Made by a program: the position numbers and the translations under genes
IMG/VR virus record: IMGVR_UViG_3300045988_126550
Location: 32,001-96,000 of that record
DNA length: 64,000 bases
Direction: 5' to 3' (one strand)
Origin: a virus
Shown: positions 1-64,000 of the stretch, piece by piece
How the letters are laid out: each line of letters begins with the position of its first letter
Position numbering within the stretch: position 1 is the stretch's first letter
The notes under the pieces: generated by a model
Told to the model about the DNA's origin: nothing
The model's input: the letters and a program-made list of their open reading frames with translations, nothing else
Database searches by the model: none

Positions 1-42
1 CTGAACTTGCCGCCCTCAAAGAAAAAACCGAAAATTAAACAA

Positions 43-53
43 TACAAAATTAT
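43..53 (+). promoter_or_regulatory. leader-motif variant TACAAAATTAT
   Basis: 20 nt upstream of ATG 74. Confidence 0.4.
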
Positions 54-73
54 TACTGAAAGGAAATAAAACC

Positions 74-502
74 ATGAAAAAGATTCTTGCTATCGTTCTT
101 GCCCTGCTCGTTATCCTGTCCCTGACTGCTTGTACAAATCCGATGCTGACATCAGCCGAAGTTCACGAAACGGAAACCGAGCCGAGTGGCATCACGAAGG
201 ATGAATGCGTAAAGGAAATTGACACAGAGTTCAAATCAATCTTTGGCGATGACTTGCTTCTCACCATGTATGAGGACGGAATTTATTCTGTCGTATTCAC
301 AGCAGAGGGAATTGACGACATCTACAATTACTATCACGCAATTCCTACTGACATTTCTAATCCTGTAAAGGAAATGAGCAAAGCAACTTACGAAGCAGGT
401 CTTGACAATATGTTTGTGCTTGTAAGTGATGTTGACAATACAGAATTGCTCATCATCTACAACGGAATTGATGTAACGAAGGAGGTACTCAATGAAAACT
501 GA
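74..502 (+). CDS. putative secreted lipoprotein
   Basis: 142-aa ORF. N-terminal hydrophobic signal peptide ends in a lipobox-like LSLTAC. Confidence 0.7.
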   Translation: MKKILAIVLALLVILSLTACTNPMLTSAEVHETETEPSGITKDECVKEIDTEFKSIFGDDLLLTMYEDGIYSVVFTAEGIDDIYNYYHAIPTDISNPVKEMSKATYEAGLDNMFVLVSDVDNTELLIIYNGIDVTKEVLNEN

Positions 503-605
503 AATCAAATGTGAATATGGACACTATGTTGTCTATGCAGACGGAAAGTTCTATTGCAGTGCTGACACATACAGCGAAGCTGAAAGAGAAATTAAGGAGG
601 AATAA
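492..605 (+). CDS. small hypothetical protein (37 aa)
   Basis: ORF below the track length cut-off. AAGGAGG lies 6 nt upstream of the ATG. Fills the gap before the next gene. Confidence 0.35.
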   Translation: MKTEIKCEYGHYVVYADGKFYCSADTYSEAEREIKEE

Positions 606-608
606 ATT

Positions 609-2444
609 ATGTTTCATGTTGGCGACATGGTAAAAGCACTTGATGATGGAAGTCATTATACCATTACAACGAGAGGTTGGATTGGGTATGTGACGAGAGT
701 AATCAACGACGACACAATCTGTGTATCTAATAGCATGCCTGGTATTTTTAAGGAATGGAGAGTGTCGGCTCGTTATTTTGAGTTAGTTAAATCAACTTGT
801 ATTGAAGAAAAGGAGGAAAATAAAATGGATGTAAAGGAAATTATCACTGAGGACGAAAGAAAATCACTTCTTAAGGACATGGAGCATTTGCTCGATGAAT
901 ATGACTACGACTACACCGAGGAAGCGCTCGACAGGATCATTAACACATGGGCAGAAAACAAGGCAGACCTTATCACCGCTTTCAAGAAGCATCCGAACTA
1001 TCTCAAAGGCAAATTCATGATTGTATTCAGCCACAATTTTGCACGCGAGACAAGCACCAATGCGCTTAGAGACTTTGCCAAATGGCTTCTGGATTTGGAC
1101 AATGCACTTGCAGTAAGGGAATTCATGCCTGATGACATGAAAGACTATTGCACGTCTTATGGTAAAAAACTTCCTGGAGCTATCTTCAATTTCGTTATCA
1201 ATCTGTACCAATTCTCTGACCAGTACATTGACGAGGCAACCGCAGGTAAATTTAATGAAATGTTGCCTGACATTCACGCTCACAACGGACAGAAGATGAG
1301 CCGCGTTATGAACAAGCTGCTCACATACATTGGCTACAATAAGCTGCCCGACTACAATAGGGAATTTGCAAAGTATGCTGATGCAATCAATCCGCTTCAG
1401 ATTGTAAGGCATACCGTTCTTTCTGTGAACCCGCTTGATTATCTCACCATGTCGTTTGGTAATTCGTGGGCAAGCTGCCATACCATCGACAAGAAAAACA
1501 AGCGTGGTATGCCTAACAGTTATGAAGGAATGTATTCTTCTGGTACTGTAAGCTACATGTTGGATAAGCCTTCCATGGTATTCTATACTGTGGACGCAGC
1601 CTACGGAGGGAAAGATTTCTGGCATGAGCCTAAGATTAACCGTCAGATGTTCCATTGGGCAGAAGACAAACTCGTACAGGGCAGACTGTACCCGCAAGAC
1701 AATGACGGAAACGGTGGTGCATATACTCCTTACAGAGAAATTGTCCAAAAGATTATGTCCGAAATCTTTGAATTTCCGAATCTGTGGACTGTCTCAAAGG
1801 GAACTGATGCGGCAAGCAAATATGTGGTATCCGAAGGCACTCACTATAGAGACTATGAGAGCTACAGTAATTGCACACTTTCTCGTCTGAAGGGAAGCGA
1901 GAATGAAGAATACTTCACAGTTGGTCATGCACCGATTTGTATCAAGTGCGGCTATGAACATGACAAACAGGGAAATATTTCTTGCTGCGCTAGTAAAGTA
2001 ACTTGCGCAAATTGCGGTTGCCTCATTGAAAGTGATAGTGACGAAGTCGTTTGGATTAACGGAGAACCATATTGCAGCGATTGTGTAAGCTGGTGCGACT
2101 GCTGCGAAAGCTACGTTGTTAGCGGTGTAACAGAAGTAGATGGTGGCTATTTTGTGTGTGATGATTGTTTGGATAATTATTACAGACAGTGTTCCGATTG
2201 TAGAGAGTACCATAGGGAAAGCCGCATGACATATGTAGACTCCATTGAAGATTATGTTTGCCGCAATTGTCTTGAAGAGAATTATTCTTTCTGCGATGAC
2301 TGCAGAGAATTCTTCAGAAGCGAAGACTTGACAGAACATAATGGACGTTGGTTGTGTGATAGTTGTCTTGAAGAAGCGGAAGCACAGGAAGAAGACGATG
2401 AAGAAGAAAGCTCCGAGGCAAACGCCGAAGAACAGGCTATTTAA
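609..2444 (+). CDS. hypothetical protein with C-terminal multi-CxxC (zinc-ribbon-like) repeats and an acidic tail
   Basis: 611-aa ORF with an AAGGAGG RBS. The C-terminal ~170 aa are rich in CxxC pairs and end in a D/E-rich tail. No family recognised. Confidence 0.8.
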   Translation: MFHVGDMVKALDDGSHYTITTRGWIGYVTRVINDDTICVSNSMPGIFKEWRVSARYFELVKSTCIEEKEENKMDVKEIITEDERKSLLKDMEHLLDEYDYDYTEEALDRIINTWAENKADLITAFKKHPNYLKGKFMIVFSHNFARETSTNALRDFAKWLLDLDNALAVREFMPDDMKDYCTSYGKKLPGAIFNFVINLYQFSDQYIDEATAGKFNEMLPDIHAHNGQKMSRVMNKLLTYIGYNKLPDYNREFAKYADAINPLQIVRHTVLSVNPLDYLTMSFGNSWASCHTIDKKNKRGMPNSYEGMYSSGTVSYMLDKPSMVFYTVDAAYGGKDFWHEPKINRQMFHWAEDKLVQGRLYPQDNDGNGGAYTPYREIVQKIMSEIFEFPNLWTVSKGTDAASKYVVSEGTHYRDYESYSNCTLSRLKGSENEEYFTVGHAPICIKCGYEHDKQGNISCCASKVTCANCGCLIESDSDEVVWINGEPYCSDCVSWCDCCESYVVSGVTEVDGGYFVCDDCLDNYYRQCSDCREYHRESRMTYVDSIEDYVCRNCLEENYSFCDDCREFFRSEDLTEHNGRWLCDSCLEEAEAQEEDDEEESSEANAEEQAI

Positions 2445-2453
2445 GGGAGGTAA

Positions 2454-3371
2454 ATGAATATGAATAAAGAGTTTGAAAAAATTTGCCGCATGTCTCAGAA
2501 ATCACTGAAGAATCATGTGAAACAGAAACTGGTAAAAACACACGGTGAAATTGTCAGCGGGGATGGTTTTGTGTTTGCACAAGGTAAATTCCCCGTGCTC
2601 TTGATGGCACATCTTGACACAGTGCACAAAATCTTGCCGACCATGGTTGAATATGATACAGAACAGAACATTATTTCTTCTCCTAATGGAATTGGAGGAG
2701 ATGATCGATGCGGTGTATACATGATTTTTAAGATTCTCAAAAAATATAATTGCTCAGTTCTTTTCTGTGAGGATGAGGAGATTGGATGTGTTGGCGCAGG
2801 GAAATTCATTAAAACAGAACTTGCAAAGGAACTCGATTTTAATTACATCATTGAGTTCGACCGTGCCAATGCAAACGACGCAGTATTTTATCAGTGTGCA
2901 AATGATGAGTTCGAAAAATTCATCACAAAGGAATTCTATGAAACAGCATTTGGTTCGTTCTCTGATATTTGCGAGGTTGCGCCATTCATTGGGTGTGCGG
3001 CAGTGAATCTCAGCTGTGGATATTACAGAGCACATACCACAAGCGAATATGTGGTGCTTTCTGAAATGGAAAAGAGTATTCAGGAAGCATGCAAGATTCT
3101 TGAAAGGACAACGGAAAACGACAAATTCAATTATGTGGAAAGCTATCGCAGTGCCGCAGCAGATTGGATTGATGAGATGTATGATGACTATTATGGCAGC
3201 AAGTATTATGTTGTCGAATATGTAGACAAAAATAATATTATGTGCTGGTATGATACGATCGCACATTCCAAGGCAGAGGCAGTCGGCAAATTCGTTATGG
3301 AATGCCCCGACATTCCTTTTGAAAATGTAATTGACGTCATGGTTGACAGCAACGTGTACAACTATATCTAA
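2454..3371 (+). CDS. clan MH (M20/M28/M42-like) zinc peptidase-like protein
   Basis: Motifs AHLDTVH, GGDDRCG, EDEEIGCVGA and a distal RAHTTSE resemble the metal ligands of the family. GGGAGG RBS. Confidence 0.6.
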   Translation: MNMNKEFEKICRMSQKSLKNHVKQKLVKTHGEIVSGDGFVFAQGKFPVLLMAHLDTVHKILPTMVEYDTEQNIISSPNGIGGDDRCGVYMIFKILKKYNCSVLFCEDEEIGCVGAGKFIKTELAKELDFNYIIEFDRANANDAVFYQCANDEFEKFITKEFYETAFGSFSDICEVAPFIGCAAVNLSCGYYRAHTTSEYVVLSEMEKSIQEACKILERTTENDKFNYVESYRSAAADWIDEMYDDYYGSKYYVVEYVDKNNIMCWYDTIAHSKAEAVGKFVMECPDIPFENVIDVMVDSNVYNYI

Positions 3372-3417
3372 TAACAAAACAAAATTATTGCCAACTGGCA
3401 GAAAGGAAATTGACATC

Positions 3418-3798
3418 ATGAAAAACATCACCATCATCAAAGCTAAGTATATTGTGGAGAGCGACCGTCGTAAGGGTAAGGCAGTCTTTGATTTGGACAC
3501 TGGGGAAGCGTTTACGAGCGCAAAGGAATGTTCTGATATCAGAGGATTCTGCTATGTATACTTCACGCAGATTCTCAACAAGGGAAAGGTTGCGAAAGAT
3601 GGACACTTGTATTGCTATGTAGAGGATATGGCTTATTACGCGAATGCGATTCAGTCGCGGCTTTGTGCAAGGCTGCAAAAAGAATATGATACTGCGGTTC
3701 TACAGGTGGCGAATTATCAACAGAAAGCAAAAGAATTTTCTCGAAAGCAAGCAATTGCAGAAGCCAAGGTTGAGAAATTGAAAATGATGCTTAAGTAA
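3418..3798 (+). CDS. hypothetical protein (coiled-coil C-terminus)
   Basis: Internal ATG of track ORF 3331..3798, chosen because GAAAGGAAA precedes it and it does not overlap the upstream gene. Confidence 0.65.
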   Translation: MKNITIIKAKYIVESDRRKGKAVFDLDTGEAFTSAKECSDIRGFCYVYFTQILNKGKVAKDGHLYCYVEDMAYYANAIQSRLCARLQKEYDTAVLQVANYQQKAKEFSRKQAIAEAKVEKLKMMLK

Positions 3799-3812
3799 GG
3801 AGGTAGAGTAAT

Positions 3813-3947
3813 ATGTTTGTTTGGAGAAGTTGGATCAAAACAACCGTAACGCAAGGGATTCTTGTAACAACTACAACTCACAAAGTGTACAAAATGCTTT
3901 TGCTGTTTGGGTTTATCCCGTTGTTTATTAGTATTGATGGTAAATGA
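3813..3947 (+). CDS. small hypothetical membrane protein (44 aa)
   Basis: AAGGAGG RBS. Hydrophobic C-terminal half. Confidence 0.4.
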   Translation: MFVWRSWIKTTVTQGILVTTTTHKVYKMLLLFGFIPLFISIDGK

Positions 3948-3968
3948 TTCAAATGGAGGTAAGGTAAA

Positions 3969-4133
3969 ATGAAAAACATCAAGTCATTCTACATTGGTCA
4001 GGCAAATGCTTCTGGCATTATTTGTGAAAGCAAAGAAGAATTTCTCCAGTCTCTCAGTGAGGAAATTGACCGTATTGATGAAGAAGGAGAATTTGAGCAC
4101 TTCGACATTATGATTGAACCGAACAATAATTAA
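3969..4133 (+). CDS. small hypothetical protein (54 aa)
   Basis: GGAGGTAAGG RBS upstream of the ATG. Acidic product. Confidence 0.45.
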   Translation: MKNIKSFYIGQANASGIICESKEEFLQSLSEEIDRIDEEGEFEHFDIMIEPNNN

Positions 4134-4221
4134 AAGGTAAAGCAAGTTGACACAGCAGTATAATAAGGGTAAAATAATTACGAATAATGTATAGGTCTTG
4201 TTAATAAAGGGAGGTAAACAA

Positions 4222-4368
4222 ATGGTTGTTATTTTACTTATTATCATTGCTTGTGTACTACTATTCGGAAAGGACGAAACAAAAGACGGGATTATTGCTC
4301 TCATTGGAACCATCGTAGTCTTTGCAATTATTGCAATGATTGCAAATGCATGTGGATTTTTAGACTAA
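4222..4368 (+). CDS. small hypothetical membrane protein (48 aa)
   Basis: GGGAGG RBS. Two hydrophobic segments. Confidence 0.45.
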   Translation: MVVILLIIIACVLLFGKDETKDGIIALIGTIVVFAIIAMIANACGFLD

Positions 4369-4390
4369 ACAAAATAGTTTGTCCTATAAT
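4361..4390 (+). promoter_or_regulatory. possible sigma-A-type promoter (weaker -35)
   Basis: TAGACT-N18-TATAAT. Confidence 0.35.
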
Positions 4391-4419
4391 GGGGCAAACT
4401 AATACAAAACGAAATACAG

Positions 4420-4430
4420 TACAAAATTAA
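4420..4430 (+). promoter_or_regulatory. leader motif TACAAAATTAA (exact)
   Basis: 13 nt upstream of ATG 4444. Confidence 0.55.
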
Positions 4431-4443
4431 AGGAGGAACCATT

Positions 4444-4866
4444 ATGAACATATCAAGAGAAATCAAAAAGGCAGAGGCAATTAACCGCATGAAAGAGCTT
4501 GGGCTGTTTGCTCCGTGTATCAAGGCATTCAAGAGAGGCGAGGTGCAGCTTTCTGAACCGACTGGAGGTTTGTATGAGTTCAGCAGCGATAAGGAACTTA
4601 CTGCAAAGGTGCAGGAGTTTGAAAAGGAAAACAATGCACTTGTGTATCATGTAATTCATACTCCTGCAATGATTGACGGCGAAGCAATGGATATGTACAA
4701 TTTCTTGTATGTATCGGATTATCAGGAGGAGTGGGAAATGGACAATGCCGACATCAAGGAAGGTTATGCCCTTGTTTATGTATGGAACAAAACCATTGAC
4801 TACTTCAGTGAGTTTGGCAGCATTGCAGTCAAAGAAAGGTTCGGTGGACTTGTGCGAATCGGCTAA
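4444..4866 (+). CDS. hypothetical protein
   Basis: 140-aa ORF with an AAAGGAGG RBS directly after a leader-motif copy. Confidence 0.75.
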   Translation: MNISREIKKAEAINRMKELGLFAPCIKAFKRGEVQLSEPTGGLYEFSSDKELTAKVQEFEKENNALVYHVIHTPAMIDGEAMDMYNFLYVSDYQEEWEMDNADIKEGYALVYVWNKTIDYFSEFGSIAVKERFGGLVRIG

Positions 4867-4940
4867 GAAAATTTGTAGAATATGACATATTGAATTTTGA
4901 GAAAGAGGTGATATAATAAAGGCAAAAGGGGCTGATACAA

Positions 4941-5072
4941 ATGGAAAACAAGGAACTACAAGAAGTGGTTGATGTAATACTTCAGGCACTGCTTGAAATG
5001 GAAGAAAGGTTCAACAAAAAGTTCGATGAAATAGACAAGTGGTTCGACAAGTTTGAAGAAAAGTCAAAGTAA
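4941..5072 (+). CDS. small hypothetical protein (43 aa)
   Basis: Short charged helical ORF. Followed immediately by a terminator hairpin. Confidence 0.4.
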   Translation: MENKELQEVVDVILQALLEMEERFNKKFDEIDKWFDKFEEKSK

Positions 5073-5073
5073 G

Positions 5074-5097
5074 CGAGGGGCATTTGCCCCTTGTTTT
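5074..5097 (+). terminator. rho-independent terminator
   Basis: AGGGGC-attt-GCCCCT followed by TGTTTT. Confidence 0.7.
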
Positions 5098-5103
5098 ACG
5101 CAA

Positions 5104-5114
5104 TACAAAATTAA
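5104..5114 (+). promoter_or_regulatory. leader motif TACAAAATTAA (exact)
   Basis: 12 nt upstream of ATG 5127, directly after a terminator with no sigma-A promoter between them. Confidence 0.55.
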
Positions 5115-5126
5115 CGGAGGCATCTT

Positions 5127-6332
5127 ATGAAACTTTTGCTTAGACAGTTTGGTGACGAATGCTACGTATGGAAAAATGCGGAAATGAATGATGAAAAAAC
5201 ATTTATTGTGGATGGGAGAACTGTAAATCAGGGAAACGTCGTGTCTATTTATAGAGACAATAGAAATAAATTCGTCAAATGTTCGCATTGTGGCACTATT
5301 CTCAAGAATACGGACACAGAGATCAAAGAGCATAGGCTCATGAGCACAACTTCTACAACATGTTTTGGATGCCCAAACTTAAGAACATGTGAAGAAATTA
5401 CAAAGTCGATTAAATATGTGTTACAAGATGATGGTAAGTATATTGCAACGGTCAAAAAGGAAATGCAACTCAAGTGCCGTCAGGGTTGGGGTAGATTGTA
5501 CGACATCAATTCCGAAGATGCAAGAACTGGTTGTAAATATAGAGGATGTATTGATGCAACGATGAAAAGCATTCAGGATATTTTCACAGAGTGCCCCGGT
5601 ATTTTTGATGACATTATTACCATTGACTGTATTCTGGATACAAATTTCGAAGACAGAACTTCACATAGAAACGGCACGACATATAAGCTCAAGGGAAGAG
5701 ACAACATTGTGGCGGTTGGAACAGAATTAAAAAGAGGGCATACAACTTCATGTGGATGTTTGCGCAATGAAAAAATATCAAAAGCAAACAAAAAAGAAAA
5801 TGTGTTTGATTTAGATAGTGCGGAATATGCTATCGGATATACAGCGAAGGGAGAGGAATTTTGGTTTGATAAAGAAGATTATGATTTAGTAAAAAAATAT
5901 TGTTGGCATTATTATCAAGGATATGTAATAACAAACGGAGAAGACCATCATAAAATTTATTTGCATAGATTAGTTATGGGTGTAACGGATTGTAATGTAT
6001 GTGTTGATCATATTATTCACCCACCATATCCACAGCATAAAATAGACAACAGAAAGTCAAATTTAAGAATAACCACAAATCAACAAAATACAATGAATCG
6101 GTCTTTGAACAGAAATAATTCAAGTGGAGTAACTGGTGTTACATGGGACAAAAAGAACAACAATTGGAGAGCGTACATTAGATTTAATTGGAAGCTAATC
6201 CATCTTGGCAGTTTCATCAACAAAGAAGATGCTATAGCTGCTCGAAAAGCAGCAGAAGAAAAATATTTTGGCGAATACGCATACAAAGAAGAATTGAAAG
6301 GAGATAACAATGAGAGATTCAAAGAGAATTGA
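5127..6332 (+). CDS. HNH + AP2-domain homing endonuclease-like protein with an extra N-terminal Cys-rich region
   Basis: The C-terminal half carries SCGCL, YLHRLVMG, VDHI..NRKSNLR (HNH_3-like) and SGVTGVTWDKKNNNWRAYI...LGSF (AP2-like). It is a paralog of 30686..31438. Confidence 0.8.
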   Translation: MKLLLRQFGDECYVWKNAEMNDEKTFIVDGRTVNQGNVVSIYRDNRNKFVKCSHCGTILKNTDTEIKEHRLMSTTSTTCFGCPNLRTCEEITKSIKYVLQDDGKYIATVKKEMQLKCRQGWGRLYDINSEDARTGCKYRGCIDATMKSIQDIFTECPGIFDDIITIDCILDTNFEDRTSHRNGTTYKLKGRDNIVAVGTELKRGHTTSCGCLRNEKISKANKKENVFDLDSAEYAIGYTAKGEEFWFDKEDYDLVKKYCWHYYQGYVITNGEDHHKIYLHRLVMGVTDCNVCVDHIIHPPYPQHKIDNRKSNLRITTNQQNTMNRSLNRNNSSGVTGVTWDKKNNNWRAYIRFNWKLIHLGSFINKEDAIAARKAAEEKYFGEYAYKEELKGDNNERFKEN

Positions 6333-6492
6333 CAAGTTCTGTGAGATGCTTAAGAAATACTGGCACATGGTTCCTGACTTGAGATTTATGCAGTTAGTGT
6401 GTAATCTTCAGGCACAGATTGAAAGTGATGGATTTTATCTGGAAGACGATAAGGCAATGGAACTGATTGGGCAGATGTTAAAAGGAGAATAA
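6310..6492 (+). CDS. hypothetical protein
   Basis: 60-aa ORF with a GGAGA RBS. Overlaps the end of the upstream gene. Confidence 0.6.
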   Translation: MRDSKRIDKFCEMLKKYWHMVPDLRFMQLVCNLQAQIESDGFYLEDDKAMELIGQMLKGE

Positions 6493-6493
6493 A

Positions 6494-6826
6494 ATGCTGA
6501 TTAATTATAACAATAATGAAACTAATCATGTAAAGTTTGTTTCTTATACTGGGAAATATCCAAATCTTTGCACTGGAGATTTAACACTTGAAATTGATGG
6601 AGAGATTGCAACGTTTGGCTATGGTTTTGAGTCTAAAGAGAAACCGAAATACCATCGGTTTTGGAGTAGCGGCGGTGGTCTAAATCCCAATTATGAGGGA
6701 GCGTGGCAAGGTGAATGGCAAATTGATATTAATATGATTCCTGAACAGTTCCGTAAATATGCAACAGAAATTAATGAAGTGTTCAATGATAACGTTGAGT
6801 GGGGATGTTGTGGAGGATGTATTTAA
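6494..6826 (+). CDS. hypothetical protein
   Basis: 110-aa ORF with an AAAGGAGA RBS. Confidence 0.7.
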   Translation: MLINYNNNETNHVKFVSYTGKYPNLCTGDLTLEIDGEIATFGYGFESKEKPKYHRFWSSGGGLNPNYEGAWQGEWQIDINMIPEQFRKYATEINEVFNDNVEWGCCGGCI

Positions 6827-6831
6827 GACGA

Positions 6832-6842
6832 TACAAAATTAA
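6832..6842 (+). promoter_or_regulatory. leader motif TACAAAATTAA (exact)
   Basis: 13 nt upstream of ATG 6856. Confidence 0.55.
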
Positions 6843-6855
6843 GGGAGGATTTGAA

Positions 6856-7212
6856 ATGAAACAAAGCGAGTATATGTCTATTATCAACAAACTTTTTAAT
6901 AAACACATTGGGGTAAACAAACACATTCTTGATAGTTATTGCTATAACGATCACAGAGCATGTGATTTAATTGTTGGCTTCAAAAAAGACGTTGAGAAAC
7001 TTGGGTTAAAGTTCTCGAATTGTCATCATGCAAACGGAATTGGAAATAACAATGATTATACAATTTATCTCGAAACACACGATGACGATGGTTTTGTAAT
7101 CAAGAAGGAAATTGCAAATTTCTATTATTGCTACGGAATTTATGGTGGATGTTATGTGCTTATAAAAGATTTAACAACAGGAAATACAATTAAAGTAAGT
7201 CGTGCAAGATAA
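6856..7212 (+). CDS. hypothetical protein
   Basis: Internal ATG of track ORF 6799..7212, preceded by GGGAGG and a leader-motif copy. Confidence 0.7.
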   Translation: MKQSEYMSIINKLFNKHIGVNKHILDSYCYNDHRACDLIVGFKKDVEKLGLKFSNCHHANGIGNNNDYTIYLETHDDDGFVIKKEIANFYYCYGIYGGCYVLIKDLTTGNTIKVSRAR

Positions 7213-7228
7213 AAAGAGGAAAAATTAA

Positions 7229-7573
7229 ATGACTCGTAAAAAGTATTACAAACTCGTTAATGAATTTTTTCGCATTAAAAATTGGGAGGAAACTTTGGAC
7301 AAGTATCCAAAAATGTTTAATGTAATTTGCATTTATTGCTTTAAGCTTCCAAAGAGAGTTCGCAAAGACCTGTTCACAAATCTTGTACAGGGAAATTGGA
7401 TTCATCTTTGGGAGACGGATGAAGAAAAAGAAATGAACATTGTAGAATTGTGTAATGACCTTAGAACAGAAGTATTTTATTGCAGCGACAGAATGTCTTG
7501 GGACAGACTTTGCCGGATTCATTGGTATTGGCAGAGAATCCAAGATAGATTGCGAATGCAGAACAAGGCGTAG
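7229..7573 (+). CDS. hypothetical protein
   Basis: 114-aa ORF. Ends in TAG and is followed by a terminator. Confidence 0.7.
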   Translation: MTRKKYYKLVNEFFRIKNWEETLDKYPKMFNVICIYCFKLPKRVRKDLFTNLVQGNWIHLWETDEEKEMNIVELCNDLRTEVFYCSDRMSWDRLCRIHWYWQRIQDRLRMQNKA

Positions 7574-7591
7574 AGAAATCTACGCCTTTTT
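7567..7591 (+). terminator. rho-independent terminator
   Basis: GGCGTAGA-gaaa-TCTACGCC followed by TTTTT. Confidence 0.8.
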
Positions 7592-7592
7592 A

Positions 7593-7621
7593 TTGACAAT
7601 AATACAAAATTAATGTATAAT
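7593..7621 (+). promoter_or_regulatory. sigma-A-type promoter
   Basis: TTGACA-N17-TATAAT. A leader motif lies inside the spacer. Confidence 0.6.
7603..7613 (+). promoter_or_regulatory. leader motif TACAAAATTAA (exact)
   Basis: 20 nt upstream of ATG 7634, inside a promoter spacer. Confidence 0.55.
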
Positions 7622-7633
7622 GGAGGTACAATT

Positions 7634-8329
7634 ATGAAAAAGACAAACGAAAATAAAGTATGGATGGACAGAGAAGACTATATTAATTATCTTTCAGTAA
7701 AGACAAATGAGGTACATATAAGCGACCACAACAGTAAGACAGGCCCTTTGTGCAATGACTTAGCATTTCCCGTTTGTACTTGTCGCGAAGATGCCCCATG
7801 TAGAAACGGCGGCTGCTATTGTATGAAAGGCAGACAGCAAATAGCAGTTGTACAGGCCGCATATACAAGAAACTTGAGACTATACAATACAGATCCGGTA
7901 GACTTTTGGGAGCAAGTAAAATTTAAGATTAAGCACCGTCCGTATCCGTTGTTTAGGTGGACAGATTGCGGTGATATTCCTGATGCGGACTTCTTTGTTG
8001 GGATGGTTGACTTGGCAAAGACGTTTACCGATATTAAGTTCCTTGCATATACAAAGAAATATTGGATTGTAAATGAATGGATTGATAAGAACGGAGACTT
8101 GCCAGATAACCTTACAATCAGATTTTCTGCATGGCATATTGGTTGGAAGGTAGAAAATCCTCATAATTTACCGGTTGCTTATGTGGATTTCAAGGATAAA
8201 ACTTTGAATCCTGAGTTTCCAAATGGGACAACTGGTTGTCCTAATCAAAAGGATAAAACAATCACTTGTAGTATTTGTAGAAAGTGTTTCAATAAGAAAA
8301 TTCAATCTGTTAAGTTTGACCAACATTAA
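7634..8329 (+). CDS. Cys-rich hypothetical protein
   Basis: ATG 8 nt after GGAGGT. Cys clusters CTCREDAPCRNGGCYC and CPNQ..CSIC..C. Family not securely recognised. Confidence 0.7.
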   Translation: MKKTNENKVWMDREDYINYLSVKTNEVHISDHNSKTGPLCNDLAFPVCTCREDAPCRNGGCYCMKGRQQIAVVQAAYTRNLRLYNTDPVDFWEQVKFKIKHRPYPLFRWTDCGDIPDADFFVGMVDLAKTFTDIKFLAYTKKYWIVNEWIDKNGDLPDNLTIRFSAWHIGWKVENPHNLPVAYVDFKDKTLNPEFPNGTTGCPNQKDKTITCSICRKCFNKKIQSVKFDQH

Positions 8330-8332
8330 CAA

Positions 8333-8343
8333 TACAAAATTAA
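8333..8343 (+). promoter_or_regulatory. leader motif TACAAAATTAA (exact)
   Basis: 18 nt upstream of ATG 8362. Confidence 0.55.
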
Positions 8344-8361
8344 TATAAGGATGTGATATTT

Positions 8362-8535
8362 ATGATTATTTGCAAACAATGTTTTAAAGGAGATGAACCA
8401 TGCAAGGAGGCAGAATTTGATTACTGGCAATGGTTTGATTCAACAGAAGATTTTTATGACCCACATGGACACTGTTGTGATATATGTGGAAAAGAGTTTG
8501 AAGACGGAGAAACAGTAATTTTAGTTGACGAATAA
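8362..8535 (+). CDS. small Cys-rich hypothetical protein
   Basis: CxxC pairs (CKQC, CDIC). The start could also be GTG at 8353. Confidence 0.55.
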   Translation: MIICKQCFKGDEPCKEAEFDYWQWFDSTEDFYDPHGHCCDICGKEFEDGETVILVDE

Positions 8536-8557
8536 CAGAAAGGAAATGACATAATTT

Positions 8558-9172
8558 ATGGCAGCTAAGGATTGGACAGGAAATAGCAAGGCAATTTATT
8601 CTTGCCATGGTGCGAGCAACCATAGTGAAACTGAACGAGAAGTAAATGATTATTATGCTACCCCTCCAAGTGCAGTAGAAATGCTACTTGAACTTGAGGA
8701 GTTTAGTAAGGTAATTATGGAGCCCGCTTGCGGACAAGGCCATATTGCGGAAGTTCTTAAAAGTCATGGGCATACAGTATGTGCAACAGACCTTATTGAC
8801 AGAGGATATGGTATTGGAAATGTAGATTTTTTTAGTATTAATGATCCGAGAAATATGGACATAATCACAAACCCACCTTATAGTCTTGCAAAAGAATTTG
8901 TCGAACACGCAATGGATATTGTGACAGACGGACATAAAGTCGCTATGTTCCTTAAGCTAACGTTCCTTGAGGGGCAAGGCAGAAAAGAATTGTTTAAGAA
9001 ATATCCGCCGAAGATTGTTTACGTTTCTATTTCTCGTATTGGGTGCGCCAAGAATGGAGAGTTTAAAAAGGATAAGAATGGAAATCTAAAAGCGGATTCG
9101 GCGGTAGCGTATTGTTGGTATGTCTGGCAAAAGGGGTTTAGTGGAAGTCCGACTATTAAATGGTTTAATTAA
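8558..9172 (+). CDS. N6-adenine DNA methyltransferase
   Basis: SAM-binding EPACGQGHI and catalytic NPPY (IITNPPYS). No adjacent restriction gene, so it looks like an orphan methyltransferase. Confidence 0.85.
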   Translation: MAAKDWTGNSKAIYSCHGASNHSETEREVNDYYATPPSAVEMLLELEEFSKVIMEPACGQGHIAEVLKSHGHTVCATDLIDRGYGIGNVDFFSINDPRNMDIITNPPYSLAKEFVEHAMDIVTDGHKVAMFLKLTFLEGQGRKELFKKYPPKIVYVSISRIGCAKNGEFKKDKNGNLKADSAVAYCWYVWQKGFSGSPTIKWFN

Positions 9173-9184
9173 GGAGGAAGATGA

Positions 9185-9466
9185 ATGAAAATTGTTAGAA
9201 ATGGAAACGAATTTGAACTTACAAAAGACGAACTTTATACGGCATATCTAGAACGAGAGCACGAATTTGACAGAGATACTTGTTTATGTTACATTGATGA
9301 ACATTTTAGCGACGATGAATGGTATGGCGAAAAGAGCTATGACGACATTATGCAGTTGACTGATAAAATGGCATATGAGTATCGAAGGTATGTGAATAAG
9401 TATTTAGATGAGGATTTCGCGCTATCCAATGCATGGGATTGTATTAAGGGAACAATACAAAATTAA
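9185..9466 (+). CDS. hypothetical protein
   Basis: 93-aa ORF. Its last codons (IQN-stop) are supplied by a leader-motif copy. Confidence 0.7.
   Translation: MKIVRNGNEFELTKDELYTAYLEREHEFDRDTCLCYIDEHFSDDEWYGEKSYDDIMQLTDKMAYEYRRYVNKYLDEDFALSNAWDCIKGTIQN
9456..9466 (+). promoter_or_regulatory. leader motif TACAAAATTAA (exact)
   Basis: 12 nt upstream of ATG 9479. Overlaps the last codons and the stop of the upstream ORF. Confidence 0.55.
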
Positions 9467-9478
9467 GGAGGAACGGAA

Positions 9479-10228
9479 ATGAAAATATTTGCAGTATCAG
9501 ATATTCATTCATTTTATACGCCCATGAAAGAAGCGCTTGATAAAGCTGAATTTGAGTCTGGGAATGAGCAACAGTTGCTAGTGATTTGTGGAGATTGCTT
9601 TGATAGGGGCGATGAAAGTCAACAGGTCTTAGATTATTTAATGAATGTGCCAAATAAGGTACTTGTCAAAGGCAATCACGAGAGCCTTTTCGAAGAGTTT
9701 TGTCAGCGCCGCTATCCTATGTCTCATGACTGGTCAAATGGTACGGCAAAAACTATTATGGATTTGGCTCCAGAAGCAAAAAACTGGGATGTCGCTTGCA
9801 TGGTTGCAATTGAAAAGATGAAACCGCTGCTAGATCAAATGGTTGATTACTATGAAACAGAAAACTATATATTCGTGCATAGCTTCGTTGCCCTAAAGTG
9901 CAATGATAATTATCCCGTATATTATATAAGAAATAGAAAGTTTGAGTATAATCCAGATTGGAGAACTGCTCATGCTTCTGCTTGGGAAACTGCAAGATGG
10001 GGAAATCCTTTCAAACTTGCAGATGATGGTCTAAATAAAACAGGCAAAACAATCGTGCATGGGCATTTTCACAACAGCTATGGTTGGGCGGCAAAAGGAA
10101 TTGGAAGTGAATTTGGAGAAGATGCCTGCTTTGATATTTGTAAACATGATGGATGTATCGGACTAGATTCATGTTGCGCTTACACGCACAAAGTAAATAT
10201 ACTTGTGATTGAAGATAATTTAATTTGA
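9479..10228 (+). CDS. calcineurin-like metallophosphoesterase
   Basis: Motifs VSDIH, GDCFDRGD, GNHE and HGHFH. Confidence 0.85.
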   Translation: MKIFAVSDIHSFYTPMKEALDKAEFESGNEQQLLVICGDCFDRGDESQQVLDYLMNVPNKVLVKGNHESLFEEFCQRRYPMSHDWSNGTAKTIMDLAPEAKNWDVACMVAIEKMKPLLDQMVDYYETENYIFVHSFVALKCNDNYPVYYIRNRKFEYNPDWRTAHASAWETARWGNPFKLADDGLNKTGKTIVHGHFHNSYGWAAKGIGSEFGEDACFDICKHDGCIGLDSCCAYTHKVNILVIEDNLI

Positions 10229-10241
10229 AAGGAAATTAATT

Positions 10242-10616
10242 ATGAAAAACTGGTGGAAGAATCCTGTACTACAGGGAGAAGACAATGACTATGGTCAGTA
10301 TGATTATCTTATTGAAGAGCTTCCACATGACGAAGCCAATTGGGAGTGGTATTACAGGAAGTGTGATACTTGCGGGAAATATCATAGGTTGAATTTTTAT
10401 TCCAACCATTACTTTTACACATATGATGGCTGGGATTCGTTGGATTATGCTGATTGTTGGAAGTGCAGATTTGAGGATAAGGTTTGGAGCATCAAGAATA
10501 AAATTAAAAAGGAAATTAAAGCTCATAAGCTGGCGTTTTCTCTGCTGAATAGAAAGCATTCTGTTAAGAGAAATCTTGAGTATTATAAACTTGGGCTTAA
10601 GGTTGCAAAGGGTTAA
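10242..10616 (+). CDS. hypothetical protein
   Basis: 124-aa ORF with a GAAAGGAAA RBS. Confidence 0.7.
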   Translation: MKNWWKNPVLQGEDNDYGQYDYLIEELPHDEANWEWYYRKCDTCGKYHRLNFYSNHYFYTYDGWDSLDYADCWKCRFEDKVWSIKNKIKKEIKAHKLAFSLLNRKHSVKRNLEYYKLGLKVAKG

Positions 10617-10653
10617 TGAAATAATATATAATAAATATAATTTGAGGTGTAAA

Positions 10654-10839
10654 ATGGAAAAGATTATTGAGATTACGGAACTGCACGAAGGAAGTAGTTG
10701 TTTGGTGTGTGGGGAAAAGGCAGAAAAGAAAATTAAGTTCAATCGCATCGGACTTGGATATTATGATGTAATTATAAGCTTTAATATTTGTTCTAAATGT
10801 TTAGAGCAAATGAAAAATGAAATTGAGACTCGTGAATAA
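10654..10839 (+). CDS. small zinc-ribbon-like hypothetical protein
   Basis: Internal ATG preceded by GAGGTG. CLVCG...CSKC. A terminator follows. Confidence 0.6.
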   Translation: MEKIIEITELHEGSSCLVCGEKAEKKIKFNRIGLGYYDVIISFNICSKCLEQMKNEIETRE

Positions 10840-10852
10840 CGGGTCTCTTTTT
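10825..10852 (+). terminator. rho-independent terminator
   Basis: GAGACTC-gtgaataac-GGGTCTC followed by TTTTT. Overlaps the end of the upstream gene. Confidence 0.65.
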
Positions 10853-10871
10853 AATTGAAAGGAGATTAATT

Positions 10872-11393
10872 ATGAAACATATTATCAAAAAAGGATATAA
10901 GTTATTTGAAATGAGGGATGACAATAAATTATTTCCTCTTTTTATTTCTAAGACTACAGAAACACCAATGCATGAATGGGTTATGGCGGAAATAGTTGAA
11001 TATCACCCTCAGTTTGCACATCGTCCGGGGTGGCATTTGGGTGCGGTAAGCCCTTCTGCTCCATGGCTTATGTCTGCAAATGGAACTTATAAAAGCCAAA
11101 GAGGAAAGCGCTTCAAAAGGGTTTGGTGTGAAGTAGAATATGTGGCAGATGTTGATTATACTTCTGTCGTAGAAAAACTTCCTAAAAAATGTTTTACAGA
11201 TAGACTACCAGATGGAGGATTCTATAATTTTAGAGAATCTGGAAATAGGCTTTGGGTAATTGCAGACAGGATTAGAGTTACAAAAATTCTTACGGAAAGT
11301 GAGAGAGTTAAAATTCTTAATGATATGAAGTATAACGAAGCAGAAGCATTTGAACCTTATCGTAAGGCAATGGAAAAGAGGATGGCGAGTTGA
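10872..11393 (+). CDS. hypothetical protein
   Basis: 173-aa ORF with a GAAAGGAGA RBS. Confidence 0.7.
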   Translation: MKHIIKKGYKLFEMRDDNKLFPLFISKTTETPMHEWVMAEIVEYHPQFAHRPGWHLGAVSPSAPWLMSANGTYKSQRGKRFKRVWCEVEYVADVDYTSVVEKLPKKCFTDRLPDGGFYNFRESGNRLWVIADRIRVTKILTESERVKILNDMKYNEAEAFEPYRKAMEKRMAS

Positions 11394-11412
11394 CGAAATA
11401 TTCTCAAAATTC

Positions 11413-11441
11413 TTGACAAAACAAAATTAATGTGGTAAGAT
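11413..11441 (+). promoter_or_regulatory. sigma-A-type promoter
   Basis: TTGACA-N17-TAAGAT. A motif variant lies inside the spacer. Confidence 0.5.
11420..11430 (+). promoter_or_regulatory. leader-motif variant AACAAAATTAA
   Basis: 29 nt upstream of ATG 11460. Confidence 0.4.
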
Positions 11442-11459
11442 TATCATAGAAAGGAAAGG

Positions 11460-11693
11460 ATGATTTGGGTGAAAACGTTATACGGATGTGAATCTGAAAA
11501 CTGTGCAGCTTATTGTAAATTGCATGGATGTTGTATGACGGTAAGGCAAATTAGAAAGAAGAATTGCCTACAAAAGCAATGTCATTATTTAGAAAAGATT
11601 GAAACACATGATTGGTGGAGACAGAGAGCGGTTACAAAGCAAAGACGAATTGACAGGAAAGAAAGATTATATGGAGGTATCAAAAATGTATAA
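11460..11693 (+). CDS. small basic Cys-rich hypothetical protein
   Basis: 77-aa ORF with an AAAGGAAAGG RBS, downstream of a promoter. Confidence 0.55.
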   Translation: MIWVKTLYGCESENCAAYCKLHGCCMTVRQIRKKNCLQKQCHYLEKIETHDWWRQRAVTKQRRIDRKERLYGGIKNV

Positions 11694-12108
11694 AAAGGTA
11701 AAGTATAATGGAGAACCTGCATTTGTATACTATAACGCAAATCCAAAAGGAAAAAATACTGATGATTGTGTAATTAGAGCAATCGCAGCAGCAGAGGGAA
11801 GAGAATGGGTGGACGTGTTAAAGCAACTGACTGATTATGCAATTAAAACTGGGTATATGACAACAGCTGTAGAAAATTATACCATATATTTTAAGGAAAA
11901 CGGCTGGACAGAAAAATCACAGCCAAAGAAAGCGAATGGTAAAAAATATAAGGCATATGAATTTGCAAAAATTTATAACGGGAGATGTCTTGCTCATGTT
12001 GGAGTGCACCACATGAGCTATTTGTGTGATCATAGCTGGTACGATTCTTGGAACTGTACGGAAGGAGTCGTAGGGAAATATTGGGTTTATGAAGGAGAGA
12101 TTAAATGA
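11686..12108 (+). CDS. hypothetical protein
   Basis: Internal ATG of track ORF 11599..12108 with a GGAGGT RBS. 8-nt overlap with the upstream gene. Confidence 0.65.
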   Translation: MYKKVKYNGEPAFVYYNANPKGKNTDDCVIRAIAAAEGREWVDVLKQLTDYAIKTGYMTTAVENYTIYFKENGWTEKSQPKKANGKKYKAYEFAKIYNGRCLAHVGVHHMSYLCDHSWYDSWNCTEGVVGKYWVYEGEIK

Positions 12109-12536
12109 GCTATGCTAATCAGAATTTTAATGAATGGCTTGCAGATAAGCAATTGAGCGGAAGATACAAGACAAAATTATATCTTGATGGTGATATAGAA
12201 TGTCAAGCAGATCATAAAATCTATCATCTGAAAGGAATATATTATGTTGATTCAATGTATAATAATGGCGTTTACAGTTGCGTTAATGAAGATGGGATTG
12301 GAATAAGTGCAAAGCATAAAGATTTGGTTAGAATTGTTAAGCAAGTATATAACCAAAAGGATGTAGACAATTGGGTTAAATCTTCACGAGATAAAAATCA
12401 GTATGTAGATACTTTCAACGGAACGCTTTGGTATATCGTATTGATGATTTTAGTAAGCTTATTTAATGGAAGGATTGTAGGCTGGATATTCATTACGATT
12501 GTATATTTTATATGGAAATATCAAAAACATAATTAA
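12105..12536 (+). CDS. hypothetical protein with a C-terminal transmembrane segment
   Basis: ATGA overlap with the upstream gene. Hydrophobic C-terminus. Confidence 0.65.
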   Translation: MSYANQNFNEWLADKQLSGRYKTKLYLDGDIECQADHKIYHLKGIYYVDSMYNNGVYSCVNEDGIGISAKHKDLVRIVKQVYNQKDVDNWVKSSRDKNQYVDTFNGTLWYIVLMILVSLFNGRIVGWIFITIVYFIWKYQKHN

Positions 12537-12553
12537 TATTAAGGAGGTAAATT

Positions 12554-13534
12554 ATGAACGGAAGACTTGAAGCTGAATTAAATAAACAAAAGTTAATTAA
12601 AGACAAACTTAAATATTTGCCTAAAGTTTTCGAAGAATTTTATTATTACATGGAGGAAGATGATAGATCATATAATACTATTGAGCATTATATTGATTAT
12701 AATGTAGAATTTATGAACTATATTACAAACGGGAATAAAGATGAATATTATTATAAAAATGTAAATTCAACGCACATCAAACAATTTATTAGTTCACAAC
12801 GTACTAAAGAAATTAATGGAGAGCTGGTTAGAATCGGTGATAGCATTTTGGCTACAAAATTTTCAGCTATTAAAAAATTCTTTTCATTTTTAAGTGATTC
12901 TAATTATATTGATGAAAATCCGGTAGAAGGAGTTCGAAGACCAAAAGTTAAAACAGATCATACGGTTACATTTCTTGAAGAAAACGAAATCAATAAGTTG
13001 TTTTCAAACATTAAAACAATGGCAAATGAAAGATTATTAAATAGAGATTTATGTATGTTTTCTTTGTTTATTTCTACTGGTCTTAGAAAATCTGCATTAG
13101 TGCAGATCAATGTAGAAGATATCAATTTTAAGACAAATACAATTAAGGTAATTGAAAAAGGGAGAAAGGAAAGGTTAATTAGTTTTGGCGGAAATATGAG
13201 ACAGCTTTTATTAAACTGGATTCAAGATAGAAGAGATTATTTTAAAGTAGAAGAAAGTGGGCCATTATTTGTTTCTCAATGGAACAATAGAATGTCTACA
13301 AAAAATGTAGAAATGTTGTTGGCGAAGTATCTAGATGGCGTGAGCGATAAACATATCACAGTTCATAAACTTAGAGCAACTGCTGCAACTCAAATGGCAG
13401 CACATGATGTTCCAGTTCAGGTTATAAAGGAAATGTTGAATCATGAAAATGTTTCCACAACAATGAGATATGTTGCTGCAATTGACAGCCAGAAGCAAGA
13501 GGCAGTTAATATTCTTGATAGCATCGTGAAATAA
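12554..13534 (+). CDS. tyrosine recombinase / integrase (XerC/XerD-like)
   Basis: Catalytic-domain signatures GLRKSA, HKLRATAAT and LNHENVSTTMRY (R..H..R..Y pattern). Confidence 0.9.
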   Translation: MNGRLEAELNKQKLIKDKLKYLPKVFEEFYYYMEEDDRSYNTIEHYIDYNVEFMNYITNGNKDEYYYKNVNSTHIKQFISSQRTKEINGELVRIGDSILATKFSAIKKFFSFLSDSNYIDENPVEGVRRPKVKTDHTVTFLEENEINKLFSNIKTMANERLLNRDLCMFSLFISTGLRKSALVQINVEDINFKTNTIKVIEKGRKERLISFGGNMRQLLLNWIQDRRDYFKVEESGPLFVSQWNNRMSTKNVEMLLAKYLDGVSDKHITVHKLRATAATQMAAHDVPVQVIKEMLNHENVSTTMRYVAAIDSQKQEAVNILDSIVK

Positions 13535-13536
13535 TC

Positions 13537-13565
13537 TTGACTAAATTAATATTGTATTGTATAAT
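13537..13565 (+). promoter_or_regulatory. sigma-A-type promoter
   Basis: TTGACT-N17-TATAAT. Confidence 0.6.
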
Positions 13566-13591
13566 GTAAACCATAAGGGAGTGAAAAGGAG

Positions 13592-14479
13592 ATGTTTGAC
13601 AAAGAACAAAAAGAGGCATTTATAAAAGAATACTTGAAGAGTAAGGTAGTCGCAAAAACTAGCCTTTATGCGGTTTTCAGAAAGACAGAACCATTTGAAG
13701 AGAAGCTAAATAAGGATGCATCACAATTTACAAGGGAAGAAATATTGGATATGTTTGCGCAATTCAGAGCGAAATCTGTTAATTCGTTGCTAAATTACGC
13801 TATCATATTGAAGCATTATTCACGTTTAATGCGTGGAGAAAATGAATACGAGTCAATTGCAAAAGCAGATGTTGTAGATCTTATTGATAAAAGTGGAAGC
13901 ATATTATTAAGTAGAGAGGAACTTGATGATATTGAAGCACAACTTTTAAATTGGAGTGATAAAGCAATTGTTGAACTTCTTTGGGATGGTGTTTCAAGGC
14001 AAAGCATGAAAGACATATATGCCGTTTCTGAAGAATGTGTACATGGCGATATTCTTCGTATAAATGGAAAAGAATTTCAAATTAGCAAACGTTTAAAAGA
14101 ATTGTTGCCGAAGGCATTTGCTGAGACGGAAATCATGAGCTATGGAAATACAATGCGTATAATTGAGGTAGAAGGTAAAGGAAGGCTTTATAAAGCAAGA
14201 GCAAATACTAGGAATGTCGATTCTAATGACCAAAAATTCCGTTACTTTTATCGCCGTATTCAAATATTTAGAGAGTATTTGGACATTCCGGGTTTAACTA
14301 TGAAGAATCTGAGTGCATCAGGAATGTTCCATTATCTTCAACTTGGCATAAAGGAAACAGGTTTGACACTTAGAGAGTTTTTAAAAACAGCAAAAGGAAA
14401 AGAGTTAGCGATGCAATACGATTTTGCTGAAGACTATTATGTTGATACGATAGCACAGAAATACGAGCAATATATTTAA
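13592..14479 (+). CDS. hypothetical protein (weak resemblance to integrase N-terminal SAM-like domains)
   Basis: 295-aa ORF with its own promoter and a GGGAG..GGAG RBS. Function not recognised. Confidence 0.7.
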   Translation: MFDKEQKEAFIKEYLKSKVVAKTSLYAVFRKTEPFEEKLNKDASQFTREEILDMFAQFRAKSVNSLLNYAIILKHYSRLMRGENEYESIAKADVVDLIDKSGSILLSREELDDIEAQLLNWSDKAIVELLWDGVSRQSMKDIYAVSEECVHGDILRINGKEFQISKRLKELLPKAFAETEIMSYGNTMRIIEVEGKGRLYKARANTRNVDSNDQKFRYFYRRIQIFREYLDIPGLTMKNLSASGMFHYLQLGIKETGLTLREFLKTAKGKELAMQYDFAEDYYVDTIAQKYEQYI

Positions 14480-14509
14480 TTATGTTGCTCATTATTCAAA
14501 TACTTACAG

Positions 14510-14520
14510 TACAAAATTAA
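14510..14520 (+). promoter_or_regulatory. leader motif TACAAAATTAA (exact)
   Basis: Intergenic. The next start is 97 nt away, with a promoter in between. Confidence 0.45.
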
Positions 14521-14551
14521 TTAGAAATATATAGCAGGGGAACATTAGTTC

Positions 14552-14580
14552 TTGCATATTGTGGGTAAATATGTTAGAAT
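14552..14580 (+). promoter_or_regulatory. sigma-A-type promoter (extended -10)
   Basis: TTGCAT-N17-TAGAAT with TG upstream. Confidence 0.5.
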
Positions 14581-14617
14581 ATTTGTATAATTTTAGTAGC
14601 AAAAAGGGGAGTAAATC

Positions 14618-14869
14618 ATGGGACAAATACTTGAGGCATTAAGAGAAACAAAAGATAAAAATGTAGACATCTATACAGAGCATAAACTCTTCGGCAAGCA
14701 ACATATTCAAATGAAGTTTATACCAGAAACAGAAGCGGGATGGGGGTTCCGTGCACGTGGACAAGCAATCTATATTAATAAAGATGATGTTGTTTCATAT
14801 GATATTAACAACAGAAAGGTGGAAATTAAGGGAAAAATGATGAGTATAAAAATCATTTTAAGGTCTTGA
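14618..14869 (+). CDS. hypothetical protein
   Basis: 83-aa ORF with an AAGGGGAG RBS. Confidence 0.65.
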   Translation: MGQILEALRETKDKNVDIYTEHKLFGKQHIQMKFIPETEAGWGFRARGQAIYINKDDVVSYDINNRKVEIKGKMMSIKIILRS

Positions 14870-14893
14870 CAAATTGGAAATATGTGGTATAAT
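14866..14893 (+). promoter_or_regulatory. sigma-A-type promoter (extended -10)
   Basis: TTGACA-N16-TGgTATAAT. Confidence 0.6.
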
Positions 14894-14972
14894 AAGGGCA
14901 CGAGATAGGGGGTCTGGTGCCCTTGTAACTAACATATTTGCAGAAAGGGGGAAGCTGGATGTCGGTTTGGGC

Positions 14973-15185
14973 ATGAGCGTAAGTATGAGTGAGAAATATT
15001 ATTATCAGTGCCAACAATGCGGAGAAATACATGAAACACGTTTTGAATATAAAACAGAAGATGCGTTTGTTGATTTGTGGTGTGACGAATGTGAAACAGA
15101 AACTTCACAATTATATGTTGGAATGGATTTATTGGAAAAATATTTGTATATGAATCCAAATTTCGATGAGCGATTTTATTTATGA
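14973..15185 (+). CDS. small zinc-ribbon hypothetical protein
   Basis: The track ORF 14874..15185 starts upstream of the promoter -10, so an internal ATG (14973 or 14985) is more plausible. CQQCG...CDEC. Confidence 0.5.
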   Translation: MSVSMSEKYYYQCQQCGEIHETRFEYKTEDAFVDLWCDECETETSQLYVGMDLLEKYLYMNPNFDERFYL

Positions 15186-15194
15186 TTAACACAA

Positions 15195-15205
15195 TACAAA
15201 ATTAA
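15195..15205 (+). promoter_or_regulatory. leader motif TACAAAATTAA (exact)
   Basis: 19 nt upstream of ATG 15225. Confidence 0.55.
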
Positions 15206-15224
15206 TTTAAAAGGAGATATAATT

Positions 15225-16412
15225 ATGCCAGATACGTTTGAATTTTATGGAGAAATTAAGCCAATTAAGAAAACAGAAAAATTTGATCCAGTTACGAAGA
15301 CCGAGTATAAATCTGGGTGGTGCAACGTAACTACTAATTTTAATGTAGTAAGTGGATTTAACAGAGTAATGGTACAGGCAAAGGGTGGTATGTGGACTGA
15401 TCCGAAGAAGAATTCAGTAAAGACGTTCAGTAAAAGTACTACTGATGCAAATGGCAAGGTAACTAAGGGCCAGCCAATTACTATTGAATGGGACAAGAGA
15501 AGTTCTCAAGAGGAAATCGATAAGGTCGCTGGATTTAAGAAGTTTGTCGTAGATCTTGGTAATAAGAAGATGCGCTATGCACTACAGCATATTGTAGAGA
15601 GTGGAACTATTACTGATGAGCAGCAAATGGAAACAGGATGTGATACTGTAGAAGCTGCTAAGGAAGCTCTTGATAAGAGCAATAAGCGTAGACATGTATT
15701 TCTAGCAGAGTCAGATTTCGCAGAGTACTGTGCAAAAGTTGTTCAGTCTGATAAGATTGTTGGCAACAAATTCAAGATCACAGGTGATTACGAAGTTCAG
15801 TACAGTGCAGACAAGCAGAAGTTCTATACTAATTATCATGTTCGTAAAATCGAACTGATGGGCGCAGACGTAGAACAAAAGCTGCTTCTTAAGACTGAAT
15901 TTTATTTTGGTGCAGATTGTTGGGACGATAGCAGCTACGCTGAAAGCGAAAAGGTATTTGTAAACGGGTTTGTTAAGTATTACGACAGCAGCGTAAAGGA
16001 CTTTGGATTCAAACCTATGACAATTGTTGTAACTGGTACTGAGAAGAAGGTAAATGCACTCAAGAAGAAGTTTACGTGCGAAGATGGTGCAATTAAGTGC
16101 ATCGATCTAAATTTGGATGTCGTAGATGGGGCTGAGAGAAAGGAAATTCGTCTTGAAGATCTCGATGAAGAAGTAAGAGACGATATAGAAATGGGCTTAC
16201 TCAATTTTGAAACTGTTAAGAGAGAAATGGGCGGCGGTATTGCTGGGTCTAGAGTGAGCGAACTAAGATTTGCAGATCTTGGTAGTACTAAGGGAGCGCA
16301 GGAAACTGATTATACCGAGTACAATATGCATCCGGCTGTTGTGAAGGTTAAGGACGAAGACGAAGACGAAGACGAAGACGTTGATCTGTTCAGTGACGAT
16401 GACGAATTATAA
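15225..16412 (+). CDS. putative ssDNA-binding protein (acidic C-terminal tail)
   Basis: 395-aa ORF. It ends in DEDEDEDEDVDLFSDDDEL, typical of phage SSB tails, and sits in the replication neighbourhood. The fold was not verified. Confidence 0.55.
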   Translation: MPDTFEFYGEIKPIKKTEKFDPVTKTEYKSGWCNVTTNFNVVSGFNRVMVQAKGGMWTDPKKNSVKTFSKSTTDANGKVTKGQPITIEWDKRSSQEEIDKVAGFKKFVVDLGNKKMRYALQHIVESGTITDEQQMETGCDTVEAAKEALDKSNKRRHVFLAESDFAEYCAKVVQSDKIVGNKFKITGDYEVQYSADKQKFYTNYHVRKIELMGADVEQKLLLKTEFYFGADCWDDSSYAESEKVFVNGFVKYYDSSVKDFGFKPMTIVVTGTEKKVNALKKKFTCEDGAIKCIDLNLDVVDGAERKEIRLEDLDEEVRDDIEMGLLNFETVKREMGGGIAGSRVSELRFADLGSTKGAQETDYTEYNMHPAVVKVKDEDEDEDEDVDLFSDDDEL

Positions 16413-16436
16413 TGGAGATTAATTTCTCCCTTAAAA

Positions 16437-16447
16437 TACAAAATTAA
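16437..16447 (+). promoter_or_regulatory. leader motif TACAAAATTAA (exact)
   Basis: 43 nt upstream of ATG 16491. Confidence 0.5.
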
Positions 16448-16490
16448 TTTAAAAGATACAAAAAGAAAGGAAATAGCATTATGAGAGTTT

Positions 16491-18104
16491 ATGACATCAG
16501 GGGGAGTACATTTGGAAGAGGAAAAGACATATAAAGAATTTATACAGAATATTTTAGATACTCGTGGAAGATTTAATTGCGGAGATGGGTATCATGAGCG
16601 GCATCATATCTTACCTAAGTGTCTTGGTGGCGGAAATGAGGAAGAGAATCTAATTGATCTTTATGCTAAAGAACACTTTATAGCGCATAAGTTATTGGCA
16701 TTAGAAAATCCTGATAATAATGGGTTACAATATGCTTGGTGGGCTATGTCAAATATGAAGACTGAATTTACAAAAGAGAGATATCACGCATCCCCAGAGG
16801 AATATGAAGAAGCCAAAACAGCATTTAGCATAATGATGAGGGAAAAATCATGTATGCCTGTTGTTCAATTAGATTTACTTGGAAATTATATTTCAAAATA
16901 TAAAAGTTGTGCAGAAGCAGAGTTTATTCTTGGTATAGATAGCAGATATATTGTTGATTGTAAAAATCACAAAAGAGGACATGCTTGTGGTTTTATATTT
17001 ATTTCAGAAGATGAGTATGATTCAAACAAAAATTATAGATATAAATTTCCAGGAAGAGAAGTTGTTCAATTCGCCATTGATGGAAGTTATATTGCAACAT
17101 TTATTAATCCTCCTACTGCAGCAAGAGAAATTGGAGTTAATGTTGTGTCTATTAGGAGTTGTTGCTGTGAACAAGGTAATACTGCTGGTGGATTTAGATG
17201 GATGTATTTAGATGAATGGGATGGTAAAAAACTAAGTCCAATTGAATATGACTATAAAAATCAAAGGGCCATAGTCGATATAAAAAGAGAAACAATTCAA
17301 GTAAATAGATATGATAATAGAGGTAGATATATTTGCACATATGATAGTGTAAACGATGCAGCATTTGATGCAGGATGTGCATCTACAAATATTAGTCGCT
17401 GTTGTAGAGAAATTCATAAAATGATAGATAATTGCTATTGGAGATATACAAACGAATGTGACGGAGCAAATGATATTATTATAGAAACATATAAATATAA
17501 TCAACATAAGCCAGTGATTCAATTATCATTAGATGGAGAGTTTATTGCGGTATATAATTCTATGGTAGAGGCGGAACGGATCGCAGGAGTACCGGCAGGA
17601 TGTATTTCTGGATGCTGTTGTGGTACGCAATTTACAGCAGGTAATTATTTATGGGTATTAGCATCAGAATACGATAAAGGAAATATCCCAGTATATCATC
17701 CACGACAAACAGTTGCCGTTATTCAACTTGATAAAAACGGAACATTTGTTAGAAAATATAATTCAATAAAAGAAGCACAAGACGCAACCGGTGTCAATAG
17801 TTGCAATATTATTATATGCTGTCAAAAATCAAATTTATCGGCAGGTGGTTTTCAATGGATATATGAAAAAGATTACGATCCTAATAAAATATATCCGCCA
17901 GTTAAAGTTCACGAAAGAAGAGTTGTTAAACTAACAATTGATATGAAGTATATAGAAACATTTGATAGTGTTAGTTTGGCTGCTGCTTCTGTTGGGAAAA
18001 AATCTCCGGCAATTATCAGAAATTGCAAGCATCCACATCTTACGGCGTATGGCTTTAAATGGATGTACGAAGAAGATTATATAAAATTACTTACAGACAC
18101 TTGA
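16491..18104 (+). CDS. HNH homing endonuclease with repeated NUMOD-like DNA-binding modules
   Basis: N-terminal HERHHILPKCLGGG..NLI.L..KEH (HNH). About five repeats of the pattern A...G......C(C)....AGGF.W.Y follow. The start may be TTG at 16512. Confidence 0.8.
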   Translation: MTSGGVHLEEEKTYKEFIQNILDTRGRFNCGDGYHERHHILPKCLGGGNEEENLIDLYAKEHFIAHKLLALENPDNNGLQYAWWAMSNMKTEFTKERYHASPEEYEEAKTAFSIMMREKSCMPVVQLDLLGNYISKYKSCAEAEFILGIDSRYIVDCKNHKRGHACGFIFISEDEYDSNKNYRYKFPGREVVQFAIDGSYIATFINPPTAAREIGVNVVSIRSCCCEQGNTAGGFRWMYLDEWDGKKLSPIEYDYKNQRAIVDIKRETIQVNRYDNRGRYICTYDSVNDAAFDAGCASTNISRCCREIHKMIDNCYWRYTNECDGANDIIIETYKYNQHKPVIQLSLDGEFIAVYNSMVEAERIAGVPAGCISGCCCGTQFTAGNYLWVLASEYDKGNIPVYHPRQTVAVIQLDKNGTFVRKYNSIKEAQDATGVNSCNIIICCQKSNLSAGGFQWIYEKDYDPNKIYPPVKVHERRVVKLTIDMKYIETFDSVSLAAASVGKKSPAIIRNCKHPHLTAYGFKWMYEEDYIKLLTDT

Positions 18105-18128
18105 TAAATTCACAAAATATGATATTAT
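18101..18128 (+). promoter_or_regulatory. possible sigma-A-type promoter
   Basis: TTGATA-N16-TATTAT. Confidence 0.4.
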
Positions 18129-18133
18129 AACAA

Positions 18134-18144
18134 TACAAAATTAA
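18134..18144 (+). promoter_or_regulatory. leader motif TACAAAATTAA (exact)
   Basis: 19 nt upstream of ATG 18164. Confidence 0.55.
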
Positions 18145-18163
18145 TAGGAAGAAGGAAATTAAT

Positions 18164-19345
18164 ATGGCATTTGTAAAACCTCAAATTAATAAAATTAACG
18201 CAGATATTGCAAATCTTTCAATTTATCTTAGAAGCACTAAGAAATTCGGTAAGACAACTTTATTTAGAGATCTTATTTTAGCCAAATACGGCGATCCAAG
18301 TTACGGACTGCTTGTTGGTTGTGGCGCAGAAATTGGTTATAAGATGCTCGATAATTTAAATTACACACAGGTGTCAAGCTGGAGAGATTTGGTAGAGCTT
18401 AAAAAGTGGCTTATTGAAGGGAAAAATACTGAGCATAATGTAAAAATTATTGCATTTGACACCGGAGATGAAATGGTACTATTGGCAGATAAGGAAACAA
18501 TCCGTCAGAGCAATATTGAAAACCCAAATAAAACCACAAAATCAATTAAGGGAGCGTTTTCTGGGTTTACAGCCGGAGAAAAATATTCTGCCAATAACCT
18601 AATTAAGCCTTATATCACAGATCTTCAACTGAATGGTTTTGGCACATGGGTCATAGCACATTCAAAATTTAAGACAATCAAAGATAAGGGGTCTCTTGAT
18701 GAGGATGGATATCAACAGCTAACATCGAACCTTGGTGCAGACTATGAAGCAGCATTTGGAGACTGTATGGATGTCTGTCTTACTGGTGTAATTGATAGAG
18801 ATTTTGATGAAAAGGTTGACGGAGATAAGAAGAAGAGATACGCAACAGATGTTGTTAGAAAGCTATATTTTAGAGGGACACCAATGATCGATGCGGGGGG
18901 ACGTTTTGCAGACGGCGCAGTGCCAGAGTATATGGTATTTGATAAGCCAAATATGGGTGCAGATTTCTTAAAAGTAATCGAAGATGGTATGGAAAAAAGC
19001 AAGACCGTGTCTACGACCTCAGCTTTCGCGTCTAAGAAGCTAAACGCAAATGAAGAATCGCTTGAAGACCACGTAACCGTTACAAAGGAAGAAGCAGAGG
19101 AGCTTCACGATATGGGAGCAGTTCTTCTAAACGATGAAGATGAGGATCTAGACTCTCCGCCTTTTGATGCAGATGATGATGAAGAGCCATTTGATGTAGA
19201 ATCTGCCAAGGCAAATTTACGCAGTCTATACAAAAGTGGCACAGTAGAGCAAAAGAATGCAGTAAAGAAAATTCGTGGAGACAAGAATCTAGCTCAGATC
19301 AACGATCAAGCGACCATTGAGAAGATGTTGGCAGTATTTGAATAA
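18164..19345 (+). CDS. AAA_24/Sak4-like RecA-fold ATPase
   Basis: Walker A-like KKFGKTTL, Walker B-like IIAFDTGDE and an acidic C-terminal region. Replication/recombination context. Confidence 0.6.
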   Translation: MAFVKPQINKINADIANLSIYLRSTKKFGKTTLFRDLILAKYGDPSYGLLVGCGAEIGYKMLDNLNYTQVSSWRDLVELKKWLIEGKNTEHNVKIIAFDTGDEMVLLADKETIRQSNIENPNKTTKSIKGAFSGFTAGEKYSANNLIKPYITDLQLNGFGTWVIAHSKFKTIKDKGSLDEDGYQQLTSNLGADYEAAFGDCMDVCLTGVIDRDFDEKVDGDKKKRYATDVVRKLYFRGTPMIDAGGRFADGAVPEYMVFDKPNMGADFLKVIEDGMEKSKTVSTTSAFASKKLNANEESLEDHVTVTKEEAEELHDMGAVLLNDEDEDLDSPPFDADDDEEPFDVESAKANLRSLYKSGTVEQKNAVKKIRGDKNLAQINDQATIEKMLAVFE

Positions 19346-19354
19346 ACAATTTAT

Positions 19355-19381
19355 GGAGGAGGCGGCGGTTCTGCCTCCTCC
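19355..19381 (+). other. strong GC-rich stem-loop without a T-run
   Basis: GGAGGAGGC-ggcggttct-GCCTCCTCC, 10 nt after the stop of 18164..19345. Confidence 0.5.
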
Positions 19382-19409
19382 AATGTTTAAAAATATGAGT
19401 GAAAGGAGA

Positions 19410-19922
19410 ATGGGAATGAGGCAGGTTAAATGTCGTAACTGTGGCACATTTATTAATAGAGACTCTGCTATTAGCGTCCAAAATGGAAAGGCAAAACTAT
19501 GGTATTGCGATTCTTCGTGTTTAGAGCAAGCAACAAAAAATGCGTTAGAAGCTGCAAAGAAAAAAGAAGAATATGACTCTATTTTTGAAGAGACGAAAGT
19601 TATATTTGGATATGATTTTCAGGGATATAGTCTTCTAAAAAAAGAAGTTCAAAACTGGGAAAAACTCGCGAATAGAAATAAGATATTAAATTATCTTAAA
19701 GAAAACGAAAATTATTTATCTTCTATCTTGGCAAAAAAAGAATTTGCAAATGACTATAATAGAATAAGATATTATAGCGTTATTGTATCTTCAAAATTGC
19801 ACGATTATCAAGGTAAAACAGAAGAGAAAGTTGTCCCGAAGGTTGATATGATTTTTTACGAACCAAGCCAAACGAGCAACAACAAACGTAGATCATTGGA
19901 GGACTTGGAGGATGAATTTTAA
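19410..19922 (+). CDS. hypothetical protein with an N-terminal zinc ribbon
   Basis: ATG at 19410 or 19416 after AAAGGAGA. CRNCG...CDSSC. The upstream part of the track ORF overlaps a strong hairpin. Confidence 0.6.
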   Translation: MGMRQVKCRNCGTFINRDSAISVQNGKAKLWYCDSSCLEQATKNALEAAKKKEEYDSIFEETKVIFGYDFQGYSLLKKEVQNWEKLANRNKILNYLKENENYLSSILAKKEFANDYNRIRYYSVIVSSKLHDYQGKTEEKVVPKVDMIFYEPSQTSNNKRRSLEDLEDEF

Positions 19923-21502
19923 TGAACAAAACAGATTTTATTAATGGAGTTTTTGAATTGTATGACGAAAGACTTTTAGAATCTAGATTAACAGAAGAGG
20001 GTAATGTTTGTGGATGTCTACTCAAATCATTACCTTTGTATGATGATTGTGGATTATCCTCTAAAGATTTCGTCACAAAATCAGGTCGGCTTTTATTTAT
20101 AATTGGCAAACAAATTCGAGATAAAAAATATAGTGAGTTTGATGAAATAAGTTTTATTTCTAATACTAGTGAAGATGTTCGTAATAAAATTAATGATGAG
20201 TTTGGTGGGTTTAAGGCAATTCAAAATGTTATGGATGTTGTATCTATTAAAAACTATGATTCTTTTCTAGATGATTTGAATAAAAGTAATATTATTCTGT
20301 CGCTGTATAGGAAAAATTTTAATGTTTTAGAAGAAATGACTTTAGATAACGGTAAAAAGGTAGTTCCATTTAATGTGTTTAAAAAACTAACTGCATCTGA
20401 GGTTATTGATTTTTACGAAGGCACTTTAGCAACGCTTGATACAAAAATTAATTCTTCGAAAATTGTTGAAGAAGGTTATATTAGTTTCGGAGAAGATTTT
20501 GTAAACAGGCTAGTGAATAAAGAGGAAATGGGTGTTAGTTTCGGATCTGCTGGGTTAGATATTTCTGGAAATGAAATTAGAACGTTCCCATTTATGTCAA
20601 ACGATATTCTAGGATTAAAACATGGTACTTTATCATGCTGGTCGGCGCATTCCGGTGCAGGAAAATCAACCTATATGGTAACGGTGTGTATGTCATTAAT
20701 TTCTCAGGGAGAACGTGTTACTGTAATTACTAATGAAAGCTCAAAGTCGGATGTAGAGGTACAGTTTTTAATTTGGCTTCTAACAAGATGTCTTGGCTAT
20801 TGGAAAATTAATAAAAAGAAACTTGTATCTGGGAATTTAACAGACGAAGACCGTATTAAAATAAAAGAGGCACAGCAATGGTGGAATGAACATTATGCAA
20901 AATCTATTAAAGTGACAAGTCTAAGTGATGCAGATGCAAGACTTACATGTCAAATTATTAAAAAGGATATTACTCGTGGCGGCTTTTCAACGTTTCTGGT
21001 AGATACTTTTAAGCTTACTATTGATAATGGAAGCAACGATGCGGCGTGGATGAGTTTGATTAAAGATACAAGAAGTTTAACGGAGATTGCAATGAAATAT
21101 AATGTTATTGGTCTTATGACAGTCCAGCTTGCACTTAGTTCTTTAAATAGATGTTGGATTTCTTCAGACTGTCTCGCGGGGAGTAAAGCTATTAAGGAAA
21201 CCCTGTCAAACTTGGTAATGTTCAAAAAAGTAACAGACATGGAACTTGACCCATCTTCTCCAGTTTTTATCCATCCATTTAGACATAAGCAAAAAGAAGA
21301 TGGAACGTGGTATGAAGAAGAATTTTTCCCAGATAGGAGTAAAGTATGGAGATTATTTTTTATAGATAAATGTAGACGAGGCGCAGATTCTGGTGATACT
21401 GGAATTGCTTATTTGGTTAGATATGATGGGGACTTTTGTTGTTTTTATGAAACCGCGAAAGCAAGACCTACACATAAACTGATTAATACAGATGGTAGGT
21501 AA
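19922..21502 (+). CDS. dnaB: DnaB-like replicative DNA helicase
   Basis: Walker A SGAGKST, Walker B-like FLVDTF and a VQLALSSLNR motif resembling DnaB QLNR. Confidence 0.8.
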   Translation: MNKTDFINGVFELYDERLLESRLTEEGNVCGCLLKSLPLYDDCGLSSKDFVTKSGRLLFIIGKQIRDKKYSEFDEISFISNTSEDVRNKINDEFGGFKAIQNVMDVVSIKNYDSFLDDLNKSNIILSLYRKNFNVLEEMTLDNGKKVVPFNVFKKLTASEVIDFYEGTLATLDTKINSSKIVEEGYISFGEDFVNRLVNKEEMGVSFGSAGLDISGNEIRTFPFMSNDILGLKHGTLSCWSAHSGAGKSTYMVTVCMSLISQGERVTVITNESSKSDVEVQFLIWLLTRCLGYWKINKKKLVSGNLTDEDRIKIKEAQQWWNEHYAKSIKVTSLSDADARLTCQIIKKDITRGGFSTFLVDTFKLTIDNGSNDAAWMSLIKDTRSLTEIAMKYNVIGLMTVQLALSSLNRCWISSDCLAGSKAIKETLSNLVMFKKVTDMELDPSSPVFIHPFRHKQKEDGTWYEEEFFPDRSKVWRLFFIDKCRRGADSGDTGIAYLVRYDGDFCCFYETAKARPTHKLINTDGR

Positions 21503-21577
21503 AATAAATAAGAAAGGAGTATATTGTGATTATTAAAAAGAAACAATAAGAAAATAATTTATATATGGTAAAACATT

Positions 21578-23017
21578 ATGTCTAAGAAGAAAACACATGA
21601 AGAATATATATCAGAGGTACAAAAGAAAAATCCTAATGTAGAAGTAGTAGAGGAGTATCGAGGGAAAAAGGAAAAAATTTTACACAGATGTAAAGTTTGT
21701 GGACATCAATGGCCAGTATATCCAGGAAGTATTCTACAAGGATATGGATGCCCAAAATGTGGCAGAATTAAACAGGCAAACTCTAAGAAAATGTCACACG
21801 AAAAATACCTATCTAAACTATCTAAACTAAATTCAAACATAGAAGTATTAGAAAAATATAATGGCATGTCTGTGCCTATACGGCATAGATGTAAAGTTTG
21901 CGGATATGGTAAGAATGGGGAATGGAATCCTAAACCTTGTAATATTTTGCACGGAGATGGCTGCCCAGTGTGCTGTTTTCCCCCTAAAAAAATCGGCCAA
22001 CCTCCAGAGTATAAAAATAGTATATGGGCGAGTGAATATAAAAAATTAGCGGAGTATTATGGTATGGCAGAGGAGCAAATGAAAGAAATTATGCCAATGA
22101 GTCATAAAAATATAGATATAAAATGCCCAAATTGTGGTAATATTAAATCAATAACTCCAATGCAGTTATTTAAAACAGGACTTAGTTGCTCAAAATGTTC
22201 AGACGGAATTAGTTATCCTGAAAAATTTATGATATCATTATTAGATCAACTTCATTTTAAATATCAATTACAATATTCTCCTAATTGGGCAGATGATAAA
22301 AAATATGATTTTTATATTCCAAATTATAATTGTATTGTCGAAATACATGGAGGGCAACATTATAAAGACCAAAAAAGAGGAAGGTCTCTAAAAGAAGAGC
22401 AAGAAAATGATCTATTAAAGGAGAATGTTGCGAGATTAAATGGCATTATAAAATATATTGTTCTTGATTGTAGAGAGTCAGTAGAAGAATGGATTAAAAA
22501 TAGCATTATGAATAGCGATATACCAAATTTATTACATTTTACAGACAATGATATTAATTGGAGTAAATGTAATATAGACGCTTTAAGTAGTAAAGTTAAA
22601 TATGCGGCAGTTTTATGGAGCAATGGATTATCAATTGGTAAAATTGCAAAGAATATAAATGTAAATGCATGTACGGTAACAAGGTGGCTTAAAAAAGCGG
22701 CCAATTGTGGGATGTGTGATTATACGCCAGAAAAAAGTAAAAAAAGGCAAGGAGAATTAATGAGAGGAAGGACTGTCTCAGAAGAATCTAAGAGAAAAAA
22801 TAGTGAATCACATAAAGGAGTTCAAACTGGTGAAAACGGGACAAAGGCACGCAAGGTAATTCGTTTAGTTGATTTTAAAATTTACGGCTGTCTTAATTAT
22901 GCAGCACAAAATAACAACATAAGCAATGTCACAATGCGAAATCGTTGTAAAAAGCATAAAGATTTTATGTACTACGATGACTGGCTGGCAGAACAAGAGA
23001 ATTTGAAAGGAGAATGA
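21578..23017 (+). CDS. homing-endonuclease-like protein (zinc-ribbon repeats, Vsr/PD-(D/E)XK-like core, NUMOD3-like tail)
   Basis: Three HRCKVCG..CPxC-type modules, YDFYIP..IVEIHGGQHY, and SEESKRKNSESHKG. Confidence 0.7.
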   Translation: MSKKKTHEEYISEVQKKNPNVEVVEEYRGKKEKILHRCKVCGHQWPVYPGSILQGYGCPKCGRIKQANSKKMSHEKYLSKLSKLNSNIEVLEKYNGMSVPIRHRCKVCGYGKNGEWNPKPCNILHGDGCPVCCFPPKKIGQPPEYKNSIWASEYKKLAEYYGMAEEQMKEIMPMSHKNIDIKCPNCGNIKSITPMQLFKTGLSCSKCSDGISYPEKFMISLLDQLHFKYQLQYSPNWADDKKYDFYIPNYNCIVEIHGGQHYKDQKRGRSLKEEQENDLLKENVARLNGIIKYIVLDCRESVEEWIKNSIMNSDIPNLLHFTDNDINWSKCNIDALSSKVKYAAVLWSNGLSIGKIAKNINVNACTVTRWLKKAANCGMCDYTPEKSKKRQGELMRGRTVSEESKRKNSESHKGVQTGENGTKARKVIRLVDFKIYGCLNYAAQNNNISNVTMRNRCKKHKDFMYYDDWLAEQENLKGE

Positions 23018-23268
23018 TTATGTATAGTGCAAAAGAAATTGAGAAAATGAAAAAGCTCATTAATCCAAATAGTGATAAATATTCAGATATACTTGTACAA
23101 ATGTACGAACAGACGAAAAATAAATATGAATTTGCATTTGCTAATTTGCCAAATTATATGGACGAAGATGATAGAATTAAATTGCTTAAATGGTATAAAT
23201 GTTTTGGAGATAAAGGATATGAATATTCTCTTTCTGAACATAGCATTATAGGGAAAATTATCAAGTAA
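23014..23268 (+). CDS. hypothetical protein
   Basis: 84-aa ORF. ATG at 23020 has better RBS spacing. Confidence 0.6.
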   Translation: MIMYSAKEIEKMKKLINPNSDKYSDILVQMYEQTKNKYEFAFANLPNYMDEDDRIKLLKWYKCFGDKGYEYSLSEHSIIGKIIK

Positions 23269-23282
23269 TAGACCTCCCCCTC

Positions 23283-23310
23283 TTGACAAACCGAAAATCT
23301 ATGATATAAT
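23283..23310 (+). promoter_or_regulatory. sigma-A-type promoter (extended -10)
   Basis: TTGACA-N16-TGaTATAAT. Confidence 0.65.
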
Positions 23311-23315
23311 CATAG

Positions 23316-23326
23316 TACAAAATTAA
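23316..23326 (+). promoter_or_regulatory. leader motif TACAAAATTAA (exact)
   Basis: 17 nt upstream of ATG 23344. Confidence 0.55.
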
Positions 23327-23343
23327 TTGGAAGGTGATAATAA

Positions 23344-23769
23344 ATGAGTAACTACACCGCTTACAACGCCGACATTAACATCATCAACTCAGAACTCACA
23401 GTAGATAAAAACAGAAACCTGACTAGCTTCGATGCACTATGTGAATGCAACGGCAATCAGCTTGTGCTTACATATGTTGCTGATTCTGGCAATACTCCAG
23501 AAGATTGGTGCTTTGCAGTTTTGGACAATATGTACAACAAAGCACTAGAATACCTATCTGACGCCCTAACAAATGAGGAAGATGTATTTGTTAATGCGTT
23601 TAGATATAAGGATTCGCCAACCGCATATGATATCTATTATGGTTGCGAAGACCAGTTTGAAACTCCAGCAGATGCAGCAAGATGGGTTCTTGCGCATGGA
23701 GGTATCGAAAATATCGGGCATTATTATACTGAAACTAGAGACGGAGAGAAGACAGCAATTGAATTTTAA
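23344..23769 (+). CDS. hypothetical protein
   Basis: 141-aa ORF downstream of a promoter and a leader motif. Confidence 0.7.
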   Translation: MSNYTAYNADINIINSELTVDKNRNLTSFDALCECNGNQLVLTYVADSGNTPEDWCFAVLDNMYNKALEYLSDALTNEEDVFVNAFRYKDSPTAYDIYYGCEDQFETPADAARWVLAHGGIENIGHYYTETRDGEKTAIEF

Positions 23770-23804
23770 TAAAAATAATTAACAGAAAGGAGGGTGCGCA
23801 ATGA

Positions 23805-24821
23805 ATGATTAATAAACTTAAGCAGATGCTATTAGAGAATCCAGAGAACATTGCCGCCCTCCTTTCCGCATATGATTTTGAGAAGATATCTATACGTAAT
23901 AATGAACTACGCTTTGCACATGATTCAGATGGTGGCGCAAATAATGTATCTATTCGTACAGACCAAGATAGAAATTCTTACTTAAATGTGGCAGATTATA
24001 GCCATGGTATTTATACGGATATATTTAGCTATATCATTCAAGAGCGTGGAGTGACGTTTAAGGATGTTCTGACAACAACTAAGAATATTTTAGGACTTGA
24101 TGAACATTGGACTGCGCCAAGTAAATGTAGACCTCTGTTCGGAGGAATTTACCAACGAATCATTAATAAAACTTCTCCAGAACCAAAGGTATATCCAGAA
24201 GAAATCTTGAAGCAGTATGTTCAAATTGGAAATGAACTTTGGCTTAAAGACGGAATAAGTCTTGAAGTGCAGAGAGAATTTGATGTGTGTTTTTCTCCAG
24301 AAGATAATGCAATAATTTTTCCATGGAGAGATGCAAAAGACGATATTATCGCAATTAAATCAAGATATAATGGTACGCCACCAGAAGGTATGAGCAAATA
24401 TTTTTATCCTGTAGGCGGCAATATATCAAGCAGCCTATATGGATATAGTCACAATTATCAATACTTATATGGTAATGATGTTGTAATTACAGAAGCGGAA
24501 AAGAGTTGCCTTCAAGGTTGTACATTTAAATACAGAAATATTGTTGCGATTGGTTCTAATAATCTGAGTGAAGCACAGGCGAAGTTAATATTGCAATTAC
24601 AACCAAAAAGAATTATTATGGCACTCGACGAAGGTTTGGAGTTTGAGCAAGTAAAAAAGAATTTAGACTTATTAAAATCACTTGCTACAATGAGGCAAGT
24701 GGAACTTTACTATTGGGATAGCACATTAGATTTGGACATTCCATCTAAAGCATCTCCTACGGATATGGGAGTAGAAAAATTCAATGAAATAATGCAGGAA
24801 CAGCTTGTAGAATATACTTGA
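23805..24821 (+). CDS. TOPRIM-domain primase-like protein
   Basis: TOPRIM-like VVITEAEKS and IIMALDEG motifs. Close to the helicase gene. Confidence 0.65.
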   Translation: MINKLKQMLLENPENIAALLSAYDFEKISIRNNELRFAHDSDGGANNVSIRTDQDRNSYLNVADYSHGIYTDIFSYIIQERGVTFKDVLTTTKNILGLDEHWTAPSKCRPLFGGIYQRIINKTSPEPKVYPEEILKQYVQIGNELWLKDGISLEVQREFDVCFSPEDNAIIFPWRDAKDDIIAIKSRYNGTPPEGMSKYFYPVGGNISSSLYGYSHNYQYLYGNDVVITEAEKSCLQGCTFKYRNIVAIGSNNLSEAQAKLILQLQPKRIIMALDEGLEFEQVKKNLDLLKSLATMRQVELYYWDSTLDLDIPSKASPTDMGVEKFNEIMQEQLVEYT

Positions 24822-24845
24822 CAAACTAGTATTTTATGTTATAAT
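24818..24845 (+). promoter_or_regulatory. sigma-A-type promoter (extended -10)
   Basis: TTGACA-N16-TGtTATAAT. Confidence 0.65.
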
Positions 24846-24850
24846 GACAA

Positions 24851-24861
24851 TACAAAATTAA
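24851..24861 (+). promoter_or_regulatory. leader motif TACAAAATTAA (exact)
   Basis: 13 nt upstream of ATG 24875. Confidence 0.55.
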
Positions 24862-24874
24862 AGGAGAAATAATT

Positions 24875-25051
24875 ATGACACCTGAAGAATTCGCTAAAAA
24901 GGCGCAGGAAATTTATGACAAGCATGAAGGTTACGCAGGAGAAGATGGTCATATTGATATAGATCGTCTTATGATTAAATGTCTTGAAAACTTAGGTTAT
25001 AAAGATGGATGTGATATTTTGTGGAGTATGTCTAGTATTTGGTATTCATAA
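24875..25051 (+). CDS. small hypothetical protein (58 aa)
   Basis: AAAGGAGA RBS directly after a leader motif. Below the track cut-off. Confidence 0.45.
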   Translation: MTPEEFAKKAQEIYDKHEGYAGEDGHIDIDRLMIKCLENLGYKDGCDILWSMSSIWYS

Positions 25052-25070
25052 AAATAAGGGAGAATTAATT

Positions 25071-25328
25071 ATGAAATTATTTAAACAAGAAAAGTGTCCA
25101 ATTTGCGATTATAAAATCTCTAGTTGCCAGTGTCTATATGGTGGCAGTGCCCATCCAGATAGATCGAAACGTATTGATGTAGTTTTTGATCATCTGTATC
25201 TATTTAGCAAAAAGCAAATTAAGCATCTGATTGAACTGCAAAAATATTGGCAAATCAGTTATGGAGATAGTGATAAAGAAAATATTAAAAATGATATGGT
25301 TCAAGAATATGAATATAGAGAGGGCTAA
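25071..25328 (+). CDS. hypothetical protein (CxxC...C.C)
   Basis: Internal ATG with a GGGAGA RBS. Confidence 0.6.
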   Translation: MKLFKQEKCPICDYKISSCQCLYGGSAHPDRSKRIDVVFDHLYLFSKKQIKHLIELQKYWQISYGDSDKENIKNDMVQEYEYREG

Positions 25329-25330
25329 TT

Positions 25331-25660
25331 ATGCTGACACAAGAACAATACCAAGCATACGTAGATGCTGTTGATAAGTTTGATAAATATATCCGAGAAC
25401 ATCCAGAAGTCATAGAAGAGGCTGCGCGTAAGTATGCAGAGCAGCTTGTTGACGTTAGGGATGTCTCACTTGGAGATAAAGTTCCGTTTGTAGGATATGT
25501 TCAAGACAGCCCAGTGGTCGTAGGGAACGCTCTTCACGAGCTGGCAGGGCAGTTTACAAGAGATTGTCATAAGTGCGTCTACGAAGTTGGATGTCATGGC
25601 AATCCAGTAGGTTGCAAGGACTATAAGAGAGATGCTCCCGATGGAGGTTATTATGGATAA
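25331..25660 (+). CDS. hypothetical protein
   Basis: 109-aa ORF, tightly packed. Confidence 0.65.
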   Translation: MLTQEQYQAYVDAVDKFDKYIREHPEVIEEAARKYAEQLVDVRDVSLGDKVPFVGYVQDSPVVVGNALHELAGQFTRDCHKCVYEVGCHGNPVGCKDYKRDAPDGGYYG

Positions 25661-25681
25661 TATCACCAAGGAGAATGAATT

Positions 25682-25954
25682 ATGTTGATGAAAATTGCAC
25701 ACCACAATGATGGTAAAGAAAAATGGCAATCACATACCTGTTATTTGTTTAATGATGCTGACGAACATCATAATTTTGATATAACAAACGTTTACGGACA
25801 TGGTGAAACAAAAGAAGAAGCAATAGAAAATCTCAAGAAAGAACTTGAATATTATTTTAATGAACTTAATGCATTGGAAAAGATGCTTTACGAAACAGAT
25901 GCACTTGATAATGATATTGTTGAAGTTGATTGTCTAGGGAGGAAAATTGAATGA
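25682..25954 (+). CDS. hypothetical protein
   Basis: 90-aa ORF with an AAGGAGA RBS. Confidence 0.6.
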   Translation: MLMKIAHHNDGKEKWQSHTCYLFNDADEHHNFDITNVYGHGETKEEAIENLKKELEYYFNELNALEKMLYETDALDNDIVEVDCLGRKIE

Positions 25955-26145
25955 GCGATATTAAAAATTTAAAGTGCTATTGTTGCAAATGCTATGATAG
26001 TTTTGATGGGTGTACAGCATGGTCATGCAAAGATGACTTTGAGATTAGTATTGATAAAATCAAGCAGGTGTCGAAGATTATGGACTTAAGTATTGCAGAC
26101 ATTACTGCGTTGATTGACTTTGAACGAAGAGGTGGTAGCAGATGA
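25951..26145 (+). CDS. hypothetical protein
   Basis: ATGA overlap. Cys-rich N-terminus. Confidence 0.55.
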   Translation: MSDIKNLKCYCCKCYDSFDGCTAWSCKDDFEISIDKIKQVSKIMDLSIADITALIDFERRGGSR

Positions 26146-26555
26146 ATTATATTATTGCCGCACTTATTGGTATTGTGGCATGGCAAATTATTTCTTTTAT
26201 TGCTTATGAAATCAGCAAAGAGAATGAAGATGTGTTGGAGGTGTTGACACTTGGGTTAGTTGCATTTCCTGTAGGATTTGTTAACTGGATTTACAGAGTA
26301 ATCCGTTTCAAGTGGTGTAAAATGTATCTTAATGGTTATAGATTTTTCATTAATGACACGGGTTCTTGTGTATATTACATGACTGACAAACAAGCAAAGA
26401 AACTTTACAGTAAGGGTGAAAATGATCATTATATTGTAAAATGTTCAGAGGGGCGTAATTGGAAATCTCCTCCTCACAAAAGTGAAATTTACAAGGGGCA
26501 AGAAGTATTCCATGGCATTTATGTGAAAAAGTATTGGAAGGAGCAATCGGTATGA
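26142..26555 (+). CDS. hypothetical membrane protein
   Basis: ATGA overlap. Two N-terminal hydrophobic helices. Confidence 0.65.
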   Translation: MNYIIAALIGIVAWQIISFIAYEISKENEDVLEVLTLGLVAFPVGFVNWIYRVIRFKWCKMYLNGYRFFINDTGSCVYYMTDKQAKKLYSKGENDHYIVKCSEGRNWKSPPHKSEIYKGQEVFHGIYVKKYWKEQSV

Positions 26556-26875
26556 CAAATGAAGAAATCCTTGCAAAGATTGCTGAGCTAGGAGACCTAA
26601 AAGACAAGCCGGTAACATGGGGAGATTTACTTGAAACCTTGTGTGCTATGAGTACTGAAATTATGGAAACAATCAAAATTGCAGATGAGTGTCAAGACAA
26701 GGTTGTTGATAGCTTAGGTGAACATGTATTGAAACTATATAACGAAGCTGAATATCGACGCATGCGTAGTATGGCATTTGTTCTCGCTATTACTGGGCAT
26801 ACAGATTCAACTAAATGGTATCCTATTTATGAGGAGTTTTGCAAGGAGTATGATAAGTTAAATAGAAAGGAATGA
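26552..26875 (+). CDS. hypothetical protein
   Basis: Internal ATG with a GGAAGGAG RBS. Confidence 0.6.
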   Translation: MTNEEILAKIAELGDLKDKPVTWGDLLETLCAMSTEIMETIKIADECQDKVVDSLGEHVLKLYNEAEYRRMRSMAFVLAITGHTDSTKWYPIYEEFCKEYDKLNRKE

Positions 26876-26881
26876 CATGTG

Positions 26882-27283
26882 ATGGGATTGGACAATGGCA
26901 TTCTGTTAAAAGTCAAAAATGAAAAGGATTATGAAAAGGCGCACCGCCTATTTAATCATGAATCTTGGTATGACGCAGATGAATGTTCTGTTTGTTACTG
27001 GAGAAAATGCTATGGCATCAGAAATGCAATTCTACGAGTGGTAGATCCGACCATTACAAATGAGTATGAGTATCCTGTGACACTTGATAATATTGATGAT
27101 ATCATCAAGACATTTAAGTACTTTCTACATAAGAAAGAATGGGAAGAGGAAGCGGATACAATCTGGGAGTGGGACGAAAATACGAGACGTAATCAAGCAA
27201 GGAATTTAAGAGGATTGCGATGTTTGCGGCGTTGGCTCAGGAGACACCCAGATGATACTGCGTATTTTTATGACAGTTATTAA
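26882..27283 (+). CDS. hypothetical protein
   Basis: ATG at 26882 (or GTG at 26879). Basic C-terminus. Confidence 0.65.
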   Translation: MGLDNGILLKVKNEKDYEKAHRLFNHESWYDADECSVCYWRKCYGIRNAILRVVDPTITNEYEYPVTLDNIDDIIKTFKYFLHKKEWEEEADTIWEWDENTRRNQARNLRGLRCLRRWLRRHPDDTAYFYDSY

Positions 27284-27293
27284 GGAGGGCAAT

Positions 27294-27542
27294 ATGGCAG
27301 AAAAAGATCAATTGTTGCAGAATATTTTATCACGTGTGGGACAATTTGAATATAATTTCGGATATGATTCTGTTAAGGCAATTTTTGTAAATGATTATGC
27401 ATGGAAGCTGATTACAACGTACCGCATATATGAAATGCAATATTTCAATGGTGGTTATGGATGTGTCGGTAGGCTTTATGGATATTTAACGTACAGATAT
27501 CATGACGATAAGAATGCGCCAGATTTTTATATTGGCGTATAA
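27294..27542 (+). CDS. hypothetical protein
   Basis: Internal ATG with an AAGGAGGG RBS. The C-terminus APDFYIGV resembles that of 28251..28502 (TPEYYFGIR). Confidence 0.6.
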   Translation: MAEKDQLLQNILSRVGQFEYNFGYDSVKAIFVNDYAWKLITTYRIYEMQYFNGGYGCVGRLYGYLTYRYHDDKNAPDFYIGV

Positions 27543-27545
27543 CAG

Positions 27546-27556
27546 CACGAAATTAA
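27546..27556 (+). promoter_or_regulatory. leader-motif variant CACGAAATTAA
   Basis: 12 nt upstream of ATG 27569. Confidence 0.35.
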
Positions 27557-27568
27557 TGAGGTGATATT

Positions 27569-27799
27569 ATGAAAAATGAAAAGCCTACGCGTTGTATTGA
27601 TCCTGTCATAAAGTATTGTCAGAGCTGCGAATATGGCTGGATGTCGTATCCAGATTGGGTTGAAACGGTAGGAGACCTTGATGGATGTTGCTTCGATTCT
27701 GGTTGCATATATGGGCTAGAAAATACTCAACCCACGGAGGAAGAGCTTGCAGAGTTTTATAGATGGGTTGATAAGTGGAATAAGGAAGTAGTTTTATGA
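27569..27799 (+). CDS. hypothetical Cys-rich protein
   Basis: 76-aa ORF with a GAGGTG RBS. Confidence 0.6.
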   Translation: MKNEKPTRCIDPVIKYCQSCEYGWMSYPDWVETVGDLDGCCFDSGCIYGLENTQPTEEELAEFYRWVDKWNKEVVL

Positions 27800-28236
27800 A
27801 TACTCTAAACATTGAAGCCAAGCTTGCGCAAAAATATGGGTATAAACCATTGCCAAAAGACTTGTCGAAAAAATATAGACAGTTTTATATTGATAATCTT
27901 CCTGAAAGATTTATCATAGGTGGTTCAGATGATACCTTATGTACTAAGAATGGCACAGTTGTATGTAATGGTTATACTCGTATTGTCGTTGGTGACTATG
28001 GGGCGTTTATAGAATTTGATAAAGAACAAGCAAACTTTGATAAATATATTATTGCTCCAGGACAGGAATATAGGGTCAATGATCCAAAGTATTCAAAGAA
28101 TGTAAAATACATTTGGATGACTATTACCGATGGAAGCAATATTAAAATATATAAACAGAAGAAAAAAGTGGCTTATGCAGATTACAGAAGCGGAATGTTT
28201 TATATTAGCCCACATGAGTGTGTAATACAAAATTAA
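27796..28236 (+). CDS. hypothetical protein
   Basis: ATGA overlap. The last codons (IQN-stop) are supplied by a leader-motif copy. Confidence 0.65.
   Translation: MNTLNIEAKLAQKYGYKPLPKDLSKKYRQFYIDNLPERFIIGGSDDTLCTKNGTVVCNGYTRIVVGDYGAFIEFDKEQANFDKYIIAPGQEYRVNDPKYSKNVKYIWMTITDGSNIKIYKQKKKVAYADYRSGMFYISPHECVIQN
28226..28236 (+). promoter_or_regulatory. leader motif TACAAAATTAA (exact)
   Basis: 14 nt upstream of ATG 28251. Overlaps the last codons and the stop of the upstream ORF. Confidence 0.55.
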
Positions 28237-28250
28237 TGGATGTGATATGA

Positions 28251-28502
28251 ATGAAGAAAATGAATGAGAATAGTTTTGTGTTGGAGCTTTATTATAAGAT
28301 TTTGTTTTATGAGAGCAAGTATGGTGAAGGATTTATCGAAAAGATATTTATGAATGGGAAAGCTCTTTCGATGTGTCAGGCTTCTCCACGGTTTATGTTT
28401 TGTAATACAGGAGAAGGAATAACCTATATGTTTGTTGGAATTTCAGTAGAGGTATATTCAGATAAGAAAGATACTCCTGAGTATTATTTTGGGATTAGGT
28501 GA
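28251..28502 (+). CDS. hypothetical protein
   Basis: 83-aa ORF. Confidence 0.6.
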   Translation: MKKMNENSFVLELYYKILFYESKYGEGFIEKIFMNGKALSMCQASPRFMFCNTGEGITYMFVGISVEVYSDKKDTPEYYFGIR

Positions 28503-28507
28503 TATAG

Positions 28508-28726
28508 ATGAAGTATAAATTAATTGGTAAAAATGATAAAGAAAATTTAATTGAGCAAGTTCTACTTAATAGAGGCATCGAGAATCCAGAGGAATACCTT
28601 TCTCTGGATTCAAGTTGCATAAATGACTATGATAATCTTGATAATATGGAAGAAGCCGTTGACTGCTTTGCGAAGCATTTTGAAAGGGGTGATTTGGTCG
28701 CTATCCTCGTTGATAGCGATCCCTGA
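28508..28726 (+). CDS. RecJ-like DHH exonuclease, N-terminal fragment (frame 0, ends ...AILVDSDP-TGA)
   Basis: It ends inside what should be DHH motif I. Continuation in the +1 frame restores DSDPDGFSS. Confidence 0.6.
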   Translation: MKYKLIGKNDKENLIEQVLLNRGIENPEEYLSLDSSCINDYDNLDNMEEAVDCFAKHFERGDLVAILVDSDP

Positions 28727-30230
28727 TGGATTTTCAAGTGCAGCAATGTTATATAATTATATCAAGATGTTAGATAAAGATTACCCCGTTAGGTATATTT
28801 TACATAAAAATAATAAAGCACATGGCCTTGCAAAGATGGATAATGGAGATTTTAATATTCCAGATGGTACAAAGTTATTTATAGTACCAGATGCAGGAAC
28901 AAATGATTCTGAGCAATTTAATAAACTTATTGATAATGGTGTTGATTGTATTTGCCTAGATCATCATGAGGCTGAAGATATAGCAAAATCAAATAAGACT
29001 ATTATTGTTAACAATCAAATGAGCAAAAATTACACAGATAAAGATTTTTCAGGTGCAGGAATTGTGATGGAATTTTTAAGGGCATTGGACGATTATTATA
29101 TCTGTGATTATGCAGATAAATTTTTAGACTTGTGTGCTTTTGCAAATATCAGTGATGTTATGGATATACGTAATTCTCAAACAAGATACTATATTGAAGA
29201 GGGTATTAAAAATGTACGAAATAAATTCTTACTAGCACTTGCAAAAGCACAAGAATTTAGCACAAAAGGTGTTACGAATATTCATACTATTTCGTGGTAT
29301 TGGACACCTATCCTAAACAGCATGATACGTATTGGTGAAATTGAGGATAGAGATCTCGTGTTTAGGGCTTTTATTGAAACAGATGAAGTATTTCCATATA
29401 AAAAACGTGGAAGTTACGTTGAAGTCGATGAAGATATTTATACAAGAGCAGCGAGACTTTGTAAAAATATTAAAGCCAAACAAGATAAGATGAGAGATGC
29501 CTTGTATGATGATCTCAAAGACGAGATTAATCCAGATGATAAAGTTGTTATACTTGTTGCAAATGGTGCAGACAGTGGCATTGTAGGTTTGTCAGCAATG
29601 AAGTTATGTGATTATGCACAGAAGCCGACCATACTTCTTCAAGAGTACAAGGATGGTGTTCTTGGTGGTTCTGCGAGAAATTATGATGGATCTCCAGTGA
29701 AAGATTTTAAAGAGTTGGTAAATTCTGTTGGATTGTTTAACTTTGCTCAAGGACATTCAGGTGCATTTGGCGTAGATATTGATGAAAATAAACTTGAAGA
29801 TGCGAGAGTGGCACTTAATGAAGCTCTTAATCATATTGAATATGACGATACTATTTATGTTGATTTTATTTTTGAGCCTTATGATTTAGATGCAGACTTC
29901 TTTCAGATACTTGATAAGAACCAATGGGTTTGGGGGCACGGGATTTCTGAGCCTTTGGTCGCAGTAGAAGGTGCTACAGTTTCTACAGATGAAATTGCTA
30001 TTATGGGCAAGGATAAAAATTCTATCTCATTTTTTGCAGACGGTGTAAAGTATTGCAAGTTTAAACTTTCGCAAGATGATGAACTGCTGCAGTTGGCAAA
30101 TGAAGCATCAGGAGAAGAAATTAAGCTTAATGTTGTTGGAGAATGCAGTATTAATGATTATGGTGGAAAAAGAGTGGCGCAAATGATTATTAATAATTAT
30201 GAAGTGCTTGACAAATCGGAAAAATCGTGA
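28725..30230 (+). CDS. RecJ-like DHH-family ssDNA exonuclease, main part (+1 frame)
   Basis: DGFSSAAML (motif I remainder), VPDAGTND, CLDHHE (DHH) and GAGIVMEF. The track ORF 28623..30230 has no convincing start of its own. Confidence 0.7.
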   Translation, partial: DGFSSAAMLYNYIKMLDKDYPVRYILHKNNKAHGLAKMDNGDFNIPDGTKLFIVPDAGTNDSEQFNKLIDNGVDCICLDHHEAEDIAKSNKTIIVNNQMSKNYTDKDFSGAGIVMEFLRALDDYYICDYADKFLDLCAFANISDVMDIRNSQTRYYIEEGIKNVRNKFLLALAKAQEFSTKGVTNIHTISWYWTPILNSMIRIGEIEDRDLVFRAFIETDEVFPYKKRGSYVEVDEDIYTRAARLCKNIKAKQDKMRDALYDDLKDEINPDDKVVILVANGADSGIVGLSAMKLCDYAQKPTILLQEYKDGVLGGSARNYDGSPVKDFKELVNSVGLFNFAQGHSGAFGVDIDENKLEDARVALNEALNHIEYDDTIYVDFIFEPYDLDADFFQILDKNQWVWGHGISEPLVAVEGATVSTDEIAIMGKDKNSISFFADGVKYCKFKLSQDDELLQLANEASGEEIKLNVVGECSINDYGGKRVAQMIINNYEVLDKSEKS

Positions 30231-30236
30231 TATAAA
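30208..30236 (+). promoter_or_regulatory. sigma-A-type promoter (extended -10)
   Basis: TTGACA-N17-TGaTATAAA. Confidence 0.6.
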
Positions 30237-30241
30237 TACAA

Positions 30242-30252
30242 TACAAAATTAA
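30242..30252 (+). promoter_or_regulatory. leader motif TACAAAATTAA (exact)
   Basis: 15 nt upstream of ATG 30268. Confidence 0.55.
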
Positions 30253-30267
30253 TTGAGGAGGAGCGCT

Positions 30268-30654
30268 ATGACCTGTATTGAAAAGTATAACGAACAAAAA
30301 AATATAACAAATAAGATTATCGTCAATCTTAATAAGGCCAAAGGCCTTACTGCTATTGGGAAAGAAGATTCTCGCAACGACAAGTATCAAATTATGTTTT
30401 ACGATCATAAAATCTGGGATGGTGATATTCAAGTATACTTTCATGCGTCATATGGGTATTATGGGGATTCTAGTGGCTATAGTGCTTGTTGCCCAGAGAT
30501 GCAGGATTATCTTTTAAAGGCACTTAATCATTATAAGGGTGAGATTGTAGATTATATTATGGAGCAAGCAGAAAAGGATAAAAATGATGCTTTGTTGGCT
30601 TGCAAGCAAGAAGCCGAGAGTATTTTAAAGCAAATTGAAGAGAAGATGCTGTGA
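30268..30654 (+). CDS. hypothetical protein
   Basis: Internal ATG with a GAGGAGG RBS after a promoter and a leader motif. Confidence 0.65.
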   Translation: MTCIEKYNEQKNITNKIIVNLNKAKGLTAIGKEDSRNDKYQIMFYDHKIWDGDIQVYFHASYGYYGDSSGYSACCPEMQDYLLKALNHYKGEIVDYIMEQAEKDKNDALLACKQEAESILKQIEEKML

Positions 30655-30657
30655 GAG

Positions 30658-30668
30658 TACAAAATTAA
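30658..30668 (+). promoter_or_regulatory. leader motif TACAAAATTAA (exact)
   Basis: 17 nt upstream of ATG 30686. Confidence 0.55.
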
Positions 30669-30685
30669 TGGAGGAGGTGTAGGAA

Positions 30686-31438
30686 ATGAAAGGAAAGACT
30701 GGAACAAATTATCCAAAAGGATATTGGGAACAGTTTAAGGAAGATATTGTTTATTTATATAAAAATAAAATAATGTCTACATATCAATTAGCAGATAAAT
30801 ATAATACTACTCCTGTTACAATTGTTAGAAATTTAAAACGATGGGGAGTTTATGATAAATCAACTGCGTTTTGCAAAAAAAATAAATTTGAAGATTGTGG
30901 AGATTTTTATATCGGATATACACGTAATAATAATTATGAATTTTATATTGATAAAAAATATTATGATTTGATTTGGCAATATTGTTGGTATAGGCATAAA
31001 GATGGATATCTTAGAACATGCATTGGGAAAAAAGAAAATGGCGGGAATATCTATAAACTTATGCACGTAATGATTATGGAGGCAGAAGGTTATACTTGTG
31101 CAAAAGACGAAGAAGTGGATCATATTAACGGAAAGCCAAATGATAATCGAATTGAAAATCTTCGTATAGTAAGCCACAAAAATAATATGAAAAACGAAAA
31201 ATTGTATAACAATAATACAAGTGGTCACAAAGGCGTGTATTATTCAAAGAGAGAGAAAAAATGGAAGGCTGCTATTACAAGTGACAATGTAGTCTATCAT
31301 CTTGGCACGTTTAATACAAAAGACGAAGCAATTTGCGCTAGAGAAGATGCGGAACAGAAACTACATAAAGAATATAACCGCGCAAAAGAAGATCTATATA
31401 ATGGCACAAGACAAAGTGATTATGAGGTGGCTATATGA
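30686..31438 (+). CDS. HNH + AP2-domain homing endonuclease
   Basis: KLMHVMIME, VDHINGKPNDNRIENLR and SGHKGVYYSKREKKWKAAI...LGTF. ATGA overlap with the polymerase gene. Confidence 0.85.
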   Translation: MKGKTGTNYPKGYWEQFKEDIVYLYKNKIMSTYQLADKYNTTPVTIVRNLKRWGVYDKSTAFCKKNKFEDCGDFYIGYTRNNNYEFYIDKKYYDLIWQYCWYRHKDGYLRTCIGKKENGGNIYKLMHVMIMEAEGYTCAKDEEVDHINGKPNDNRIENLRIVSHKNNMKNEKLYNNNTSGHKGVYYSKREKKWKAAITSDNVVYHLGTFNTKDEAICAREDAEQKLHKEYNRAKEDLYNGTRQSDYEVAI

Positions 31439-34400
31439 GATATAATAATTATCATAAACATACAATGTATAGTAATTTACGCACTTTAGATTGTGTTGTA
31501 AAACCAATTGATTACATTAATCGTGCTAAGGAGCTTGGTCATACCACATATTTTACGACCGAACATGGATTTCAGGGTAATATCTATGAGGCATTCACTC
31601 TTTGTCAGCAAAATGATTTAAAGTGTATTTATGCAGTAGAGGCGTATTATGTTGATGATATAAAGGATAAAACAAGTCGTGAAATGTATCATATAATGCT
31701 TATTGCAATGACTGAAAACGCAAGGCGTGAGATCAACAAAATAATGTCTATTGCAAATACAGATGGATATTACTATCGTCCTCGTATAGATTTAAAGTTA
31801 TTATTAAGCCTTACGCCATCAGAAACAATTATTACTACTGCATGTATAGCTGGGCGTATGTTTAAGCCGAGAAGAACTGAAAAGACAAAGAATATTATTG
31901 GTTATAAAGAAACAGTTGTATATGATAGCGGCCCTGGATATATTGATGAAGCTGGCCATATTGAAAAAATTCCAATTTATGAAACAATTTCAATAGATGA
32001 AGATTATTGGAGAAGTAATTTTTTTGAACCTTTGAGAAATCATTTTGGTGATAATTTTTATCTTGAAGTTCAAGATCATAATGACCAAAATCAAATTGAA
32101 TATAATAAAAAAATTATTGCATTACATCGAGAAACTGGTGTTCACATTATTCATGCTAATGACTCACATTATATTTTACCAGAAGATGCTAAGTATAGAG
32201 ATTTGTTCTTAAAAGCAAAAGGAATCATTTATGAAGAAGAAAGTGGGTTTTGTCTTGATTATCCTGATTCTGATACTATTTTTCAAAGATATGAAAAGCA
32301 GGGCGTCTTAATAAAAGAAGAGGTAGAAGAAGCGTTGCGAAATACTCTTATTTTTGATAATGCCGAGGGCATTTTTATTGATAAAGAGTTTAAAATCCCT
32401 AAAGTAGTAGAAGGAGATAGTAATGCCATATTAAAAAAACTAATTAATGAGGGATGGAATAAAGAAAAACATAACGTTCCAAAAGAACGTCACAAAGAAT
32501 ATATTCAACAAATAAGATACGAATATAAGATTATTGAAGACTGTGGGATGGCAGATTATTTTATTCTTGACCATTATGTAGTTAAAAAAGCAGTAAAAGA
32601 ATATAACGCTATCTTAACTCGCAGCGGAAGAGGAAGTGCAGTTTCTTTCTATATCAATAAATTATTAGGGTTAACAGAAGTTGATAGAATTGCAGCGCCT
32701 ATTAAACTTTATCCGACAAGATTTATGTCCGCTGAACGTATTTTAAATAGCAGATCGTTACCAGATATTGATCTTAATTTTGCGGATACATCACCTGTTG
32801 TACAGGCTAGTAAGGATATCTTGGGACAAGATGGCATTTATTATATGATTGCGTATAAGCCGCTACAAGAATCTTCTGCATTTAGACTTTGGTGTAAAGC
32901 ACATGATATGCATATTTCTGAATATGATGACATTGCAAAAAACCTAGATAGCTATTTGAATGATCCTAAGTGGAAGGATTTAATTGATGGAAGTAAAATC
33001 TTTAGAGGCGTTGTAGAAAGTGTTGCTCCTAGCCCTTGTAGTTTCTTATTGTCTAATGATAAAATTTCTGAAATGGTCGGGCTTATTAAGGTTGGAGATG
33101 AGATTTGCTGTTGCCTTGATGGTTATAACTGTGATGTTTATAAATTTCTAAAAAATGATTATCTTACCGTTTCTGTCTATCAAATCATTCATGATGTTTA
33201 TGAACTAATTGGAAGACCTATTGATGATATTAATACATTAATTAAAAATTGTGATCAGAAAGTTTGGGATGTCTACGCAAAAGGATTAACAACAACAATA
33301 AACCAAGCAGATTCAGATTATGATAAGCAGATATTAAAAAAGTATAAACCTACTAATCTTGCGGAACTTTCAGCATATGTCGCTGCTATACGCCCAGGAT
33401 TTGCATCTCTGCTTAATAATTTTATTGAGAGAAAACCATATACAACAGGGGTTAAAGAACTTGATGATATACTAGATGACTCTTTTCATTATCTTATGTA
33501 CCAAGAAAGTATTATGAAATATCTTGTCTGGTTAGGAATGGAAGAAAAAGGTACCTATGATGTTATTAAAAAGATAGCAAAGAAAAAATTTAAAGAAGAG
33601 GAATTAAATGCACTTAAACACGAGCTATTAAATGGCTGGGTTAAAAATGTAGGAGCAGAAGATGGATTTGCAGATACTTGGCAAGTTGTTACAGATGCGG
33701 CGCATTATTCATTTAACGCATCTCATAGCCTAAGTGTGGCAATCGATTCAATGTACGGAGCCTATTTAAAATCGCATTATCCTCTCGAATACTTTACGGT
33801 AGTTCTTACAATGTATAGTGGTGATATGGATCGAACTGCAAAACTTATTGATGAATTACCATACTTTGGAATTTCTCTAAAAGATATTAAATTCAGGCAT
33901 TCTAAAGCAGATTATAACTGCGATAAAGAAGAAAAAACAATTTATAAGGGGATGTCTTCCGTAAAATTTATTAATGCAGAGACATCGGATAAACTTTATG
34001 CAATGAAAGATGAACACTTTGATTCTTTCGTTGATGTCGTTAAGGCATTCCCCGGAAATAGTAGAATGCTTGATATTTTAATTAAGCTTGATTTTTTCTC
34101 TGAATTCGGAAAAATAGGTACGCTTTTACGTACTGTAGAACTCTACAACGCTTATGGTGGCAAGAAGTTGCTTAAGAAGGATAAGTGTAAGCTACCGTCC
34201 GAACTACTATCAAAGTATTGTACAGAGACTGAGAAACAGTGGCGTGTACAAGATCAAGACGGACTTATTAAAGAGCTGTGTTCTATGATCCCAGATGTTG
34301 ATGTGCCAATTCAGAGCAAAATCGAATGGTCTAAAGAGTATCTTGGCTATATCTCAACTATAATGCCAAATAAAAAGAATATTGGGTATGTTGTAGATCT

Positions 34401-34638
34401 TAACACTAAGTGGAGTCCTCGTGTTATAGTGTATCAACTATGGAATGGGAAAACTGTTGCATATAAAGTACAAAAGAGAGCGTATGAGAAAAATCCATTT
34501 GATAAAGGGTGCTTATTACAATTTAATTCGGAAATGCGTAATAAGAGCCGCAAAGATGAGAACGGACAATGGATTAAACTCCCAGAACAAGAACCTTGGT
34601 TAACAAATTATTTGGTAAATGTGCAATTAACCTCTTGA
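31435..34638 (+). CDS. dnaE: DNA polymerase III alpha subunit (DnaE-type, N-terminal PHP domain)
   Basis: 1067 aa. PHP motif YHKHTMYS...TEHG, GRGSAVSFYINKLLGLTEVD and PDIDLNF. Confidence 0.9.
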   Translation: MRYNNYHKHTMYSNLRTLDCVVKPIDYINRAKELGHTTYFTTEHGFQGNIYEAFTLCQQNDLKCIYAVEAYYVDDIKDKTSREMYHIMLIAMTENARREINKIMSIANTDGYYYRPRIDLKLLLSLTPSETIITTACIAGRMFKPRRTEKTKNIIGYKETVVYDSGPGYIDEAGHIEKIPIYETISIDEDYWRSNFFEPLRNHFGDNFYLEVQDHNDQNQIEYNKKIIALHRETGVHIIHANDSHYILPEDAKYRDLFLKAKGIIYEEESGFCLDYPDSDTIFQRYEKQGVLIKEEVEEALRNTLIFDNAEGIFIDKEFKIPKVVEGDSNAILKKLINEGWNKEKHNVPKERHKEYIQQIRYEYKIIEDCGMADYFILDHYVVKKAVKEYNAILTRSGRGSAVSFYINKLLGLTEVDRIAAPIKLYPTRFMSAERILNSRSLPDIDLNFADTSPVVQASKDILGQDGIYYMIAYKPLQESSAFRLWCKAHDMHISEYDDIAKNLDSYLNDPKWKDLIDGSKIFRGVVESVAPSPCSFLLSNDKISEMVGLIKVGDEICCCLDGYNCDVYKFLKNDYLTVSVYQIIHDVYELIGRPIDDINTLIKNCDQKVWDVYAKGLTTTINQADSDYDKQILKKYKPTNLAELSAYVAAIRPGFASLLNNFIERKPYTTGVKELDDILDDSFHYLMYQESIMKYLVWLGMEEKGTYDVIKKIAKKKFKEEELNALKHELLNGWVKNVGAEDGFADTWQVVTDAAHYSFNASHSLSVAIDSMYGAYLKSHYPLEYFTVVLTMYSGDMDRTAKLIDELPYFGISLKDIKFRHSKADYNCDKEEKTIYKGMSSVKFINAETSDKLYAMKDEHFDSFVDVVKAFPGNSRMLDILIKLDFFSEFGKIGTLLRTVELYNAYGGKKLLKKDKCKLPSELLSKYCTETEKQWRVQDQDGLIKELCSMIPDVDVPIQSKIEWSKEYLGYISTIMPNKKNIGYVVDLNTKWSPRVIVYQLWNGKTVAYKVQKRAYEKNPFDKGCLLQFNSEMRNKSRKDENGQWIKLPEQEPWLTNYLVNVQLTS

Positions 34639-34662
34639 CAAATCCAAAATCTATGCTATAAT
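34635..34662 (+). promoter_or_regulatory. sigma-A-type promoter (extended -10), upstream member of a tandem pair
   Basis: TTGACA-N16-TGcTATAAT. Confidence 0.65.
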
Positions 34663-34716
34663 ACAGACACAGTCAAGGGGCGATTCAAGCACTTACACAT
34701 ACTGCGAATCGTCCTC

Positions 34717-34744
34717 TTGACAAATTAAAATTTTGTGTTATAAT
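34717..34744 (+). promoter_or_regulatory. sigma-A-type promoter (extended -10), downstream member of a tandem pair
   Basis: TTGACA-N16-TGtTATAAT. Confidence 0.65.
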
Positions 34745-34749
34745 CACAA

Positions 34750-34760
34750 TACAAAATTAA
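34750..34760 (+). promoter_or_regulatory. leader motif TACAAAATTAA (exact)
   Basis: 16 nt upstream of ATG 34777. Confidence 0.55.
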
Positions 34761-34776
34761 TGAAGGAGAATTTAAA

Positions 34777-34971
34777 ATGAAGATGATCCCTGAAAAAGAC
34801 AGAGACTTTCGGAAGTGTTACTTCTGTGGTGGCTTTCACACCAAAGAAAATCCTGTGGCTTTTGAACTGGATGTAGATGAGACAACTATTCCAGAGAGTG
34901 AAGCAAAGTTTCTCGGCGGTTCAGTTTATTGTTGTAAAAAGTGCTTAGAGAAGGAGTGGATGGCAACATAA
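34777..34971 (+). CDS. small zinc-ribbon hypothetical protein
   Basis: CYFCGG...CCKKC. Preceded by tandem promoters and a leader motif. Confidence 0.6.
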   Translation: MKMIPEKDRDFRKCYFCGGFHTKENPVAFELDVDETTIPESEAKFLGGSVYCCKKCLEKEWMAT

Positions 34972-35087
34972 TGGAACTTATGATTTTGGCAGTTATTGCT
35001 TTTGTTTTTGGTGGCATCTGGTGCGCTATCTTTGGAAGGAATTGGAGGAAGACAGATGACGATTCTGAATCAATACGAGATTCTTAA
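34971..35087 (+). CDS. possible small membrane peptide (38 aa)
   Basis: ATAATG overlap with the upstream stop. Hydrophobic N-terminus. Overlaps the next gene by 32 nt, so it is doubtful. Confidence 0.25.
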   Translation: MELMILAVIAFVFGGIWCAIFGRNWRKTDDDSESIRDS

Positions 35088-35418
35088 AAATGTAACCCCG
35101 ACTTGGTGGCATGTTGTTCTTACTTTGTGGCATGTTGTTCTTATAGTGAGTGTTGTAGCTATTATGGTCATGACTAGTATCGAATGCAAAACTAATTCGG
35201 ATTCTTTGCTGTTAGCTATATTTTGCATTGTCATCTTCGGTCTCATATGGGCAGGGGGAGTAAAGCTAATTGTGACTAAAAAGGACGTTCCAACAGGTCG
35301 CTATCGTTACGAGTGCACAATTGACGATGACGCGTCATTCGTTGATATTTATGAGAAGTACATTGTAGTTGAGCGACGTGGAGATTTGTGGATTTTGGAG
35401 GACAAAGATGAGACTTGA
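35056..35418 (+). CDS. hypothetical membrane protein, paralog of 36259..36582
   Basis: Internal ATG with a GGAGGAAG RBS. Shares MTI.NQY at the N-terminus and RRGDLWILEDK at the C-terminus with its paralog. Confidence 0.65.
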   Translation: MTILNQYEILKNVTPTWWHVVLTLWHVVLIVSVVAIMVMTSIECKTNSDSLLLAIFCIVIFGLIWAGGVKLIVTKKDVPTGRYRYECTIDDDASFVDIYEKYIVVERRGDLWILEDKDET

Positions 35419-35590
35419 CGACTTATTCATTTGTCCAAAGTGCCAGAGCAATGACCACAAAGAGATTAGTGAGGATTTTTGTATCGAGGATAGCAACTAC
35501 CATGTAAAATGTCGTTGTAATAATTGTGGATATCTTTATGGTTATCGTTTTGGCTTCGATTTTTATCTGGATGAAGAAGAGGAGAATTGA
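35408..35590 (+). CDS. small zinc-ribbon hypothetical protein
   Basis: Internal ATG with a GGAGGA RBS. CPKC...CNNCG. Confidence 0.6.
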   Translation: MRLDDLFICPKCQSNDHKEISEDFCIEDSNYHVKCRCNNCGYLYGYRFGFDFYLDEEEEN

Positions 35591-35591
35591 A

Positions 35592-36065
35592 ATGACTTAT
35601 ACTTTTGGCAGACAGGTTCCCACTGGCTATTATGCGTATCTCAATCGAAAGGGCACTCTCATCATTGGGAGACACACTTGTGATGGAAGATGTAATATCT
35701 TTTCAGGTAGCTATAGCGAAGCGAAAGAGCGTGGTCTTATCAATCGTCTTGCTTTTGATGCTCCGCGCATTCATCGAAATATCGCAGAACATTATGAAGA
35801 TTGGCCGGAAATTAGTCGCCCGAAGGTTGAAAATAGAATTATTGGTTTCAATGATTGGTTTGAAGGTTTGGAGGAAGCCAATCAGAATGGATGGGAACTT
35901 ATGTCAAGTCGTGAAAGACAATTCGTGGTTGGTCTTGGCGATCACGTAAGATCGTTTGACTATGATTTGGGTCCTCACGATAAGGTCTATTCGCAGTATA
36001 GCTACGTGTTACGACGTGTTCCGCGCGACATCAATACGGATAAAGTTATTCATGAGGAGGGCTAA
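35592..36065 (+). CDS. hypothetical protein
   Basis: Internal ATG with an AGGAGA RBS. Confidence 0.7.
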   Translation: MTYTFGRQVPTGYYAYLNRKGTLIIGRHTCDGRCNIFSGSYSEAKERGLINRLAFDAPRIHRNIAEHYEDWPEISRPKVENRIIGFNDWFEGLEEANQNGWELMSSRERQFVVGLGDHVRSFDYDLGPHDKVYSQYSYVLRRVPRDINTDKVIHEEG

Positions 36066-36070
36066 TTATA

Positions 36071-36259
36071 ATGAGTATCAATATTTGGGACGTTGAGATT
36101 ATTGACGAAACAACGAGATGTATTCTTCAGCACATCTATTTCTTTACTCGTAAAAGCGCTGAGCAATACGGGCAGAGACACACGAAAGAGTGGAGACAGA
36201 ATGGTTGGGTTTGGGCTATGGGTGGCGAGCCTCTGTATTTTGGGAGGATTAGAGACTGA
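36071..36259 (+). CDS. hypothetical protein
   Basis: 62-aa ORF with a GGAGGG RBS. Confidence 0.6.
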   Translation: MSINIWDVEIIDETTRCILQHIYFFTRKSAEQYGQRHTKEWRQNGWVWAMGGEPLYFGRIRD

Positions 36260-36582
36260 TGACGATTGTAAATCAGTATCCTGTAATGGAAAGCGGGCCA
36301 GCTTGGCTTGGTCTTTTGCTTGGAATTTGTTGTGTAGTCGGCGTACTTCTTACTATCTTAGCTTTATCAGATAAAATGTATGGTATAGCAATAGGAACTG
36401 GAATTTTTTGGGCACTTTCCCTGATTGGTCTTATTGTTGTAATCCATGGTAAGAAAACTGATAGGTCTTGTTATGAGTGTTTGATTGATGATACGACGCC
36501 TTTCGTAGAAGTGATTGAGAATTACAATATTACCGGCCGGCGCGGGGACTTATGGATTTTGGAGGATAAAGTAGATGAGTAA
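36259..36582 (+). CDS. hypothetical membrane protein, paralog of 35056..35418
   Basis: TGATG overlap. Conserved termini as in the paralog. Confidence 0.7.
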   Translation: MTIVNQYPVMESGPAWLGLLLGICCVVGVLLTILALSDKMYGIAIGTGIFWALSLIGLIVVIHGKKTDRSCYECLIDDTTPFVEVIENYNITGRRGDLWILEDKVDE

Positions 36583-36715
36583 TATTCGCTTTGATATTTA
36601 TCTACAAAGAGAAAATCTTCACTTTGGTGTCAAAGAAGGTATTTCTTTGGACGAACTTGCTTCTGTTCTTTCTTCTTTTTTTGAAAGTGGAGAAAATTGG
36701 CATAAGATGAAGTAG
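36575..36715 (+). CDS. small hypothetical protein ending at an in-frame TAG (open in the same frame to 36814)
   Basis: GGAGGA lies 8 nt upstream of the ATG. After TAG at 36713 the frame stays open for 32 more codons, to TGA at 36812, right at the next RBS. Confidence 0.4.
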   Translation: MSNIRFDIYLQRENLHFGVKEGISLDELASVLSSFFESGENWHKMK

Positions 36716-36828
36716 TGCTGGCTTGAAAATGGGAAGTCTAGGGATTTTCAACATTTGATGAAAGAAGCACTACTTGGGGCTTATGACACTTTCTGTATGG
36801 ATGATTTGGTTTGAAAGGAGATTTGGAA

Positions 36829-37434
36829 ATGTCTGTAATTCGTTGTAAAATTCCCTCAAATAGTGTTGAATGGTCAGACCCAAATGGGAAACCCGGAAGA
36901 AAGGATTTTGAAATGGAAAATTACATTATGCTTGATGGTCGTAAGTTTGAACTGGATAGCGTTTTGGCAGAGAAGCTTCGCGCGACTGTCAACAATCAAA
37001 AACTTGAAAACGAAAAGAAAAGGAACCCTTTTGAGCGGCAAAAGAAAGAACTATTCTACTATTTTATCGATATCGATGGCACAGTCGGTGAATATAAAGA
37101 AAAGTTTTATGCAAGCGATGACGACCTTTATAATATTGGCAACTACTGCACTGATAAGAAGCTAATGAGTCAGCGCGCACTTCATGAAACTTTGAATAGA
37201 CTTCTTTGGAGATTTTCTCTTGAGAATGGTGGAGATGGTGAATGGAATGGGAATGATGCCCATTACTATATTACTTTTCAGTCTGGGGTTGGAGAAAAAA
37301 AGTTACAAGTAGACTGGACTTCACAGTGGCGTCATCAAGGAACAGTTTTCTTTTCTTCGAGGTGCGTTGCAGAAAGAGCTATTGACGAAATCGTGAAACC
37401 TTTTATGGTAGAGCATCCTGAATTTGTGTGGTAA
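36829..37434 (+). CDS. hypothetical protein
   Basis: ATG after AAAGGAGA. The track start at 36811 is a TTG. Confidence 0.7.
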   Translation: MSVIRCKIPSNSVEWSDPNGKPGRKDFEMENYIMLDGRKFELDSVLAEKLRATVNNQKLENEKKRNPFERQKKELFYYFIDIDGTVGEYKEKFYASDDDLYNIGNYCTDKKLMSQRALHETLNRLLWRFSLENGGDGEWNGNDAHYYITFQSGVGEKKLQVDWTSQWRHQGTVFFSSRCVAERAIDEIVKPFMVEHPEFVW

Positions 37435-37446
37435 GGAGAATTGAAG

Positions 37447-37728
37447 ATGAACATCTATAAGATTTGGGTCGATGATTGGCTTGGTTATGATACCTTTGAT
37501 AGCGCGATTGTCGTGGCTAAGGGCGAGGAGTCTGCGCGTCATATTCATCCGCGAGGAGAGGCGCGTGGGTGGAATAACGAGACTGGGCGCTATGATAAGC
37601 CGTGGTATGAGAGTGATGAATGTCTTGAAAGTTGGGTAAAACCAGAAAGAGTAAATGTTAGATTGGTTGGCACAACAGAGATTTTCCACGAAGGAACTGT
37701 GTTGTGCGCGAGCTATAATGCTGGTTGA
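37447..37728 (+). CDS. hypothetical protein
   Basis: ATG after AAGGAGA. Confidence 0.65.
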   Translation: MNIYKIWVDDWLGYDTFDSAIVVAKGEESARHIHPRGEARGWNNETGRYDKPWYESDECLESWVKPERVNVRLVGTTEIFHEGTVLCASYNAG

Positions 37729-37738
37729 GGGTGAATAT

Positions 37739-37885
37739 ATGGGATATCAAGTAAAACTTTGCGAAACAATTTCTGATTTGAAGGCTTTTGTCAGAGAAGC
37801 CAATATAAGAGGTTATGAAATTATTACTATGACAACAGCTATGTGCGGTTATAATTCTTACTATACGGTGCTTTATAGGAGCTGA
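37739..37885 (+). CDS. small hypothetical protein (48 aa)
   Basis: Internal ATG after GAGGGTG. Confidence 0.45.
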   Translation: MGYQVKLCETISDLKAFVREANIRGYEIITMTTAMCGYNSYYTVLYRS

Positions 37886-37889
37886 TAGA

Positions 37890-38099
37890 ATGGAAATAAC
37901 TTACTGCCCGAAATGTGGCGCTAAACTTTATTCAAATACGGCTGGATATTACTGCACGAATCTTATTTGTCTCCTTCATATTCGCCCGAATGGAGATTGG
38001 GATGAAAACCCGTGGTGGTATTTTATGCCACCAGAAGATTATTATCGCACTTATTATGAAGTGGATGAAAATCCAAAGGAGGTTCGTCAATGGATGTAA
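37890..38099 (+). CDS. small zinc-ribbon hypothetical protein
   Basis: CPKCG...YYCTNLIC. Confidence 0.6.
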   Translation: MEITYCPKCGAKLYSNTAGYYCTNLICLLHIRPNGDWDENPWWYFMPPEDYYRTYYEVDENPKEVRQWM

Positions 38100-38111
38100 A
38101 GGAGAAAAGTT

Positions 38112-38384
38112 ATGAACAATCCTAAGTGTCGCTATTGTGGTCAACCGATGAAAATTGACGATATTGATTATTATAACGTATATTACAAATGCGATTGTGA
38201 AGGGTATCAAAAAGAACGAAAATTAGTGGAAGAAATAGATTATTTGAAGTATCAACGTGTGCAGAAAATTAGAGAATTGGAAAATCATCGTAGTACAGGT
38301 GTGTATTTGAAGAAGAGAAATTCGTTGAAGTCTTCTATTAGAGAACTCGATAGTGAATACGAAAAAGAACCGGAGGTAAAGTAA
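38112..38384 (+). CDS. hypothetical protein (CxxC + coiled coil)
   Basis: 90-aa ORF with a GGAGAA RBS. Confidence 0.6.
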   Translation: MNNPKCRYCGQPMKIDDIDYYNVYYKCDCEGYQKERKLVEEIDYLKYQRVQKIRELENHRSTGVYLKKRNSLKSSIRELDSEYEKEPEVK

Positions 38385-38624
38385 ATGGTTACAAAGAAAA
38401 ATTGGCGTGATGAGTATGTGAATAAGGGCGAATTCTATGACGCAGTGATGCTTATGGCGAAACATCAGAATGGGGATCGTCAGCAGGGCATTCTTGGAGT
38501 GCTTGAAACTCTAAAGATGTGGAATGGTAATAGAAAGCCTACTATTGAGGAAATTGCTATTCCTGCTACTGAGAAGGCACCAGATTGGTTCACTGGTGGA
38601 ATGAGAGACGATATTTTAGGATAA
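38385..38624 (+). CDS. hypothetical protein
   Basis: 79-aa ORF with a GGAGGT RBS. Confidence 0.6.
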   Translation: MVTKKNWRDEYVNKGEFYDAVMLMAKHQNGDRQQGILGVLETLKMWNGNRKPTIEEIAIPATEKAPDWFTGGMRDDILG

Positions 38625-38666
38625 CTTATGGAAGAAAACTAATTTCAAAAAAACATGTTAAACCCC

Positions 38667-38694
38667 TTGACAAATAAGAAAAACGTGTTATAAT
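38667..38694 (+). promoter_or_regulatory. sigma-A-type promoter (extended -10)
   Basis: TTGACA-N16-TGtTATAAT. Confidence 0.65.
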
Positions 38695-38714
38695 CTAGAC
38701 GGTAAGAAACACAA

Positions 38715-38725
38715 AACAAAATTAA
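38715..38725 (+). promoter_or_regulatory. leader-motif variant AACAAAATTAA
   Basis: 27 nt upstream of ATG 38753. Confidence 0.4.
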
Positions 38726-38752
38726 AGTAAAATCAAAAAGGAGAATTGAGTT

Positions 38753-39334
38753 ATGACAAATGTGTTCAATGGCATGTTCGGAAAGATTGCTCCCGGTATG
38801 TGCCGACTTTCTATGAGCGGAGGAATCGCTGTTAAGACTTCCAATGGCTATAAGAGCTATAATGTGAAGAATGGGCGTCTCACAAATTGTGACAGCTTTG
38901 TTTTTGACATCGGCGAAGAGTTCTTCTTCGTTATGCCAACCAACAAGGTTGAAGTTGGAGACATTATTCTAGTGTCTGGCAAGCCAAAGTGTGTTATTAA
39001 GGCTGAGAAGGAGACCATTACGGTTATTAATTATGAGGATTCTACTGTAGAAACCATCCTCCCTGAGCGTCATGTATTTATGGGAAGTACTTATTTCTAT
39101 GGTAAGATCGTATCTATGTTCGGTAACAATTTTATGAAGGGCAAGAAGGGCATGGACAAGATGATGTCCTATATGATTATGTCCGAAATGATGAAGGGTG
39201 GCAATGGTTCCAGCAACGGAATGAATTCTATGCTTCCTATGATGATGCTTATGAATGGCGGCAATATGTCGGATATGTTCAGCGGCATGTTTGATTTTGA
39301 TATTGATACGTCTGATGAAAGTGAGGTTGAGTAA
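38753..39334 (+). CDS. hypothetical protein with a Met/Gly/Asn-rich C-terminal region
   Basis: First gene after the promoter at 38667. Low-complexity M-rich tail. Confidence 0.7.
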   Translation: MTNVFNGMFGKIAPGMCRLSMSGGIAVKTSNGYKSYNVKNGRLTNCDSFVFDIGEEFFFVMPTNKVEVGDIILVSGKPKCVIKAEKETITVINYEDSTVETILPERHVFMGSTYFYGKIVSMFGNNFMKGKKGMDKMMSYMIMSEMMKGGNGSSNGMNSMLPMMMLMNGGNMSDMFSGMFDFDIDTSDESEVE

Positions 39335-39336
39335 TT

Positions 39337-40200
39337 ATGGGTGGCGGTTCTTGGACGAGAGATAGCTTTACTAGCTATGTAACTACTGCAAAGTGTGCAA
39401 TGGTAGACGATTTTGGTGTTGTCAGAGGACTAAATAGTGTTCAGGATAATTTTAAGTCGAGATGTCTAGTGGCGGAGCTTAATCCTAAAAATGTTGTTCG
39501 CGAGTGTGTAGATTCCGCAGAACATCCTAATACAAAGCCTGTTATTCTGGCGCTCGATGTAACTGGCAGTATGGGAAGTGCAGCAATGGAAGTTGCAAAG
39601 CAGATCAATGTTGTTATGACAAGCCTATATGAGAAGATGACAGATGTTGAATTTATGATTATGGGTATTGGAGATCTTGCTTATGATAACGCTCCAATTC
39701 AAGCGTCTCAGTTTGAATCAGATATCAGAATCGCAGAACAGCTTGATAAGATTTATTTTGAGGGCGGTGGCGGCGGCAATTCTTATGAGTCCTATACTGC
39801 CGCATGGTATTTTGGGCTTAATCATACCAAGCTAGATTGTTGGAGTCGTGGGCAGAAGGGTGTTATTATTACAATGGGTGATGAACCTTTGAATCCGTAT
39901 CTGCCTAAGAATACTCTATCTGTTGCGACTGGTGATAATCTACAGGATGATGTTGAGACAGCTCAGCTTTATAAGGACGCTTCTGGAAAGTTCGATATCT
40001 ACCATTTGTATGTAAAGCATGGGTATGGTCGTTATGAAGAAGCTGTTAAGGATACTTTCGGCAAGTTTCTTGATGCGAATCATCTCAAGACTACATCTGT
40101 AAATAAGATTGCAGATGATATTATTGAAATTGTAACAAATGCATTTACTGGAAGCGATACAAGTACATTTGTAAATACTAGTGAAGGAATTTCTTGGTAA
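39337..40200 (+). CDS. von Willebrand factor A (vWA) domain protein
   Basis: MIDAS-like LALDVTGSMGS, plus GGGGGNSYES and ITMGDEP. Confidence 0.75.
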   Translation: MGGGSWTRDSFTSYVTTAKCAMVDDFGVVRGLNSVQDNFKSRCLVAELNPKNVVRECVDSAEHPNTKPVILALDVTGSMGSAAMEVAKQINVVMTSLYEKMTDVEFMIMGIGDLAYDNAPIQASQFESDIRIAEQLDKIYFEGGGGGNSYESYTAAWYFGLNHTKLDCWSRGQKGVIITMGDEPLNPYLPKNTLSVATGDNLQDDVETAQLYKDASGKFDIYHLYVKHGYGRYEEAVKDTFGKFLDANHLKTTSVNKIADDIIEIVTNAFTGSDTSTFVNTSEGISW

Positions 40201-40214
40201 GAGGAGATAAACAC

Positions 40215-41363
40215 ATGTCTAATGTTAAAGTAGTAATCGGTAGCAACTTTGGGGACGAAGGAAAAGGATTGATGACTGATTATTTCTGCGCAGAAGCAAA
40301 AAAGCGGAATGAATCCTGTATTGTTGTTTTATCCAATGGCGGAGCACAGAGAGGGCATACTGTGGTTACGCCAGATGGCATTAGACATGTGTTTCATCAT
40401 TTTGGTTCTGGCACTTTTGCAGAAGCCCCTACATATTTTAGCGAGCAATATATTTTAAATCCTATGACTTTTAGAAAAGAGTATGAAGAATTGGATTCTT
40501 TAGGCTTTAAGCCACTCGTTTGTGCGCATTGGAATTGCAGATGGTCAACGCCGTATGATGTGATCGTAAATCAAATTCTTGAAGATAGTCGTGGAGAAAA
40601 TCGACATGGATCTTGTGGCATGGGAATCTGGGAAACTATCTGTAGATATACAAGCGCTGGAGCACCATCATTGCGGCATTTTAATATGATGAGCGAAGAA
40701 TATAAAGTTCAATTTCTCAAAAATATTAGAGATAAATATATGCCGCAGAGATTGGCATCTGCGAACCCAGATGTAGTAAAACAGTGGGAAGAAATTCTAT
40801 ATTCTGATAATCTAATTTATAATTTTATTGATGATATTCAGTTTATGTGCTCACATATTGTTTTTGATTATGGACGCATATTGAGACGATACGACAATGT
40901 TGTATTTGAAAATGGGCAAGGTCTTCTGCTAGATCAGAACCAAACAAGATACGGAGACAATACAACTCCTAGCAATACTGGGATTCAGAACCCACATGTG
41001 ATTATTGAAAAGTATTTATTTGGCGCCAACGTTGAAGTGTGTTATGTTACAAGAACATACCTGACAAGACATGGTGCTGGGGCTTTTGATAGTGAATGTG
41101 ATAAATCTGAAATCAATGACTCTATGGAAGATAGAACTAATGTACCAAATCCGTATCAGGGCAGCATTCGATATGGGAAGTTGGATGTTGATGAACTTGT
41201 AAGCAGAATCAAAAAGGATATTGGTGCGCATTCTTACAATGTATCTTTGGCAGTGACGCATTTGAACGAGTTTGACAACAAAGAGTTATTGGCACTAAAA
41301 GAGCTTAATGTTAAGTATTTGTCTTATAAGGAGACTAGAGAATTGACAGAAAAAATTTTCTGA
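40215..41363 (+). CDS. divergent adenylosuccinate synthetase (PurA/PurZ) family protein
   Basis: GSNFGDEGKG (P-loop, compare PurA GTQWGDEGKG), GGAQRGHTV, FENGQGLLLD and TRTYLTRHGAGAF. The PurA TGRRRR and TKLD regions are not conserved (QGSIRYG, THLNEFD). Confidence 0.75.
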   Translation: MSNVKVVIGSNFGDEGKGLMTDYFCAEAKKRNESCIVVLSNGGAQRGHTVVTPDGIRHVFHHFGSGTFAEAPTYFSEQYILNPMTFRKEYEELDSLGFKPLVCAHWNCRWSTPYDVIVNQILEDSRGENRHGSCGMGIWETICRYTSAGAPSLRHFNMMSEEYKVQFLKNIRDKYMPQRLASANPDVVKQWEEILYSDNLIYNFIDDIQFMCSHIVFDYGRILRRYDNVVFENGQGLLLDQNQTRYGDNTTPSNTGIQNPHVIIEKYLFGANVEVCYVTRTYLTRHGAGAFDSECDKSEINDSMEDRTNVPNPYQGSIRYGKLDVDELVSRIKKDIGAHSYNVSLAVTHLNEFDNKELLALKELNVKYLSYKETRELTEKIF

Positions 41364-41369
41364 AAGTAC

Positions 41370-41397
41370 TTGACAAATAAAAAATATATGATATAAT
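41370..41397 (+). promoter_or_regulatory. sigma-A-type promoter (extended -10)
   Basis: TTGACA-N16-TGaTATAAT. Confidence 0.65.
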
Positions 41398-41418
41398 ATG
41401 GACAGTTGAAAGAAACAA

Positions 41419-41429
41419 AACAAAATTAA
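41419..41429 (+). promoter_or_regulatory. leader-motif variant AACAAAATTAA
   Basis: 19 nt upstream of ATG 41449. Confidence 0.4.
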
Positions 41430-41448
41430 TTGAAAAGGAGCAAGAAAA

Positions 41449-41787
41449 ATGATTAAGTATTATCATCTGAAGGACGGCGTTACAATTGCGGAGCTGAGAA
41501 ATGCGAAATATGATTGTGTCAATCGTATTGCAAGAGTAACTGGTGGGACAAAGAGCCTGTGCTTTGATCCTAGCAAGTATCTGATGTCTAATGTATTTCG
41601 GGCGGCATCTAAGCCGCATGGGACTGACGTATACGACAAGGAAATTGGTGAGCAAGAAGCAAAGCGCAAGGTGATGGCTAAATATTATCGGCAGCTAGAT
41701 CGTTTGTCCGCAGAGTTTGTAGAGGATCTCAATAAGGCGATGTTCGAAGCATCTTGGCGGCTTACAAAAAATTCAGAAAATTCTTAA
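41449..41787 (+). CDS. hypothetical protein
   Basis: 112-aa ORF with its own promoter and a leader-motif variant. Confidence 0.65.
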   Translation: MIKYYHLKDGVTIAELRNAKYDCVNRIARVTGGTKSLCFDPSKYLMSNVFRAASKPHGTDVYDKEIGEQEAKRKVMAKYYRQLDRLSAEFVEDLNKAMFEASWRLTKNSENS

Positions 41788-41794
41788 AAACCTC

Positions 41795-41822
41795 TTGACA
41801 AATAAAAAATTTGTGGTATAAT
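41795..41822 (+). promoter_or_regulatory. sigma-A-type promoter (extended -10) upstream of the tRNA island
   Basis: TTGACA-N16-TGgTATAAT. Confidence 0.65.
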
Positions 41823-41840
41823 ACAGATAGTTCAAAACAA

Positions 41841-41851
41841 TACAAAATTAA
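41841..41851 (+). promoter_or_regulatory. leader motif TACAAAATTAA (exact)
   Basis: 36 nt upstream of the first tRNA-like gene. No ORF follows. Confidence 0.55.
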
Positions 41852-41887
41852 AGTTCCTGAGTACGAACTGAAAAGGCTCAACGATAT

Positions 41888-42011
41888 GCGATGATAGTCC
41901 AATGGTTAAGACGGCAGCTATTATTTTGAAGTGTCTAGCTAGACACGAACAGCAAGTTTGCAAAATTAATGCTCCAAGCTGCAATTGTAGGTTCGATTCC
42001 TACTCATCGCA
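41888..42011 (+). tRNA. tRNA-like gene with a 59-nt sequence in place of the 7-nt anticodon loop (isotype undetermined; Glu/Gln-like D arm)
   Basis: Perfect 7-bp acceptor GCGATGA/TCATCGC, D arm GTC-CAATGGTTAA-GAC, T arm GTAGG-TTCGATT-CCTAC and a 5-bp stem GCAGC/GCTGC enclosing 59 nt. The enclosed sequence includes the palindrome GTGTCTAGCTAGACAC. Confidence 0.55.
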
Positions 42012-42019
42012 ATAATATG

Positions 42020-42136
42020 TCTCCTGTAGCTCAGTTGGATAGAGCACTTAATAACGAGACTTGCAAAAGCCTTAAACAGCAAATTTCTATTGGTCTGTTA
42101 AACCAGAGGTCACAGGTTCGAGCCCTGTCAGGAGAC
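42020..42136 (+). tRNA. tRNA-Asn(GTT) interrupted by a ~43-nt insertion between the D arm and the anticodon stem
   Basis: TCTCCTG-TA-GCTC-AGTTGGATA-GAGC-A-[43 nt]-TTGGT-CTGTTAA-ACCAG-AGGTC-ACAGG-TTCGAGC-CCTGT-CAGGAGA-C. Close to the E. coli tRNA-Asn layout apart from the insertion. Confidence 0.6.
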
Positions 42137-42142
42137 TTTAAA

Positions 42143-42197
42143 AAGGCACTAGCAGCAACTTTAAACAATATGCTGGATATTATATTGATGGTGCCTT
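42143..42197 (+). repeat. ACAGCAA-family hairpin element A
   Basis: 7-bp stem AAGGCAC/GTGCCTT enclosing an AT-rich loop that starts TA-GCAGCAA. Confidence 0.4.
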
Positions 42198-42207
42198 GCC
42201 TTACATA

Positions 42208-42275
42208 GAGACGCTTACAGCAATTTAAAAAAGATGAAAATGATATTTTTACTAATGATTTTATTTTGGCGTCTC
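42208..42275 (+). repeat. ACAGCAA-family hairpin element B
   Basis: 7-bp stem GAGACGC/GCGTCTC enclosing an AT-rich loop that starts TT-ACAGCAA. Confidence 0.4.
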
Positions 42276-42378
42276 GTTGAATAAACTCCAAAGGCACTAA
42301 CAGCAAATTTTCAATGTGGAGAATACATAAGAATGTGTCTTGGGATTTAGAAATAAATCAAAAATGGAGGAAAGAAAA

Positions 42379-43926
42379 ATGTCTTTTATGAATGCAGTAA
42401 AGAATACTTTGAATGAGGAGTTTAATTACTCGGTAACTGAAAATGGCGCCCTTGGGTATCGTACTTCTGGCAAAGAACTGACTGACCTAAACTTTGCCGT
42501 TGCCTCTATGCGCGGTATGAACGAGAAGACCATCTATGATAAGTTCACGAAGGTTTATTTCGAAGACAAGATGATGGCTTTACGTTGGTTATTTTTCGCA
42601 AGAGATGTTCGTGGCGGTCTTGGCGAGAGACGTTTGTTCAGAACGGTTCTTAAAAATATGGCAAAGGACGACCCCAATACTGTTAAACGTCTTGCCTGTC
42701 TGGTGAGCGAGTATGGCCGTTATGATGACCTGTGGTGTCTGTTTGGAACGGATGTGGATGGTGTTGTTTTCGATATCATTAAGAAGCAGCTTTCTGATGA
42801 CATCGCAAATATGGCAGAGAATAAACCCGTATCTCTTCTTGCTAAGTGGCTCCCTTCCGTAAATGCTTCTTCTACAAGAACTAAGATGGACGCAAGATAT
42901 ATTTGCAAGAATCTTGGAATGACAGAGAGTAAGTATCGTAAGATTCTTTCTTCTCTGCGTTCTTACATTGACATTGTAGAAAGTAAGATGTCTGCAAAGA
43001 AGTGGGAAGAAATTAAGTACGAAACGGTTCCTTCTCGTGCAAATCTAATCTACAACAACGCTTTCCTCCGTAACGATGAGGAGCGTCGCAGAGAGTATCT
43101 GAGCAAGCTTGAAAAGGGTGAAACTAAAATCAATGCAGGAACTTTGTTCCCCCATGACATCGTTCACAAATATTGCAGTGGACGTATGTATAGCTATGGC
43201 GTTGGTAAGTACGATGCAACTATTGAATCTCTTTGGAAGGCTTTGCCCAATACAGTAAACGAGTGTGGGAACACTATTGTGGTTGCAGATGGCTCCGGTT
43301 CTATGTACTGCAATGTTGGCGGAAATACTTGTGTTACGGCACTTGAAGTTGCAAATGCACTTGCAATTTACTTTGCAGAGCATTCTTCTGGTGACTTTAA
43401 GGATAAATACATTACTTTCTCTAGCAGACCTCAGTTGGTTGATTTTAGTCAGTGCGATTCTCTAAGAGATAAGCTACGTGTTGCATATAGTCATTACGAG
43501 TGTTCAAATACAAACATTGAAAAGGTGTTTGATTTGATTCTTACTACTGCGGTGAATGGTCATATGAAGCAGGAGGATATGCCTAAGAATGTACTGATTA
43601 TTTCAGACATGGAGTTTGACTTTTGTGCAACTTGTGGTGGTTCCAATGGATGGAGTCTTAATAGACCTAGTGCAAGACTTTTTGATGTAATCAAGAAGCG
43701 TTTCGAGGATGCTGGGTATCAGATGCCTAGACTGGTCTTCTGGAATGTAAATTCTCGTACTGGCACTATTCCTGTAAAGGAGAACGACCTTGGTGTTGCT
43801 CTTGTTAGTGGTTTCTCCACTAATGTTTGCAAGATGGTCATGAGTGGTAAGACTGATCCTTACGAGTGCCTTGTTGAGACGCTTATGAGTGAGAGATATG
43901 ATGCAGTTGAGGCTGCGTTAAAGTAA
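42379..43926 (+). CDS. DUF2828-like helical domain + C-terminal vWA protein (Ro60-like architecture)
   Basis: N-terminus TENGALGYRTSG...LDLNF...ARDVRGGLGERRLF matches my recollection of the UCP015417/DUF2828 family. C-terminal MIDAS VVADGSGSM. ATG at 42379 lies 8 nt after GGAGG. Confidence 0.75.
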   Translation: MSFMNAVKNTLNEEFNYSVTENGALGYRTSGKELTDLNFAVASMRGMNEKTIYDKFTKVYFEDKMMALRWLFFARDVRGGLGERRLFRTVLKNMAKDDPNTVKRLACLVSEYGRYDDLWCLFGTDVDGVVFDIIKKQLSDDIANMAENKPVSLLAKWLPSVNASSTRTKMDARYICKNLGMTESKYRKILSSLRSYIDIVESKMSAKKWEEIKYETVPSRANLIYNNAFLRNDEERRREYLSKLEKGETKINAGTLFPHDIVHKYCSGRMYSYGVGKYDATIESLWKALPNTVNECGNTIVVADGSGSMYCNVGGNTCVTALEVANALAIYFAEHSSGDFKDKYITFSSRPQLVDFSQCDSLRDKLRVAYSHYECSNTNIEKVFDLILTTAVNGHMKQEDMPKNVLIISDMEFDFCATCGGSNGWSLNRPSARLFDVIKKRFEDAGYQMPRLVFWNVNSRTGTIPVKENDLGVALVSGFSTNVCKMVMSGKTDPYECLVETLMSERYDAVEAALK

Positions 43927-43932
43927 TGAAAA

Positions 43933-43993
43933 AAGACTCGAACAGCAACTATTAAAGGATTTGACTGCTAATCAAAATTACCTAAAGAGTCTT
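43933..43993 (+). repeat. ACAGCAA-family hairpin element C
   Basis: 7-bp stem AAGACTC/GAGTCTT with a loop that starts GA-ACAGCAA. Confidence 0.4.
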
Positions 43994-43994
43994 G

Positions 43995-44020
43995 TTTAAA
44001 GTGCTGGGCATCACTTTAAA
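43995..44020 (+). other. perfect 9-bp stem-loop
   Basis: TTTAAAGTG-ctgggcat-CACTTTAAA with no T-run after it. Lies just upstream of the tRNA-Leu gene. Confidence 0.4.
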
Positions 44021-44035
44021 GCTGCCCCGTGATAT

Positions 44036-44167
44036 GCGGGTATGGTGGAATCGGCAGACACAAGGGACTTGCTGATAGCCAGTGCTTTGGTAGGGGCAGC
44101 ACCTACAATCAGTACCAAAAATCCCTCGGAGAAATCCATGCGAGTTCAAATCTCGCTACCCGCACCA
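44036..44167 (+). tRNA. type II tRNA-Leu (anticodon TAA if spliced) with a 47-nt insertion in the anticodon loop; CCA encoded
   Basis: GCGGGTA-TG-GTG-GAATCGGCAGA-CAC-A-AGGGA-CTT[47 nt]AAAA-TCCCT-variable arm CGGAGAAATCCAT-GCGAG-TTCAAAT-CTCGC-TACCCGC-A-CCA. Confidence 0.65.
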
Positions 44168-44309
44168 TGACCTTGGCAAGTCATTAAACTACCACAGCTA
44201 TAAGCTGATAACCACATACTACGGACGAACTGCGTGTGGCTCCCAAGTGGATGAAGGTTTGATCGTCTGGCAGGTTGGCGCTCCTGTCGAAGTTAAAAGC
44301 GCGTTATAT

Positions 44310-44376
44310 CCTCTTTTAGTGTAAAGGTTGCACAGCTCCGCCGAGGAGTAGGAACGGTTCGATTCCGTGCAGAGGA
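44310..44376 (+). ncRNA. tRNA-like element with a truncated anticodon arm (possible pseudo-tRNA or mimic)
   Basis: D arm GTGT-AAAGGTT-GCAC, T arm ACGG-TTCGATT-CCGT and an imperfect acceptor CCTCTTT/GCAGAGG. The anticodon arm is reduced to CTCC-GCCGA-GGAG. The flanks GCGCT/AGCGC can extend the acceptor helix. Confidence 0.3.
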
Positions 44377-44556
44377 GCGCTTGACACGGCGCTGGTGTTA
44401 TCTCTGGCATACGGATTACTAGTATGCAAAGCATTTACTTCGGTGGAAAATGCGGGGCAGAACAGAACCTTGGGTCTGTCACTTACACATCCATCCAAGT
44501 GTGGTTTGTGCTGAGGCCGGTGATGGGGCGGTCGTTTATAATACCCCATTCAATAT

Positions 44557-44633
44557 GCGCCACTATCCCAACAGGCAGAGGAAATGCACTCAAAATGCAT
44601 CAAGTCTCAGTTCGAATCTGAGATGGCGTACCA
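44557..44633 (+). tRNA. tRNA with anticodon CAA but a short variable loop (not Leu-type architecture); CCA encoded
   Basis: GCGCCAC-TA-TCC-CAACAGGCAGA-GGA-A-ATGCA-CTCAAAA-TGCAT-CAAGT-CTCAG-TTCGAAT-CTGAG-ATGGCGT-A-CCA. G1-U72 wobble and a 7-66 mismatch. Confidence 0.5.
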
Positions 44634-45076
44634 AATGATAGTAAGTAGTGCAAATTTCATAAGTGATTACCGATGAGAATAAGCTCCCGACAGGATTTGC
44701 TAACTGTTGATATTAATTAGATGAGCTGAAGGTAATTGACGAAACACTATGAAATGGAGTCATGCACGGCTCCGCTTGCTATCATTACCACACCGTTTGA
44801 TGTGTGCCGACGGTATAAAAAATGGTAAACATCATTTCAAGGGTAGAGGATATGAAATGTGAATCCAGCCACTTGAATTGAGTCCTATAGCCCATGGTAC
44901 TAGTGGACTATGCGTGAATGGACACTACTTGAGATAGCATCAAAACAGCAATCCTAAAAAGTACCTGAAACGCTAGGCAATTATGAAATTATAGTTATTA
45001 AATCCTTCTTAAACCAAAGTTCACAGAATGGTCAACCAAGATAATTAAGGTTAAGTATTTAATAACTATAATATAT

Positions 45077-45172
45077 GCCCTCATAGTTTAACGGTAAAAC
45101 ACCCGGTTTATACCCGGCATTGAGGCTCCAGATTAGGGCACGTTCTCCGTTCGAATCGGAGTGGGGGTACCA
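45077..45172 (+). tRNA. tRNA-Ile(TAT)-like gene with a ~26-nt variable region; CCA encoded
   Basis: GCCCTCA-TA-GTTT-AACGGTA-AAAC-A-CCCGG-TTTATAC-CCGGC-[ATTGAGGCTCCAGATTAGGGCACGTT]-CTCCG-TTCGAAT-CGGAG-TGGGGGT-A-CCA. Confidence 0.5.
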
Positions 45173-45304
45173 GCCACCAGAGATGCGAATGTGCAACTTA
45201 CTGCATCCGTGTAATATTTGGCAATCTTAACCGCGATAGTGTTGAGTGCTTGGATAATCTTATTACTTCTACAACAGATAATTTCGCCAAGAAGTAAATT
45301 ATAT

Positions 45305-45379
45305 TGGGATGTCGCCAAGTGGTAAGGCACCAGACTTTGACTCTGGCATTCGTAGGTTCGAGTCCTGCCATCCCAGCCA
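45305..45379 (+). tRNA. tRNA-Gln(TTG), canonical; CCA encoded
   Basis: TGGGATG-TC-GCC-AAGTGGTAA-GGC-A-CCAGA-CTTTGAC-TCTGG-CATTC-GTAGG-TTCGAGT-CCTGC-CATCCCA-G-CCA. Very similar to E. coli tRNA-Gln. Confidence 0.85.
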
Positions 45380-45735
45380 TGGCTTTTGGCATTTGAGCCA
45401 TATAATCAATATGCCAGCCGATGAAACAAAGGCTTCGTTAGGTGGTGTTTGTGGAGGCTCTACCCGTAGGTTTGATGTTATCTTGTAAAGAGATGGTTCC
45501 TGCGTCCTAACTTAGATCTTTCACAAAAACATCAACACATAATTGTCTTATCGCACCTCTGTTTAGCATTACAAGTGCCCCAGATAAGCCTTTGGAGAAA
45601 AATGAAATCCTATTTTTCATAAGGGTGGACTGAATAAGTTGGTCATATTGAGTCCGTTCTAACTTTTGGTTGTAATGTAGTTGCTAAGTGGTTGATTACT
45701 GACCACATGAAACCACTCGGCAACGGCCAAAATAT

Positions 45736-45811
45736 GCGGTAGTAGCTCAATTGGTAGAGCCTCAGATTTCCAATCTGATTGTTGCGGGATCGTGCCCCGT
45801 CTACCGTTCCA
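45736..45811 (+). tRNA. tRNA-Gly(TCC) with an atypical T loop; CCA encoded
   Basis: GCGGTAG-TA-GCTC-AATTGGTA-GAGC-C-TCAGA-TTTCCAA-TCTGA-TTGTT-GCGGG-ATCGTGC-CCCGT-CTACCGT-T-CCA. Confidence 0.8.
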
Positions 45812-45943
45812 CCGCTCTCGCGGATTCTCGGCGATGCTTCCAACAAGTATGCGAAAGAGAAAAATGGTATAAGTCTCACAATTACTACCTGCTGTTACAG
45901 GTTGACTGAATAAAGGTAATTACAAAAATAAAAGGAGACAATT

Positions 45944-46213
45944 ATGGTACAGAATGTTGTAATTGGTAGACCTCTTGTAAACTCGGCTCAACTGTTTGCA
46001 AATAGTGTTAAAGATTGGGATGAAAATGAAAAAGAGATTACTCTATTTACCGAAGAAAGATTCCTGCCTCGTATTCTTGTAGCGGCTGGAATTGCCAAAA
46101 GCACCACCGAAGTACGAAAGAATAGACCCGAACTTGTAAAAGAGTTGGCTGATGTTGATTTTATTAGGATTAAGTGGGGCAAAAAATTTCTGTGGATTGC
46201 AGTTGGTGAATAA
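45944..46213 (+). CDS. hypothetical protein inside the tRNA array (weak S4-like RNA-binding resemblance)
   Basis: 89-aa ORF with an AAAGGAGA RBS. The segment ILVAAGIAKSTTEVRKN loosely resembles S4/TyrRS C-terminal alpha-L motifs. Its stop abuts tRNA-Lys. Confidence 0.55.
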   Translation: MVQNVVIGRPLVNSAQLFANSVKDWDENEKEITLFTEERFLPRILVAAGIAKSTTEVRKNRPELVKELADVDFIRIKWGKKFLWIAVGE

Positions 46214-46288
46214 CGCCCGCTGGCCAAATGGTAAGGCACCACACTTTTAATGTGGGCATTCTGAGTTCGATTCTCAGGCGGGCGACCA
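46214..46288 (+). tRNA. tRNA-Lys(TTT) with a Gln-like D arm; CCA encoded
   Basis: CGCCCGC-TG-GCC-AAATGGTAA-GGC-A-CCACA-CTTTTAA-TGTGG-GCATT-CTGAG-TTCGATT-CTCAG-GCGGGCG-A-CCA. Confidence 0.85.
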
Positions 46289-46314
46289 TATTTTTTTAGT
46301 ATGAAGGTGAAATA

Positions 46315-46809
46315 ATGCCAAAAGCGTTAGATTTAACCAATAAGAGATTTGGCTCATTAGTGGTATTATCAAAAGCTAAAAGCAGAGCAAATAAAACTTA
46401 TTGGCTTTGTCGATGCGATTGTGGGGTTCAGAAAGAAATTCAAACATCTCATCTTATGTCTGGAGCAATAAAATCTTGTGGATGCCAATTTGACCCGATA
46501 AAAAATTTTGGAAGAGTTGACAAAGAAATAGAATGTCATATTTGCGGAAGAAAATTTTTACCCAATAATGCGATGAGAAAATATTGTTATGAATGCGTCC
46601 CAGCAAGACTTTCTTCACGAGAACGAATCAATCATTTAGACCGTTTAATAAAACATATACTAATTCAATATAAAGGCGGGAAATGTGAAAAATGCGGATA
46701 TGATAGATGTGAGGGAGCCCTTCATTTTCATCATAGAAATCCAAAAGAAAAAGAATTTGTAGTGTCACAAATAAATCTTAGTAACGAATTTGGCATTCGT
46801 CAATTATAG
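46315..46809 (+). CDS. HNH endonuclease interrupted by an in-frame TAG (motif completed in frame to 46875)
   Basis: KSCGC, CHICG..CYEC and LHFHHRNPKEKEF lie before TAG at 46807. QEVDKCSLLCANCHAEEHYKK follows in the same frame. Confidence 0.7.
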   Translation: MPKALDLTNKRFGSLVVLSKAKSRANKTYWLCRCDCGVQKEIQTSHLMSGAIKSCGCQFDPIKNFGRVDKEIECHICGRKFLPNNAMRKYCYECVPARLSSRERINHLDRLIKHILIQYKGGKCEKCGYDRCEGALHFHHRNPKEKEFVVSQINLSNEFGIRQL

Positions 46810-46947
46810 CAAGAAGTAGATAAGTGTTCTCTTTTATGTGCCAATTGTCACGCGGAAGAGCATTATAAGAAATAGTTATTGTGAAATTCAAACGCGTCTA
46901 CCTTTGGGCGCCCCGTAATAGCCGGACTAAAACATAAGGAGGTAAAT

Positions 46948-47109
46948 ATGGATACTAAAACGTTGAAAGACATTATTGCCACAAGAATTCAGGCCGAAAA
47001 TGGTAACCCAACGGGAATATCATTCTTGTATTCGATTGTGCAAATGGTTAATGAACTAGAGGAATTAAAATTAGAAAATGAACGTCTTAAGCAAGAACTA
47101 TGTAAGTAA
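46948..47109 (+). CDS. small hypothetical coiled-coil protein (53 aa)
   Basis: AAGGAGGT RBS. A terminator follows. Confidence 0.5.
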   Translation: MDTKTLKDIIATRIQAENGNPTGISFLYSIVQMVNELEELKLENERLKQELCK

Positions 47110-47112
47110 ATT

Positions 47113-47160
47113 ATAACCCGTGCTATCAATGGATCGGGTAGCATGGGTTATTATTTTTTT
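47113..47160 (+). terminator. rho-independent terminator
   Basis: ATAACCCGTGCTA...TAGCATGGGTTAT followed by a T-run. Confidence 0.65.
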
Positions 47161-47175
47161 GTTATTAGGAGTGAT

Positions 47176-47820
47176 ATGATGCGTAAGTGGAAGCAAGTAA
47201 TTGTAATTTTGGGACTTTTATTATTTGTAATTATTATTAATATATTGAATAAAAAAGATTATGTAGCATCAGAAAATGCTAGTTTATATAAAGAACCTTT
47301 AATCGTAGAATATGAATCAGAAACAAACCCGCCAATCAACAAGCTTAATATTTATGAACAGGCAGTACTATATCAGGAAGAAATTTTCGAGCAGCAACAA
47401 GAAAAATTAAAGCAAGAAGAATTAGATGATATTTTATCAAAATGTAATATATATTGCGACGTGTCTGAAATCAAATTTGTAGATACAAATACACAATATA
47501 CAGATTATGAAAAACAACTATTAGCTCAATGTCTATATTGTGAAGCCGGAAGCACATCATGGGAGTGTCAAGTAATTACATTGTCTGCCATTCTTAATCA
47601 TTGTGACGAATACGGTGGATTATGGGTATTGAATTCTGAAAATCATTTTGCAGTTGCTCCATATTATCAATATGTTATGCCACAAGAAGAACAAGATAAA
47701 GTTGTTGATTATGTATTATCTGGACATAGAATTGCAGATGTTGTATATTTTAGAATACATACATTCCATAGTTTTGGTACGCCAATGTTATATGTAGATG
47801 GAGTATATTTCTCAAAATAA
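47176..47820 (+). CDS. SleB/CwlJ-like cell wall hydrolase with an N-terminal membrane anchor
   Basis: ATG after TAGGAG. A transmembrane helix is followed by LLAQCLYCEAGSTSWECQVITLSAILNH, which resembles the Hydrolase_2 core. Confidence 0.6.
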   Translation: MMRKWKQVIVILGLLLFVIIINILNKKDYVASENASLYKEPLIVEYESETNPPINKLNIYEQAVLYQEEIFEQQQEKLKQEELDDILSKCNIYCDVSEIKFVDTNTQYTDYEKQLLAQCLYCEAGSTSWECQVITLSAILNHCDEYGGLWVLNSENHFAVAPYYQYVMPQEEQDKVVDYVLSGHRIADVVYFRIHTFHSFGTPMLYVDGVYFSK

Positions 47821-47821
47821 A

Positions 47822-47849
47822 ATAGTGGATTATTTCCCACTATTTTTTT
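47822..47849 (+). terminator. rho-independent terminator
   Basis: ATAGTGG-attatttc-CCACTAT followed by TTTTTT. Confidence 0.75.
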
Positions 47850-47859
47850 ATGCAATGGG

Positions 47860-47887
47860 TTGACAAATTGTAAATACATGATATACT
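47860..47887 (+). promoter_or_regulatory. sigma-A-type promoter (extended -10)
   Basis: TTGACA-N16-TGaTATACT. Confidence 0.6.
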
Positions 47888-47903
47888 AATACAGGATAAA
47901 CAA

Positions 47904-47914
47904 TACAAAATTAA
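47904..47914 (+). promoter_or_regulatory. leader motif TACAAAATTAA (exact)
   Basis: 18 nt upstream of ATG 47933. Confidence 0.55.
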
Positions 47915-47932
47915 TTAAAGGATGGTGCATAT

Positions 47933-48088
47933 ATGAAGACAGATAAGTATATTTTATTTTATAAGCATAATGGAGTTAATAAATGGATTGACGCAAATAA
48001 TCTATCACTGCTTAAAACAGTGCCGAATATTTGCGAGTGGATGACAGAATACAAAATTATTGACAGCACAACTGGAGAGGAGGTATAA
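47933..48088 (+). CDS. small hypothetical protein (51 aa)
   Basis: AAAGGATGG RBS after a promoter and a leader motif. Confidence 0.45.
   Translation: MKTDKYILFYKHNGVNKWIDANNLSLLKTVPNICEWMTEYKIIDSTTGEEV
48050..48060 (+). promoter_or_regulatory. leader-motif variant TACAAAATTAT
   Basis: 29 nt upstream of ATG 48090, inside a small ORF. Confidence 0.35.
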
Positions 48089-48089
48089 A

Positions 48090-49190
48090 ATGAGAGTGTA
48101 TATGGACAATGCTGCCACAACTCCCATTTGTGAAGCAGCAAAGAAAGTTATTCTAGAAAATTTGGATGAGTTCTATAATCCCAACAGTTCTTATGAGACG
48201 GCTCGTAATGTCAAAGTAAAGGTAGAAGAAGCACGTGAAAAGATTGCGGAGTTGATTGGGGCAGAACCAAACGAAATCTATTTCACGTCTGGTGGATCAG
48301 AAGCAAACTCATGGGTGATGTGTAATGGATTTTCTGTTACTTCTAATATTGAACATCATTCTATTAAATCAGATTTTAAAATTAATGTAGATTCAAATGG
48401 ATTGATTGATTGTACAAAATTTAAAACAAAGATACATGAAATGAAAGACAATGATTTTTGTATCCCACCAAGCATTGCATCGTGTATGTTTGTAAATAAC
48501 GAAATAGGGGTAATTGAACCAATTAAAGACTTGGCAAAGATTGCACATGACAATAATATGTTATTTCATTCAGACGCAGTACAGGCCTTCCCTCATATGA
48601 AGATTGATGTAAAAAATCTTGGCGTAGATATGATGTCGTGTTCGGGGCACAAGTTTGGTTCTCCTAAGGGGATCGGCTTCCTGTATATTAAAAATGGAAT
48701 TAGTATTAATCCATTAATTAATGGTGGCGGGCAGGAAAGAGGGATCCGAGGCGGCACGACCAATGTACTGGGCGTCCTTGCAATGGCGGCAGCTTTAGAA
48801 GATACAATCGCGCACATGGATGAAAACAACGCGAAAGTCTCTTGCTTATCAAAGAAATTAAAGGATAACTTACTTGGGGTAAAAGGAGTCACACTTAATG
48901 CAATTGATGCAAAAACTCCATGTATAGAAAGTATTTTAAACCTCAGGATTGACGATGTGAAGAGTTCTGACCTAGTCACAATGTGTGATCTATATGGCAT
49001 TGAGATTAGCTCTGGGTCGGCATGTAACGAAGGAACAGCAGAGCCTTCTCATGTGCTCAAAGCTATTGGGCTCACAACCGAACAGGCATTAAGCAGCATT
49101 AGAATCTCACTATCTCATCTAAACACTGAAGAAGAAATCGACTATGTTTCTAAAATGTTACCAAAAATTATTTCCAGATTACGCCAGTAA
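48090..49190 (+). CDS. cysteine desulfurase (NifS/IscS-like class V aminotransferase)
   Basis: YMDNAATTP, SGGSEAN, HSDAVQA, the PLP lysine in SGHKFGSPKG, and the catalytic Cys in SSGSACNEG. Confidence 0.85.
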   Translation: MRVYMDNAATTPICEAAKKVILENLDEFYNPNSSYETARNVKVKVEEAREKIAELIGAEPNEIYFTSGGSEANSWVMCNGFSVTSNIEHHSIKSDFKINVDSNGLIDCTKFKTKIHEMKDNDFCIPPSIASCMFVNNEIGVIEPIKDLAKIAHDNNMLFHSDAVQAFPHMKIDVKNLGVDMMSCSGHKFGSPKGIGFLYIKNGISINPLINGGGQERGIRGGTTNVLGVLAMAAALEDTIAHMDENNAKVSCLSKKLKDNLLGVKGVTLNAIDAKTPCIESILNLRIDDVKSSDLVTMCDLYGIEISSGSACNEGTAEPSHVLKAIGLTTEQALSSIRISLSHLNTEEEIDYVSKMLPKIISRLRQ

Positions 49191-49195
49191 GGTAC

Positions 49196-49223
49196 TTGAC
49201 AAATGAAGATTCCATGCTATAAT
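49196..49223 (+). promoter_or_regulatory. sigma-A-type promoter (extended -10)
   Basis: TTGACA-N16-TGcTATAAT. Confidence 0.65.
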
Positions 49224-49228
49224 AACAA

Positions 49229-49239
49229 TACAAAATTAA
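49229..49239 (+). promoter_or_regulatory. leader motif TACAAAATTAA (exact)
   Basis: 19 nt upstream of ATG 49259. Confidence 0.55.
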
Positions 49240-49258
49240 TTGAAAGGAGATTGACACC

Positions 49259-49432
49259 ATGACAGAGGACAATCGTATTAAGGAAGAAGCCAAGAAGCAG
49301 AGAAATTTTTGGACATGTCCACGACCAGTGACTAAGGTTTTGCGCAACGCTAAGGCATACAACAGGGCCAAGGATCGTAAGGATAAACGATTGTATGAGG
49401 AAGACGTAGAAGATGCTATCGAAGAAAGATAA
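49259..49432 (+). CDS. small basic hypothetical protein (57 aa)
   Basis: AAAGGAGA RBS after a promoter and a leader motif. Confidence 0.45.
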   Translation: MTEDNRIKEEAKKQRNFWTCPRPVTKVLRNAKAYNRAKDRKDKRLYEEDVEDAIEER

Positions 49433-49826
49433 AAGTTATTTTAGGGCGGCTCAGGCAGTTAGCACACTATCAGATTTCAAAAGAATAAACGTAGGAGCGG
49501 TCTTGGTTTATAAGCACCGAATAATTTCAAGTTCTTGTAATTCTCAGCGGACACATCCTTTACAGCGCAAGTTGAATAAAGAAAGGTTCAACGAAGACAC
49601 TCCTGCGAAATTACATGCCGAAGTTAACTGCCTTATTTCATTACTTGGAAATAAAGATATTAAATGGAAAGACTGTGAACTCTATGTGTATAGAGAATAT
49701 AAGCGTGGAGGGTTGGCTATGAGTCGGCCTTGTCCATCCTGCCAAAAATTAATTAAAGAACTTGGCATTAAGACTGTCCATTACACTACTGACGGTGGGT
49801 ATGCCACAGAAGAATTTGAAATTTAA
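49413..49826 (+). CDS. dCMP (deoxycytidylate) deaminase
   Basis: Zinc motifs HAEVNCL and PCPSCQKLI. Confidence 0.85.
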   Translation: MLSKKDKSYFRAAQAVSTLSDFKRINVGAVLVYKHRIISSSCNSQRTHPLQRKLNKERFNEDTPAKLHAEVNCLISLLGNKDIKWKDCELYVYREYKRGGLAMSRPCPSCQKLIKELGIKTVHYTTDGGYATEEFEI

Positions 49827-49836
49827 GGAGACAATT

Positions 49837-49995
49837 ATGAAAGAAGCATATTCCGATCTATGCAAAGCATGTTATATTCGCATTATGAAGCCTTCAAAAA
49901 AGGAGATTAAGAAAATTGTAATGACACCATATGAAACAGAATGCGAGTGTTGTCATAAGACCAAACAGGTGGTCGATTATGTGGAGGACGATTAA
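49837..49995 (+). CDS. small Cys-rich hypothetical protein
   Basis: Internal ATG after AAGGAGA. Confidence 0.5.
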   Translation: MKEAYSDLCKACYIRIMKPSKKEIKKIVMTPYETECECCHKTKQVVDYVEDD

Positions 49996-50228
49996 TGAAA
50001 GGTCTTCCATCTAAAGAGATTGTGATGACAGAGATTAAATCTCTAAAAGGAGAAACATTTTATATTACAACAACTGCATTACGCGATACATATTATATAT
50101 ACAAAATTGCAAATAATGTTGCTACAAAGCTTGGGAGCAATAAAAGCCCTTTGGTATTGGAGGATAAATATATCGGAGAACGAGAAAAAGCATTAAAAAG
50201 ATTGGAGAAAATGATAGATGAGCAATGA
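49995..50228 (+). CDS. hypothetical protein
   Basis: TAATG overlap. 77 aa. Confidence 0.6.
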   Translation: MKGLPSKEIVMTEIKSLKGETFYITTTALRDTYYIYKIANNVATKLGSNKSPLVLEDKYIGEREKALKRLEKMIDEQ

Positions 50229-50616
50229 ATATAAAGATTATTATGAAGACCTTTATTGTGAGTTTGAAGACAGAGTTGAGGCACTAGATTTTCTACCGGA
50301 TGGCTGGGTTAATAGTTTTGTGCCAAAGCTGAAAGAAGAACTCTTTGGTATTATTGGTAGTTATACTGAAAACTTTGAAATTGTACAGGCGAAGGAAAAG
50401 TGGGGAAAACTAAGAGTGTATTGGAGCTGGGAAGACAAGGATTATTCCGACCTAGAAGCTGCTGATATGAATGAATTATATGACAAGATTGAAAATACAC
50501 TTGAAAAATACGCCACTATTAGCCGGAAAACTTGTGCGGTGTGCGGAAAGTCAGCAACGTCATATACGACTGGATGGGTGCTTCCTGTTTGTGAAGAATG
50601 CAAGGAGGAGGCGTAA
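50218..50616 (+). CDS. hypothetical protein (C-terminal CxxC...CxxC)
   Basis: 132-aa ORF. Confidence 0.65.
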   Translation: MSNEYKDYYEDLYCEFEDRVEALDFLPDGWVNSFVPKLKEELFGIIGSYTENFEIVQAKEKWGKLRVYWSWEDKDYSDLEAADMNELYDKIENTLEKYATISRKTCAVCGKSATSYTTGWVLPVCEECKEEA

Positions 50617-50618
50617 TT

Positions 50619-51413
50619 ATGACAGAAGAAAGAATGAAGTTGGTAGAGCCAATTCTAAATACATTTGAAAATGAAGATATTAAAGAATTTGCTATTGTGC
50701 TACTAGACAATTTGCCAGAGTATATTTGGAGCGTACCAGCTTCAAGTACTGGTAAATATCATCCGCAATATAGCTTGGGTCTAGGTGGTTTGATGAGACA
50801 TCAGATTGCAGTTGTAAGATTCCTGAACTTTTTCTTTGAGCTTGAGCAATACCAGAACGTTATTAATAGCAGAGAGCGTGACTTAATGCGTATAGCTGGT
50901 CTTGTACATGATGGACGTAAGAGCGGCTCTCAACAGGATTTTGAGCGTTCTAAATATACCAAGTTTGACCATCCTAAGCTAATGGCAGATGTTATTACAT
51001 CATATTCTGGCAAATATTTAACAGTAGAAGAGCTTGCATTTGTTTCACGTGCTATTAATAGCCACATGGGACAATGGAATATTGATAAGAAAACTGGCAT
51101 AGAACTTCCTAAACCTTCAAATGTATATGAAGAGCTTGTTCACTTAGCCGACTATCTAGCAAGTCGTAAGTCTTTGACTATGGATTTTGAAAATATTGAA
51201 GTTCCGCGCACTGTGGTTATTAATCCAGAAGAATATGTAATGCAATTCGGCAAGTACAAGGGACAGAAAATTATTGATGTGTATCGTGAACATCCAGACT
51301 ATTTGCAATGGTGTGAGGAAAATATTGGTCGCAGAGATGTTCTAGATGCTATTGCAGCTTGTAAGAAGAAAGCGGAAGAAAAGATTGAGGCTGATGACGA
51401 TATTGATTTATAA
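50619..51413 (+). CDS. HD-domain phosphohydrolase
   Basis: GKYHP...RH...GLVHDGRK...HLADYLAS. The C-terminal FGKYKGQKIIDV...PDYLQWC module is seen in other phage and nuclease proteins. Confidence 0.75.
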   Translation: MTEERMKLVEPILNTFENEDIKEFAIVLLDNLPEYIWSVPASSTGKYHPQYSLGLGGLMRHQIAVVRFLNFFFELEQYQNVINSRERDLMRIAGLVHDGRKSGSQQDFERSKYTKFDHPKLMADVITSYSGKYLTVEELAFVSRAINSHMGQWNIDKKTGIELPKPSNVYEELVHLADYLASRKSLTMDFENIEVPRTVVINPEEYVMQFGKYKGQKIIDVYREHPDYLQWCEENIGRRDVLDAIAACKKKAEEKIEADDDIDL

Positions 51414-51428
51414 GGAGAATTAAGGCAC

Positions 51429-51908
51429 ATGGGAACTAACTTCTATATGATTACAAAGAACAAAGAAATGGCTCAGCGGTATGCACCATATTCTTATGAG
51501 CTTACGGATACGCCATATTTCGGATATGAGATTCACGTAGCCAAGACTAGTTTTGGCTGGTTGCCGCTTTTCCAAGAGCATAAAGATGGTATTAACTCTG
51601 TAGCTGAGTATAAAGTGGCATATGATACAAATGAGTTTAAAATTTATGATGAATACGGATGTGAATACAATTGGGATGCCTTTGATGATAGAGTGCTAAA
51701 GTTCAATGGCGGGGTTCTTGGGGTACAGGAGCCGAAGAAGATTGAGCAAAACAAATATTTTCGATGGTATGACAAGAGCATGCCAGACTATTGCCCTGTT
51801 AGTCATATTAGTGGAAGTCTGCAGAGCTATAAGTTTGATGGTTTGTTTGCGAATGATTATTTCGTTGACGCTGATGGATTTGAATTTTCAAGGAGTGAAT
51901 TTTCGTAA
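51429..51908 (+). CDS. hypothetical protein
   Basis: 159-aa ORF with an AAGGAGA RBS. Confidence 0.7.
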   Translation: MGTNFYMITKNKEMAQRYAPYSYELTDTPYFGYEIHVAKTSFGWLPLFQEHKDGINSVAEYKVAYDTNEFKIYDEYGCEYNWDAFDDRVLKFNGGVLGVQEPKKIEQNKYFRWYDKSMPDYCPVSHISGSLQSYKFDGLFANDYFVDADGFEFSRSEFS

Positions 51909-53023
51909 TGTATCATCTTGAACTAAGAGACTTCATTCTTTCTCATGAAAACTGGGAAGAACTACTCACAGCTGATCCTTACAACCTAAAGATTTCTCGT
52001 GATGGCAATTATATCATGTTCAAGTATAATCAAATCTCTTCTGATTTTACAATTCCTCTAGTTCGTGAAGCACGTGGAATTATTTTCAGAGAGAGTGATT
52101 GGGAATGTGTCTGCGAAAAATTTACAAAATTCGGCAATTACGGCGAGTCTTATTGCCCAGACATTGATTGGGCAACTGCTTCTGTGCAGGAAAAAGTTGA
52201 TGGATCGCTTATTGGCATGTTTTATGATAATGGATGGCATATTTGTACCAATGGTACAATTGATGCCTTTAAAGCGGAACTTAATGATGTGAAGTATCAG
52301 AATTTTGGGCAGCTTGTCCTTGCGGCAATTCATCGTGTATTTGAAGACGAGCATAAGTTCTTTACGATGCTAGATCCAAAATGTACATATATGTTTGAAC
52401 TCGTGTCTCCTTATAACCGTGTTGTAATTCCGTATGAAGACACTAAGCTATATTTTCTTGGTATACGTGATATGGAAGATGGGAAAGAATGGAATCCAGA
52501 AGATTCTGATATAAGCTATGATTTTGAAATGCCTAAGCGTTATTCTCTTCATTCTCTTGAAGATGTACAGAAGGCAGCAAATGCACTTCCTTGGGACGAA
52601 GAAGGTTATGTGGTATGCGACGCAAATTTCAACAGAGTAAAGATTAAGTCTGGTGCTTACGTTATGGCACATTATGCTCGTAATAATGGAGTAGTCAATA
52701 CAGAGCGTCTTGTTCAGATTATACTGGATGGAGAGCAGGAAGAGTTCCTTACTTATGCATCCGATTATACTGACGAGTTAAAGAAAGTGGGAAAAGCAAT
52801 GTATGAGATTGGGTATAAAGCATTTGATAAGCTGAGAGAAATTTTTAACATGAAAGAGTTTGAAACTCGTGGTGCTTATGCTCGTGAAGTTATGAAATGC
52901 CCAATGTATATGAAAGACTTCCTATTCCATTGTTTTGATTCTAGAATCTTTTGGGATTATGCAAAGTCTTGGGATGCAAATAAATGGGTTAAAGCTATTA
53001 ATGAATTAAATGGAGGTATTTAA
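51908..53023 (+). CDS. Rnl1-family (T4 RnlA-like) ATP-dependent RNA ligase
   Basis: Aligns by eye with T4 Rnl1: REARGIIF/ECRGIMF, motif I QEKVDGSL/TKEDGSL, FELVSPYNRVV/FEFVAPTNRIV and EGYVVCD..RVKIKS/EGYVAVM..HFKIKS. Confidence 0.85.
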   Translation: MYHLELRDFILSHENWEELLTADPYNLKISRDGNYIMFKYNQISSDFTIPLVREARGIIFRESDWECVCEKFTKFGNYGESYCPDIDWATASVQEKVDGSLIGMFYDNGWHICTNGTIDAFKAELNDVKYQNFGQLVLAAIHRVFEDEHKFFTMLDPKCTYMFELVSPYNRVVIPYEDTKLYFLGIRDMEDGKEWNPEDSDISYDFEMPKRYSLHSLEDVQKAANALPWDEEGYVVCDANFNRVKIKSGAYVMAHYARNNGVVNTERLVQIILDGEQEEFLTYASDYTDELKKVGKAMYEIGYKAFDKLREIFNMKEFETRGAYAREVMKCPMYMKDFLFHCFDSRIFWDYAKSWDANKWVKAINELNGGI

Positions 53024-53024
53024 T

Positions 53025-53291
53025 ATGAAGAATAATATTGGGCCAATTATTGGAATTATTGGAGTAGTTATTTTGTGGATTCTTTCTCCTATCATCATCT
53101 TCGGTGCCGGTTGGTTTGGTGGTTGGATTCTGATGAAAATTGTTGGTGGAGCAATTGCATCTGGTCTAAACACACTATTTGGAACGACTAGATTTGTTCC
53201 AGAATTAATTCCTGTTGTATGTGGAGCTCTAGCAGTTATTGGAAGTTTCTTTAAGGCTACTGTAAGTAGTAGCAATGTGATGACAAAATGA
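53025..53291 (+). CDS. small membrane protein
   Basis: Internal ATG after GGAGGT. Three hydrophobic, Gly-rich segments. Confidence 0.6.
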   Translation: MKNNIGPIIGIIGVVILWILSPIIIFGAGWFGGWILMKIVGGAIASGLNTLFGTTRFVPELIPVVCGALAVIGSFFKATVSSSNVMTK

Positions 53292-54097
53292 ATTATCATT
53301 CAGATCAGTGGATTATGGATAGGGTTCAAGAGCACTATAATGAGGCTCTTGAATCCTTTCCGAAGGACAGAATTATTGGCATCTTCTATCAAGGCAGTGG
53401 CAATTATGGGCTTGATTATGAAGGTTCAGATGTTGACACCAAACTGATTGTAACACCAACATTTAAGGATATTGCAATGAATAAGAATCCCGTTAGTACA
53501 ACTCATATTCGAGCCAACGACGAACATACAGACTGGAAGGACATTAGGCTCTATATTCAGACATTTAGGAAGCAGAACTTGAATTTTCTAGAAATTCTTT
53601 TCACAACATACAAAGTCCTAAATCCTATGTATGAGGAACAGTGGAACAGACTTATTGATGCCAGAGAAGGTATTGCACGTTACTCTCCCATTCAAGCCAT
53701 TAAGTCTATGAGAGGAATCGCTAAAGAAAAGTATTTTGCAATGGAACATCATTATCCGTCTCGTATGGAGTGGATTAACAAATTTGGATACGATCCAAAA
53801 CAACTACACCATTTATTACGTGTAGAGGAGTATATTGAAAGATATATTAATGGTGAGTCCTATGAGAAATGTCTACAATCAAAAATGCCGGAGTTTCTCA
53901 AACAGGTAAAGACTGGAGAGTCTTTTGATTTGGGCACAGCAAGAATTGTGGCGGAAAAGTCAATTGGTCATATTGACGAAATGTGTGATAAGTTCTTAAA
54001 AAGAGAATGGAGCGTTGACGAAATTATTAATGCTTTGTTAGACAGTGTGCAATATGAAATTATGAGGATTGCAATTAAGAAAGAGATTGGTGGTTAA
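53288..54097 (+). CDS. Pol-beta superfamily nucleotidyltransferase (RNA-ligase-associated RlaP-like)
   Basis: GSGNYGLDYEGSDVDTK (GS...DxD). Adjacent to RNA ligase and kinase genes. Confidence 0.7.
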   Translation: MNYHSDQWIMDRVQEHYNEALESFPKDRIIGIFYQGSGNYGLDYEGSDVDTKLIVTPTFKDIAMNKNPVSTTHIRANDEHTDWKDIRLYIQTFRKQNLNFLEILFTTYKVLNPMYEEQWNRLIDAREGIARYSPIQAIKSMRGIAKEKYFAMEHHYPSRMEWINKFGYDPKQLHHLLRVEEYIERYINGESYEKCLQSKMPEFLKQVKTGESFDLGTARIVAEKSIGHIDEMCDKFLKREWSVDEIINALLDSVQYEIMRIAIKKEIGG

Positions 54098-54718
54098 ATG
54101 ATTAACATTCGTCAAGACTTGATTCAAAAGGAGTTTGAAAAAGGTTGTACCAATGGGCTTACATTTCGAAAATTAAAGCCTAGCAATAGATTTATTGATA
54201 AGCTTTTTAATCATTACTATGTTGCCGAGCACACAGAACATTTCTATGATTCTGAGCCGGAATATGATGATGAAGAATTCAATATGTATATGGATTACGC
54301 TTATATTCATCATAGAATAAATCCTACTTCTGGCACTGCTCTTTTTAATACAATTCTTAATTCTGAAGAAATAGCAAAAGAACAAGAAGACTTTCGTTTT
54401 TCAAAAGAAGAACACACAATAGAAGAACTAAAGCAAGCGTATGATAAAATTATACAACAGAGAAAAGATTATGAGCTACACAGAATTGAATTTAACAACT
54501 GGATAGAGCCTTATTTTAAGGGTAATTGGAGAATGTCTCAGAAAGATGTTGACAAAATTAGCAGAGAGCATCTTGAATACACAAAGAAATGTGGAGTAAG
54601 TTATAATGGCAGACTTTACATTGCAGAAAAAGAAGATTCGATTTTTATTTATTACTACGGCAGAGATTTTGCAATGGTAGATTATTGGTGGATTTTTAAG
54701 AGAAGAAGGAGAAAATAA
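54098..54718 (+). CDS. hypothetical protein
   Basis: 206-aa ORF, tightly packed. Confidence 0.7.
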   Translation: MINIRQDLIQKEFEKGCTNGLTFRKLKPSNRFIDKLFNHYYVAEHTEHFYDSEPEYDDEEFNMYMDYAYIHHRINPTSGTALFNTILNSEEIAKEQEDFRFSKEEHTIEELKQAYDKIIQQRKDYELHRIEFNNWIEPYFKGNWRMSQKDVDKISREHLEYTKKCGVSYNGRLYIAEKEDSIFIYYYGRDFAMVDYWWIFKRRRRK

Positions 54719-55623
54719 TGGTTAAGTGTTTTGTTATGTGTGGACTCCCCGCAAGCGGAAAGAGTTGGCAAGCCAAGAAACTTGCCGAGGAATATGATGC
54801 AGAAATTTTCTCTAGTGACTCACTTCGAGAGGAAATGTTCGGAGATGTGAATCATCAGGCAGACAACGATGCTCTGTTCAAGGAACTACATAAGCGTATT
54901 AGAGAGCGTCTTGCTTCTGGCAAGAATGCCATTTATGACGCCTGCAATATCAGTTATAAGCGCCGTATGGAATTCCTTAAGTCTCTTAACAAAATTCCTT
55001 GTGAGAAAATTGCAATCCTCATGGCAACGCCTTATGAAGTCTGTCTTGAACGTAACACACAACGAGAGCGTAAAGTCCCAGAACATGTTATTAAACGTAT
55101 GTATATGAGCTGGAATAGTCCATATTGGTATGAAGGTTGGGACGATATTCAGATTGTATATTCAGAAGGAGCAGAAGGAAGCTACGGAGGAGTAGGTGAT
55201 TGGGTTGAGTCTGTTATGGATTACAACCAACATAACAGCCATCATTCTTTAACACTTGGGGAACATTGTCTCAAAACATTCGAATACTTAAATTCATTGC
55301 CAGTTGCATTCTGGGAACTTAGAACTGCGGCGTTGATACATGATTGTGGCAAATGCAAAAGTGCTACATATATCAATAGTAAGGGCGAACAAACGGATGA
55401 ATGCCATTATTATAATCACCAATTTTGTGGATCATACGACAGCTTGTTCTTCAGCGGTATAGATAGACATCTTTATATTGCGCAACTTATTCAATGGCAT
55501 ATGAGAGCGTACCTTGCGTGGGAGCATTCTGAAAAAGCAATGCAGAAGGATAGAAAACTTCTTGGGAAGACTTTATTTAATGATATTTGTTTGCTTCACG
55601 AAGCAGACCTTGCAGCGCATTAA
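54718..55623 (+). CDS. polynucleotide kinase-like P-loop domain fused to an HD phosphohydrolase domain
   Basis: Walker A CGLPASGKS and a kinase-like N-terminal half. The C-terminal half carries HSLTLGEH...LIHDCGK...H. A terminator follows. Confidence 0.75.
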   Translation: MVKCFVMCGLPASGKSWQAKKLAEEYDAEIFSSDSLREEMFGDVNHQADNDALFKELHKRIRERLASGKNAIYDACNISYKRRMEFLKSLNKIPCEKIAILMATPYEVCLERNTQRERKVPEHVIKRMYMSWNSPYWYEGWDDIQIVYSEGAEGSYGGVGDWVESVMDYNQHNSHHSLTLGEHCLKTFEYLNSLPVAFWELRTAALIHDCGKCKSATYINSKGEQTDECHYYNHQFCGSYDSLFFSGIDRHLYIAQLIQWHMRAYLAWEHSEKAMQKDRKLLGKTLFNDICLLHEADLAAH

Positions 55624-55629
55624 CCAATT

Positions 55630-55655
55630 GGTACGGCATTTTCGCCGTACCTTTT
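55630..55655 (+). terminator. rho-independent terminator
   Basis: GGTACGGC-attttc-GCCGTACC followed by TTTT. Confidence 0.8.
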
Positions 55656-55670
55656 GTGCATGTTGACAAC

Positions 55671-55698
55671 TTGACAAATAGCAAATTCATGCTATAAT
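55671..55698 (+). promoter_or_regulatory. sigma-A-type promoter (extended -10)
   Basis: TTGACA-N16-TGcTATAAT. A second TTGACA lies 8 nt upstream. Confidence 0.65.
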
Positions 55699-55718
55699 AA
55701 TGGCAGAAACAAGAACAA

Positions 55719-55729
55719 TACAAAATTAA
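55719..55729 (+). promoter_or_regulatory. leader motif TACAAAATTAA (exact)
   Basis: 14 nt upstream of ATG 55744. Confidence 0.55.
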
Positions 55730-55743
55730 AGGAGGATAAATAT

Positions 55744-56325
55744 ATGAGAACTATTAGAAGAGGAGTGTTTGAATCGAACTCGTCCAGCACACACAGCATT
55801 GCAATTAGTAAAGAAAAGGTTCCAAATGTAGCCGGTAGACATGTTTATTTTGGAGCTGGTGAGTACGGTTGGGAACAAGGTTGCGTAGGAGACACCGCAT
55901 CATATTTGCATACGGCAATTGTTGACTCTTCTACTCCTGCACAATACGAGGAGAGAATCAATAAGATTAAAGAAATTCTTGACAAGTATGGGGTGCAATA
56001 TAAATTCGCGCCAGTTGAATATCAGAAGTCTGAGTACAATCCCGATTATGAATATATTAAATTTGCATCTCCTAGTTATAGATATGCGTATGTTGATCAC
56101 GCAGGAGAGTGTGCAAAACTAATTAATGCACTGCTTTCAAACGAAGACCTTCTAATTAGATATCTTTTTGGCAATAGTTGCATTTATACCGGCAATGATA
56201 ATTCTGATGACGAAGACAGTATGTGCTATTGCGCAGAGGCAACTATTTGGGATGATAATTATAAAACTATCCCAAACCCAAATCACGACGCAGAACATTA
56301 TGATTACTTTTTTAAGGGGAATTGA
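55744..56325 (+). CDS. hypothetical protein, FE(S/T)NSSSTHS family, paralog 1
   Basis: N-terminus MRTIRRGVFESNSSSTHSIAI. Paralog of the next gene. Confidence 0.7.
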   Translation: MRTIRRGVFESNSSSTHSIAISKEKVPNVAGRHVYFGAGEYGWEQGCVGDTASYLHTAIVDSSTPAQYEERINKIKEILDKYGVQYKFAPVEYQKSEYNPDYEYIKFASPSYRYAYVDHAGECAKLINALLSNEDLLIRYLFGNSCIYTGNDNSDDEDSMCYCAEATIWDDNYKTIPNPNHDAEHYDYFFKGN

Positions 56326-56327
56326 TT

Positions 56328-56738
56328 ATGAGACAGATTAGAAAGAATGTATTTGAAACAAATAGTTCTTCTACTCATTCACTAACAATGTGTACAAAAG
56401 AAGAATATGATAATTGGAAAAGCGGAAAACTTATGTTTGATATAGATAGTAAGAAATTTGTATCTCCGCTAGAAGTAACAAGTAAAGATTTCAAGGAAGC
56501 GGAAATTAATTATGAATCCAGCAAACAAAAATATCAGAAAAATTGGGATCAGCTGACTAAAGAAGAACAAGAAGAATATACACTTGGGTATATTAAAGAG
56601 AATAAGTCAATGTATGAAATTGTAACATATTCTGAGTGGCTAGATAGAAATGATTATCTAGACACATTCTATAGAGAATATACTACTAAAAACAACGAAA
56701 GAATTGTGGCTTTCGGCGCTTATGGCTACGATGGTTAA
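56328..56738 (+). CDS. hypothetical protein, FE(S/T)NSSSTHS family, paralog 2
   Basis: N-terminus MRQIRKNVFETNSSSTHSLTM. ATG after AAGGGGA. Confidence 0.7.
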   Translation: MRQIRKNVFETNSSSTHSLTMCTKEEYDNWKSGKLMFDIDSKKFVSPLEVTSKDFKEAEINYESSKQKYQKNWDQLTKEEQEEYTLGYIKENKSMYEIVTYSEWLDRNDYLDTFYREYTTKNNERIVAFGAYGYDG

Positions 56739-56748
56739 GGAGGAAAAT

Positions 56749-57648
56749 ATGAATCTTATTGGCAAGTATCAGAATGGGAATTATACCGTGAGTTTGTACG
56801 ATGATGGAACTAAGATTCGTGAGAATGATTTGGATAATCTGACTCCTGCTTTTGCAGAGAACTGTGATGTTAAAATTACAGATAAGTGTGATGGAGGTTG
56901 CGCCTTCTGCTATGAGGGATGTACTGCTAATGGTAAACACGGGGATATTCTTAATCCTCAGTTTCTAGATACTCTGCATCAATATACTGAGCTTGCTATC
57001 AATGGCAACGACCTTTCTCATCCAGATTTGGTTCCTTTCATGTACAAGATGAAAGAGAAGAATATCATTCTCAATATGACGGTCAATCAGATTCATTTTG
57101 AGAAGCACTTTGATACAATCAAGGAATGGATTGATAAGAAGTTAATTTATGGGCTTGGCATCTCTCTACGTAAGCCGACAGATGAATTCATTGATATGGT
57201 TAAGCAGATTCCAAACGCCGTTATTCATGTAATCAATGGTATTGTTTCTATACCAGATCTTGATGCTCTTTCTAGAAATGGGCTTAAAATTCTTATTCTT
57301 GGATATAAGAATCTAAGACGTGGTGAAAGTTATTATGAGAGTCACAATGAAAGTGTACTTGGATTACAGGAAGATTTAAACCGCTACCTTTTCCCTGAAA
57401 TTATCGGGCACAGTTGGTTTGACGTTGTGAGTTTTGATAATCTAGCAATCGAACAGCTTCATGTTAAAGAACATATGTCTAAGGAAGAATGGGATAGTTT
57501 CTTTATGGGCGAAGACGGCGATTATACTTTCTATATTGATATGGTCGAAGGAATGTTCGCAAAAGATTCCTTGTCTATGGAACGTTATCCTCTTATGGAT
57601 AATATTGATGATATGTTTAACTTTTTGAGAAATAAGAAGGAGAAGTAA
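56749..57648 (+). CDS. radical SAM enzyme
   Basis: CxxxCxxC cluster in ITDKCDGGCAFCYEG. Internal ATG after AAGGAGGA. Confidence 0.75.
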   Translation: MNLIGKYQNGNYTVSLYDDGTKIRENDLDNLTPAFAENCDVKITDKCDGGCAFCYEGCTANGKHGDILNPQFLDTLHQYTELAINGNDLSHPDLVPFMYKMKEKNIILNMTVNQIHFEKHFDTIKEWIDKKLIYGLGISLRKPTDEFIDMVKQIPNAVIHVINGIVSIPDLDALSRNGLKILILGYKNLRRGESYYESHNESVLGLQEDLNRYLFPEIIGHSWFDVVSFDNLAIEQLHVKEHMSKEEWDSFFMGEDGDYTFYIDMVEGMFAKDSLSMERYPLMDNIDDMFNFLRNKKEK

Positions 57649-57650
57649 TT

Positions 57651-58484
57651 ATGGATAAGACATCTCTTGGTGATAGAATGAAAAACAACTATGAAAATGT
57701 TAATAGATTTTATTTAACAAGAAGAATACCAGTTATTATTAGAATGGATATGAAGGCCGGTCATACTTTTACTAGAGGAATGAAGAAGCCGTTTGATGAT
57801 ATTTTCGTAAAGACAATGCAAGAGACTATGAAGTATCTCTGTGAAAACATTCAGGGTTGTGTGCTTGGTTACACTCAGAGCGACGAGATTTCTCTTGTAC
57901 TGACAGACTATGCAGGGTTGACAACAGATGCATGGTTTGGAAACAATCTACAGAAGATGTGTAGCGTATCTGCGAGTATGGCAACATTGGCATTTAATAA
58001 AGCATTTAACGACAATATTGTAAAGTATATTGACAGTTATTTTGATACCGATTGTGGGGTTACGAAGGATTTAGCTGAATATACAAAGATTCTCATTAAT
58101 GCAAGAAATAAAGGCGCAATGTTTGACTCTCGTGTTTTTACAATTCCTAAAGAGGAGGCATGCAACTACTTCATCTGGAGACAGCAAGATGCCACTCGCA
58201 ATTCCATCCAGTCTGTGGGTCAAGCAAACTTTAGTGATAAAGAATTGCATAAGAAATCCACTAAAGACATTCAAGATATGCTTATGACTCAGAAAGGTAT
58301 CAACTGGAATGACTATGCAACGACTCTAAAGCGTGGTAGCTGTTGTATTAAAGCCGATGATAGTCTTACCGAGTATGACGAGGTGGGAAATATTTGTGGT
58401 TATATCCAGAGAAGTAAGTGGGTAATCGATAATAAAATTCCTATCTTTACTCAGGACAGAAACTATGTTGAAAAGCTAATTTGA
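57651..58484 (+). CDS. Thg1-like protein (tRNA-His guanylyltransferase family, 3'-5' nucleotidyl addition)
   Basis: PVIIRMDMKAGHTFTRGMKKPFD and GYTQSDEISLVL match the Thg1/TLP core motifs. Confidence 0.8.
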   Translation: MDKTSLGDRMKNNYENVNRFYLTRRIPVIIRMDMKAGHTFTRGMKKPFDDIFVKTMQETMKYLCENIQGCVLGYTQSDEISLVLTDYAGLTTDAWFGNNLQKMCSVSASMATLAFNKAFNDNIVKYIDSYFDTDCGVTKDLAEYTKILINARNKGAMFDSRVFTIPKEEACNYFIWRQQDATRNSIQSVGQANFSDKELHKKSTKDIQDMLMTQKGINWNDYATTLKRGSCCIKADDSLTEYDEVGNICGYIQRSKWVIDNKIPIFTQDRNYVEKLI

Positions 58485-58541
58485 GGTAAGGTTATAACTA
58501 CTATTTATAAGTGCGACACCTGTGGACGAGAATTTAAGAAC

Positions 58542-58769
58542 TTGAAAGAATGCGAGATGTGTGAAGCGTCCCACATGACTCCAATAGATCGCATTAAGTA
58601 TATGATTCTGCTAGATAATCGAAAGATGGTTTGCGATTATTGCGATAAGAGTTATTATGTATATGGCTGCGAAGTGGATTGTGACTTTAAAGAATGCGGG
58701 TATGCAAACATGTATAGGGACTTTGTTCCGACGAAGCCTTTGCATGATAAGAGTATAAGCGGAGTATAA
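58542..58769 (+). CDS. small zinc-ribbon protein, start uncertain
   Basis: The track start is TTG. The frame is open back to the TGA of the previous gene, and the extension adds a CDTCG knuckle. No in-frame ATG or GTG is present; only ATA at 58494 and ATT at 58503. Confidence 0.5.
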   Translation: MKECEMCEASHMTPIDRIKYMILLDNRKMVCDYCDKSYYVYGCEVDCDFKECGYANMYRDFVPTKPLHDKSISGV

Positions 58770-58784
58770 AAGGAGTTTATATAT

Positions 58785-59153
58785 ATGAACAAAACTGAAA
58801 TTTTAAATGGTAAAATTACTAGTACTAAACTTGGCGAAGAGCATGGCTGTCTAACTGCAGATCTACTTGTCGAAGGAGAAGGATGGGGTTGTGCATTTGG
58901 TGGCTATTGCCTCGACCATTGGTTCGCAGAAACTGGAGAGCATCATTCCTCTGATGGCTATGGCGCGATTATTGAGCTTATGAAGACGCTTGAAGTGGGA
59001 TCATGGGAAGCGCTTAAGGGCAAATATGTACGTGTTGAAATCGAGGGATGGGGTGGAAAAATTCTTAGAATTGGGCATCTTATGAAAGACAAATGGTTTA
59101 GCTTTAAGGATTATTTTGACGAAGTAAAAGCACTTAATGAGCTAAAGGAGTAA
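58785..59153 (+). CDS. hypothetical protein
   Basis: 122-aa ORF with an AAAGGAG RBS. Confidence 0.7.
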   Translation: MNKTEILNGKITSTKLGEEHGCLTADLLVEGEGWGCAFGGYCLDHWFAETGEHHSSDGYGAIIELMKTLEVGSWEALKGKYVRVEIEGWGGKILRIGHLMKDKWFSFKDYFDEVKALNELKE

Positions 59154-59158
59154 TAAAT

Positions 59159-59878
59159 ATGGGCTATTGGGATTATGACGAGCCAGTGTGGGAGCCTTCA
59201 GAAGCAGATGAGTTATTTAATGAGTTGAAGTCAAAACTTGTCGATGCAGCAAAAGTTTCTTTAAAAAGTGATATGGAATCGCTTAAAAGTCGTAACGAAT
59301 ATCTTGAAAAGCGTAATAAATATCTTGAAGACAAGGCTCATTCTGTAGACCAGAAAGAACACGACATAGAATACAAGTCGCGAAACCTTCGTAGAGAAGT
59401 GGAAAAAGAATTTTATAAAGCTGCTATTGAAGATATATTTAAAGATATGATTGAGAAATCTCAACTATGGTTTGCAAAAAATAAGCCACACGAAAAACCT
59501 AAGTGTGATAAATGCGATGAAAATAGAAACTGGGTATTAATTTGGCCCAATGGGGATAAAGTTACAAAGAAGTGTGATTGTGCCAATCCAGATTACTGGT
59601 ATGAGCCAGAGGAAGTATGGATTGACACACTAAGGTATAGGATTAAAGATAGCAATTATCAATCTGAAAGATATTATCGACTTGACAAAACTTATGACTA
59701 TATTGGGGGCAAATATGACGATTATTCTTATGCAGATTTTGGAATCCAGTTTGTATATGATAAGTTTTGTGATGATGTTATTGAGAAGCATAAACAACTT
59801 GGATATGGAAAAAAGATTGGGTTTAAATCTAAAGAAGAATGTCAAAAATATTGTGATTGGCTGAATAAAAAGGAGTGA
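59159..59878 (+). CDS. hypothetical protein (coiled coil + Cys cluster)
   Basis: 239-aa ORF with an AAAGGAG RBS. Confidence 0.7.
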   Translation: MGYWDYDEPVWEPSEADELFNELKSKLVDAAKVSLKSDMESLKSRNEYLEKRNKYLEDKAHSVDQKEHDIEYKSRNLRREVEKEFYKAAIEDIFKDMIEKSQLWFAKNKPHEKPKCDKCDENRNWVLIWPNGDKVTKKCDCANPDYWYEPEEVWIDTLRYRIKDSNYQSERYYRLDKTYDYIGGKYDDYSYADFGIQFVYDKFCDDVIEKHKQLGYGKKIGFKSKEECQKYCDWLNKKE

Positions 59879-59882
59879 TTTG

Positions 59883-60203
59883 ATGATTAGTAAGGAAACA
59901 TTTGTAAATACTATGAACAAGCTGCGGGATCTTGATAGAAAAATGGACGCAGTAGATAAAGCATTTAAGGCGTTAGACTCAGACTTCTGTAGTTTTTATG
60001 TTACTGGTATTTTTGATACAACATTTGATCTTCTTAAAGAAGCAATGAATGACAAGGATGACTGGATTGGATATTTTGTCTATGAAAGAGATTGGCTCAG
60101 GAATTTCAAGCTTGGCGATGTCGAAGTAAATGGTGAACCAGTAAAGATTTATTCTTGGGGAGATGTCTACGATTTTATCGTAACGGAGGATAATCATGTT
60201 TAA
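59883..60203 (+). CDS. hypothetical protein
   Basis: ATG one codon after the TTG used by the track. Confidence 0.65.
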   Translation: MISKETFVNTMNKLRDLDRKMDAVDKAFKALDSDFCSFYVTGIFDTTFDLLKEAMNDKDDWIGYFVYERDWLRNFKLGDVEVNGEPVKIYSWGDVYDFIVTEDNHV

Positions 60204-60687
60204 GAAATTGTGCTGGGAAATTTTATTCAGATATAAGAATGCACGACAAAAGAGATTAATTCGAGTATACAAGAAAAAGTATCCAGATTATATCGATGAT
60301 GAATACAATTGTGGTAATTTGAAATTTATCTGGGGCATTAAATCTTATGATGACATGTCTTCATCTGACGCAAACATGTGGACAATGAATGATATTGATA
60401 TTTATTACGATAGAGATACTAAACAGTATAGTTTAGGGGTTGAAACCATATATATGTTTGACGATACACAAGCTGAATGCGCATATTATAATAGCTTACT
60501 AGAATCGTTCACTAAATATATGAAGGAAAATGGACTGGACACAGAACGAAATTATTGCACGTTTTGTTCTGGCCTAGATCTAAGTCTTAAGGCTGATTCT
60601 ATTGAGGAGCTTTATGCCAGATTTAAAATTGCCGTAACTGGATTGTGTGCGGTGTGCGAGGAGAGAGGTAATTATGAATATCATTAA
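60196..60687 (+). CDS. hypothetical protein
   Basis: 163-aa ORF with a GGAGGA RBS. Confidence 0.65.
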   Translation: MFKKLCWEILFRYKNARQKRLIRVYKKKYPDYIDDEYNCGNLKFIWGIKSYDDMSSSDANMWTMNDIDIYYDRDTKQYSLGVETIYMFDDTQAECAYYNSLLESFTKYMKENGLDTERNYCTFCSGLDLSLKADSIEELYARFKIAVTGLCAVCEERGNYEYH

Positions 60688-61150
60688 CAATTACTCCACA
60701 ACCATTGTGTCTATTTTTCAAGATGTTATTAATAATTACGAAAGAAACCTTGAGATTATCAAACAAGCAGAAGAAGAACTTATGGATCTAGAACATGAAA
60801 TTGAATTGTCCGCCCCAAAAGATATGTATAAAGGATACTTGGCATATAAAGAAGTTAGAGATGTACGTATTAAAAGGCGCAAAGCCAAAGAAGAAAATGA
60901 ATTACTTAAAGATATGTATGATTATCTCAAAAGTCAGCAAGGACAGTCATTCAAGAATAAGATCCAATCCATTCAGGGTGCGTCAGTAAAACTACGGGAT
61001 GCACAAGAACATAGAACCTATATTCCAAGACAGAGAAGTGATTTGACGATTACTAATCATACAAGCGTTGCGCACAAGCCATTTGAGGAAATGTTAAGTG
61101 ATTTTAATAAGATTAAGGTGAGCACTCAGAATGGTAAGTTAAGAAAATAA
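60674..61150 (+). CDS. hypothetical protein
   Basis: Internal ATG after GAGAGG. Confidence 0.65.
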   Translation: MNIINNYSTTIVSIFQDVINNYERNLEIIKQAEEELMDLEHEIELSAPKDMYKGYLAYKEVRDVRIKRRKAKEENELLKDMYDYLKSQQGQSFKNKIQSIQGASVKLRDAQEHRTYIPRQRSDLTITNHTSVAHKPFEEMLSDFNKIKVSTQNGKLRK

Positions 61151-61163
61151 GTGGTGGAGAGGA

Positions 61164-61355
61164 ATGGGTATTTATTATTTTACAAGACCAGATCAGATGG
61201 CTGGGCATAAATTTACTGATGATGTTGCAGTCGTATGGGCAATGAGTAAGAAATCTGCAATCAAGAAGTTCTCTGTGCTATATGCAGATGTGCAGGAGAA
61301 TGAAGTCGATAAGATTGGTTTCTGGACTCGTGCCAGAGTTTTAACAGATTATTAA
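61164..61355 (+). CDS. hypothetical protein
   Basis: 63-aa ORF with a GGAGAGG RBS. Confidence 0.55.
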   Translation: MGIYYFTRPDQMAGHKFTDDVAVVWAMSKKSAIKKFSVLYADVQENEVDKIGFWTRARVLTDY

Positions 61356-61367
61356 CGGAGTGATTTA

Positions 61368-63272
61368 ATGAATAAGATTGATAGAGTTCGAGAATTAACA
61401 GAATTTCTTAATAAGGCAGCGGACGCATATTACAATACCGGCGATACAATTATGGAGGATCATGAGTTTGATACACTCCTAGAAGAGCTTTGTTCTTTAG
61501 AGCAAGAAACTGGATTTGTTATGGCAACTTCGCCTACGCATAAAGTTGGATACGAAGTAAAATCAGAACTACAGAAGGTAACACATAATCATCCTATGTT
61601 GTCTTTGGCAAAGACTAAAGATTGGAATGAGTTCATTATGCATTTTGGGAGCAAAGATGTCATAGGAATGTTAAAGATGGATGGATTAACTTGTAGCTTA
61701 AGATACATTGACGGTGAGCTAGTATCAGCAGAAACTCGTGGCAACGGAGAAATTGGTGAAGACATTTTTCACAACATCAAAACCGTAAAGACAGTTCCAC
61801 AGAAGATTCCATATAAGGATGAACTCATTGTTGATGGTGAGATTATTTGTACATATGAAGACTTTGAGCCATTCTCTACAGAATACAAGAATCCGAGAAA
61901 CTTTGCCTCTGGTAGCATCAGACTACTTGATTCAAATGAATGTGCAAAGAGACCACTAACATTTGTAGCTTGGAATGTAATCAAGGGCTTTGATGATGAG
62001 AATAGCTTTTTGCAGAAGCTAGAACTTATTAAGAAGCAAGGCTTCACTGTTGTACCGTGGACTAGTTCTTTTGATTGGGATGCAAAGGAATTTTTGGTCA
62101 ATAAGGCTAAGAAGCTTGGATATCCAATTGACGGTTTGGTTGGGCGTTTTGATGACATCAAGTATGGAGAGAACCTTGGGGCAACAGAACATCATAGTAA
62201 TAGTGCTCTTGCGTACAAATTCAAGGATGATGTATACGAAACAACTTTGAGAAATGTTGAGTGGGACACAACAAGAACTGGAATTATTGCTCCCGTAGCC
62301 GTTTTCGATGAGATTGACCTAGACGGAGCCTTGACCACAAGAGCTACACTTCATAATCTTTCCATTATTGAGCAACTTGAGCTTGGTATTGGCGATACCA
62401 TTACAGTATATAGGTCAAATATGGTAATTCCTAAGATTGATGACAATTTAACTCGTAGTAATACGCTAAAAATCCCTACTACTTGTCCTTGCTGTGGGCA
62501 ATCTGCTGAGATTAAATATACAGCTAATAGTAAGGTATTAATGTGTACTAACCCAGATTGTGCAGCAAAGAAATTGGCCCAATTTACTCACTTCGTCAGT
62601 CGTAAATGTATGAATATTGATGGACTGTCAGAACGTACCCTGGAGACGTTAATTTCGCATGGTTTTATACATAACTACAAAGATATCTATCATCTAAGTG
62701 ACCACAGGAGTGAACTTATTAGACTTGATGGATACGGTGCAAAGTCTATTGATAATCTATTGGAATCCATTGAAAAATCAAGGAATGTGAAGCTAGAAAA
62801 CTTTATTACCGCACTTGGTATTCCTAATATTGGATTGTCTGCGGCAAAGGCTATCAGTAAGAAGTTTAATGGTGATCATTATGAATTTATACAGGCGTTG
62901 TCCAGCGATTATGACTTTAGTCAGATTGATGATTTCGGAGAGATTACGAATAAATCATTGCACGATTGGTGGAAGAGTAAAGATCCAATGGCAGAGCTAT
63001 TGCCTATTGAGATGAATTTTATTGTTGAGGAGAAGAGTGCCGATAATTCGTTAAGTGGGCTTAAATTCTGTATAACTGGAACTTTTAGTCAATCACGAGA
63101 CGAGCTTAAAGCAATACTTGAATCTAAAGGAGCAAAGTTTATTAGTTCTGTAAGTAAAAATCTCGATGTGCTTTTTATTGGAGATAAAGCTGGTAGCAAA
63201 CTTGCTAAAGCACAACAACTTGGAATTAAAATTGCAGACGAAAACGAACTAATGAAGATATTGGGCGATTAA
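61368..63272 (+). CDS. ligA: NAD-dependent DNA ligase
   Basis: N-terminal YY..D....D.EFD..L, adenylation motif LKMDGL, Zn finger CPCCGQ...C.NPDC, HhH region and a C-terminal BRCT (FCITGTF...LFIGDKAGSKLAKA). Confidence 0.92.
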   Translation: MNKIDRVRELTEFLNKAADAYYNTGDTIMEDHEFDTLLEELCSLEQETGFVMATSPTHKVGYEVKSELQKVTHNHPMLSLAKTKDWNEFIMHFGSKDVIGMLKMDGLTCSLRYIDGELVSAETRGNGEIGEDIFHNIKTVKTVPQKIPYKDELIVDGEIICTYEDFEPFSTEYKNPRNFASGSIRLLDSNECAKRPLTFVAWNVIKGFDDENSFLQKLELIKKQGFTVVPWTSSFDWDAKEFLVNKAKKLGYPIDGLVGRFDDIKYGENLGATEHHSNSALAYKFKDDVYETTLRNVEWDTTRTGIIAPVAVFDEIDLDGALTTRATLHNLSIIEQLELGIGDTITVYRSNMVIPKIDDNLTRSNTLKIPTTCPCCGQSAEIKYTANSKVLMCTNPDCAAKKLAQFTHFVSRKCMNIDGLSERTLETLISHGFIHNYKDIYHLSDHRSELIRLDGYGAKSIDNLLESIEKSRNVKLENFITALGIPNIGLSAAKAISKKFNGDHYEFIQALSSDYDFSQIDDFGEITNKSLHDWWKSKDPMAELLPIEMNFIVEEKSADNSLSGLKFCITGTFSQSRDELKAILESKGAKFISSVSKNLDVLFIGDKAGSKLAKAQQLGIKIADENELMKILGD

Positions 63273-63277
63273 ATTTT

Positions 63278-63308
63278 GGGTGGCAGTATAAAAAATTGTA
63301 TTGCCACC
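63278..63308 (+). other. stem-loop after ligA (possible terminator lacking a T-run)
   Basis: GGTGGCA-N17-TGCCACC, immediately before the next promoter. Confidence 0.4.
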
Positions 63309-63310
63309 TC

Positions 63311-63338
63311 TTGACAAATATTATAATCGTGCTATAAT
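63311..63338 (+). promoter_or_regulatory. sigma-A-type promoter (extended -10)
   Basis: TTGACA-N16-TGcTATAAT. Confidence 0.65.
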
Positions 63339-63343
63339 AACAG

Positions 63344-63354
63344 TACAAAATTAA
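63344..63354 (+). promoter_or_regulatory. leader motif TACAAAATTAA (exact)
   Basis: 15 nt upstream of ATG 63370. Confidence 0.55.
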
Positions 63355-63369
63355 TGAAGGAGGAATAAT

Positions 63370-63699
63370 ATGGACGAACAGAATGTAACGCAAATTGAAG
63401 AACAGGAGCAAGAGAATCCTACAACAGAATCAGAAGAGGCTGTAGCAGATGAACTAAAGGACAAGATTTCTGAAACACTAGAAAAAATCCGCACACAAAA
63501 CATGCTACTTGGTGCTCGTGCTATGGCAGTAACAATTGCAGGTATTATTGATAATGCAATGAATGCGCCCGGCAAGCGTACTATGGCAGACATGAAGAGA
63601 CTTGTAAAGAAGGTTCGTGATTTTTGTCAGAAAGCGATTGACCATCCGGTAGAAGAGCCAAAATTTGATACGAATAACGAGGAGGAGACAGATGCCTAA
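63370..63699 (+). CDS. hypothetical protein (acidic termini)
   Basis: 109-aa ORF after a promoter and a leader motif. Confidence 0.65.
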   Translation: MDEQNVTQIEEQEQENPTTESEEAVADELKDKISETLEKIRTQNMLLGARAMAVTIAGIIDNAMNAPGKRTMADMKRLVKKVRDFCQKAIDHPVEEPKFDTNNEEETDA

Positions 63700-64000
63700 G
63701 CTTGTTGGATGGTCTGATATTTTGAGCAGTCATTGCACTGAGCGTCTTACAAATGCTCATAAGCAGGAAATTGTGAAAACTATCAGACGTAGACATTATA
63801 ATTTTACTTATTTTGATCATCAGAATATGAGTTATTGCTGCCCATTCTTTGATAATGGTTATATGATTTCACTTAATAAAAAGCAGTTTGATGAAATTAT
63901 GGCAGAAGCCTATGAGGAAATTCCAGTTGGACAGAGATTGCTCCCTATGGACGCAATTAAATCTAAGCCTGTTAATGAAGTACTATTTGAAAAAGAAGAA
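63692..64000 (+). CDS. hypothetical protein, 3'-truncated by the window end
   Basis: ATG after GGAGGAG. Open for 103 codons to the window edge. Not in the supplied track. Confidence 0.55.
   Translation, partial: MPKLVGWSDILSSHCTERLTNAHKQEIVKTIRRRHYNFTYFDHQNMSYCCPFFDNGYMISLNKKQFDEIMAEAYEEIPVGQRLLPMDAIKSKPVNEVLFEKEE

Follow-up and report, generated by a model that had tools for sequence, protein, structure and literature searches.

The window analysed here, a stretch of 64,000 nucleotides, belongs to an uncultured phage of 163 kb that comes from a human-gut metagenome and whose host is also uncultured. A short motif is repeated along it, which raises the question of what reads this motif. The initial annotation reported 21 exact copies of TACAAAATTAA, all on the plus strand, and considered them too many to have arisen by chance. 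All 21 were recovered at their coordinates and on that strand, against 0.20 expected from shuffled sequences and a shuffle maximum of 2. The reported near-copies at 43, 11420, 38715, 41419 and 48050 have one mismatch each, and the one at 27546 (CACGAAATTAA) has two. CAA precedes 12 of the 21 exact copies, in agreement with the claim that about half of them are extended in this way. The complete repeat unit is the 15-mer ACAATACAAAATTAA (the box), with sharp edges. With up to one mismatch to TACAAAATTAA allowed, there are 30 matches in the window (6.5 expected), 29 of them on the plus strand. The absence of minus-strand copies noted initially therefore holds for exact copies only, since an inverted copy with one mismatch lies at 13546-13556.

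Using a position weight matrix (PWM) with a threshold of 14 bits, we scanned 83,091 bp of the phage genome and found 30 plus-strand and 5 minus-strand sites (0.46 expected per strand). All except a weak one at 12170 are intergenic or overlap the end of an ORF, and 33 of the 35 are co-directional with the downstream gene. Beyond the window, minus-strand genes of the same genome are preceded by minus-strand copies of the box, so the orientation bias is relative to transcription and not to the DNA strand. The boxes of the window are the following:

39-53 (+): box variant ACAATACAAAATTAT, 20.5 bits (PWM), without a sigma-A promoter nearby; gene 74-502 starts 20 nt on
3374-3388 (+): weak variant ACAAAACAAAATTAT, 17.8 bits (PWM), promoterless, 2 nt past the stop of 2454-3371
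4416-4430 (+): box 25 nt past a -10 hexamer, abutting AGGAGG of gene 4444-4866
5100-5114 (+): promoterless box directly past a terminator-like hairpin (-19.8 kcal/mol), followed by HNH gene 5127-6332
6828-6842 (+): promoterless box 1 nt past the preceding stop codon, abutting GGGAGG
7599-7613 (+): box in the spacer (17 bp) of a perfect promoter at 7593-7621, TTGACA-N17-TATAAT
8329-8343 (+): perfect-consensus box, 24.7 bits, promoterless, overlapping the preceding stop codon
9452-9466 (+): perfect-consensus box, promoterless, encoding the I-Q-N-stop end of ORF 9185-9466 and abutting GGAGG
11416-11430 (+): box ACAAAACAAAATTAA in a promoter spacer (TTGACA .. TAAGAT), heading operon 11460-13534
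13546-13560 (-): inverted box with 1 mismatch, ACAATACAATATTAA, which takes up the spacer of the repressor-gene promoter
14506-14520 (+): promoterless box directly past the repressor-gene hairpin
15191-15205 (+): perfect-consensus box, promoterless, 5 nt past the ORF downstream of a box-less perfect promoter at 14866
16433-16447 (+): promoterless box past a hairpin, followed by homing-endonuclease gene 16491-18104
18130-18144 (+): box beginning 1 nt past a -10 hexamer (TATTAT)
23312-23326 (+): box beginning 1 nt past the -10 of a perfect promoter
24847-24861 (+): box beginning 1 nt past the -10 of a perfect promoter, abutting AGGAG
28222-28236 (+): promoterless box encoding the I-Q-N-stop end of ORF 27796-28236
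30238-30252 (+): box beginning 1 nt past the -10 (TATAAA) of promoter TTGACA-N16
30654-30668 (+): promoterless box overlapping the preceding stop codon, followed by HNH gene 30686-31438
34746-34760 (+): box beginning 1 nt past the -10 of the second (perfect) of two tandem promoters
38711-38725 (+): box 16 nt past the -10 of a perfect promoter
41415-41429 (+): box 17 nt past the -10 of a perfect promoter
41837-41851 (+): box 14 nt past the -10 of a perfect promoter serving tRNA-like non-coding RNAs, not an ORF
47900-47914 (+): box 12 nt past a -10 hexamer
48046-48060 (+): weak variant AGAATACAAAATTAT, 16.4 bits, upstream of gene 48090-49190
49225-49239 (+): box beginning 1 nt past the -10 of a perfect promoter
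55715-55729 (+): box 16 nt past the -10 of a perfect promoter, abutting AGGAGG
63340-63354 (+): box beginning 1 nt past the -10 of a perfect promoter

The window has 12 perfect TTGACA/TATAAT promoters, and ten of them carry a box; at perfect sigma-A promoters the box takes one of three fixed registers. Over all loci examined, promoter-linked boxes lie in the spacer (n=12), exactly 1 nt past the -10 (n=29) or 12-17 nt past it (n=17); the annotated spacer positions of the copies at 7603 and 11420 fall into the first register. Twelve of the 27 window sites have no recognisable sigma-A promoter, each located between a stop codon and the following ribosome binding site (RBS). Among these are the copies at 9456 and 28226, which do encode the final I-Q-N-stop of the upstream ORF, as noticed before. 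At 5104, 14510 and 16437 the box follows a terminator-like hairpin so closely that a sigma-A promoter would not fit between them. Homing-endonuclease genes have their own box. The gap between the box and the Shine-Dalgarno (SD)-like sequence is usually 0-7 nt, and only 0-1 nt at 9456, 4420, 24851 and 55719. The annotated distance of mostly 12-20 nt to the start codon was confirmed for 19 of the 27 window sites, measured from the 15-mer and with the longer ORF start at 28251 (18 with alternative gene starts). The copy at 41841, previously thought to precede the tRNA island, does not: the island spans 44557-46288, and this copy stands before two tRNA-like (Y-RNA-like) elements at 41888-42136.

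A candidate for the factor that reads the box is encoded within the window itself, in the following neighbourhood:

12554-13534 (+): apparently intact XerD-like tyrosine recombinase gene, directly 5' of the repressor gene
13537-13565 (+): repressor-gene promoter TTGACT-N17-TATAAT, conserved in relatives
13592-14479 (+): gene for an integrase-fold repressor of the MrpR/SroF (YopR) family by homology, 295 aa, the candidate trans factor
14465-14490 (+): terminator-like hairpin where the repressor gene ends (the complete 55-nt segment folds at -13.3 kcal/mol)
14540-14551 (+): LexA-type SOS box GAACATTAGTTC with a -35-like TTGCAT abutting it; no other GAACN4GTTC occurs in the window
14618-14869 (+): gene for a small protein of 83 aa, following the SOS box; by its position a candidate antirepressor (Sar analogue)

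The 13592-14479 protein is only 22-25% identical to YopR of phage SPbeta. BLASTP matched it to YopR (2e-10), and PDB matches included SroF-phi3T (9rd5, 1.1e-9), YopR (8bj6, 5.7e-8) and MrpR (8a0a, 1.3e-7). The Pfam domain MrpR_N_CB scored 48.8 bits (cut-off 27), while the C-terminal Pfam domain stayed under its cut-off (19.6 vs 27). The quality of the AlphaFold model is low (pLDDT 65, pTM 0.41), and Foldseek TM-scores are only ~0.3. The top seven Foldseek hits were all SroF, MrpR or YopR (E 4e-9 to 6e-6), whereas Cre and other recombinases reached only ~3e-3. The catalytic R/H/R residues are lost. In our alignment (A2) the first catalytic Arg corresponds to V134/S135, compared with V137/S138 in MrpR (PMC10516654), and the HxxR motif to K238..A242. 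The product of the adjacent 12554-13534 gene matches Pfam Phage_integrase (121 bits) and XerD in PDB (1.6e-17).

Regulation by such a protein has been described for the Bacillus phages SPbeta and phi3T, in which MrpR/SroF (YopR) acts together with a site named SPBRE (Lazarevic 1999; Kohm 2023, PMC10516654; Chmielowska 2025, bioRxiv 10.1101/2025.11.27.690993). SPBRE was verified as the MrpR site by ChAP-seq and EMSA (PMC10516654), and an SroF monomer reads 24 of the 26 bp of its A-tract box, with many sites in the genome (bioRxiv 10.1101/2025.11.27.690993). In SPbeta DNA, SPBRE corresponds to AAATACAAA(A/T)AATATGTATA, of which there are some 12 good copies, each of them co-directional. Those at yonP, yorE, yorM, yorZ and yosX occupy promoter spacers, those at yopV and yopM the stretch between the -10 and the RBS. 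The window box resembles SPBRE in being asymmetric and A-tract-rich and in having the core AATACAAAA in common, as well as in its multiple co-directional copies placed in sigma-A spacers or between -10 and RBS. Both systems have a homologous integrase-fold repressor devoid of catalytic residues, its gene preceded by a tyrosine recombinase gene and followed by an SOS box and a small gene. The recombinase gene 12554-13534 occupies the position of SPbeta yopP, although a tblastn search of the window with YopP itself gave no match. The replication set of the window (helicase, primase, RecJ-like exonuclease, DnaE polymerase) shows synteny with SPbeta and c-st, and YonO-like RNA polymerase genes, as in SPbeta, are present in box-bearing relatives. 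There are also differences. The host here is not Bacillus, the box sequence differs, and it is shorter (15-17 bp conserved vs 24 bp read by SroF-phi3T). Sites are denser (~35 per 83 kb vs ~12 per 134 kb), about 40% lack a promoter compared with essentially none in SPbeta, and inverted copies occur at the repressor and integrase genes. No homologues of YopQ, AimR/AimP or Sar/YopT were detected in 83 kb of the phage genome. The 14618-14869 product, a basic protein (pI 9.5), shows no detectable similarity to Sar/YopT.

The inverted box provides a further line of evidence. The sole inverted near-copy in the window fills the spacer of the repressor gene's own promoter, where it is conserved among relatives and is a candidate autoregulatory operator. 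In relatives L175 and L176, whose repressor is 44% identical, the boxes end in TTATT instead of TTAAT, and their inverted copy shows the same TTAA to TTAT change. The SOS-like box and the small gene 3' of the repressor gene are also conserved, the SOS box keeping its position and changing mainly within N4.

Taken together, these observations favour a double-stranded DNA operator over an RNA signal or a phage promoter. We propose, with a probability of roughly 0.82, that the 15-bp box is the operator of the phage's own master repressor (13592-14479). This reading rests on the encoded MrpR/SroF homologue and the resemblance to SPBRE in sequence and placement, on boxes in promoter spacers, which are not transcribed from their own promoter, and on the conserved, co-varying inverted copy; in that antisense orientation an RNA signal would be unable to function. 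The initial annotation was right in seeing the motif as phage-specific, linked to expression, read by a phage-encoded factor and not purely translational. Its three proposed roles (a promoter or sigma-factor element, an RNA processing site, a translational or antitermination site) are not favoured.

An RNA element would be read on the mRNA near the SD by a phage or host factor, either as a translational operator or enhancer (cf. T4 RegA) or as an endonuclease or processing site (cf. T4 RegB). It would account for the strict co-orientation with genes, the short distances to SD and start codon, and the promoterless boxes inside operons; transcripts from promoters with the box 1 nt past the -10 would also start within it. 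We consider this very unlikely, however, as spacer boxes (2 in the window, 12 over all loci examined) escape transcription from their own promoter, one box precedes non-coding tRNA-like RNAs, and the inverted copies at repressor and integrase genes, which are conserved and vary together with the box variant, fit only double-stranded DNA recognition. A scan of ~40 larger or neighbouring ORFs of the window revealed no RegA/RegB-type protein, and the homologous SPBRE, a proven DNA site, likewise abuts RBSs. As with SPBRE at yopV and yopM, proximity to the RBS is a matter of packing, the box filling the short gap between a promoter or stop codon and the SD.

The deep conservation of the box is harder to reconcile with an operator: its exact sequence is retained among phages that share only 35-70% identity in their other proteins, which exceeds what is usual for immunity operators and counts against our reading. 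The T4 late promoter is similarly deeply conserved. In a second rival reading, the box is a promoter (element) for a YonO-like single-subunit RNA polymerase, which relatives encode, or for a phage sigma factor, serving middle or late expression. Boxes behind hairpins that leave no space for a sigma-A promoter and those owned by homing-endonuclease genes would agree with this. Yet an SD 0-1 nt past the box would force the start site inside it, the fixed registers within or directly behind perfect host promoters are typical of operators, and the related SPBRE is bound by a repressor. Moreover, the window boxes mark the replication and early block, whereas YonO transcribes the late structural operon of SPbeta (PMC8270828), and 11.4 kb of late tail genes from a relative with 98% identity yielded no box. 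A phage promoter is thus very unlikely. Least probable of all is that the boxes delimit cassettes shuffled in an integron-like manner by the XerD-like recombinase and the integrase-fold protein. The two genes do adjoin, many small genes and mobile HNH genes are flanked by boxes, and gene content between conserved boxes varies among relatives (e.g. L122 vs window 24851-28226). But each box is a single asymmetric site and lacks the inverted repeats from which recombinase core sites are built, the fixed promoter registers would be left unexplained, the integrase-fold protein lacks catalytic residues, and MrpR shows no recombination activity (PMC10516654).

If the box is the repressor's operator, each copy would be occupied by one repressor molecule in the prophage state. 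Bound in the spacer or 1 nt past the -10, the repressor would prevent RNA polymerase binding or escape; on boxes that lie 12-17 nt past the -10 or lack a promoter, it would most likely block the elongating polymerase. Such a roadblock would silence read-through from units active in lysogeny, namely the repressor gene and the promoter at 14866 that carries no box. Autoregulation would come from the inverted box, which departs slightly from the consensus. Induction could follow the SPbeta/phi3T scheme, with the LexA-controlled gene 14618-14869 (SOS box 14540-14551) encoding the antirepressor.

For the promoterless sites, the proposed explanation draws on the stoperators of mycobacteriophages, bound by L5 gp71 and other cluster A repressors (PMC9283540). 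These too are asymmetric sites (13-15 bp) read by a monomeric repressor at more than 20 places across the genome, in promoters and short intergenic gaps and in strict orientation relative to transcription, and their variants likewise differ among related phages. Unlike here, the L5 box is GC-rich and the repressor combines an HTH with a 'stoperator' domain instead of an integrase fold; the elongation block is demonstrated in L5, whereas we infer it. The operators of P1 C1, a protein unrelated to the window repressor, are also asymmetric (~17 bp), monomer-bound, conserved among related phages and dispersed over many promoters of a large plasmid-prophage, but to our knowledge have neither uniform orientation nor promoterless intergenic sites. 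The start-associated sequence (SAS) of cluster K mycobacteriophages, a conserved 13-mer directly 5' of many start codons and in gene orientation, contains the RBS itself, whereas the window box is separate from the SD; we know of no binding protein for SAS, while the box has a credible repressor candidate.

This kind of system is thus already known from SPbeta. With 12 of 27 sites promoterless, against essentially none in SPbeta, the known system leaves some of the pattern unaccounted for, and what is new is the density of the boxes and their promoterless, "stoperator-like" sites.

All 21 exact copies of TACAAAATTAA reported in the initial annotation were recovered at their positions, all on the plus strand, against an expectation of 0.20 (maximum 2) in dinucleotide shuffles of the 64-kb window. 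When one mismatch was allowed, the window contained 30 matches (29 on the plus strand) vs 6.5 expected. Alignment of the copies defined the repeated unit as a sharp-edged 15-mer, ACAATACAAAATTAA, often followed by T(G), which we refer to as the box. Since all plausible genes of the window lie on the plus strand, the strand bias alone cannot tell a strand signal from a signal of gene orientation. For scanning, we joined the window with both flanks of the same genome into a stretch of 83,091 bp; the window itself lies within a 162,719-bp metagenomic contig (ENA ERZ27229354 k115_207452). The position-weight scan of this stretch revealed 30 box sites on the plus strand and five on the minus strand (≥14 bits), compared to 0.46 expected per strand. 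Three of the five minus-strand sites are co-directional with minus-strand genes and lie ahead of them, two of these three behind TTGACA/TATAAT-type promoters. Thus, the element follows transcription and not the DNA strand. The other two are inverted, one being located in the promoter of the gene at 13592-14479 and the other directly upstream of an integrase gene (17489 in L124, a flank of the window). A Chi- or KOPS-like strand signal was ruled out, as the sites are intergenic and track gene orientation on both strands. The full-text literature search with the motif string returned only irrelevant primer matches, and megablast of 20 kb against INPHARED phages gave no match; relatives were identified by protein and by motif.

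Fifteen of the 27 window boxes lie within or just behind strong host promoters: seven begin exactly 1 nt past a -10 hexamer, six are found 12-25 nt past a -10 and two occupy the 17-bp promoter spacer (TTGACAAT-ACAAAATTAA-TGTATAAT). Perfect sigma-A promoters (TTGACA/TATAAT) number 12 in the window, and a box is present at 10 of them. In all the related loci examined, each promoter-linked box occupies one of three discrete registers: the spacer (12 boxes), +1 (29) or +12 to +17 (17). The remaining 12 window boxes have no sigma-A promoter. They are all co-directional and positioned -15 to +27 nt from the upstream stop codon, a range that excepts site 43, whose upstream gene is outside the window, and the weak site 48050. 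Three of these promoterless boxes (5104, 14510 and 16437) are directly preceded by a hairpin. The replication region also contains four free-standing HNH/homing-endonuclease genes (5127-6332, 16491-18104, 21578-23017 and 30686-31438), three of which have a promoterless box ahead (5104, 16437 and 30658).

Features of the candidate repressor locus and of the integrase promoter
13546-13560, minus strand: the sole inverted near-copy of the box in the window; fills the spacer of the repressor promoter TTGACT-aaATTAATATTGTATTG-TATAAT
13592-14479, plus strand: gene of the candidate repressor, a 295-aa MrpR/SroF homologue (BLASTP against YopR, 2e-10)
14506-14520: promoterless box directly past the hairpin of the repressor gene
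14540-14551: GAACN4GTTC (SOS-like box), the only one in the window, 61 nt past the repressor gene; adjoins a -35-like hexamer and is followed by an 83-aa gene
15191-15205: promoterless box directly past the short unit of the box-less perfect promoter at 14866
L124 17447-17461, about 6.8 kb past the window end, minus strand: inverted box ACAATACAAAATTAT; adjoins a -10-like TATATT and has the integrase gene directly downstream

PDB matches of the candidate repressor include SroF of phage phi3T (9rd5, 1.1e-9), YopR (5.7e-8) and MrpR (1.3e-7). The Pfam domain MrpR_N_CB was assigned with 48.8 bits (cut-off 27), and MrpR_C_cat is weak in the protein (19.6 bits), yet it is recorded for all 120 listed homologues. 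Although the structure model is of low confidence and its TM-scores are too low for arguing from geometry, the Foldseek ranking is still family-specific: the top seven matches are SroF, MrpR and YopR, while the matches with Cre and other recombinases trail by about five orders of magnitude. In the alignment with MrpR (A2; MrpR residues from PMC10516654), the position of the first catalytic arginine (Arg-I) is occupied by V134/S135 (V137/S138 in MrpR), the HxxR box corresponds to K238..A242 (N254..R258 in MrpR) and the C-terminal tyrosine is kept (Y294, aligned with Y304 of MrpR). The apparent loss of the recombinase catalytic residues with retention of this tyrosine is only moderately secure, because the alignment is at 22% identity. 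Directly upstream, in the position of YopP in SPbeta, is the gene of a XerD-like recombinase, which appears to be intact. In relatives, the repressor is conserved above the average protein, which fits the deep conservation of the box. Judging from sequence, we consider the boxes to be very probably the operator set of this MrpR/SroF-type integrase-fold repressor (probability roughly 0.8).

This reading has a precedent. In Bacillus phage SPbeta, the SPBRE element was identified as the site of MrpR (YopR, also SroF) by ChAP-seq, EMSA and reporter assays; MrpR is monomeric and has a tyrosine-recombinase fold with most of the catalytic residues lost (PMC10516654). For phi3T, a 2025 preprint presents the structure of SroF bound to its DNA: a single monomer encircles the DNA, reading 24 of the 26 bp of its A-tract box, and is released by the LexA-controlled small antirepressor Sar, encoded one ORF downstream (bioRxiv 10.1101/2025.11.27.690993). 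SPBRE, as extracted from SPbeta DNA, reads AAATACAAA(A/T)AATATGTATA; the 134 kb contain about 12 good copies, each oriented like the gene downstream of it. At yonP, yorE, yorM, yorZ and yosX the copy lies in the spacer of a TAGACA-N17-TATAAT promoter, and at yopV and yopM it falls between the -10 and the ribosome binding site. The window box and SPBRE have the core AATACAAAA and the placements in common, and the window box is likewise asymmetric, rich in A-tracts and present at early promoters in many copies. However, box density is about five times that of SPbeta (35 per 83 kb vs about 12 per 134 kb) and, unlike in SPbeta, the promoter is absent at about 40% of the window boxes.

The inverted box in the repressor promoter is kept in relatives with repressors 60-90% identical, and its central deviation from the consensus is always present. 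Boxes accompanying these repressors end with TTAA(T). At two related loci with a 44% identical repressor (L175 and L176), all boxes end with TTAT(T), and so does the inverted copy in the repressor promoter. SPbeta, phi3T and Clostridium phage c-st carry different A-rich boxes. These differences indicate that box specificity co-evolves with the repressor lineage; but all proteins diverge together, and one locus with a 46% identical repressor (L113) retains TTAA. Motif discovery in Geobacillus virus E3 (repressor 25% identical) produced AT-rich k-mers only and no clear box. The inverted co-varying copy is not an RNA signal, since an antisense copy cannot serve one, and a DNA-binding repressor with autoregulation is a simple explanation of its presence in the repressor promoter. 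The geometry of the inverted box is alike at the integrase and repressor promoters, both lysogeny genes having the box reversed.

If the box were an RNA-level translational or processing element, its closeness to the ribosome binding site would be accounted for. However, boxes in promoter spacers are not transcribed from their own promoter, which argues against a purely RNA-level role, and such an element fails also on the inverted co-varying copies, on the SPBRE precedent and on site 41841. The latter had been noted to precede a tRNA island and not an ORF; it indeed has no ORF as its target, the target being non-coding tRNA-like RNAs. We therefore regard an RNA element as improbable. As to a 16S-pairing translational enhancer, spacer-located and inverted copies speak against any RNA role, and this candidate was rejected.

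The presence of boxes after terminators could instead be due to a phage-specific promoter, either T4-late-like or of the type used by YonO, the RNA polymerase of SPbeta. Single-subunit polymerase genes of this type are indeed found in three box-bearing relatives (L062, L068 and L112; 27-29% identical to YonO, E-values 4e-32 to 2e-28). Nevertheless, the Shine-Dalgarno sequence often abuts the box, leaving no usable leader past the start site, and many boxes stand in fixed registers behind strong host promoters. Moreover, the late tail genes of a 98%-identical relative lack a co-directional box over 11.4 kb, the minus-strand (late) block having been sampled over only about 15 kb. All this makes a phage promoter very unlikely, and we assign even less weight to a recombination site for the neighbouring recombinase. 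Sigma-dependent pausing and Q-type antitermination were ruled out, because the sites are too numerous and many have no promoter. The roles put forward in the initial annotation thus find little support, but its proposal that a phage-encoded factor recognises the box was right, this factor probably being the MrpR/SroF homologue.

Relatives share the arrangement of the SOS-like box and the small gene downstream of the repressor gene, the N4 spacer accounting for most of the changes. This arrangement resembles the SOS-controlled Sar gene, but this parallel is only suggestive, because the 83-aa protein is basic and has no similarity to Sar or YopT; known Sar proteins are <20% identical to one another. 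PDB searches with the two small ORFs downstream of the repressor gave nothing significant. Sequence searches of the window and flanks (83 of 163 kb) detected no homologues of Sar/YopT, YopQ, AimR, YonP, YonR or YosL, and tblastn with SPbeta AimR gave no match in the same 83 kb. A YopQ homologue is, however, present in Geobacillus E3 and in distant relatives. The arbitrium module (AimR/AimP) is not essential to the repressor-operator pair. Further downstream, the perfect sigma-A promoter at 14866-14893, the sole one to have no box, precedes a strong hairpin (~14896-14926) and an ORF whose product is acidic (pI about 4.5) and has CxxC pairs (14973-15185). The stretch 14866-15185 could be a unit expressed in lysogeny; it could also specify an sRNA or the true antirepressor.

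The promoterless boxes call for a separate consideration. They include perfect-consensus copies and two copies that form the final codons of the upstream ORF; this indicates that they are under selection. They also tend to sit where read-through would do harm: past the hairpin of the repressor gene (14506-14520), past the short unit of the box-less promoter at 14866 (15191-15205) and, at one related locus (L068), on either side of the gene for the YonO-like polymerase. In mycobacteriophages, a monomeric repressor bound to asymmetric, strictly oriented intergenic sites, termed stoperators, blocks elongation (PMC9283540). The stoperators of cluster A phages (L5 gp71) are asymmetric promoterless sites in short gaps, oriented with transcription, and the same is true of the 12 promoterless window boxes. 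Whereas gp71 consists of an HTH and a stoperator domain, the candidate repressor here has an integrase (CB + CAT) fold, so any likeness would be in the mode of action and not in ancestry. By this analogy, we tentatively propose that the promoterless boxes, about 40% of the total, might act as polar roadblocks to elongating host RNA polymerase, beyond promoter occlusion. Situated after a stop codon and ahead of the next ribosome binding site, they would bracket the units that stay on in lysogeny and, in relatives, the YonO-like gene. The regulatory outcome would be the opposite where the box is inverted, at the promoters of the repressor and the integrase. Such a stoperator network, built on a dead recombinase, would have evolved independently of the mycobacteriophage one.

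As for the phage itself, the sequence similarities of its genes point to a relative of SPbeta and c-st, a large temperate phage of the Firmicutes type. The window encodes a helicase, a primase, RecJ and a DnaE-type polymerase 55% identical to that of c-st, whose annotation in turn lists homologues of SPbeta YorF/I/J/L. The c-st region analyzed (L127, NC_007581 31580-74630) has its own repeat, (A)CAAAATTAAATTAAA, with the 12-mer core occurring about 15 times in 43 kb; a shorter 10-mer probe gave 23 matches, all on the plus strand. Its copies abut the ribosome binding site or sit just upstream of a -35. A related 147-kb contig (L181, USJD01000001.1) is binned as 'uncultured Prevotella sp. UMGS1762'. 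We regard this bin as unreliable for host assignment. It is probably wrong, because the signals of the phage group, GGAGG for ribosome binding and TTGACA/TATAAT in promoters, look Firmicutes-like.

Several other regions of the genome deserve mention. At 41888-42136 are two tRNA-like RNAs (Rfam tRNA, 49.8 and 41.9 bits; weak YrlA, 23.6 bits) whose anticodon arm contains an insert of ~57 nt, and a DUF2828/TROVE-like 'RNA-binding' gene follows directly downstream (42340-43926). Together they look like a phage-borne Y-RNA/Ro-like module under a perfect sigma-A promoter with a box. The gene at 40194-41363 codes for a divergent protein of the adenylosuccinate synthetase family, annotated as PurZ-like by PHROG (4e-65) and scoring below the NCBIfam cut-offs (PurA 83 bits, cut-off 402; PurZ 28.7 bits, cut-off 300). 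Should the protein be linked to DNA base modification, this would bear on the box, since modification of adenine would be of importance for an A-tract operator. An RNA repair and tRNA set (51908-58484 and 44557-46288) comprises an RNA ligase, a nucleotidyltransferase, a polynucleotide kinase, a Thg1-like tRNA-His guanylyltransferase and five tRNA genes, one of which, a 96-nt tRNA-Ile(TAT), may contain an insert. In the flank upstream of the window (L126 3700-3936, ~5.5-5.7 kb from the window start), five copies of GTGTCCYAWTTTTCGGAA (four direct, one inverted) are interleaved with TTAATATAAT runs within the 1.25-kb region from which the minus and plus gene blocks diverge. They could belong to an origin or a partition site, or else be the sites of a second regulator.

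To date, work on the MrpR/SroF system and its box has been confined to SPbeta-like phages of Bacillus. Our results extend the system to a large clade of uncultured human-gut phages of about 150-170 kb, represented by dozens of IMG/VR contigs. For these phages the boxes yield a regulatory map, on which the operators, the repressor gene and the site of its autoregulation are probably identified, along with a candidate module for induction under SOS control. In metagenomic phage genomes, the box can serve as a marker of early transcription units and lysogeny control, and the lineage variants TTAA and TTAT may predict immunity groups. The putative stoperator-like subset is the most interesting aspect of the box set. 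The high density of sites and the promoterless, strictly oriented copies raise the question of whether elongation, too, can be blocked by a monomeric repressor with an integrase fold, as it is by the repressors of mycobacteriophages.

What the first reader, a model, noticed from the sequence alone, without database searches (positions are those of the whole stretch)
42379..43926. A Ro60-like (helical domain + MIDAS vWA) protein gene is embedded between tRNA genes and repeated hairpins
The N-terminal region matches my recollection of the DUF2828/UCP015417 family (TENGA..Y.T.G...LD..F and RDVRGG.GER..F). The C-terminus is a vWA domain with a DxSxS MIDAS (ADGSGSM). A helical RNA-binding ring followed by a vWA domain is the architecture of Ro60/Rsr.

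Three points are established knowledge. Bacterial Rsr binds Y RNAs. Some of those Y RNAs have tRNA-like modules. In Salmonella the rsr and Y-RNA genes are co-operonic with the rtcB/rtcA RNA repair genes.

Here the only protein-coding gene in the first 4 kb of the tRNA/ncRNA island has that architecture. It is flanked on both sides by ACAGCAA hairpins and by aberrant tRNA-like genes, and the same genome carries an RNA repair set. The inference is a phage-encoded Ro/Y-RNA-like RNP acting on tRNAs or tRNA-like RNAs.
Basis: partly seen in the sequence, partly recalled or inferred. Interest (0 to 1): 0.65.

Follow-up and report, generated by a model that had tools for sequence, protein, structure and literature searches.

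The report
Phage Ro60-like protein with partner RNAs
This phage gene encodes a distant relative of the ring-shaped RNA-binding protein Ro60, and it is always accompanied, here and in hundreds of unrelated phages, by small structured RNAs carrying the same seven-letter motif (ACAGCAA), which are probably its so far undescribed RNA partners.

Summary
ORF 42379-43926 (+) encodes a 515-aa protein of Pfam DUF2828 + DUF7788 (PHROG 850, 'RNA-binding protein') with a complete MIDAS motif.

It is a full-length homologue of Ro60. Profile-profile comparison with phage TROVE/Ro60 proteins gives 98.9% probability (E 3e-17, 419 columns). For an AlphaFold model (pLDDT 89), the only full-length PDB matches are Ro60 structures (TM 0.52-0.58). 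The 'Ro-like' label already exists in phage annotation, so that part is not new.

The flanking 'ACAGCAA hairpins' are a real RNA element and, as far as I could find, are not described. The form is a 7-10 bp helix, two nucleotides, then invariant ACAGCAA, then a 30-100 nt loop.
- It occurs as three tandem stem-loops in the gene's leader, one after the stop codon, and inside two tRNA-like RNAs.
- It accompanies DUF2828 genes on the same strand in 2-5 copies, in about 86% of 144 diverse loci. Those include Felixounavirus, Listeria P100-like, Staphylococcus, Mycobacterium, Campylobacter, Bacillus and Aeromonas phages.
- It is also present where no tRNA is nearby.
- In the reverse test, 42 of 64 extended-motif matches in IMG/VR lie beside a DUF2828 gene, all on the same strand.

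Best reading: a phage Ro/Y-RNA-like RNP with a new RNA class. RNA binding and the target are inferred.

The parts
41795..41822 (+). Consensus sigma-70 promoter (TTGACA, 16 nt, TG-TATAAT). It probably drives the tRNA-like RNAs, the hairpins and the Ro-like gene as one transcript.
   Evidence: 12/12 match with extended -10, and no terminator-like site before the gene. The same promoter type is conserved upstream of the island in all relatives examined.
41888..42011 (+). t1, a tRNA-like RNA. The acceptor, D and T arms are intact. The anticodon loop is replaced by 59 nt holding a hairpin (GUGUCUAG/CUAGACAC), then GA, then ACAGCAA (41949-41955). No canonical anticodon loop can be recovered.
   Evidence: Rfam tRNA 49.8 bits with a 58-nt insertion in the anticodon loop. 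Fold. Counterparts lie 300-450 nt upstream of the gene in six relatives, with covarying tRNA arms and invariant ACAGCAA.
42020..42136 (+). t2, a tRNA-Asn(GUU)-like RNA with a ~44-nt insertion between the D arm and the anticodon stem. The insertion carries ACAGCAA (42076-42082).
   Evidence: Rfam tRNA 41.9 bits with a 56-nt insertion. The sequence read directly shows an intact anticodon arm, UUGGU-CUGUUAA-ACCAG. Conserved in L010 and L015.
42143..42197 (+). E1, a stem-loop: AAGGCAC, UA, GCAGCAA (variant motif), ~32-nt loop, GUGCCUU.
   Evidence: Sequence. Conserved in relatives, which have ACAGCAA at this place.
42208..42275 (+). E2, a stem-loop: GAGACGC, UU, ACAGCAA (42217-42223), ~45-nt loop, GCGUCUC.
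   Evidence: The stem covaries between relatives (GAGACGC/GCGUCUC against GAGAGAC/GUCUCUC).
42288..42359 (+). E3, the 5'-UTR element: CCAAAGGCAC, UA, ACAGCAA (42300-42306), loop, GUGUCUUGG, followed by the small hairpin GAUUUA-GAAA-UAAAUC. The Shine-Dalgarno GGAGG lies at 42366-42370.
   Evidence: RNAalifold on 7 loci. Covariance model R1 finds it at the same place in 27 loci. 98.3% of cells are paired and 4 pairs carry compensatory changes.
42379..43926 (+). Gene for a 515-aa Ro60-like protein: N-terminal helical TROVE-like domain (DUF2828, ~1-297) plus vWA/MIDAS domain (DUF7788, ~298-491; D304-G-S306-G-S308, T378, D410).
43933..43993 (+). E4, a stem-loop just after the stop codon: AAGACUC, GA, ACAGCAA (43942-43948), ~38-nt loop, GAGUCUU.
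   Evidence: Conserved in L010 and L015.
44036..44167 (+). t3, an insert-bearing tRNA-like gene (~130 nt, ends in CCA). It has no ACAGCAA, so whether it belongs to the system is uncertain.
   Evidence: Rfam tRNA 43.1 bits. Fold z = -2.5. The module is conserved but shuffled among relatives.
44945..44951 (+). A further ACAGCAA copy inside an unassigned non-coding module (44630-44990).

Best explanation
**What it is.** The gene encodes a divergent Ro60 homologue. It has a ring-forming TROVE-like helical domain closed by a vWA/MIDAS domain. It belongs to the DUF2828/DUF7788 family, which by the number of phage records matched in the GenBank collection is far commoner than canonical TROVE proteins (710 against 87).

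**How it is expressed.** It is transcribed from a consensus early-type sigma-70 promoter together with a set of small structured RNAs.

**The RNAs.** All of them display the same module: a 7-10 bp helix, two nucleotides, the invariant single-stranded heptamer ACAGCAA, and a variable loop. The module comes in two forms:
- plain stem-loops (E1-E4);
- grafts into tRNA-like scaffolds (t1, t2).

**Proposed mechanism.** I propose these RNAs are the protein's cognate ligands, playing the role that Y RNAs (YrlA, Yrl1/2) play for Ro60/Rsr. Protein and RNAs would form a phage RNP. The copy in the gene's own leader may also allow autoregulation.

**Proposed role.** The role is inferred from three things:
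- analogy with Rsr-Y RNA-PNPase and with phiLo phiRo60-Yrl-PNPase;
- the tRNA mimicry;
- frequent linkage to tRNA clusters and RNA ligases or kinases.

On that basis the RNP most likely gates or recruits an RNA-processing enzyme (host exoribonuclease or repair ligase) onto tRNAs or other structured RNAs during infection. That would mean tRNA/ncRNA quality control, or protection against RNA-targeting host defences.

**Shown.** Homology and fold; co-orientation and probable co-transcription; conservation, strand specificity, helix formation and gene linkage of the RNA module.

**Inferred.** Protein-RNA binding, RNP formation, the enzyme partner and the biological target.
For: **Protein**
- Pfam and PHROG assignment.
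- hhalign of the family profile against 9 phage TROVE/Ro60 proteins, including the crystallised phiRo60: 98.9% probability, E 2.9e-17, residues 23-481 against 20-474.
- AlphaFold2 model with pLDDT 89.1 and pTM 0.89.
- The only full-length PDB matches are Ro60 entries: 1yvr TM 0.58, 9kop 0.52/0.57, 2i91, 9l5y. The next matches are vWA-only.
- The family profile's best PDB sequence matches are Ro60.
- The MIDAS residues are invariant.

**Motif near the gene**
- Window clade, 80 loci: 227 + strand copies in the 600 nt upstream, 9 in the CDS, 0 on the minus strand in that 600 nt.
- 10 cultured phages from 4 bacterial phyla, with proteins only 33-38% identical: 38 + strand copies against 1 minus-strand copy, clustered beside the gene.
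- 64 diverse IMG/VR loci: 137 copies within 700 nt of the gene against ~5.5 expected; 56 of 64 loci are positive.
- 80 GTDB loci: 69 of 80 positive.

**Helix**
- In 128 of 296 instances, a perfect 7-nt complement of the 5' flank lies downstream.
- Shuffles give 1.8.
- Stem sequences differ between phages.

**tRNA-like form**
- 92 of 299 instances are followed by a T-arm-like sequence.

**Specificity**
- Reverse search of all IMG/VR: 42 of 64 extended-motif matches have a DUF2828 gene in the stored locus.
- All 42 are on the same strand.
- 51 of 64 loci with no tRNA within 2.5 kb still carry the motif.
- Canonical TROVE loci lack it.

**Expression and precedent**
- In the P100-like Listeria phage CKA15, the three most transcribed regions lie within 2 kb upstream of the homologue, on the same strand (PMC12282133).
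- Precedents are Chen 2014 (PMC4201824) and Hu 2025 (PMC12135203).

**Linkage to RNA repair and tRNAs**
- Rnl1, Pnk and Thg1-like genes in the window.
- RtcB 1.3 kb downstream in LMSP-25 and 4 kb downstream in L012.
- tRNA clusters abut the gene in EC6, PC14, FADO and RSP15 and lie 620 nt upstream in LMSP-25.
Against:
- The protein does not hit Pfam TROVE by sequence.
- The RNAs do not resemble YrlA or carry its GNCGAA motif. The only YrlA hit is sub-threshold and spans two adjacent tRNA-like genes, a known artefact (PMC4201824).
- Elements in a gene's own leader and just after its stop codon could be purely cis-acting: processing, stability or translational control.
- 14% of diverse loci show no exact ACAGCAA near the gene.
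- The highly abundant RNA of CKA15 (positions 26,236-26,727) seems to lie further upstream than the three hairpins of the related LMSP-25. Hairpin expression is therefore not yet demonstrated.
- TM scores of 0.5-0.6 show the same architecture but substantial divergence.
Confidence: 0.55

Rival explanations
1. The ACAGCAA stem-loops are cis-acting RNA signals. They could be endonuclease processing sites that separate tRNAs from the mRNA in a polycistronic precursor, 5'/3' stabilisers, or a translational operator. They would be recognised by a host or phage RNase rather than acting as trans-acting partners of the Ro-like protein. The protein would then have another ligand, for example misfolded or damaged tRNAs.
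For: - The elements sit in the gene's leader (E1-E3) and immediately after its stop codon (E4), inside a probable single transcript with tRNAs.
- E3 lies at a fixed distance (~80 nt) from the start codon in relatives.
- Ro60 proteins also bind misfolded RNAs without Y RNAs (PDB 2i91 is among the matches).
Against: - A generic processing signal should follow tRNA clusters, but 51 of 64 tRNA-free loci keep the motif beside the gene.
- tRNAs further from the gene in the window and in EC6 lack it.
- The heptamer is invariant across hosts from Actinobacteria to Campylobacter. Their RNases differ, whereas the co-inherited protein is the common factor.
- The motif is also grafted into tRNA-like scaffolds.
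- A cis autoregulatory role for the leader copy is compatible with the main explanation.
Confidence: 0.25
2. The motif-bearing insertions are a new kind of small protein-dependent tRNA intron or processing cassette. ACAGCAA would mark a cleavage or recognition site, the Ro-like protein would act as a maturase or chaperone, and the phage ligase set (Rnl1+Pnk, or RtcB in relatives) would reseal the tRNA.
For: - t2 is an otherwise complete tRNA-Asn(GUU) interrupted by ~44 nt between the D arm and the anticodon stem.
- Similar insert-bearing tRNAs occur in relatives and in Aeromonas phage 4_4572.
- RNA ligases are encoded nearby or in the same genomes.
Against: - Most copies are free-standing hairpins, not inside tRNAs.
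- t1 yields no canonical anticodon loop whatever is removed (and direct reading).
- No bulge-helix-bulge motif or splicing endonuclease was found.
- Many loci have the motif and no tRNA at all.
Confidence: 0.07
3. The protein is a vWA/MIDAS protein-interaction factor with no RNA role, for example a cofactor of an ATPase or an assembly or defence-related adaptor. Its resemblance to Ro60 would be only structural ancestry, and the neighbouring motif would be an unrelated DNA-level site (promoter or operator).
For: - vWA domains usually mediate protein contacts.
- A second vWA-like ORF (39337-40200) lies 2 kb upstream.
- No direct RNA-binding evidence exists.
- The family is still named DUF in Pfam.
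Against: - Homology covers the whole helical ring, not only the vWA domain.
- Many invariant Arg/Lys residues lie in the helical domain.
- The motif is strictly strand-specific.
- Each copy is flanked by complementary stems of different sequence, as expected for RNA and not for a promoter or operator.
- A canonical sigma-70 promoter already precedes the unit.
- No MoxR-type ATPase is adjacent.
Confidence: 0.08

Closest known systems
Ro60/Rsr with Y RNAs (Deinococcus Rsr-Yrn1, Salmonella Rsr-YrlA/YrlB; Chen et al. 2014, PMC4201824)
   Same: - Full-length homology and the same ring + vWA/MIDAS architecture.
- Small structured RNAs are encoded next to the gene on the same strand.
- Some of those RNAs mimic tRNA.
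- Frequent linkage to RNA repair genes.
   Different: - A different Pfam family: no TROVE hit, 11-16% identity.
- The RNAs carry helix-NN-ACAGCAA instead of the YrlA Ro-binding stem and GNCGAA motif, and they do not match Rfam YrlA.
- In the tRNA-like versions the acceptor stem is formed by the RNA ends and the module replaces or adjoins the anticodon arm.
Thermus phage phiLo phiRo60 with Yrl1/Yrl2 (Hu et al. 2025, PMC12135203; PDB 9KOP, 9L5Y)
   Same: - A phage-encoded Ro60 homologue with candidate RNA partners in the upstream non-coding region.
- It is among the closest structural matches (TM 0.52/0.57).
   Different: - phiRo60 is a canonical TROVE protein.
- Its locus has no ACAGCAA.
- Binding to its RNAs and to host PNPase has been shown experimentally; nothing comparable exists here.
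DUF2828-type 'Ro-like RNA-binding protein' / PHROG 850 of cultured phages (Felix O1, Listeria P100/A511-like, Staphylococcus 6ec, Mycobacterium clusters such as LeBron gp53)
   Same: - The same family: 33-42% identity over the full length in 710 phage records.
- The same neighbouring ACAGCAA RNAs.
- In Listeria phage CKA15 the homologue lies downstream of the most highly transcribed non-coding regions, and Y RNAs were suggested there (PMC12282133).
   Different: - In those records only the protein is annotated. No RNA motif or partner has been described in the literature I could search.
- The window's clade adds tRNA-embedded copies and a fixed three-hairpin leader.
Phage T4 tRNA repair (Pnk + Rnl1) countering anticodon nucleases
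   Same: The window encodes an Rnl1-family ligase and a Pnk-type kinase, plus a Thg1-like enzyme, a few kb downstream of the tRNA island.
   Different: As far as I recall, the T4 system has no Ro-like protein or ACAGCAA RNAs; this was not checked here. A functional link between the repair enzymes and the Ro-like module is only an inference.

Membership tests
Ro60 / TROVE superfamily | Helical (HEAT-like) repeat ring homologous to the TROVE domain | tested here: met
   - hhalign: 98.9% probability, E 2.9e-17, aligning from residue 23, including TENGA-x-GY with T-x-x-GA-x-AY.
- Foldseek: the only full-length PDB matches are Ro60 (1yvr, 9kop, 2i91, 9l5y), TM 0.49-0.58.
Ro60 / TROVE superfamily | Match to the curated Pfam TROVE model (PF05731) | tested here: not met
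   - None of 65 family members hits TROVE even at E <= 10.
- 14 of 65 weakly hit vWA_Ro60 (PF25045) and 42 of 65 hit VWA_2.
- The protein is therefore a superfamily-level homologue, not a TROVE-family member by sequence.
Ro60 / TROVE superfamily | C-terminal vWA domain with a MIDAS motif (DxSxS...T...D) closing the ring | tested here: met
   - D304, S306, S308, T378 and D410 are invariant in 136 sequences.
- The alpha/beta fold is predicted at high confidence.
- vWA structures are the secondary matches.
Ro60 / TROVE superfamily | Binds Y RNA on the outer surface and single-stranded RNA ends in the central cavity | not testable with these tools
   This needs EMSA, CLIP or a structure of the complex.
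Pfam DUF2828 + DUF7788 (PHROG 850) | Scores above the curated cut-offs for both domains, in this order | tested here: met
   DUF2828 scores 119.4 bits (cut-off 29) and DUF7788 scores 156.2 bits (cut-off 27.1). PHROG 850 matches at E 3e-140 over the full length.
Y RNA / YrlA (Rfam RF02553) | Match to the YrlA covariance model at its gathering score | tested here: not met
   The best hit is 23.6 bits against 69, at 41957-42070. It spans the T arm of t1 and the D arm of t2. Adjacent tRNAs are known to score this way (PMC4201824).
Y RNA (functional class) | Small structured RNA encoded next to the Ro gene on the same strand, conserved with it | tested here: met
Y RNA (functional class) | tRNA-like domain in at least one RNA per genome | tested here: met
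   - t1 and t2 score as tRNA with large insertions carrying the motif.
- Relatives have the same.
- 92 of 299 motif instances are followed by a T-arm-like sequence.
Y RNA (functional class) | Expressed as a stable RNA and bound by the Ro protein | not testable with these tools
   There is only indirect support: very high transcription upstream of the homologue in Listeria phage CKA15 (PMC12282133).

The most novel reading that the evidence does not exclude
The helix-NN-ACAGCAA RNAs, both free hairpins and tRNA chimeras, are an undescribed pan-phage class of non-coding RNA. They would be the obligate partners of the DUF2828 Ro-like proteins. Together they would form the commonest Ro/Y-type RNP of the virosphere, present in Felix O1, P100/A511-like, Staphylococcus, Campylobacter and Mycobacterium phages and in gut megaphage-sized genomes. 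The RNP would use tRNA mimicry to recruit or block host RNA-processing or tRNA-targeting defence enzymes.
Probability: 0.4. Interest if true: 0.8.

Novelty: new variant of a known kind. Interest (0 to 1): 0.66.

Why it matters
Ro60 and its Y RNAs are a classic RNA-surveillance RNP, but their role in bacteria and phages is poorly understood.

**Why this family matters.** The DUF2828 family is about eight times more frequent in sequenced phages than canonical TROVE proteins (710 records against 87). It occurs in therapeutic and model phages such as Felix O1, Listeria P100-like phages and mycobacteriophages. Its members are annotated only as 'RNA-binding protein', with no known ligand.

**What the motif provides.** A simple, invariant and easily mutated RNA motif that always travels with the gene gives a concrete ligand hypothesis. 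It can be tested directly in tractable phage-host pairs. It would also explain unannotated 'gaps' and odd tRNA-like genes next to phage tRNA clusters. It may connect to the extremely abundant non-coding transcripts seen in Listeria phage infection.

**If the RNP gates RNases or repair enzymes on tRNAs,** it bears on the phage-host arms race over tRNA cleavage.

Tried and rejected
- **Direct sequence search of the protein against PDB.** Only chance hits.
- **First AlphaFold run with a shallow 40-sequence alignment.** pLDDT was 64. Its Foldseek ranking already pointed to Ro60 at TM ~0.4. It was superseded by the 136-sequence run.
- **Second homologue search with profile A2.** It added little diversity.
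- **YrlA.** The sub-threshold hit is explained by adjacent tRNA-like genes.
- **Rfam at E <= 1 over the island, and at gathering score over 16 related loci.** No known family covers the hairpins.
- **Promoter reading of the motif.** Rejected because of the complementary flanks of differing sequence and a canonical promoter upstream.
- **'The motif belongs to tRNA clusters'.** Rejected by the tRNA-free loci.
- **Burroughs & Aravind 2016 (ROT/TROVE in RNA repair).** Not held, so I could not check whether DUF2828 was unified with TROVE there.
- **Literature searches for DUF2828, ACAGCAA and tRNA-like Y RNAs in phages.** No description of the RNA motif was found.
- **Megablast of the island against GenBank phages.** It matched only a tRNA-Ile.
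Full report
**Observation**

The ORF runs from ATG 42379 to the stop at 43926 on the + strand. A GGAGG lies 8 nt upstream of the ATG. Its translation contains the quoted motifs: TENGALGYRTSGKELTDLNF, RDVRGGLGERRLF and VVADGSGSM.

Pfam assigns DUF2828 (E 2e-34) followed by DUF7788 (E 1e-45). PHROGs assigns family 850, 'RNA-binding protein' (E 3e-140).

The gene is the only credible coding sequence in the first 4 kb of a non-coding island. That island starts behind a perfect sigma-70 promoter at 41795-41822.

Insert-bearing tRNA-like genes flank the gene:
- 41888-42011 (124 nt);
- 42020-42136 (117 nt);
- 44036-44164;
- 45077-45169.

Ordinary tRNAs follow further downstream.

ACAGCAA occurs six times on the + strand between 41949 and 44951, with a GCAGCAA variant at 42152. 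Elsewhere in the window it is at chance level.

The window is clearly phage DNA. It encodes a Pol III alpha, a RecJ and a DnaB-like helicase. It also encodes:
- an Rnl1-type RNA ligase;
- a Pnk-type kinase;
- a Thg1-like protein;
- an HD protein;
- a NifS-like desulfurase;
- an NAD-dependent DNA ligase.

**Is the protein Ro60-like?**

A plain sequence search of PDB finds nothing. No member of the family hits Pfam TROVE. Some members weakly hit vWA_Ro60 and VWA_2.

A profile of 65 diverse members (42-60% identical) ranks Ro60 entries first in PDB, but only over the vWA part (E 0.013).

I assembled nine canonical phage TROVE proteins, including phiLo phiRo60, whose structure is solved. Profile-profile comparison gives 98.9% probability and E 2.9e-17 over 419 columns. 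It runs from residue 23 to 481 of the query against 20-474 of the template. The homology is therefore end to end.

A first AlphaFold model from a shallow alignment was poor (pLDDT 64), although it already ranked seven Ro60 entries first.

With 136 sequences, down to about 33% identity to the window protein, the model reaches pLDDT 89.1 and pTM 0.89. Foldseek against PDB then returns Ro60 structures as the only matches with E <= 0.001:
- 1yvr: E 5e-8, TM 0.58, 579 columns;
- 9kop: TM 0.52/0.57;
- 2i91;
- 9l5y.

All later matches cover only the vWA domain.

In BFVD the nearest folds are DUF2828/DUF7788 proteins of phages and of giant viruses (Pithovirus TM 0.87, CroV, Mimiviridae). TROVE proteins follow.

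MIDAS residues D304, S306, S308, T378 and D410 are invariant. So are several Arg/Lys residues of the helical domain.

This part is not new. 710 GenBank phage records encode full-length homologues, annotated 'RNA-binding protein', 'Ro-like RNA binding protein' or 'DUF2828'.

**The flanking hairpins in the window's clade**

Relatives of the gene with 69-92% protein identity show the same layout. The gene sits in a gene-free stretch with tRNAs, and a ~124-nt insert-bearing tRNA-like gene lies 300-450 nt upstream.

In the alignment of these RNAs the acceptor, D and T arms covary. The tRNA body even changes identity between phages. Yet the insert always contains ACAGCAA.

The 250 nt before the start codon hold three tandem elements of one design. 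Each has a 7-10-nt purine-rich strand (consensus AAAGRCRC), two nucleotides, ACAGCAA, a variable loop, and the complementary strand. The third element lies about 80 nt from the ATG and is followed by a small conserved hairpin.

A covariance model of that third element finds it at the same place in 27 loci. 98.3% of cells are paired, and four pairs show compensatory changes.

Over 80 IMG/VR loci of this clade the counts are:
- 227 + strand copies in the 600 nt upstream of the gene;
- 9 copies in the coding region;
- 0 copies on the opposite strand in the 600 nt upstream.

C at -5 and at -3 is conserved in about 90% of copies.

**The same heptamer in distant phages**

The same heptamer, in the same architecture, lies beside the homologous gene in cultured phages whose proteins are only 33-38% identical to this one:

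| Phage | ACAGCAA copies next to the gene |
|---|---|
| Enterococcus iF6 | 3 upstream |
| Listeria LMSP-25 | 3 tandem hairpins, about 170-330 nt upstream of the start codon |
| Felixounavirus EC6 | 4 downstream, among the first tRNAs |
| Mycobacterium Jobypre | 3 directly downstream |
| Campylobacter PC14 | 2 upstream |
| Staphylococcus 6ec | 3 directly downstream |
| Bacillus FADO | 5 in the upstream tRNA cluster |
| Aeromonas 4_4572 | 3 upstream |
| Ralstonia RSP15 | 1 |
| Vibrio D480 | 1 |

In total there are 38 copies on the gene's strand and 1 on the other.

The stems differ in sequence from phage to phage but are always complementary. Examples are AGGAAUC/GAUUCCU, GGACAC/GUGUCC, AGACCG/CGGUCU and GGUAC/GUACC.

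Several copies are followed by a T arm, and in two phages also by a CCA-containing 3' end. Those copies therefore sit inside tRNA-like RNAs, as t1 and t2 do here. One of them is called as an insert-bearing tRNA by Rfam.

**Quantifying the association**

- In 64 further diverse IMG/VR loci there are 137 copies within 700 nt of the gene ends, against ~5.5 expected. 56 loci have at least one copy and 43 have at least two. Only 18 copies lie on the opposite strand in 396 kb.
- In 80 GTDB genome or MAG loci, 69 have at least one copy and 51 have at least two.
- Over 296 instances, a perfect 7-nt Watson-Crick complement of the 5' flank lies within 135 nt downstream in 128 cases. Shuffles give 1.8 and the upstream control gives 9. 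The median loop is 40 nt.

**Does the motif follow the gene or the tRNAs?**

A same-strand tRNA lies within 2.5 kb in:
- 72 of 76 loci of the window's clade;
- 36 of 62 diverse viral loci;
- 16 of 55 GTDB loci.

Of 64 loci with no tRNA in the flanks, 51 still carry the motif within 700 nt. The motif therefore follows the gene.

In the reverse direction, AAAGACACNNACAGCAAWTT matches 64 stretches in all of IMG/VR. Of these, 42 have a DUF2828 homologue inside the stored locus. All 42 are on the same strand, usually 90-450 nt away. Many of the other 22 stretches have too little sequence on the relevant side.

Canonical TROVE loci, including 5 kb around phiLo phiRo60, have no flanking copy.

No Rfam family covers the element. 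I found no paper describing it.

**Interpretation**

The pattern has four parts:
- a Ro60 homologue;
- small structured RNAs encoded beside it on the same strand;
- conservation of those RNAs with the gene across enormous phylogenetic distance;
- tRNA mimicry in some of the RNAs.

This is the pattern that defines Ro60-Y RNA pairs in bacteria (Chen et al. 2014, PMC4201824) and in phage phiLo (Hu et al. 2025, PMC12135203). The RNA is, however, of a different kind.

A single-stranded heptamer next to a helix also suits what is known of Ro60. There, helices bind the outer surface and single strands enter the cavity (established knowledge; PDB 2i91 is among the matches).

I therefore take the ACAGCAA RNAs to be the protein's ligands. 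The copy in the leader may add autoregulation.

**Expression evidence from a related phage**

The only expression data come from the P100-like Listeria phage CKA15 (PMC12282133). There:
- the three most transcribed regions of the genome lie within 2 kb upstream of the homologue, on the same strand;
- small ORFs in one of these regions (CKA15_059-061), which the authors conclude are non-coding, take about 67% of phage reads late in infection;
- the authors themselves suggested Y RNAs.

In the related LMSP-25 the three hairpins lie closer to the gene than that top region seems to. Expression of the hairpins themselves therefore remains to be shown.

**Function**

Function is the weakest step. 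The linkage evidence is:
- tRNA clusters next to the gene in many lineages;
- Rnl1, Pnk and Thg1-like genes in this genome;
- RtcB next to the gene in LMSP-25 and L012;
- Rnl2 in the Aeromonas phage;
- Band-7 near the gene in Jobypre and L010.

Together with the Rsr-Y RNA-PNPase precedent, this points to surveillance, repair or protection of tRNAs and other structured RNAs. No step of that has been tested.

**Rivals**

- Purely cis-acting processing or stability signals (0.25).
- A protein-dependent tRNA intron system (0.07).
- A non-RNA role for the protein, with a DNA-level motif (0.08).

The evidence for and against each is given in the Rival explanations section.

**Verdict**

The Ro60-like reading is supported at the level of homology and fold, but it is already current in phage annotation.

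They are a conserved, strand-specific, gene-linked RNA module that appears undescribed, and they make the function of a very common phage protein family directly testable.

Noticed in passing
L012:266-860 (pig-gut contig, relative with 69% protein identity): A ROOL RNA (Rfam RF03087, 306.7 bits) lies about 1 kb upstream of that phage's Ro-like gene, in the same tRNA island, and an RtcB ligase gene lies 4 kb downstream. The window itself has no ROOL match.
   Followed up: partly
window:44170-45070: About 900 nt of G+C-richer non-coding sequence lies between tRNA-like genes and matches no Rfam family. It consists of modules (44210-44298, 44301-44558, 44630-44990) that are conserved at 75-98% identity but shuffled in order among related phages. 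These are probably further structured RNAs of unknown kind.
   Followed up: partly
window:42020-42136: t2 reads as a complete tRNA-Asn(GUU) with about 44 extra nucleotides inserted between the D arm and the anticodon stem. That is an unusual position for an insertion in a bacterial-type tRNA.
   Followed up: partly
L015:7546-7617 and L016:7786-7862: Close relatives encode suppressor-type tRNAs directly after the Ro-like gene. ARAGORN calls their anticodons UCA ('SeC') and CUA ('Pyl'), which hints at stop-codon recoding in this phage group. The window's long ORFs read normally in code 11.
   Followed up: no
window:40215-41363 and 39337-40200: - A very divergent adenylosuccinate-synthase homologue: PurA models score 83 bits against cut-offs near 400, and there is a weak PurZ hit of 28.8 bits.
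- It is preceded by a second vWA-like ORF with DVTGSMG (PHROG 2971, unknown function).
- The pair is syntenic in relative L010, where a Band-7 protein gene lies two genes further upstream.
   Followed up: partly
window:45077-45172: A tRNA-Ile(UAU) of 96 nt with a long extra arm. Forty of its bases are 95-97.5% identical to the tRNA-Ile of Levilactobacillus/Lactobacillus brevis phages (ENFP1, 3-521). This was the only megablast match of the island in GenBank phages.
   Followed up: no
window:57651-58484, 51908-53023, 54718-55623, 48060-49190: Downstream of the island lies a cluster of RNA and tRNA enzymes: a Thg1-like 3'-5' nucleotidyltransferase, an Rnl1-family ligase, a Pnk/KTI12-like kinase and a NifS-type cysteine desulfurase.
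   Followed up: partly
window:41370-41397 and 41795-41822; relatives L010, L014-L017: There are repeated, nearly identical consensus promoters (TTGACAAATAAAAAAT...TG-TATAAT). Up to four occur in tandem ahead of the RNA island in relatives.
   Followed up: partly
L020:2427-3060 (Listeria phage LMSP-25): About 600 nt of non-coding sequence lies behind a strong promoter, between a tRNA and the Ro-like gene, and matches no Rfam family. It may correspond to the RNA that makes up about 67% of phage transcripts in the related phage CKA15.
   Followed up: partly
window:46315-46809: An HNH homing-endonuclease-like ORF sits inside the tRNA island (PHROG 374, E 7.5e-19). GIY-YIG endonucleases occupy similar places in relatives.
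   Followed up: no
BFVD matches; protein hit P0415: The DUF2828/DUF7788 fold is also found in giant eukaryotic viruses (Pithovirus, CroV, Mimiviridae, Marseillevirus) and in a Lokiarchaeota virus. The family therefore spans viruses of all three domains. Whether those carry ACAGCAA RNAs was not examined.
   Followed up: no
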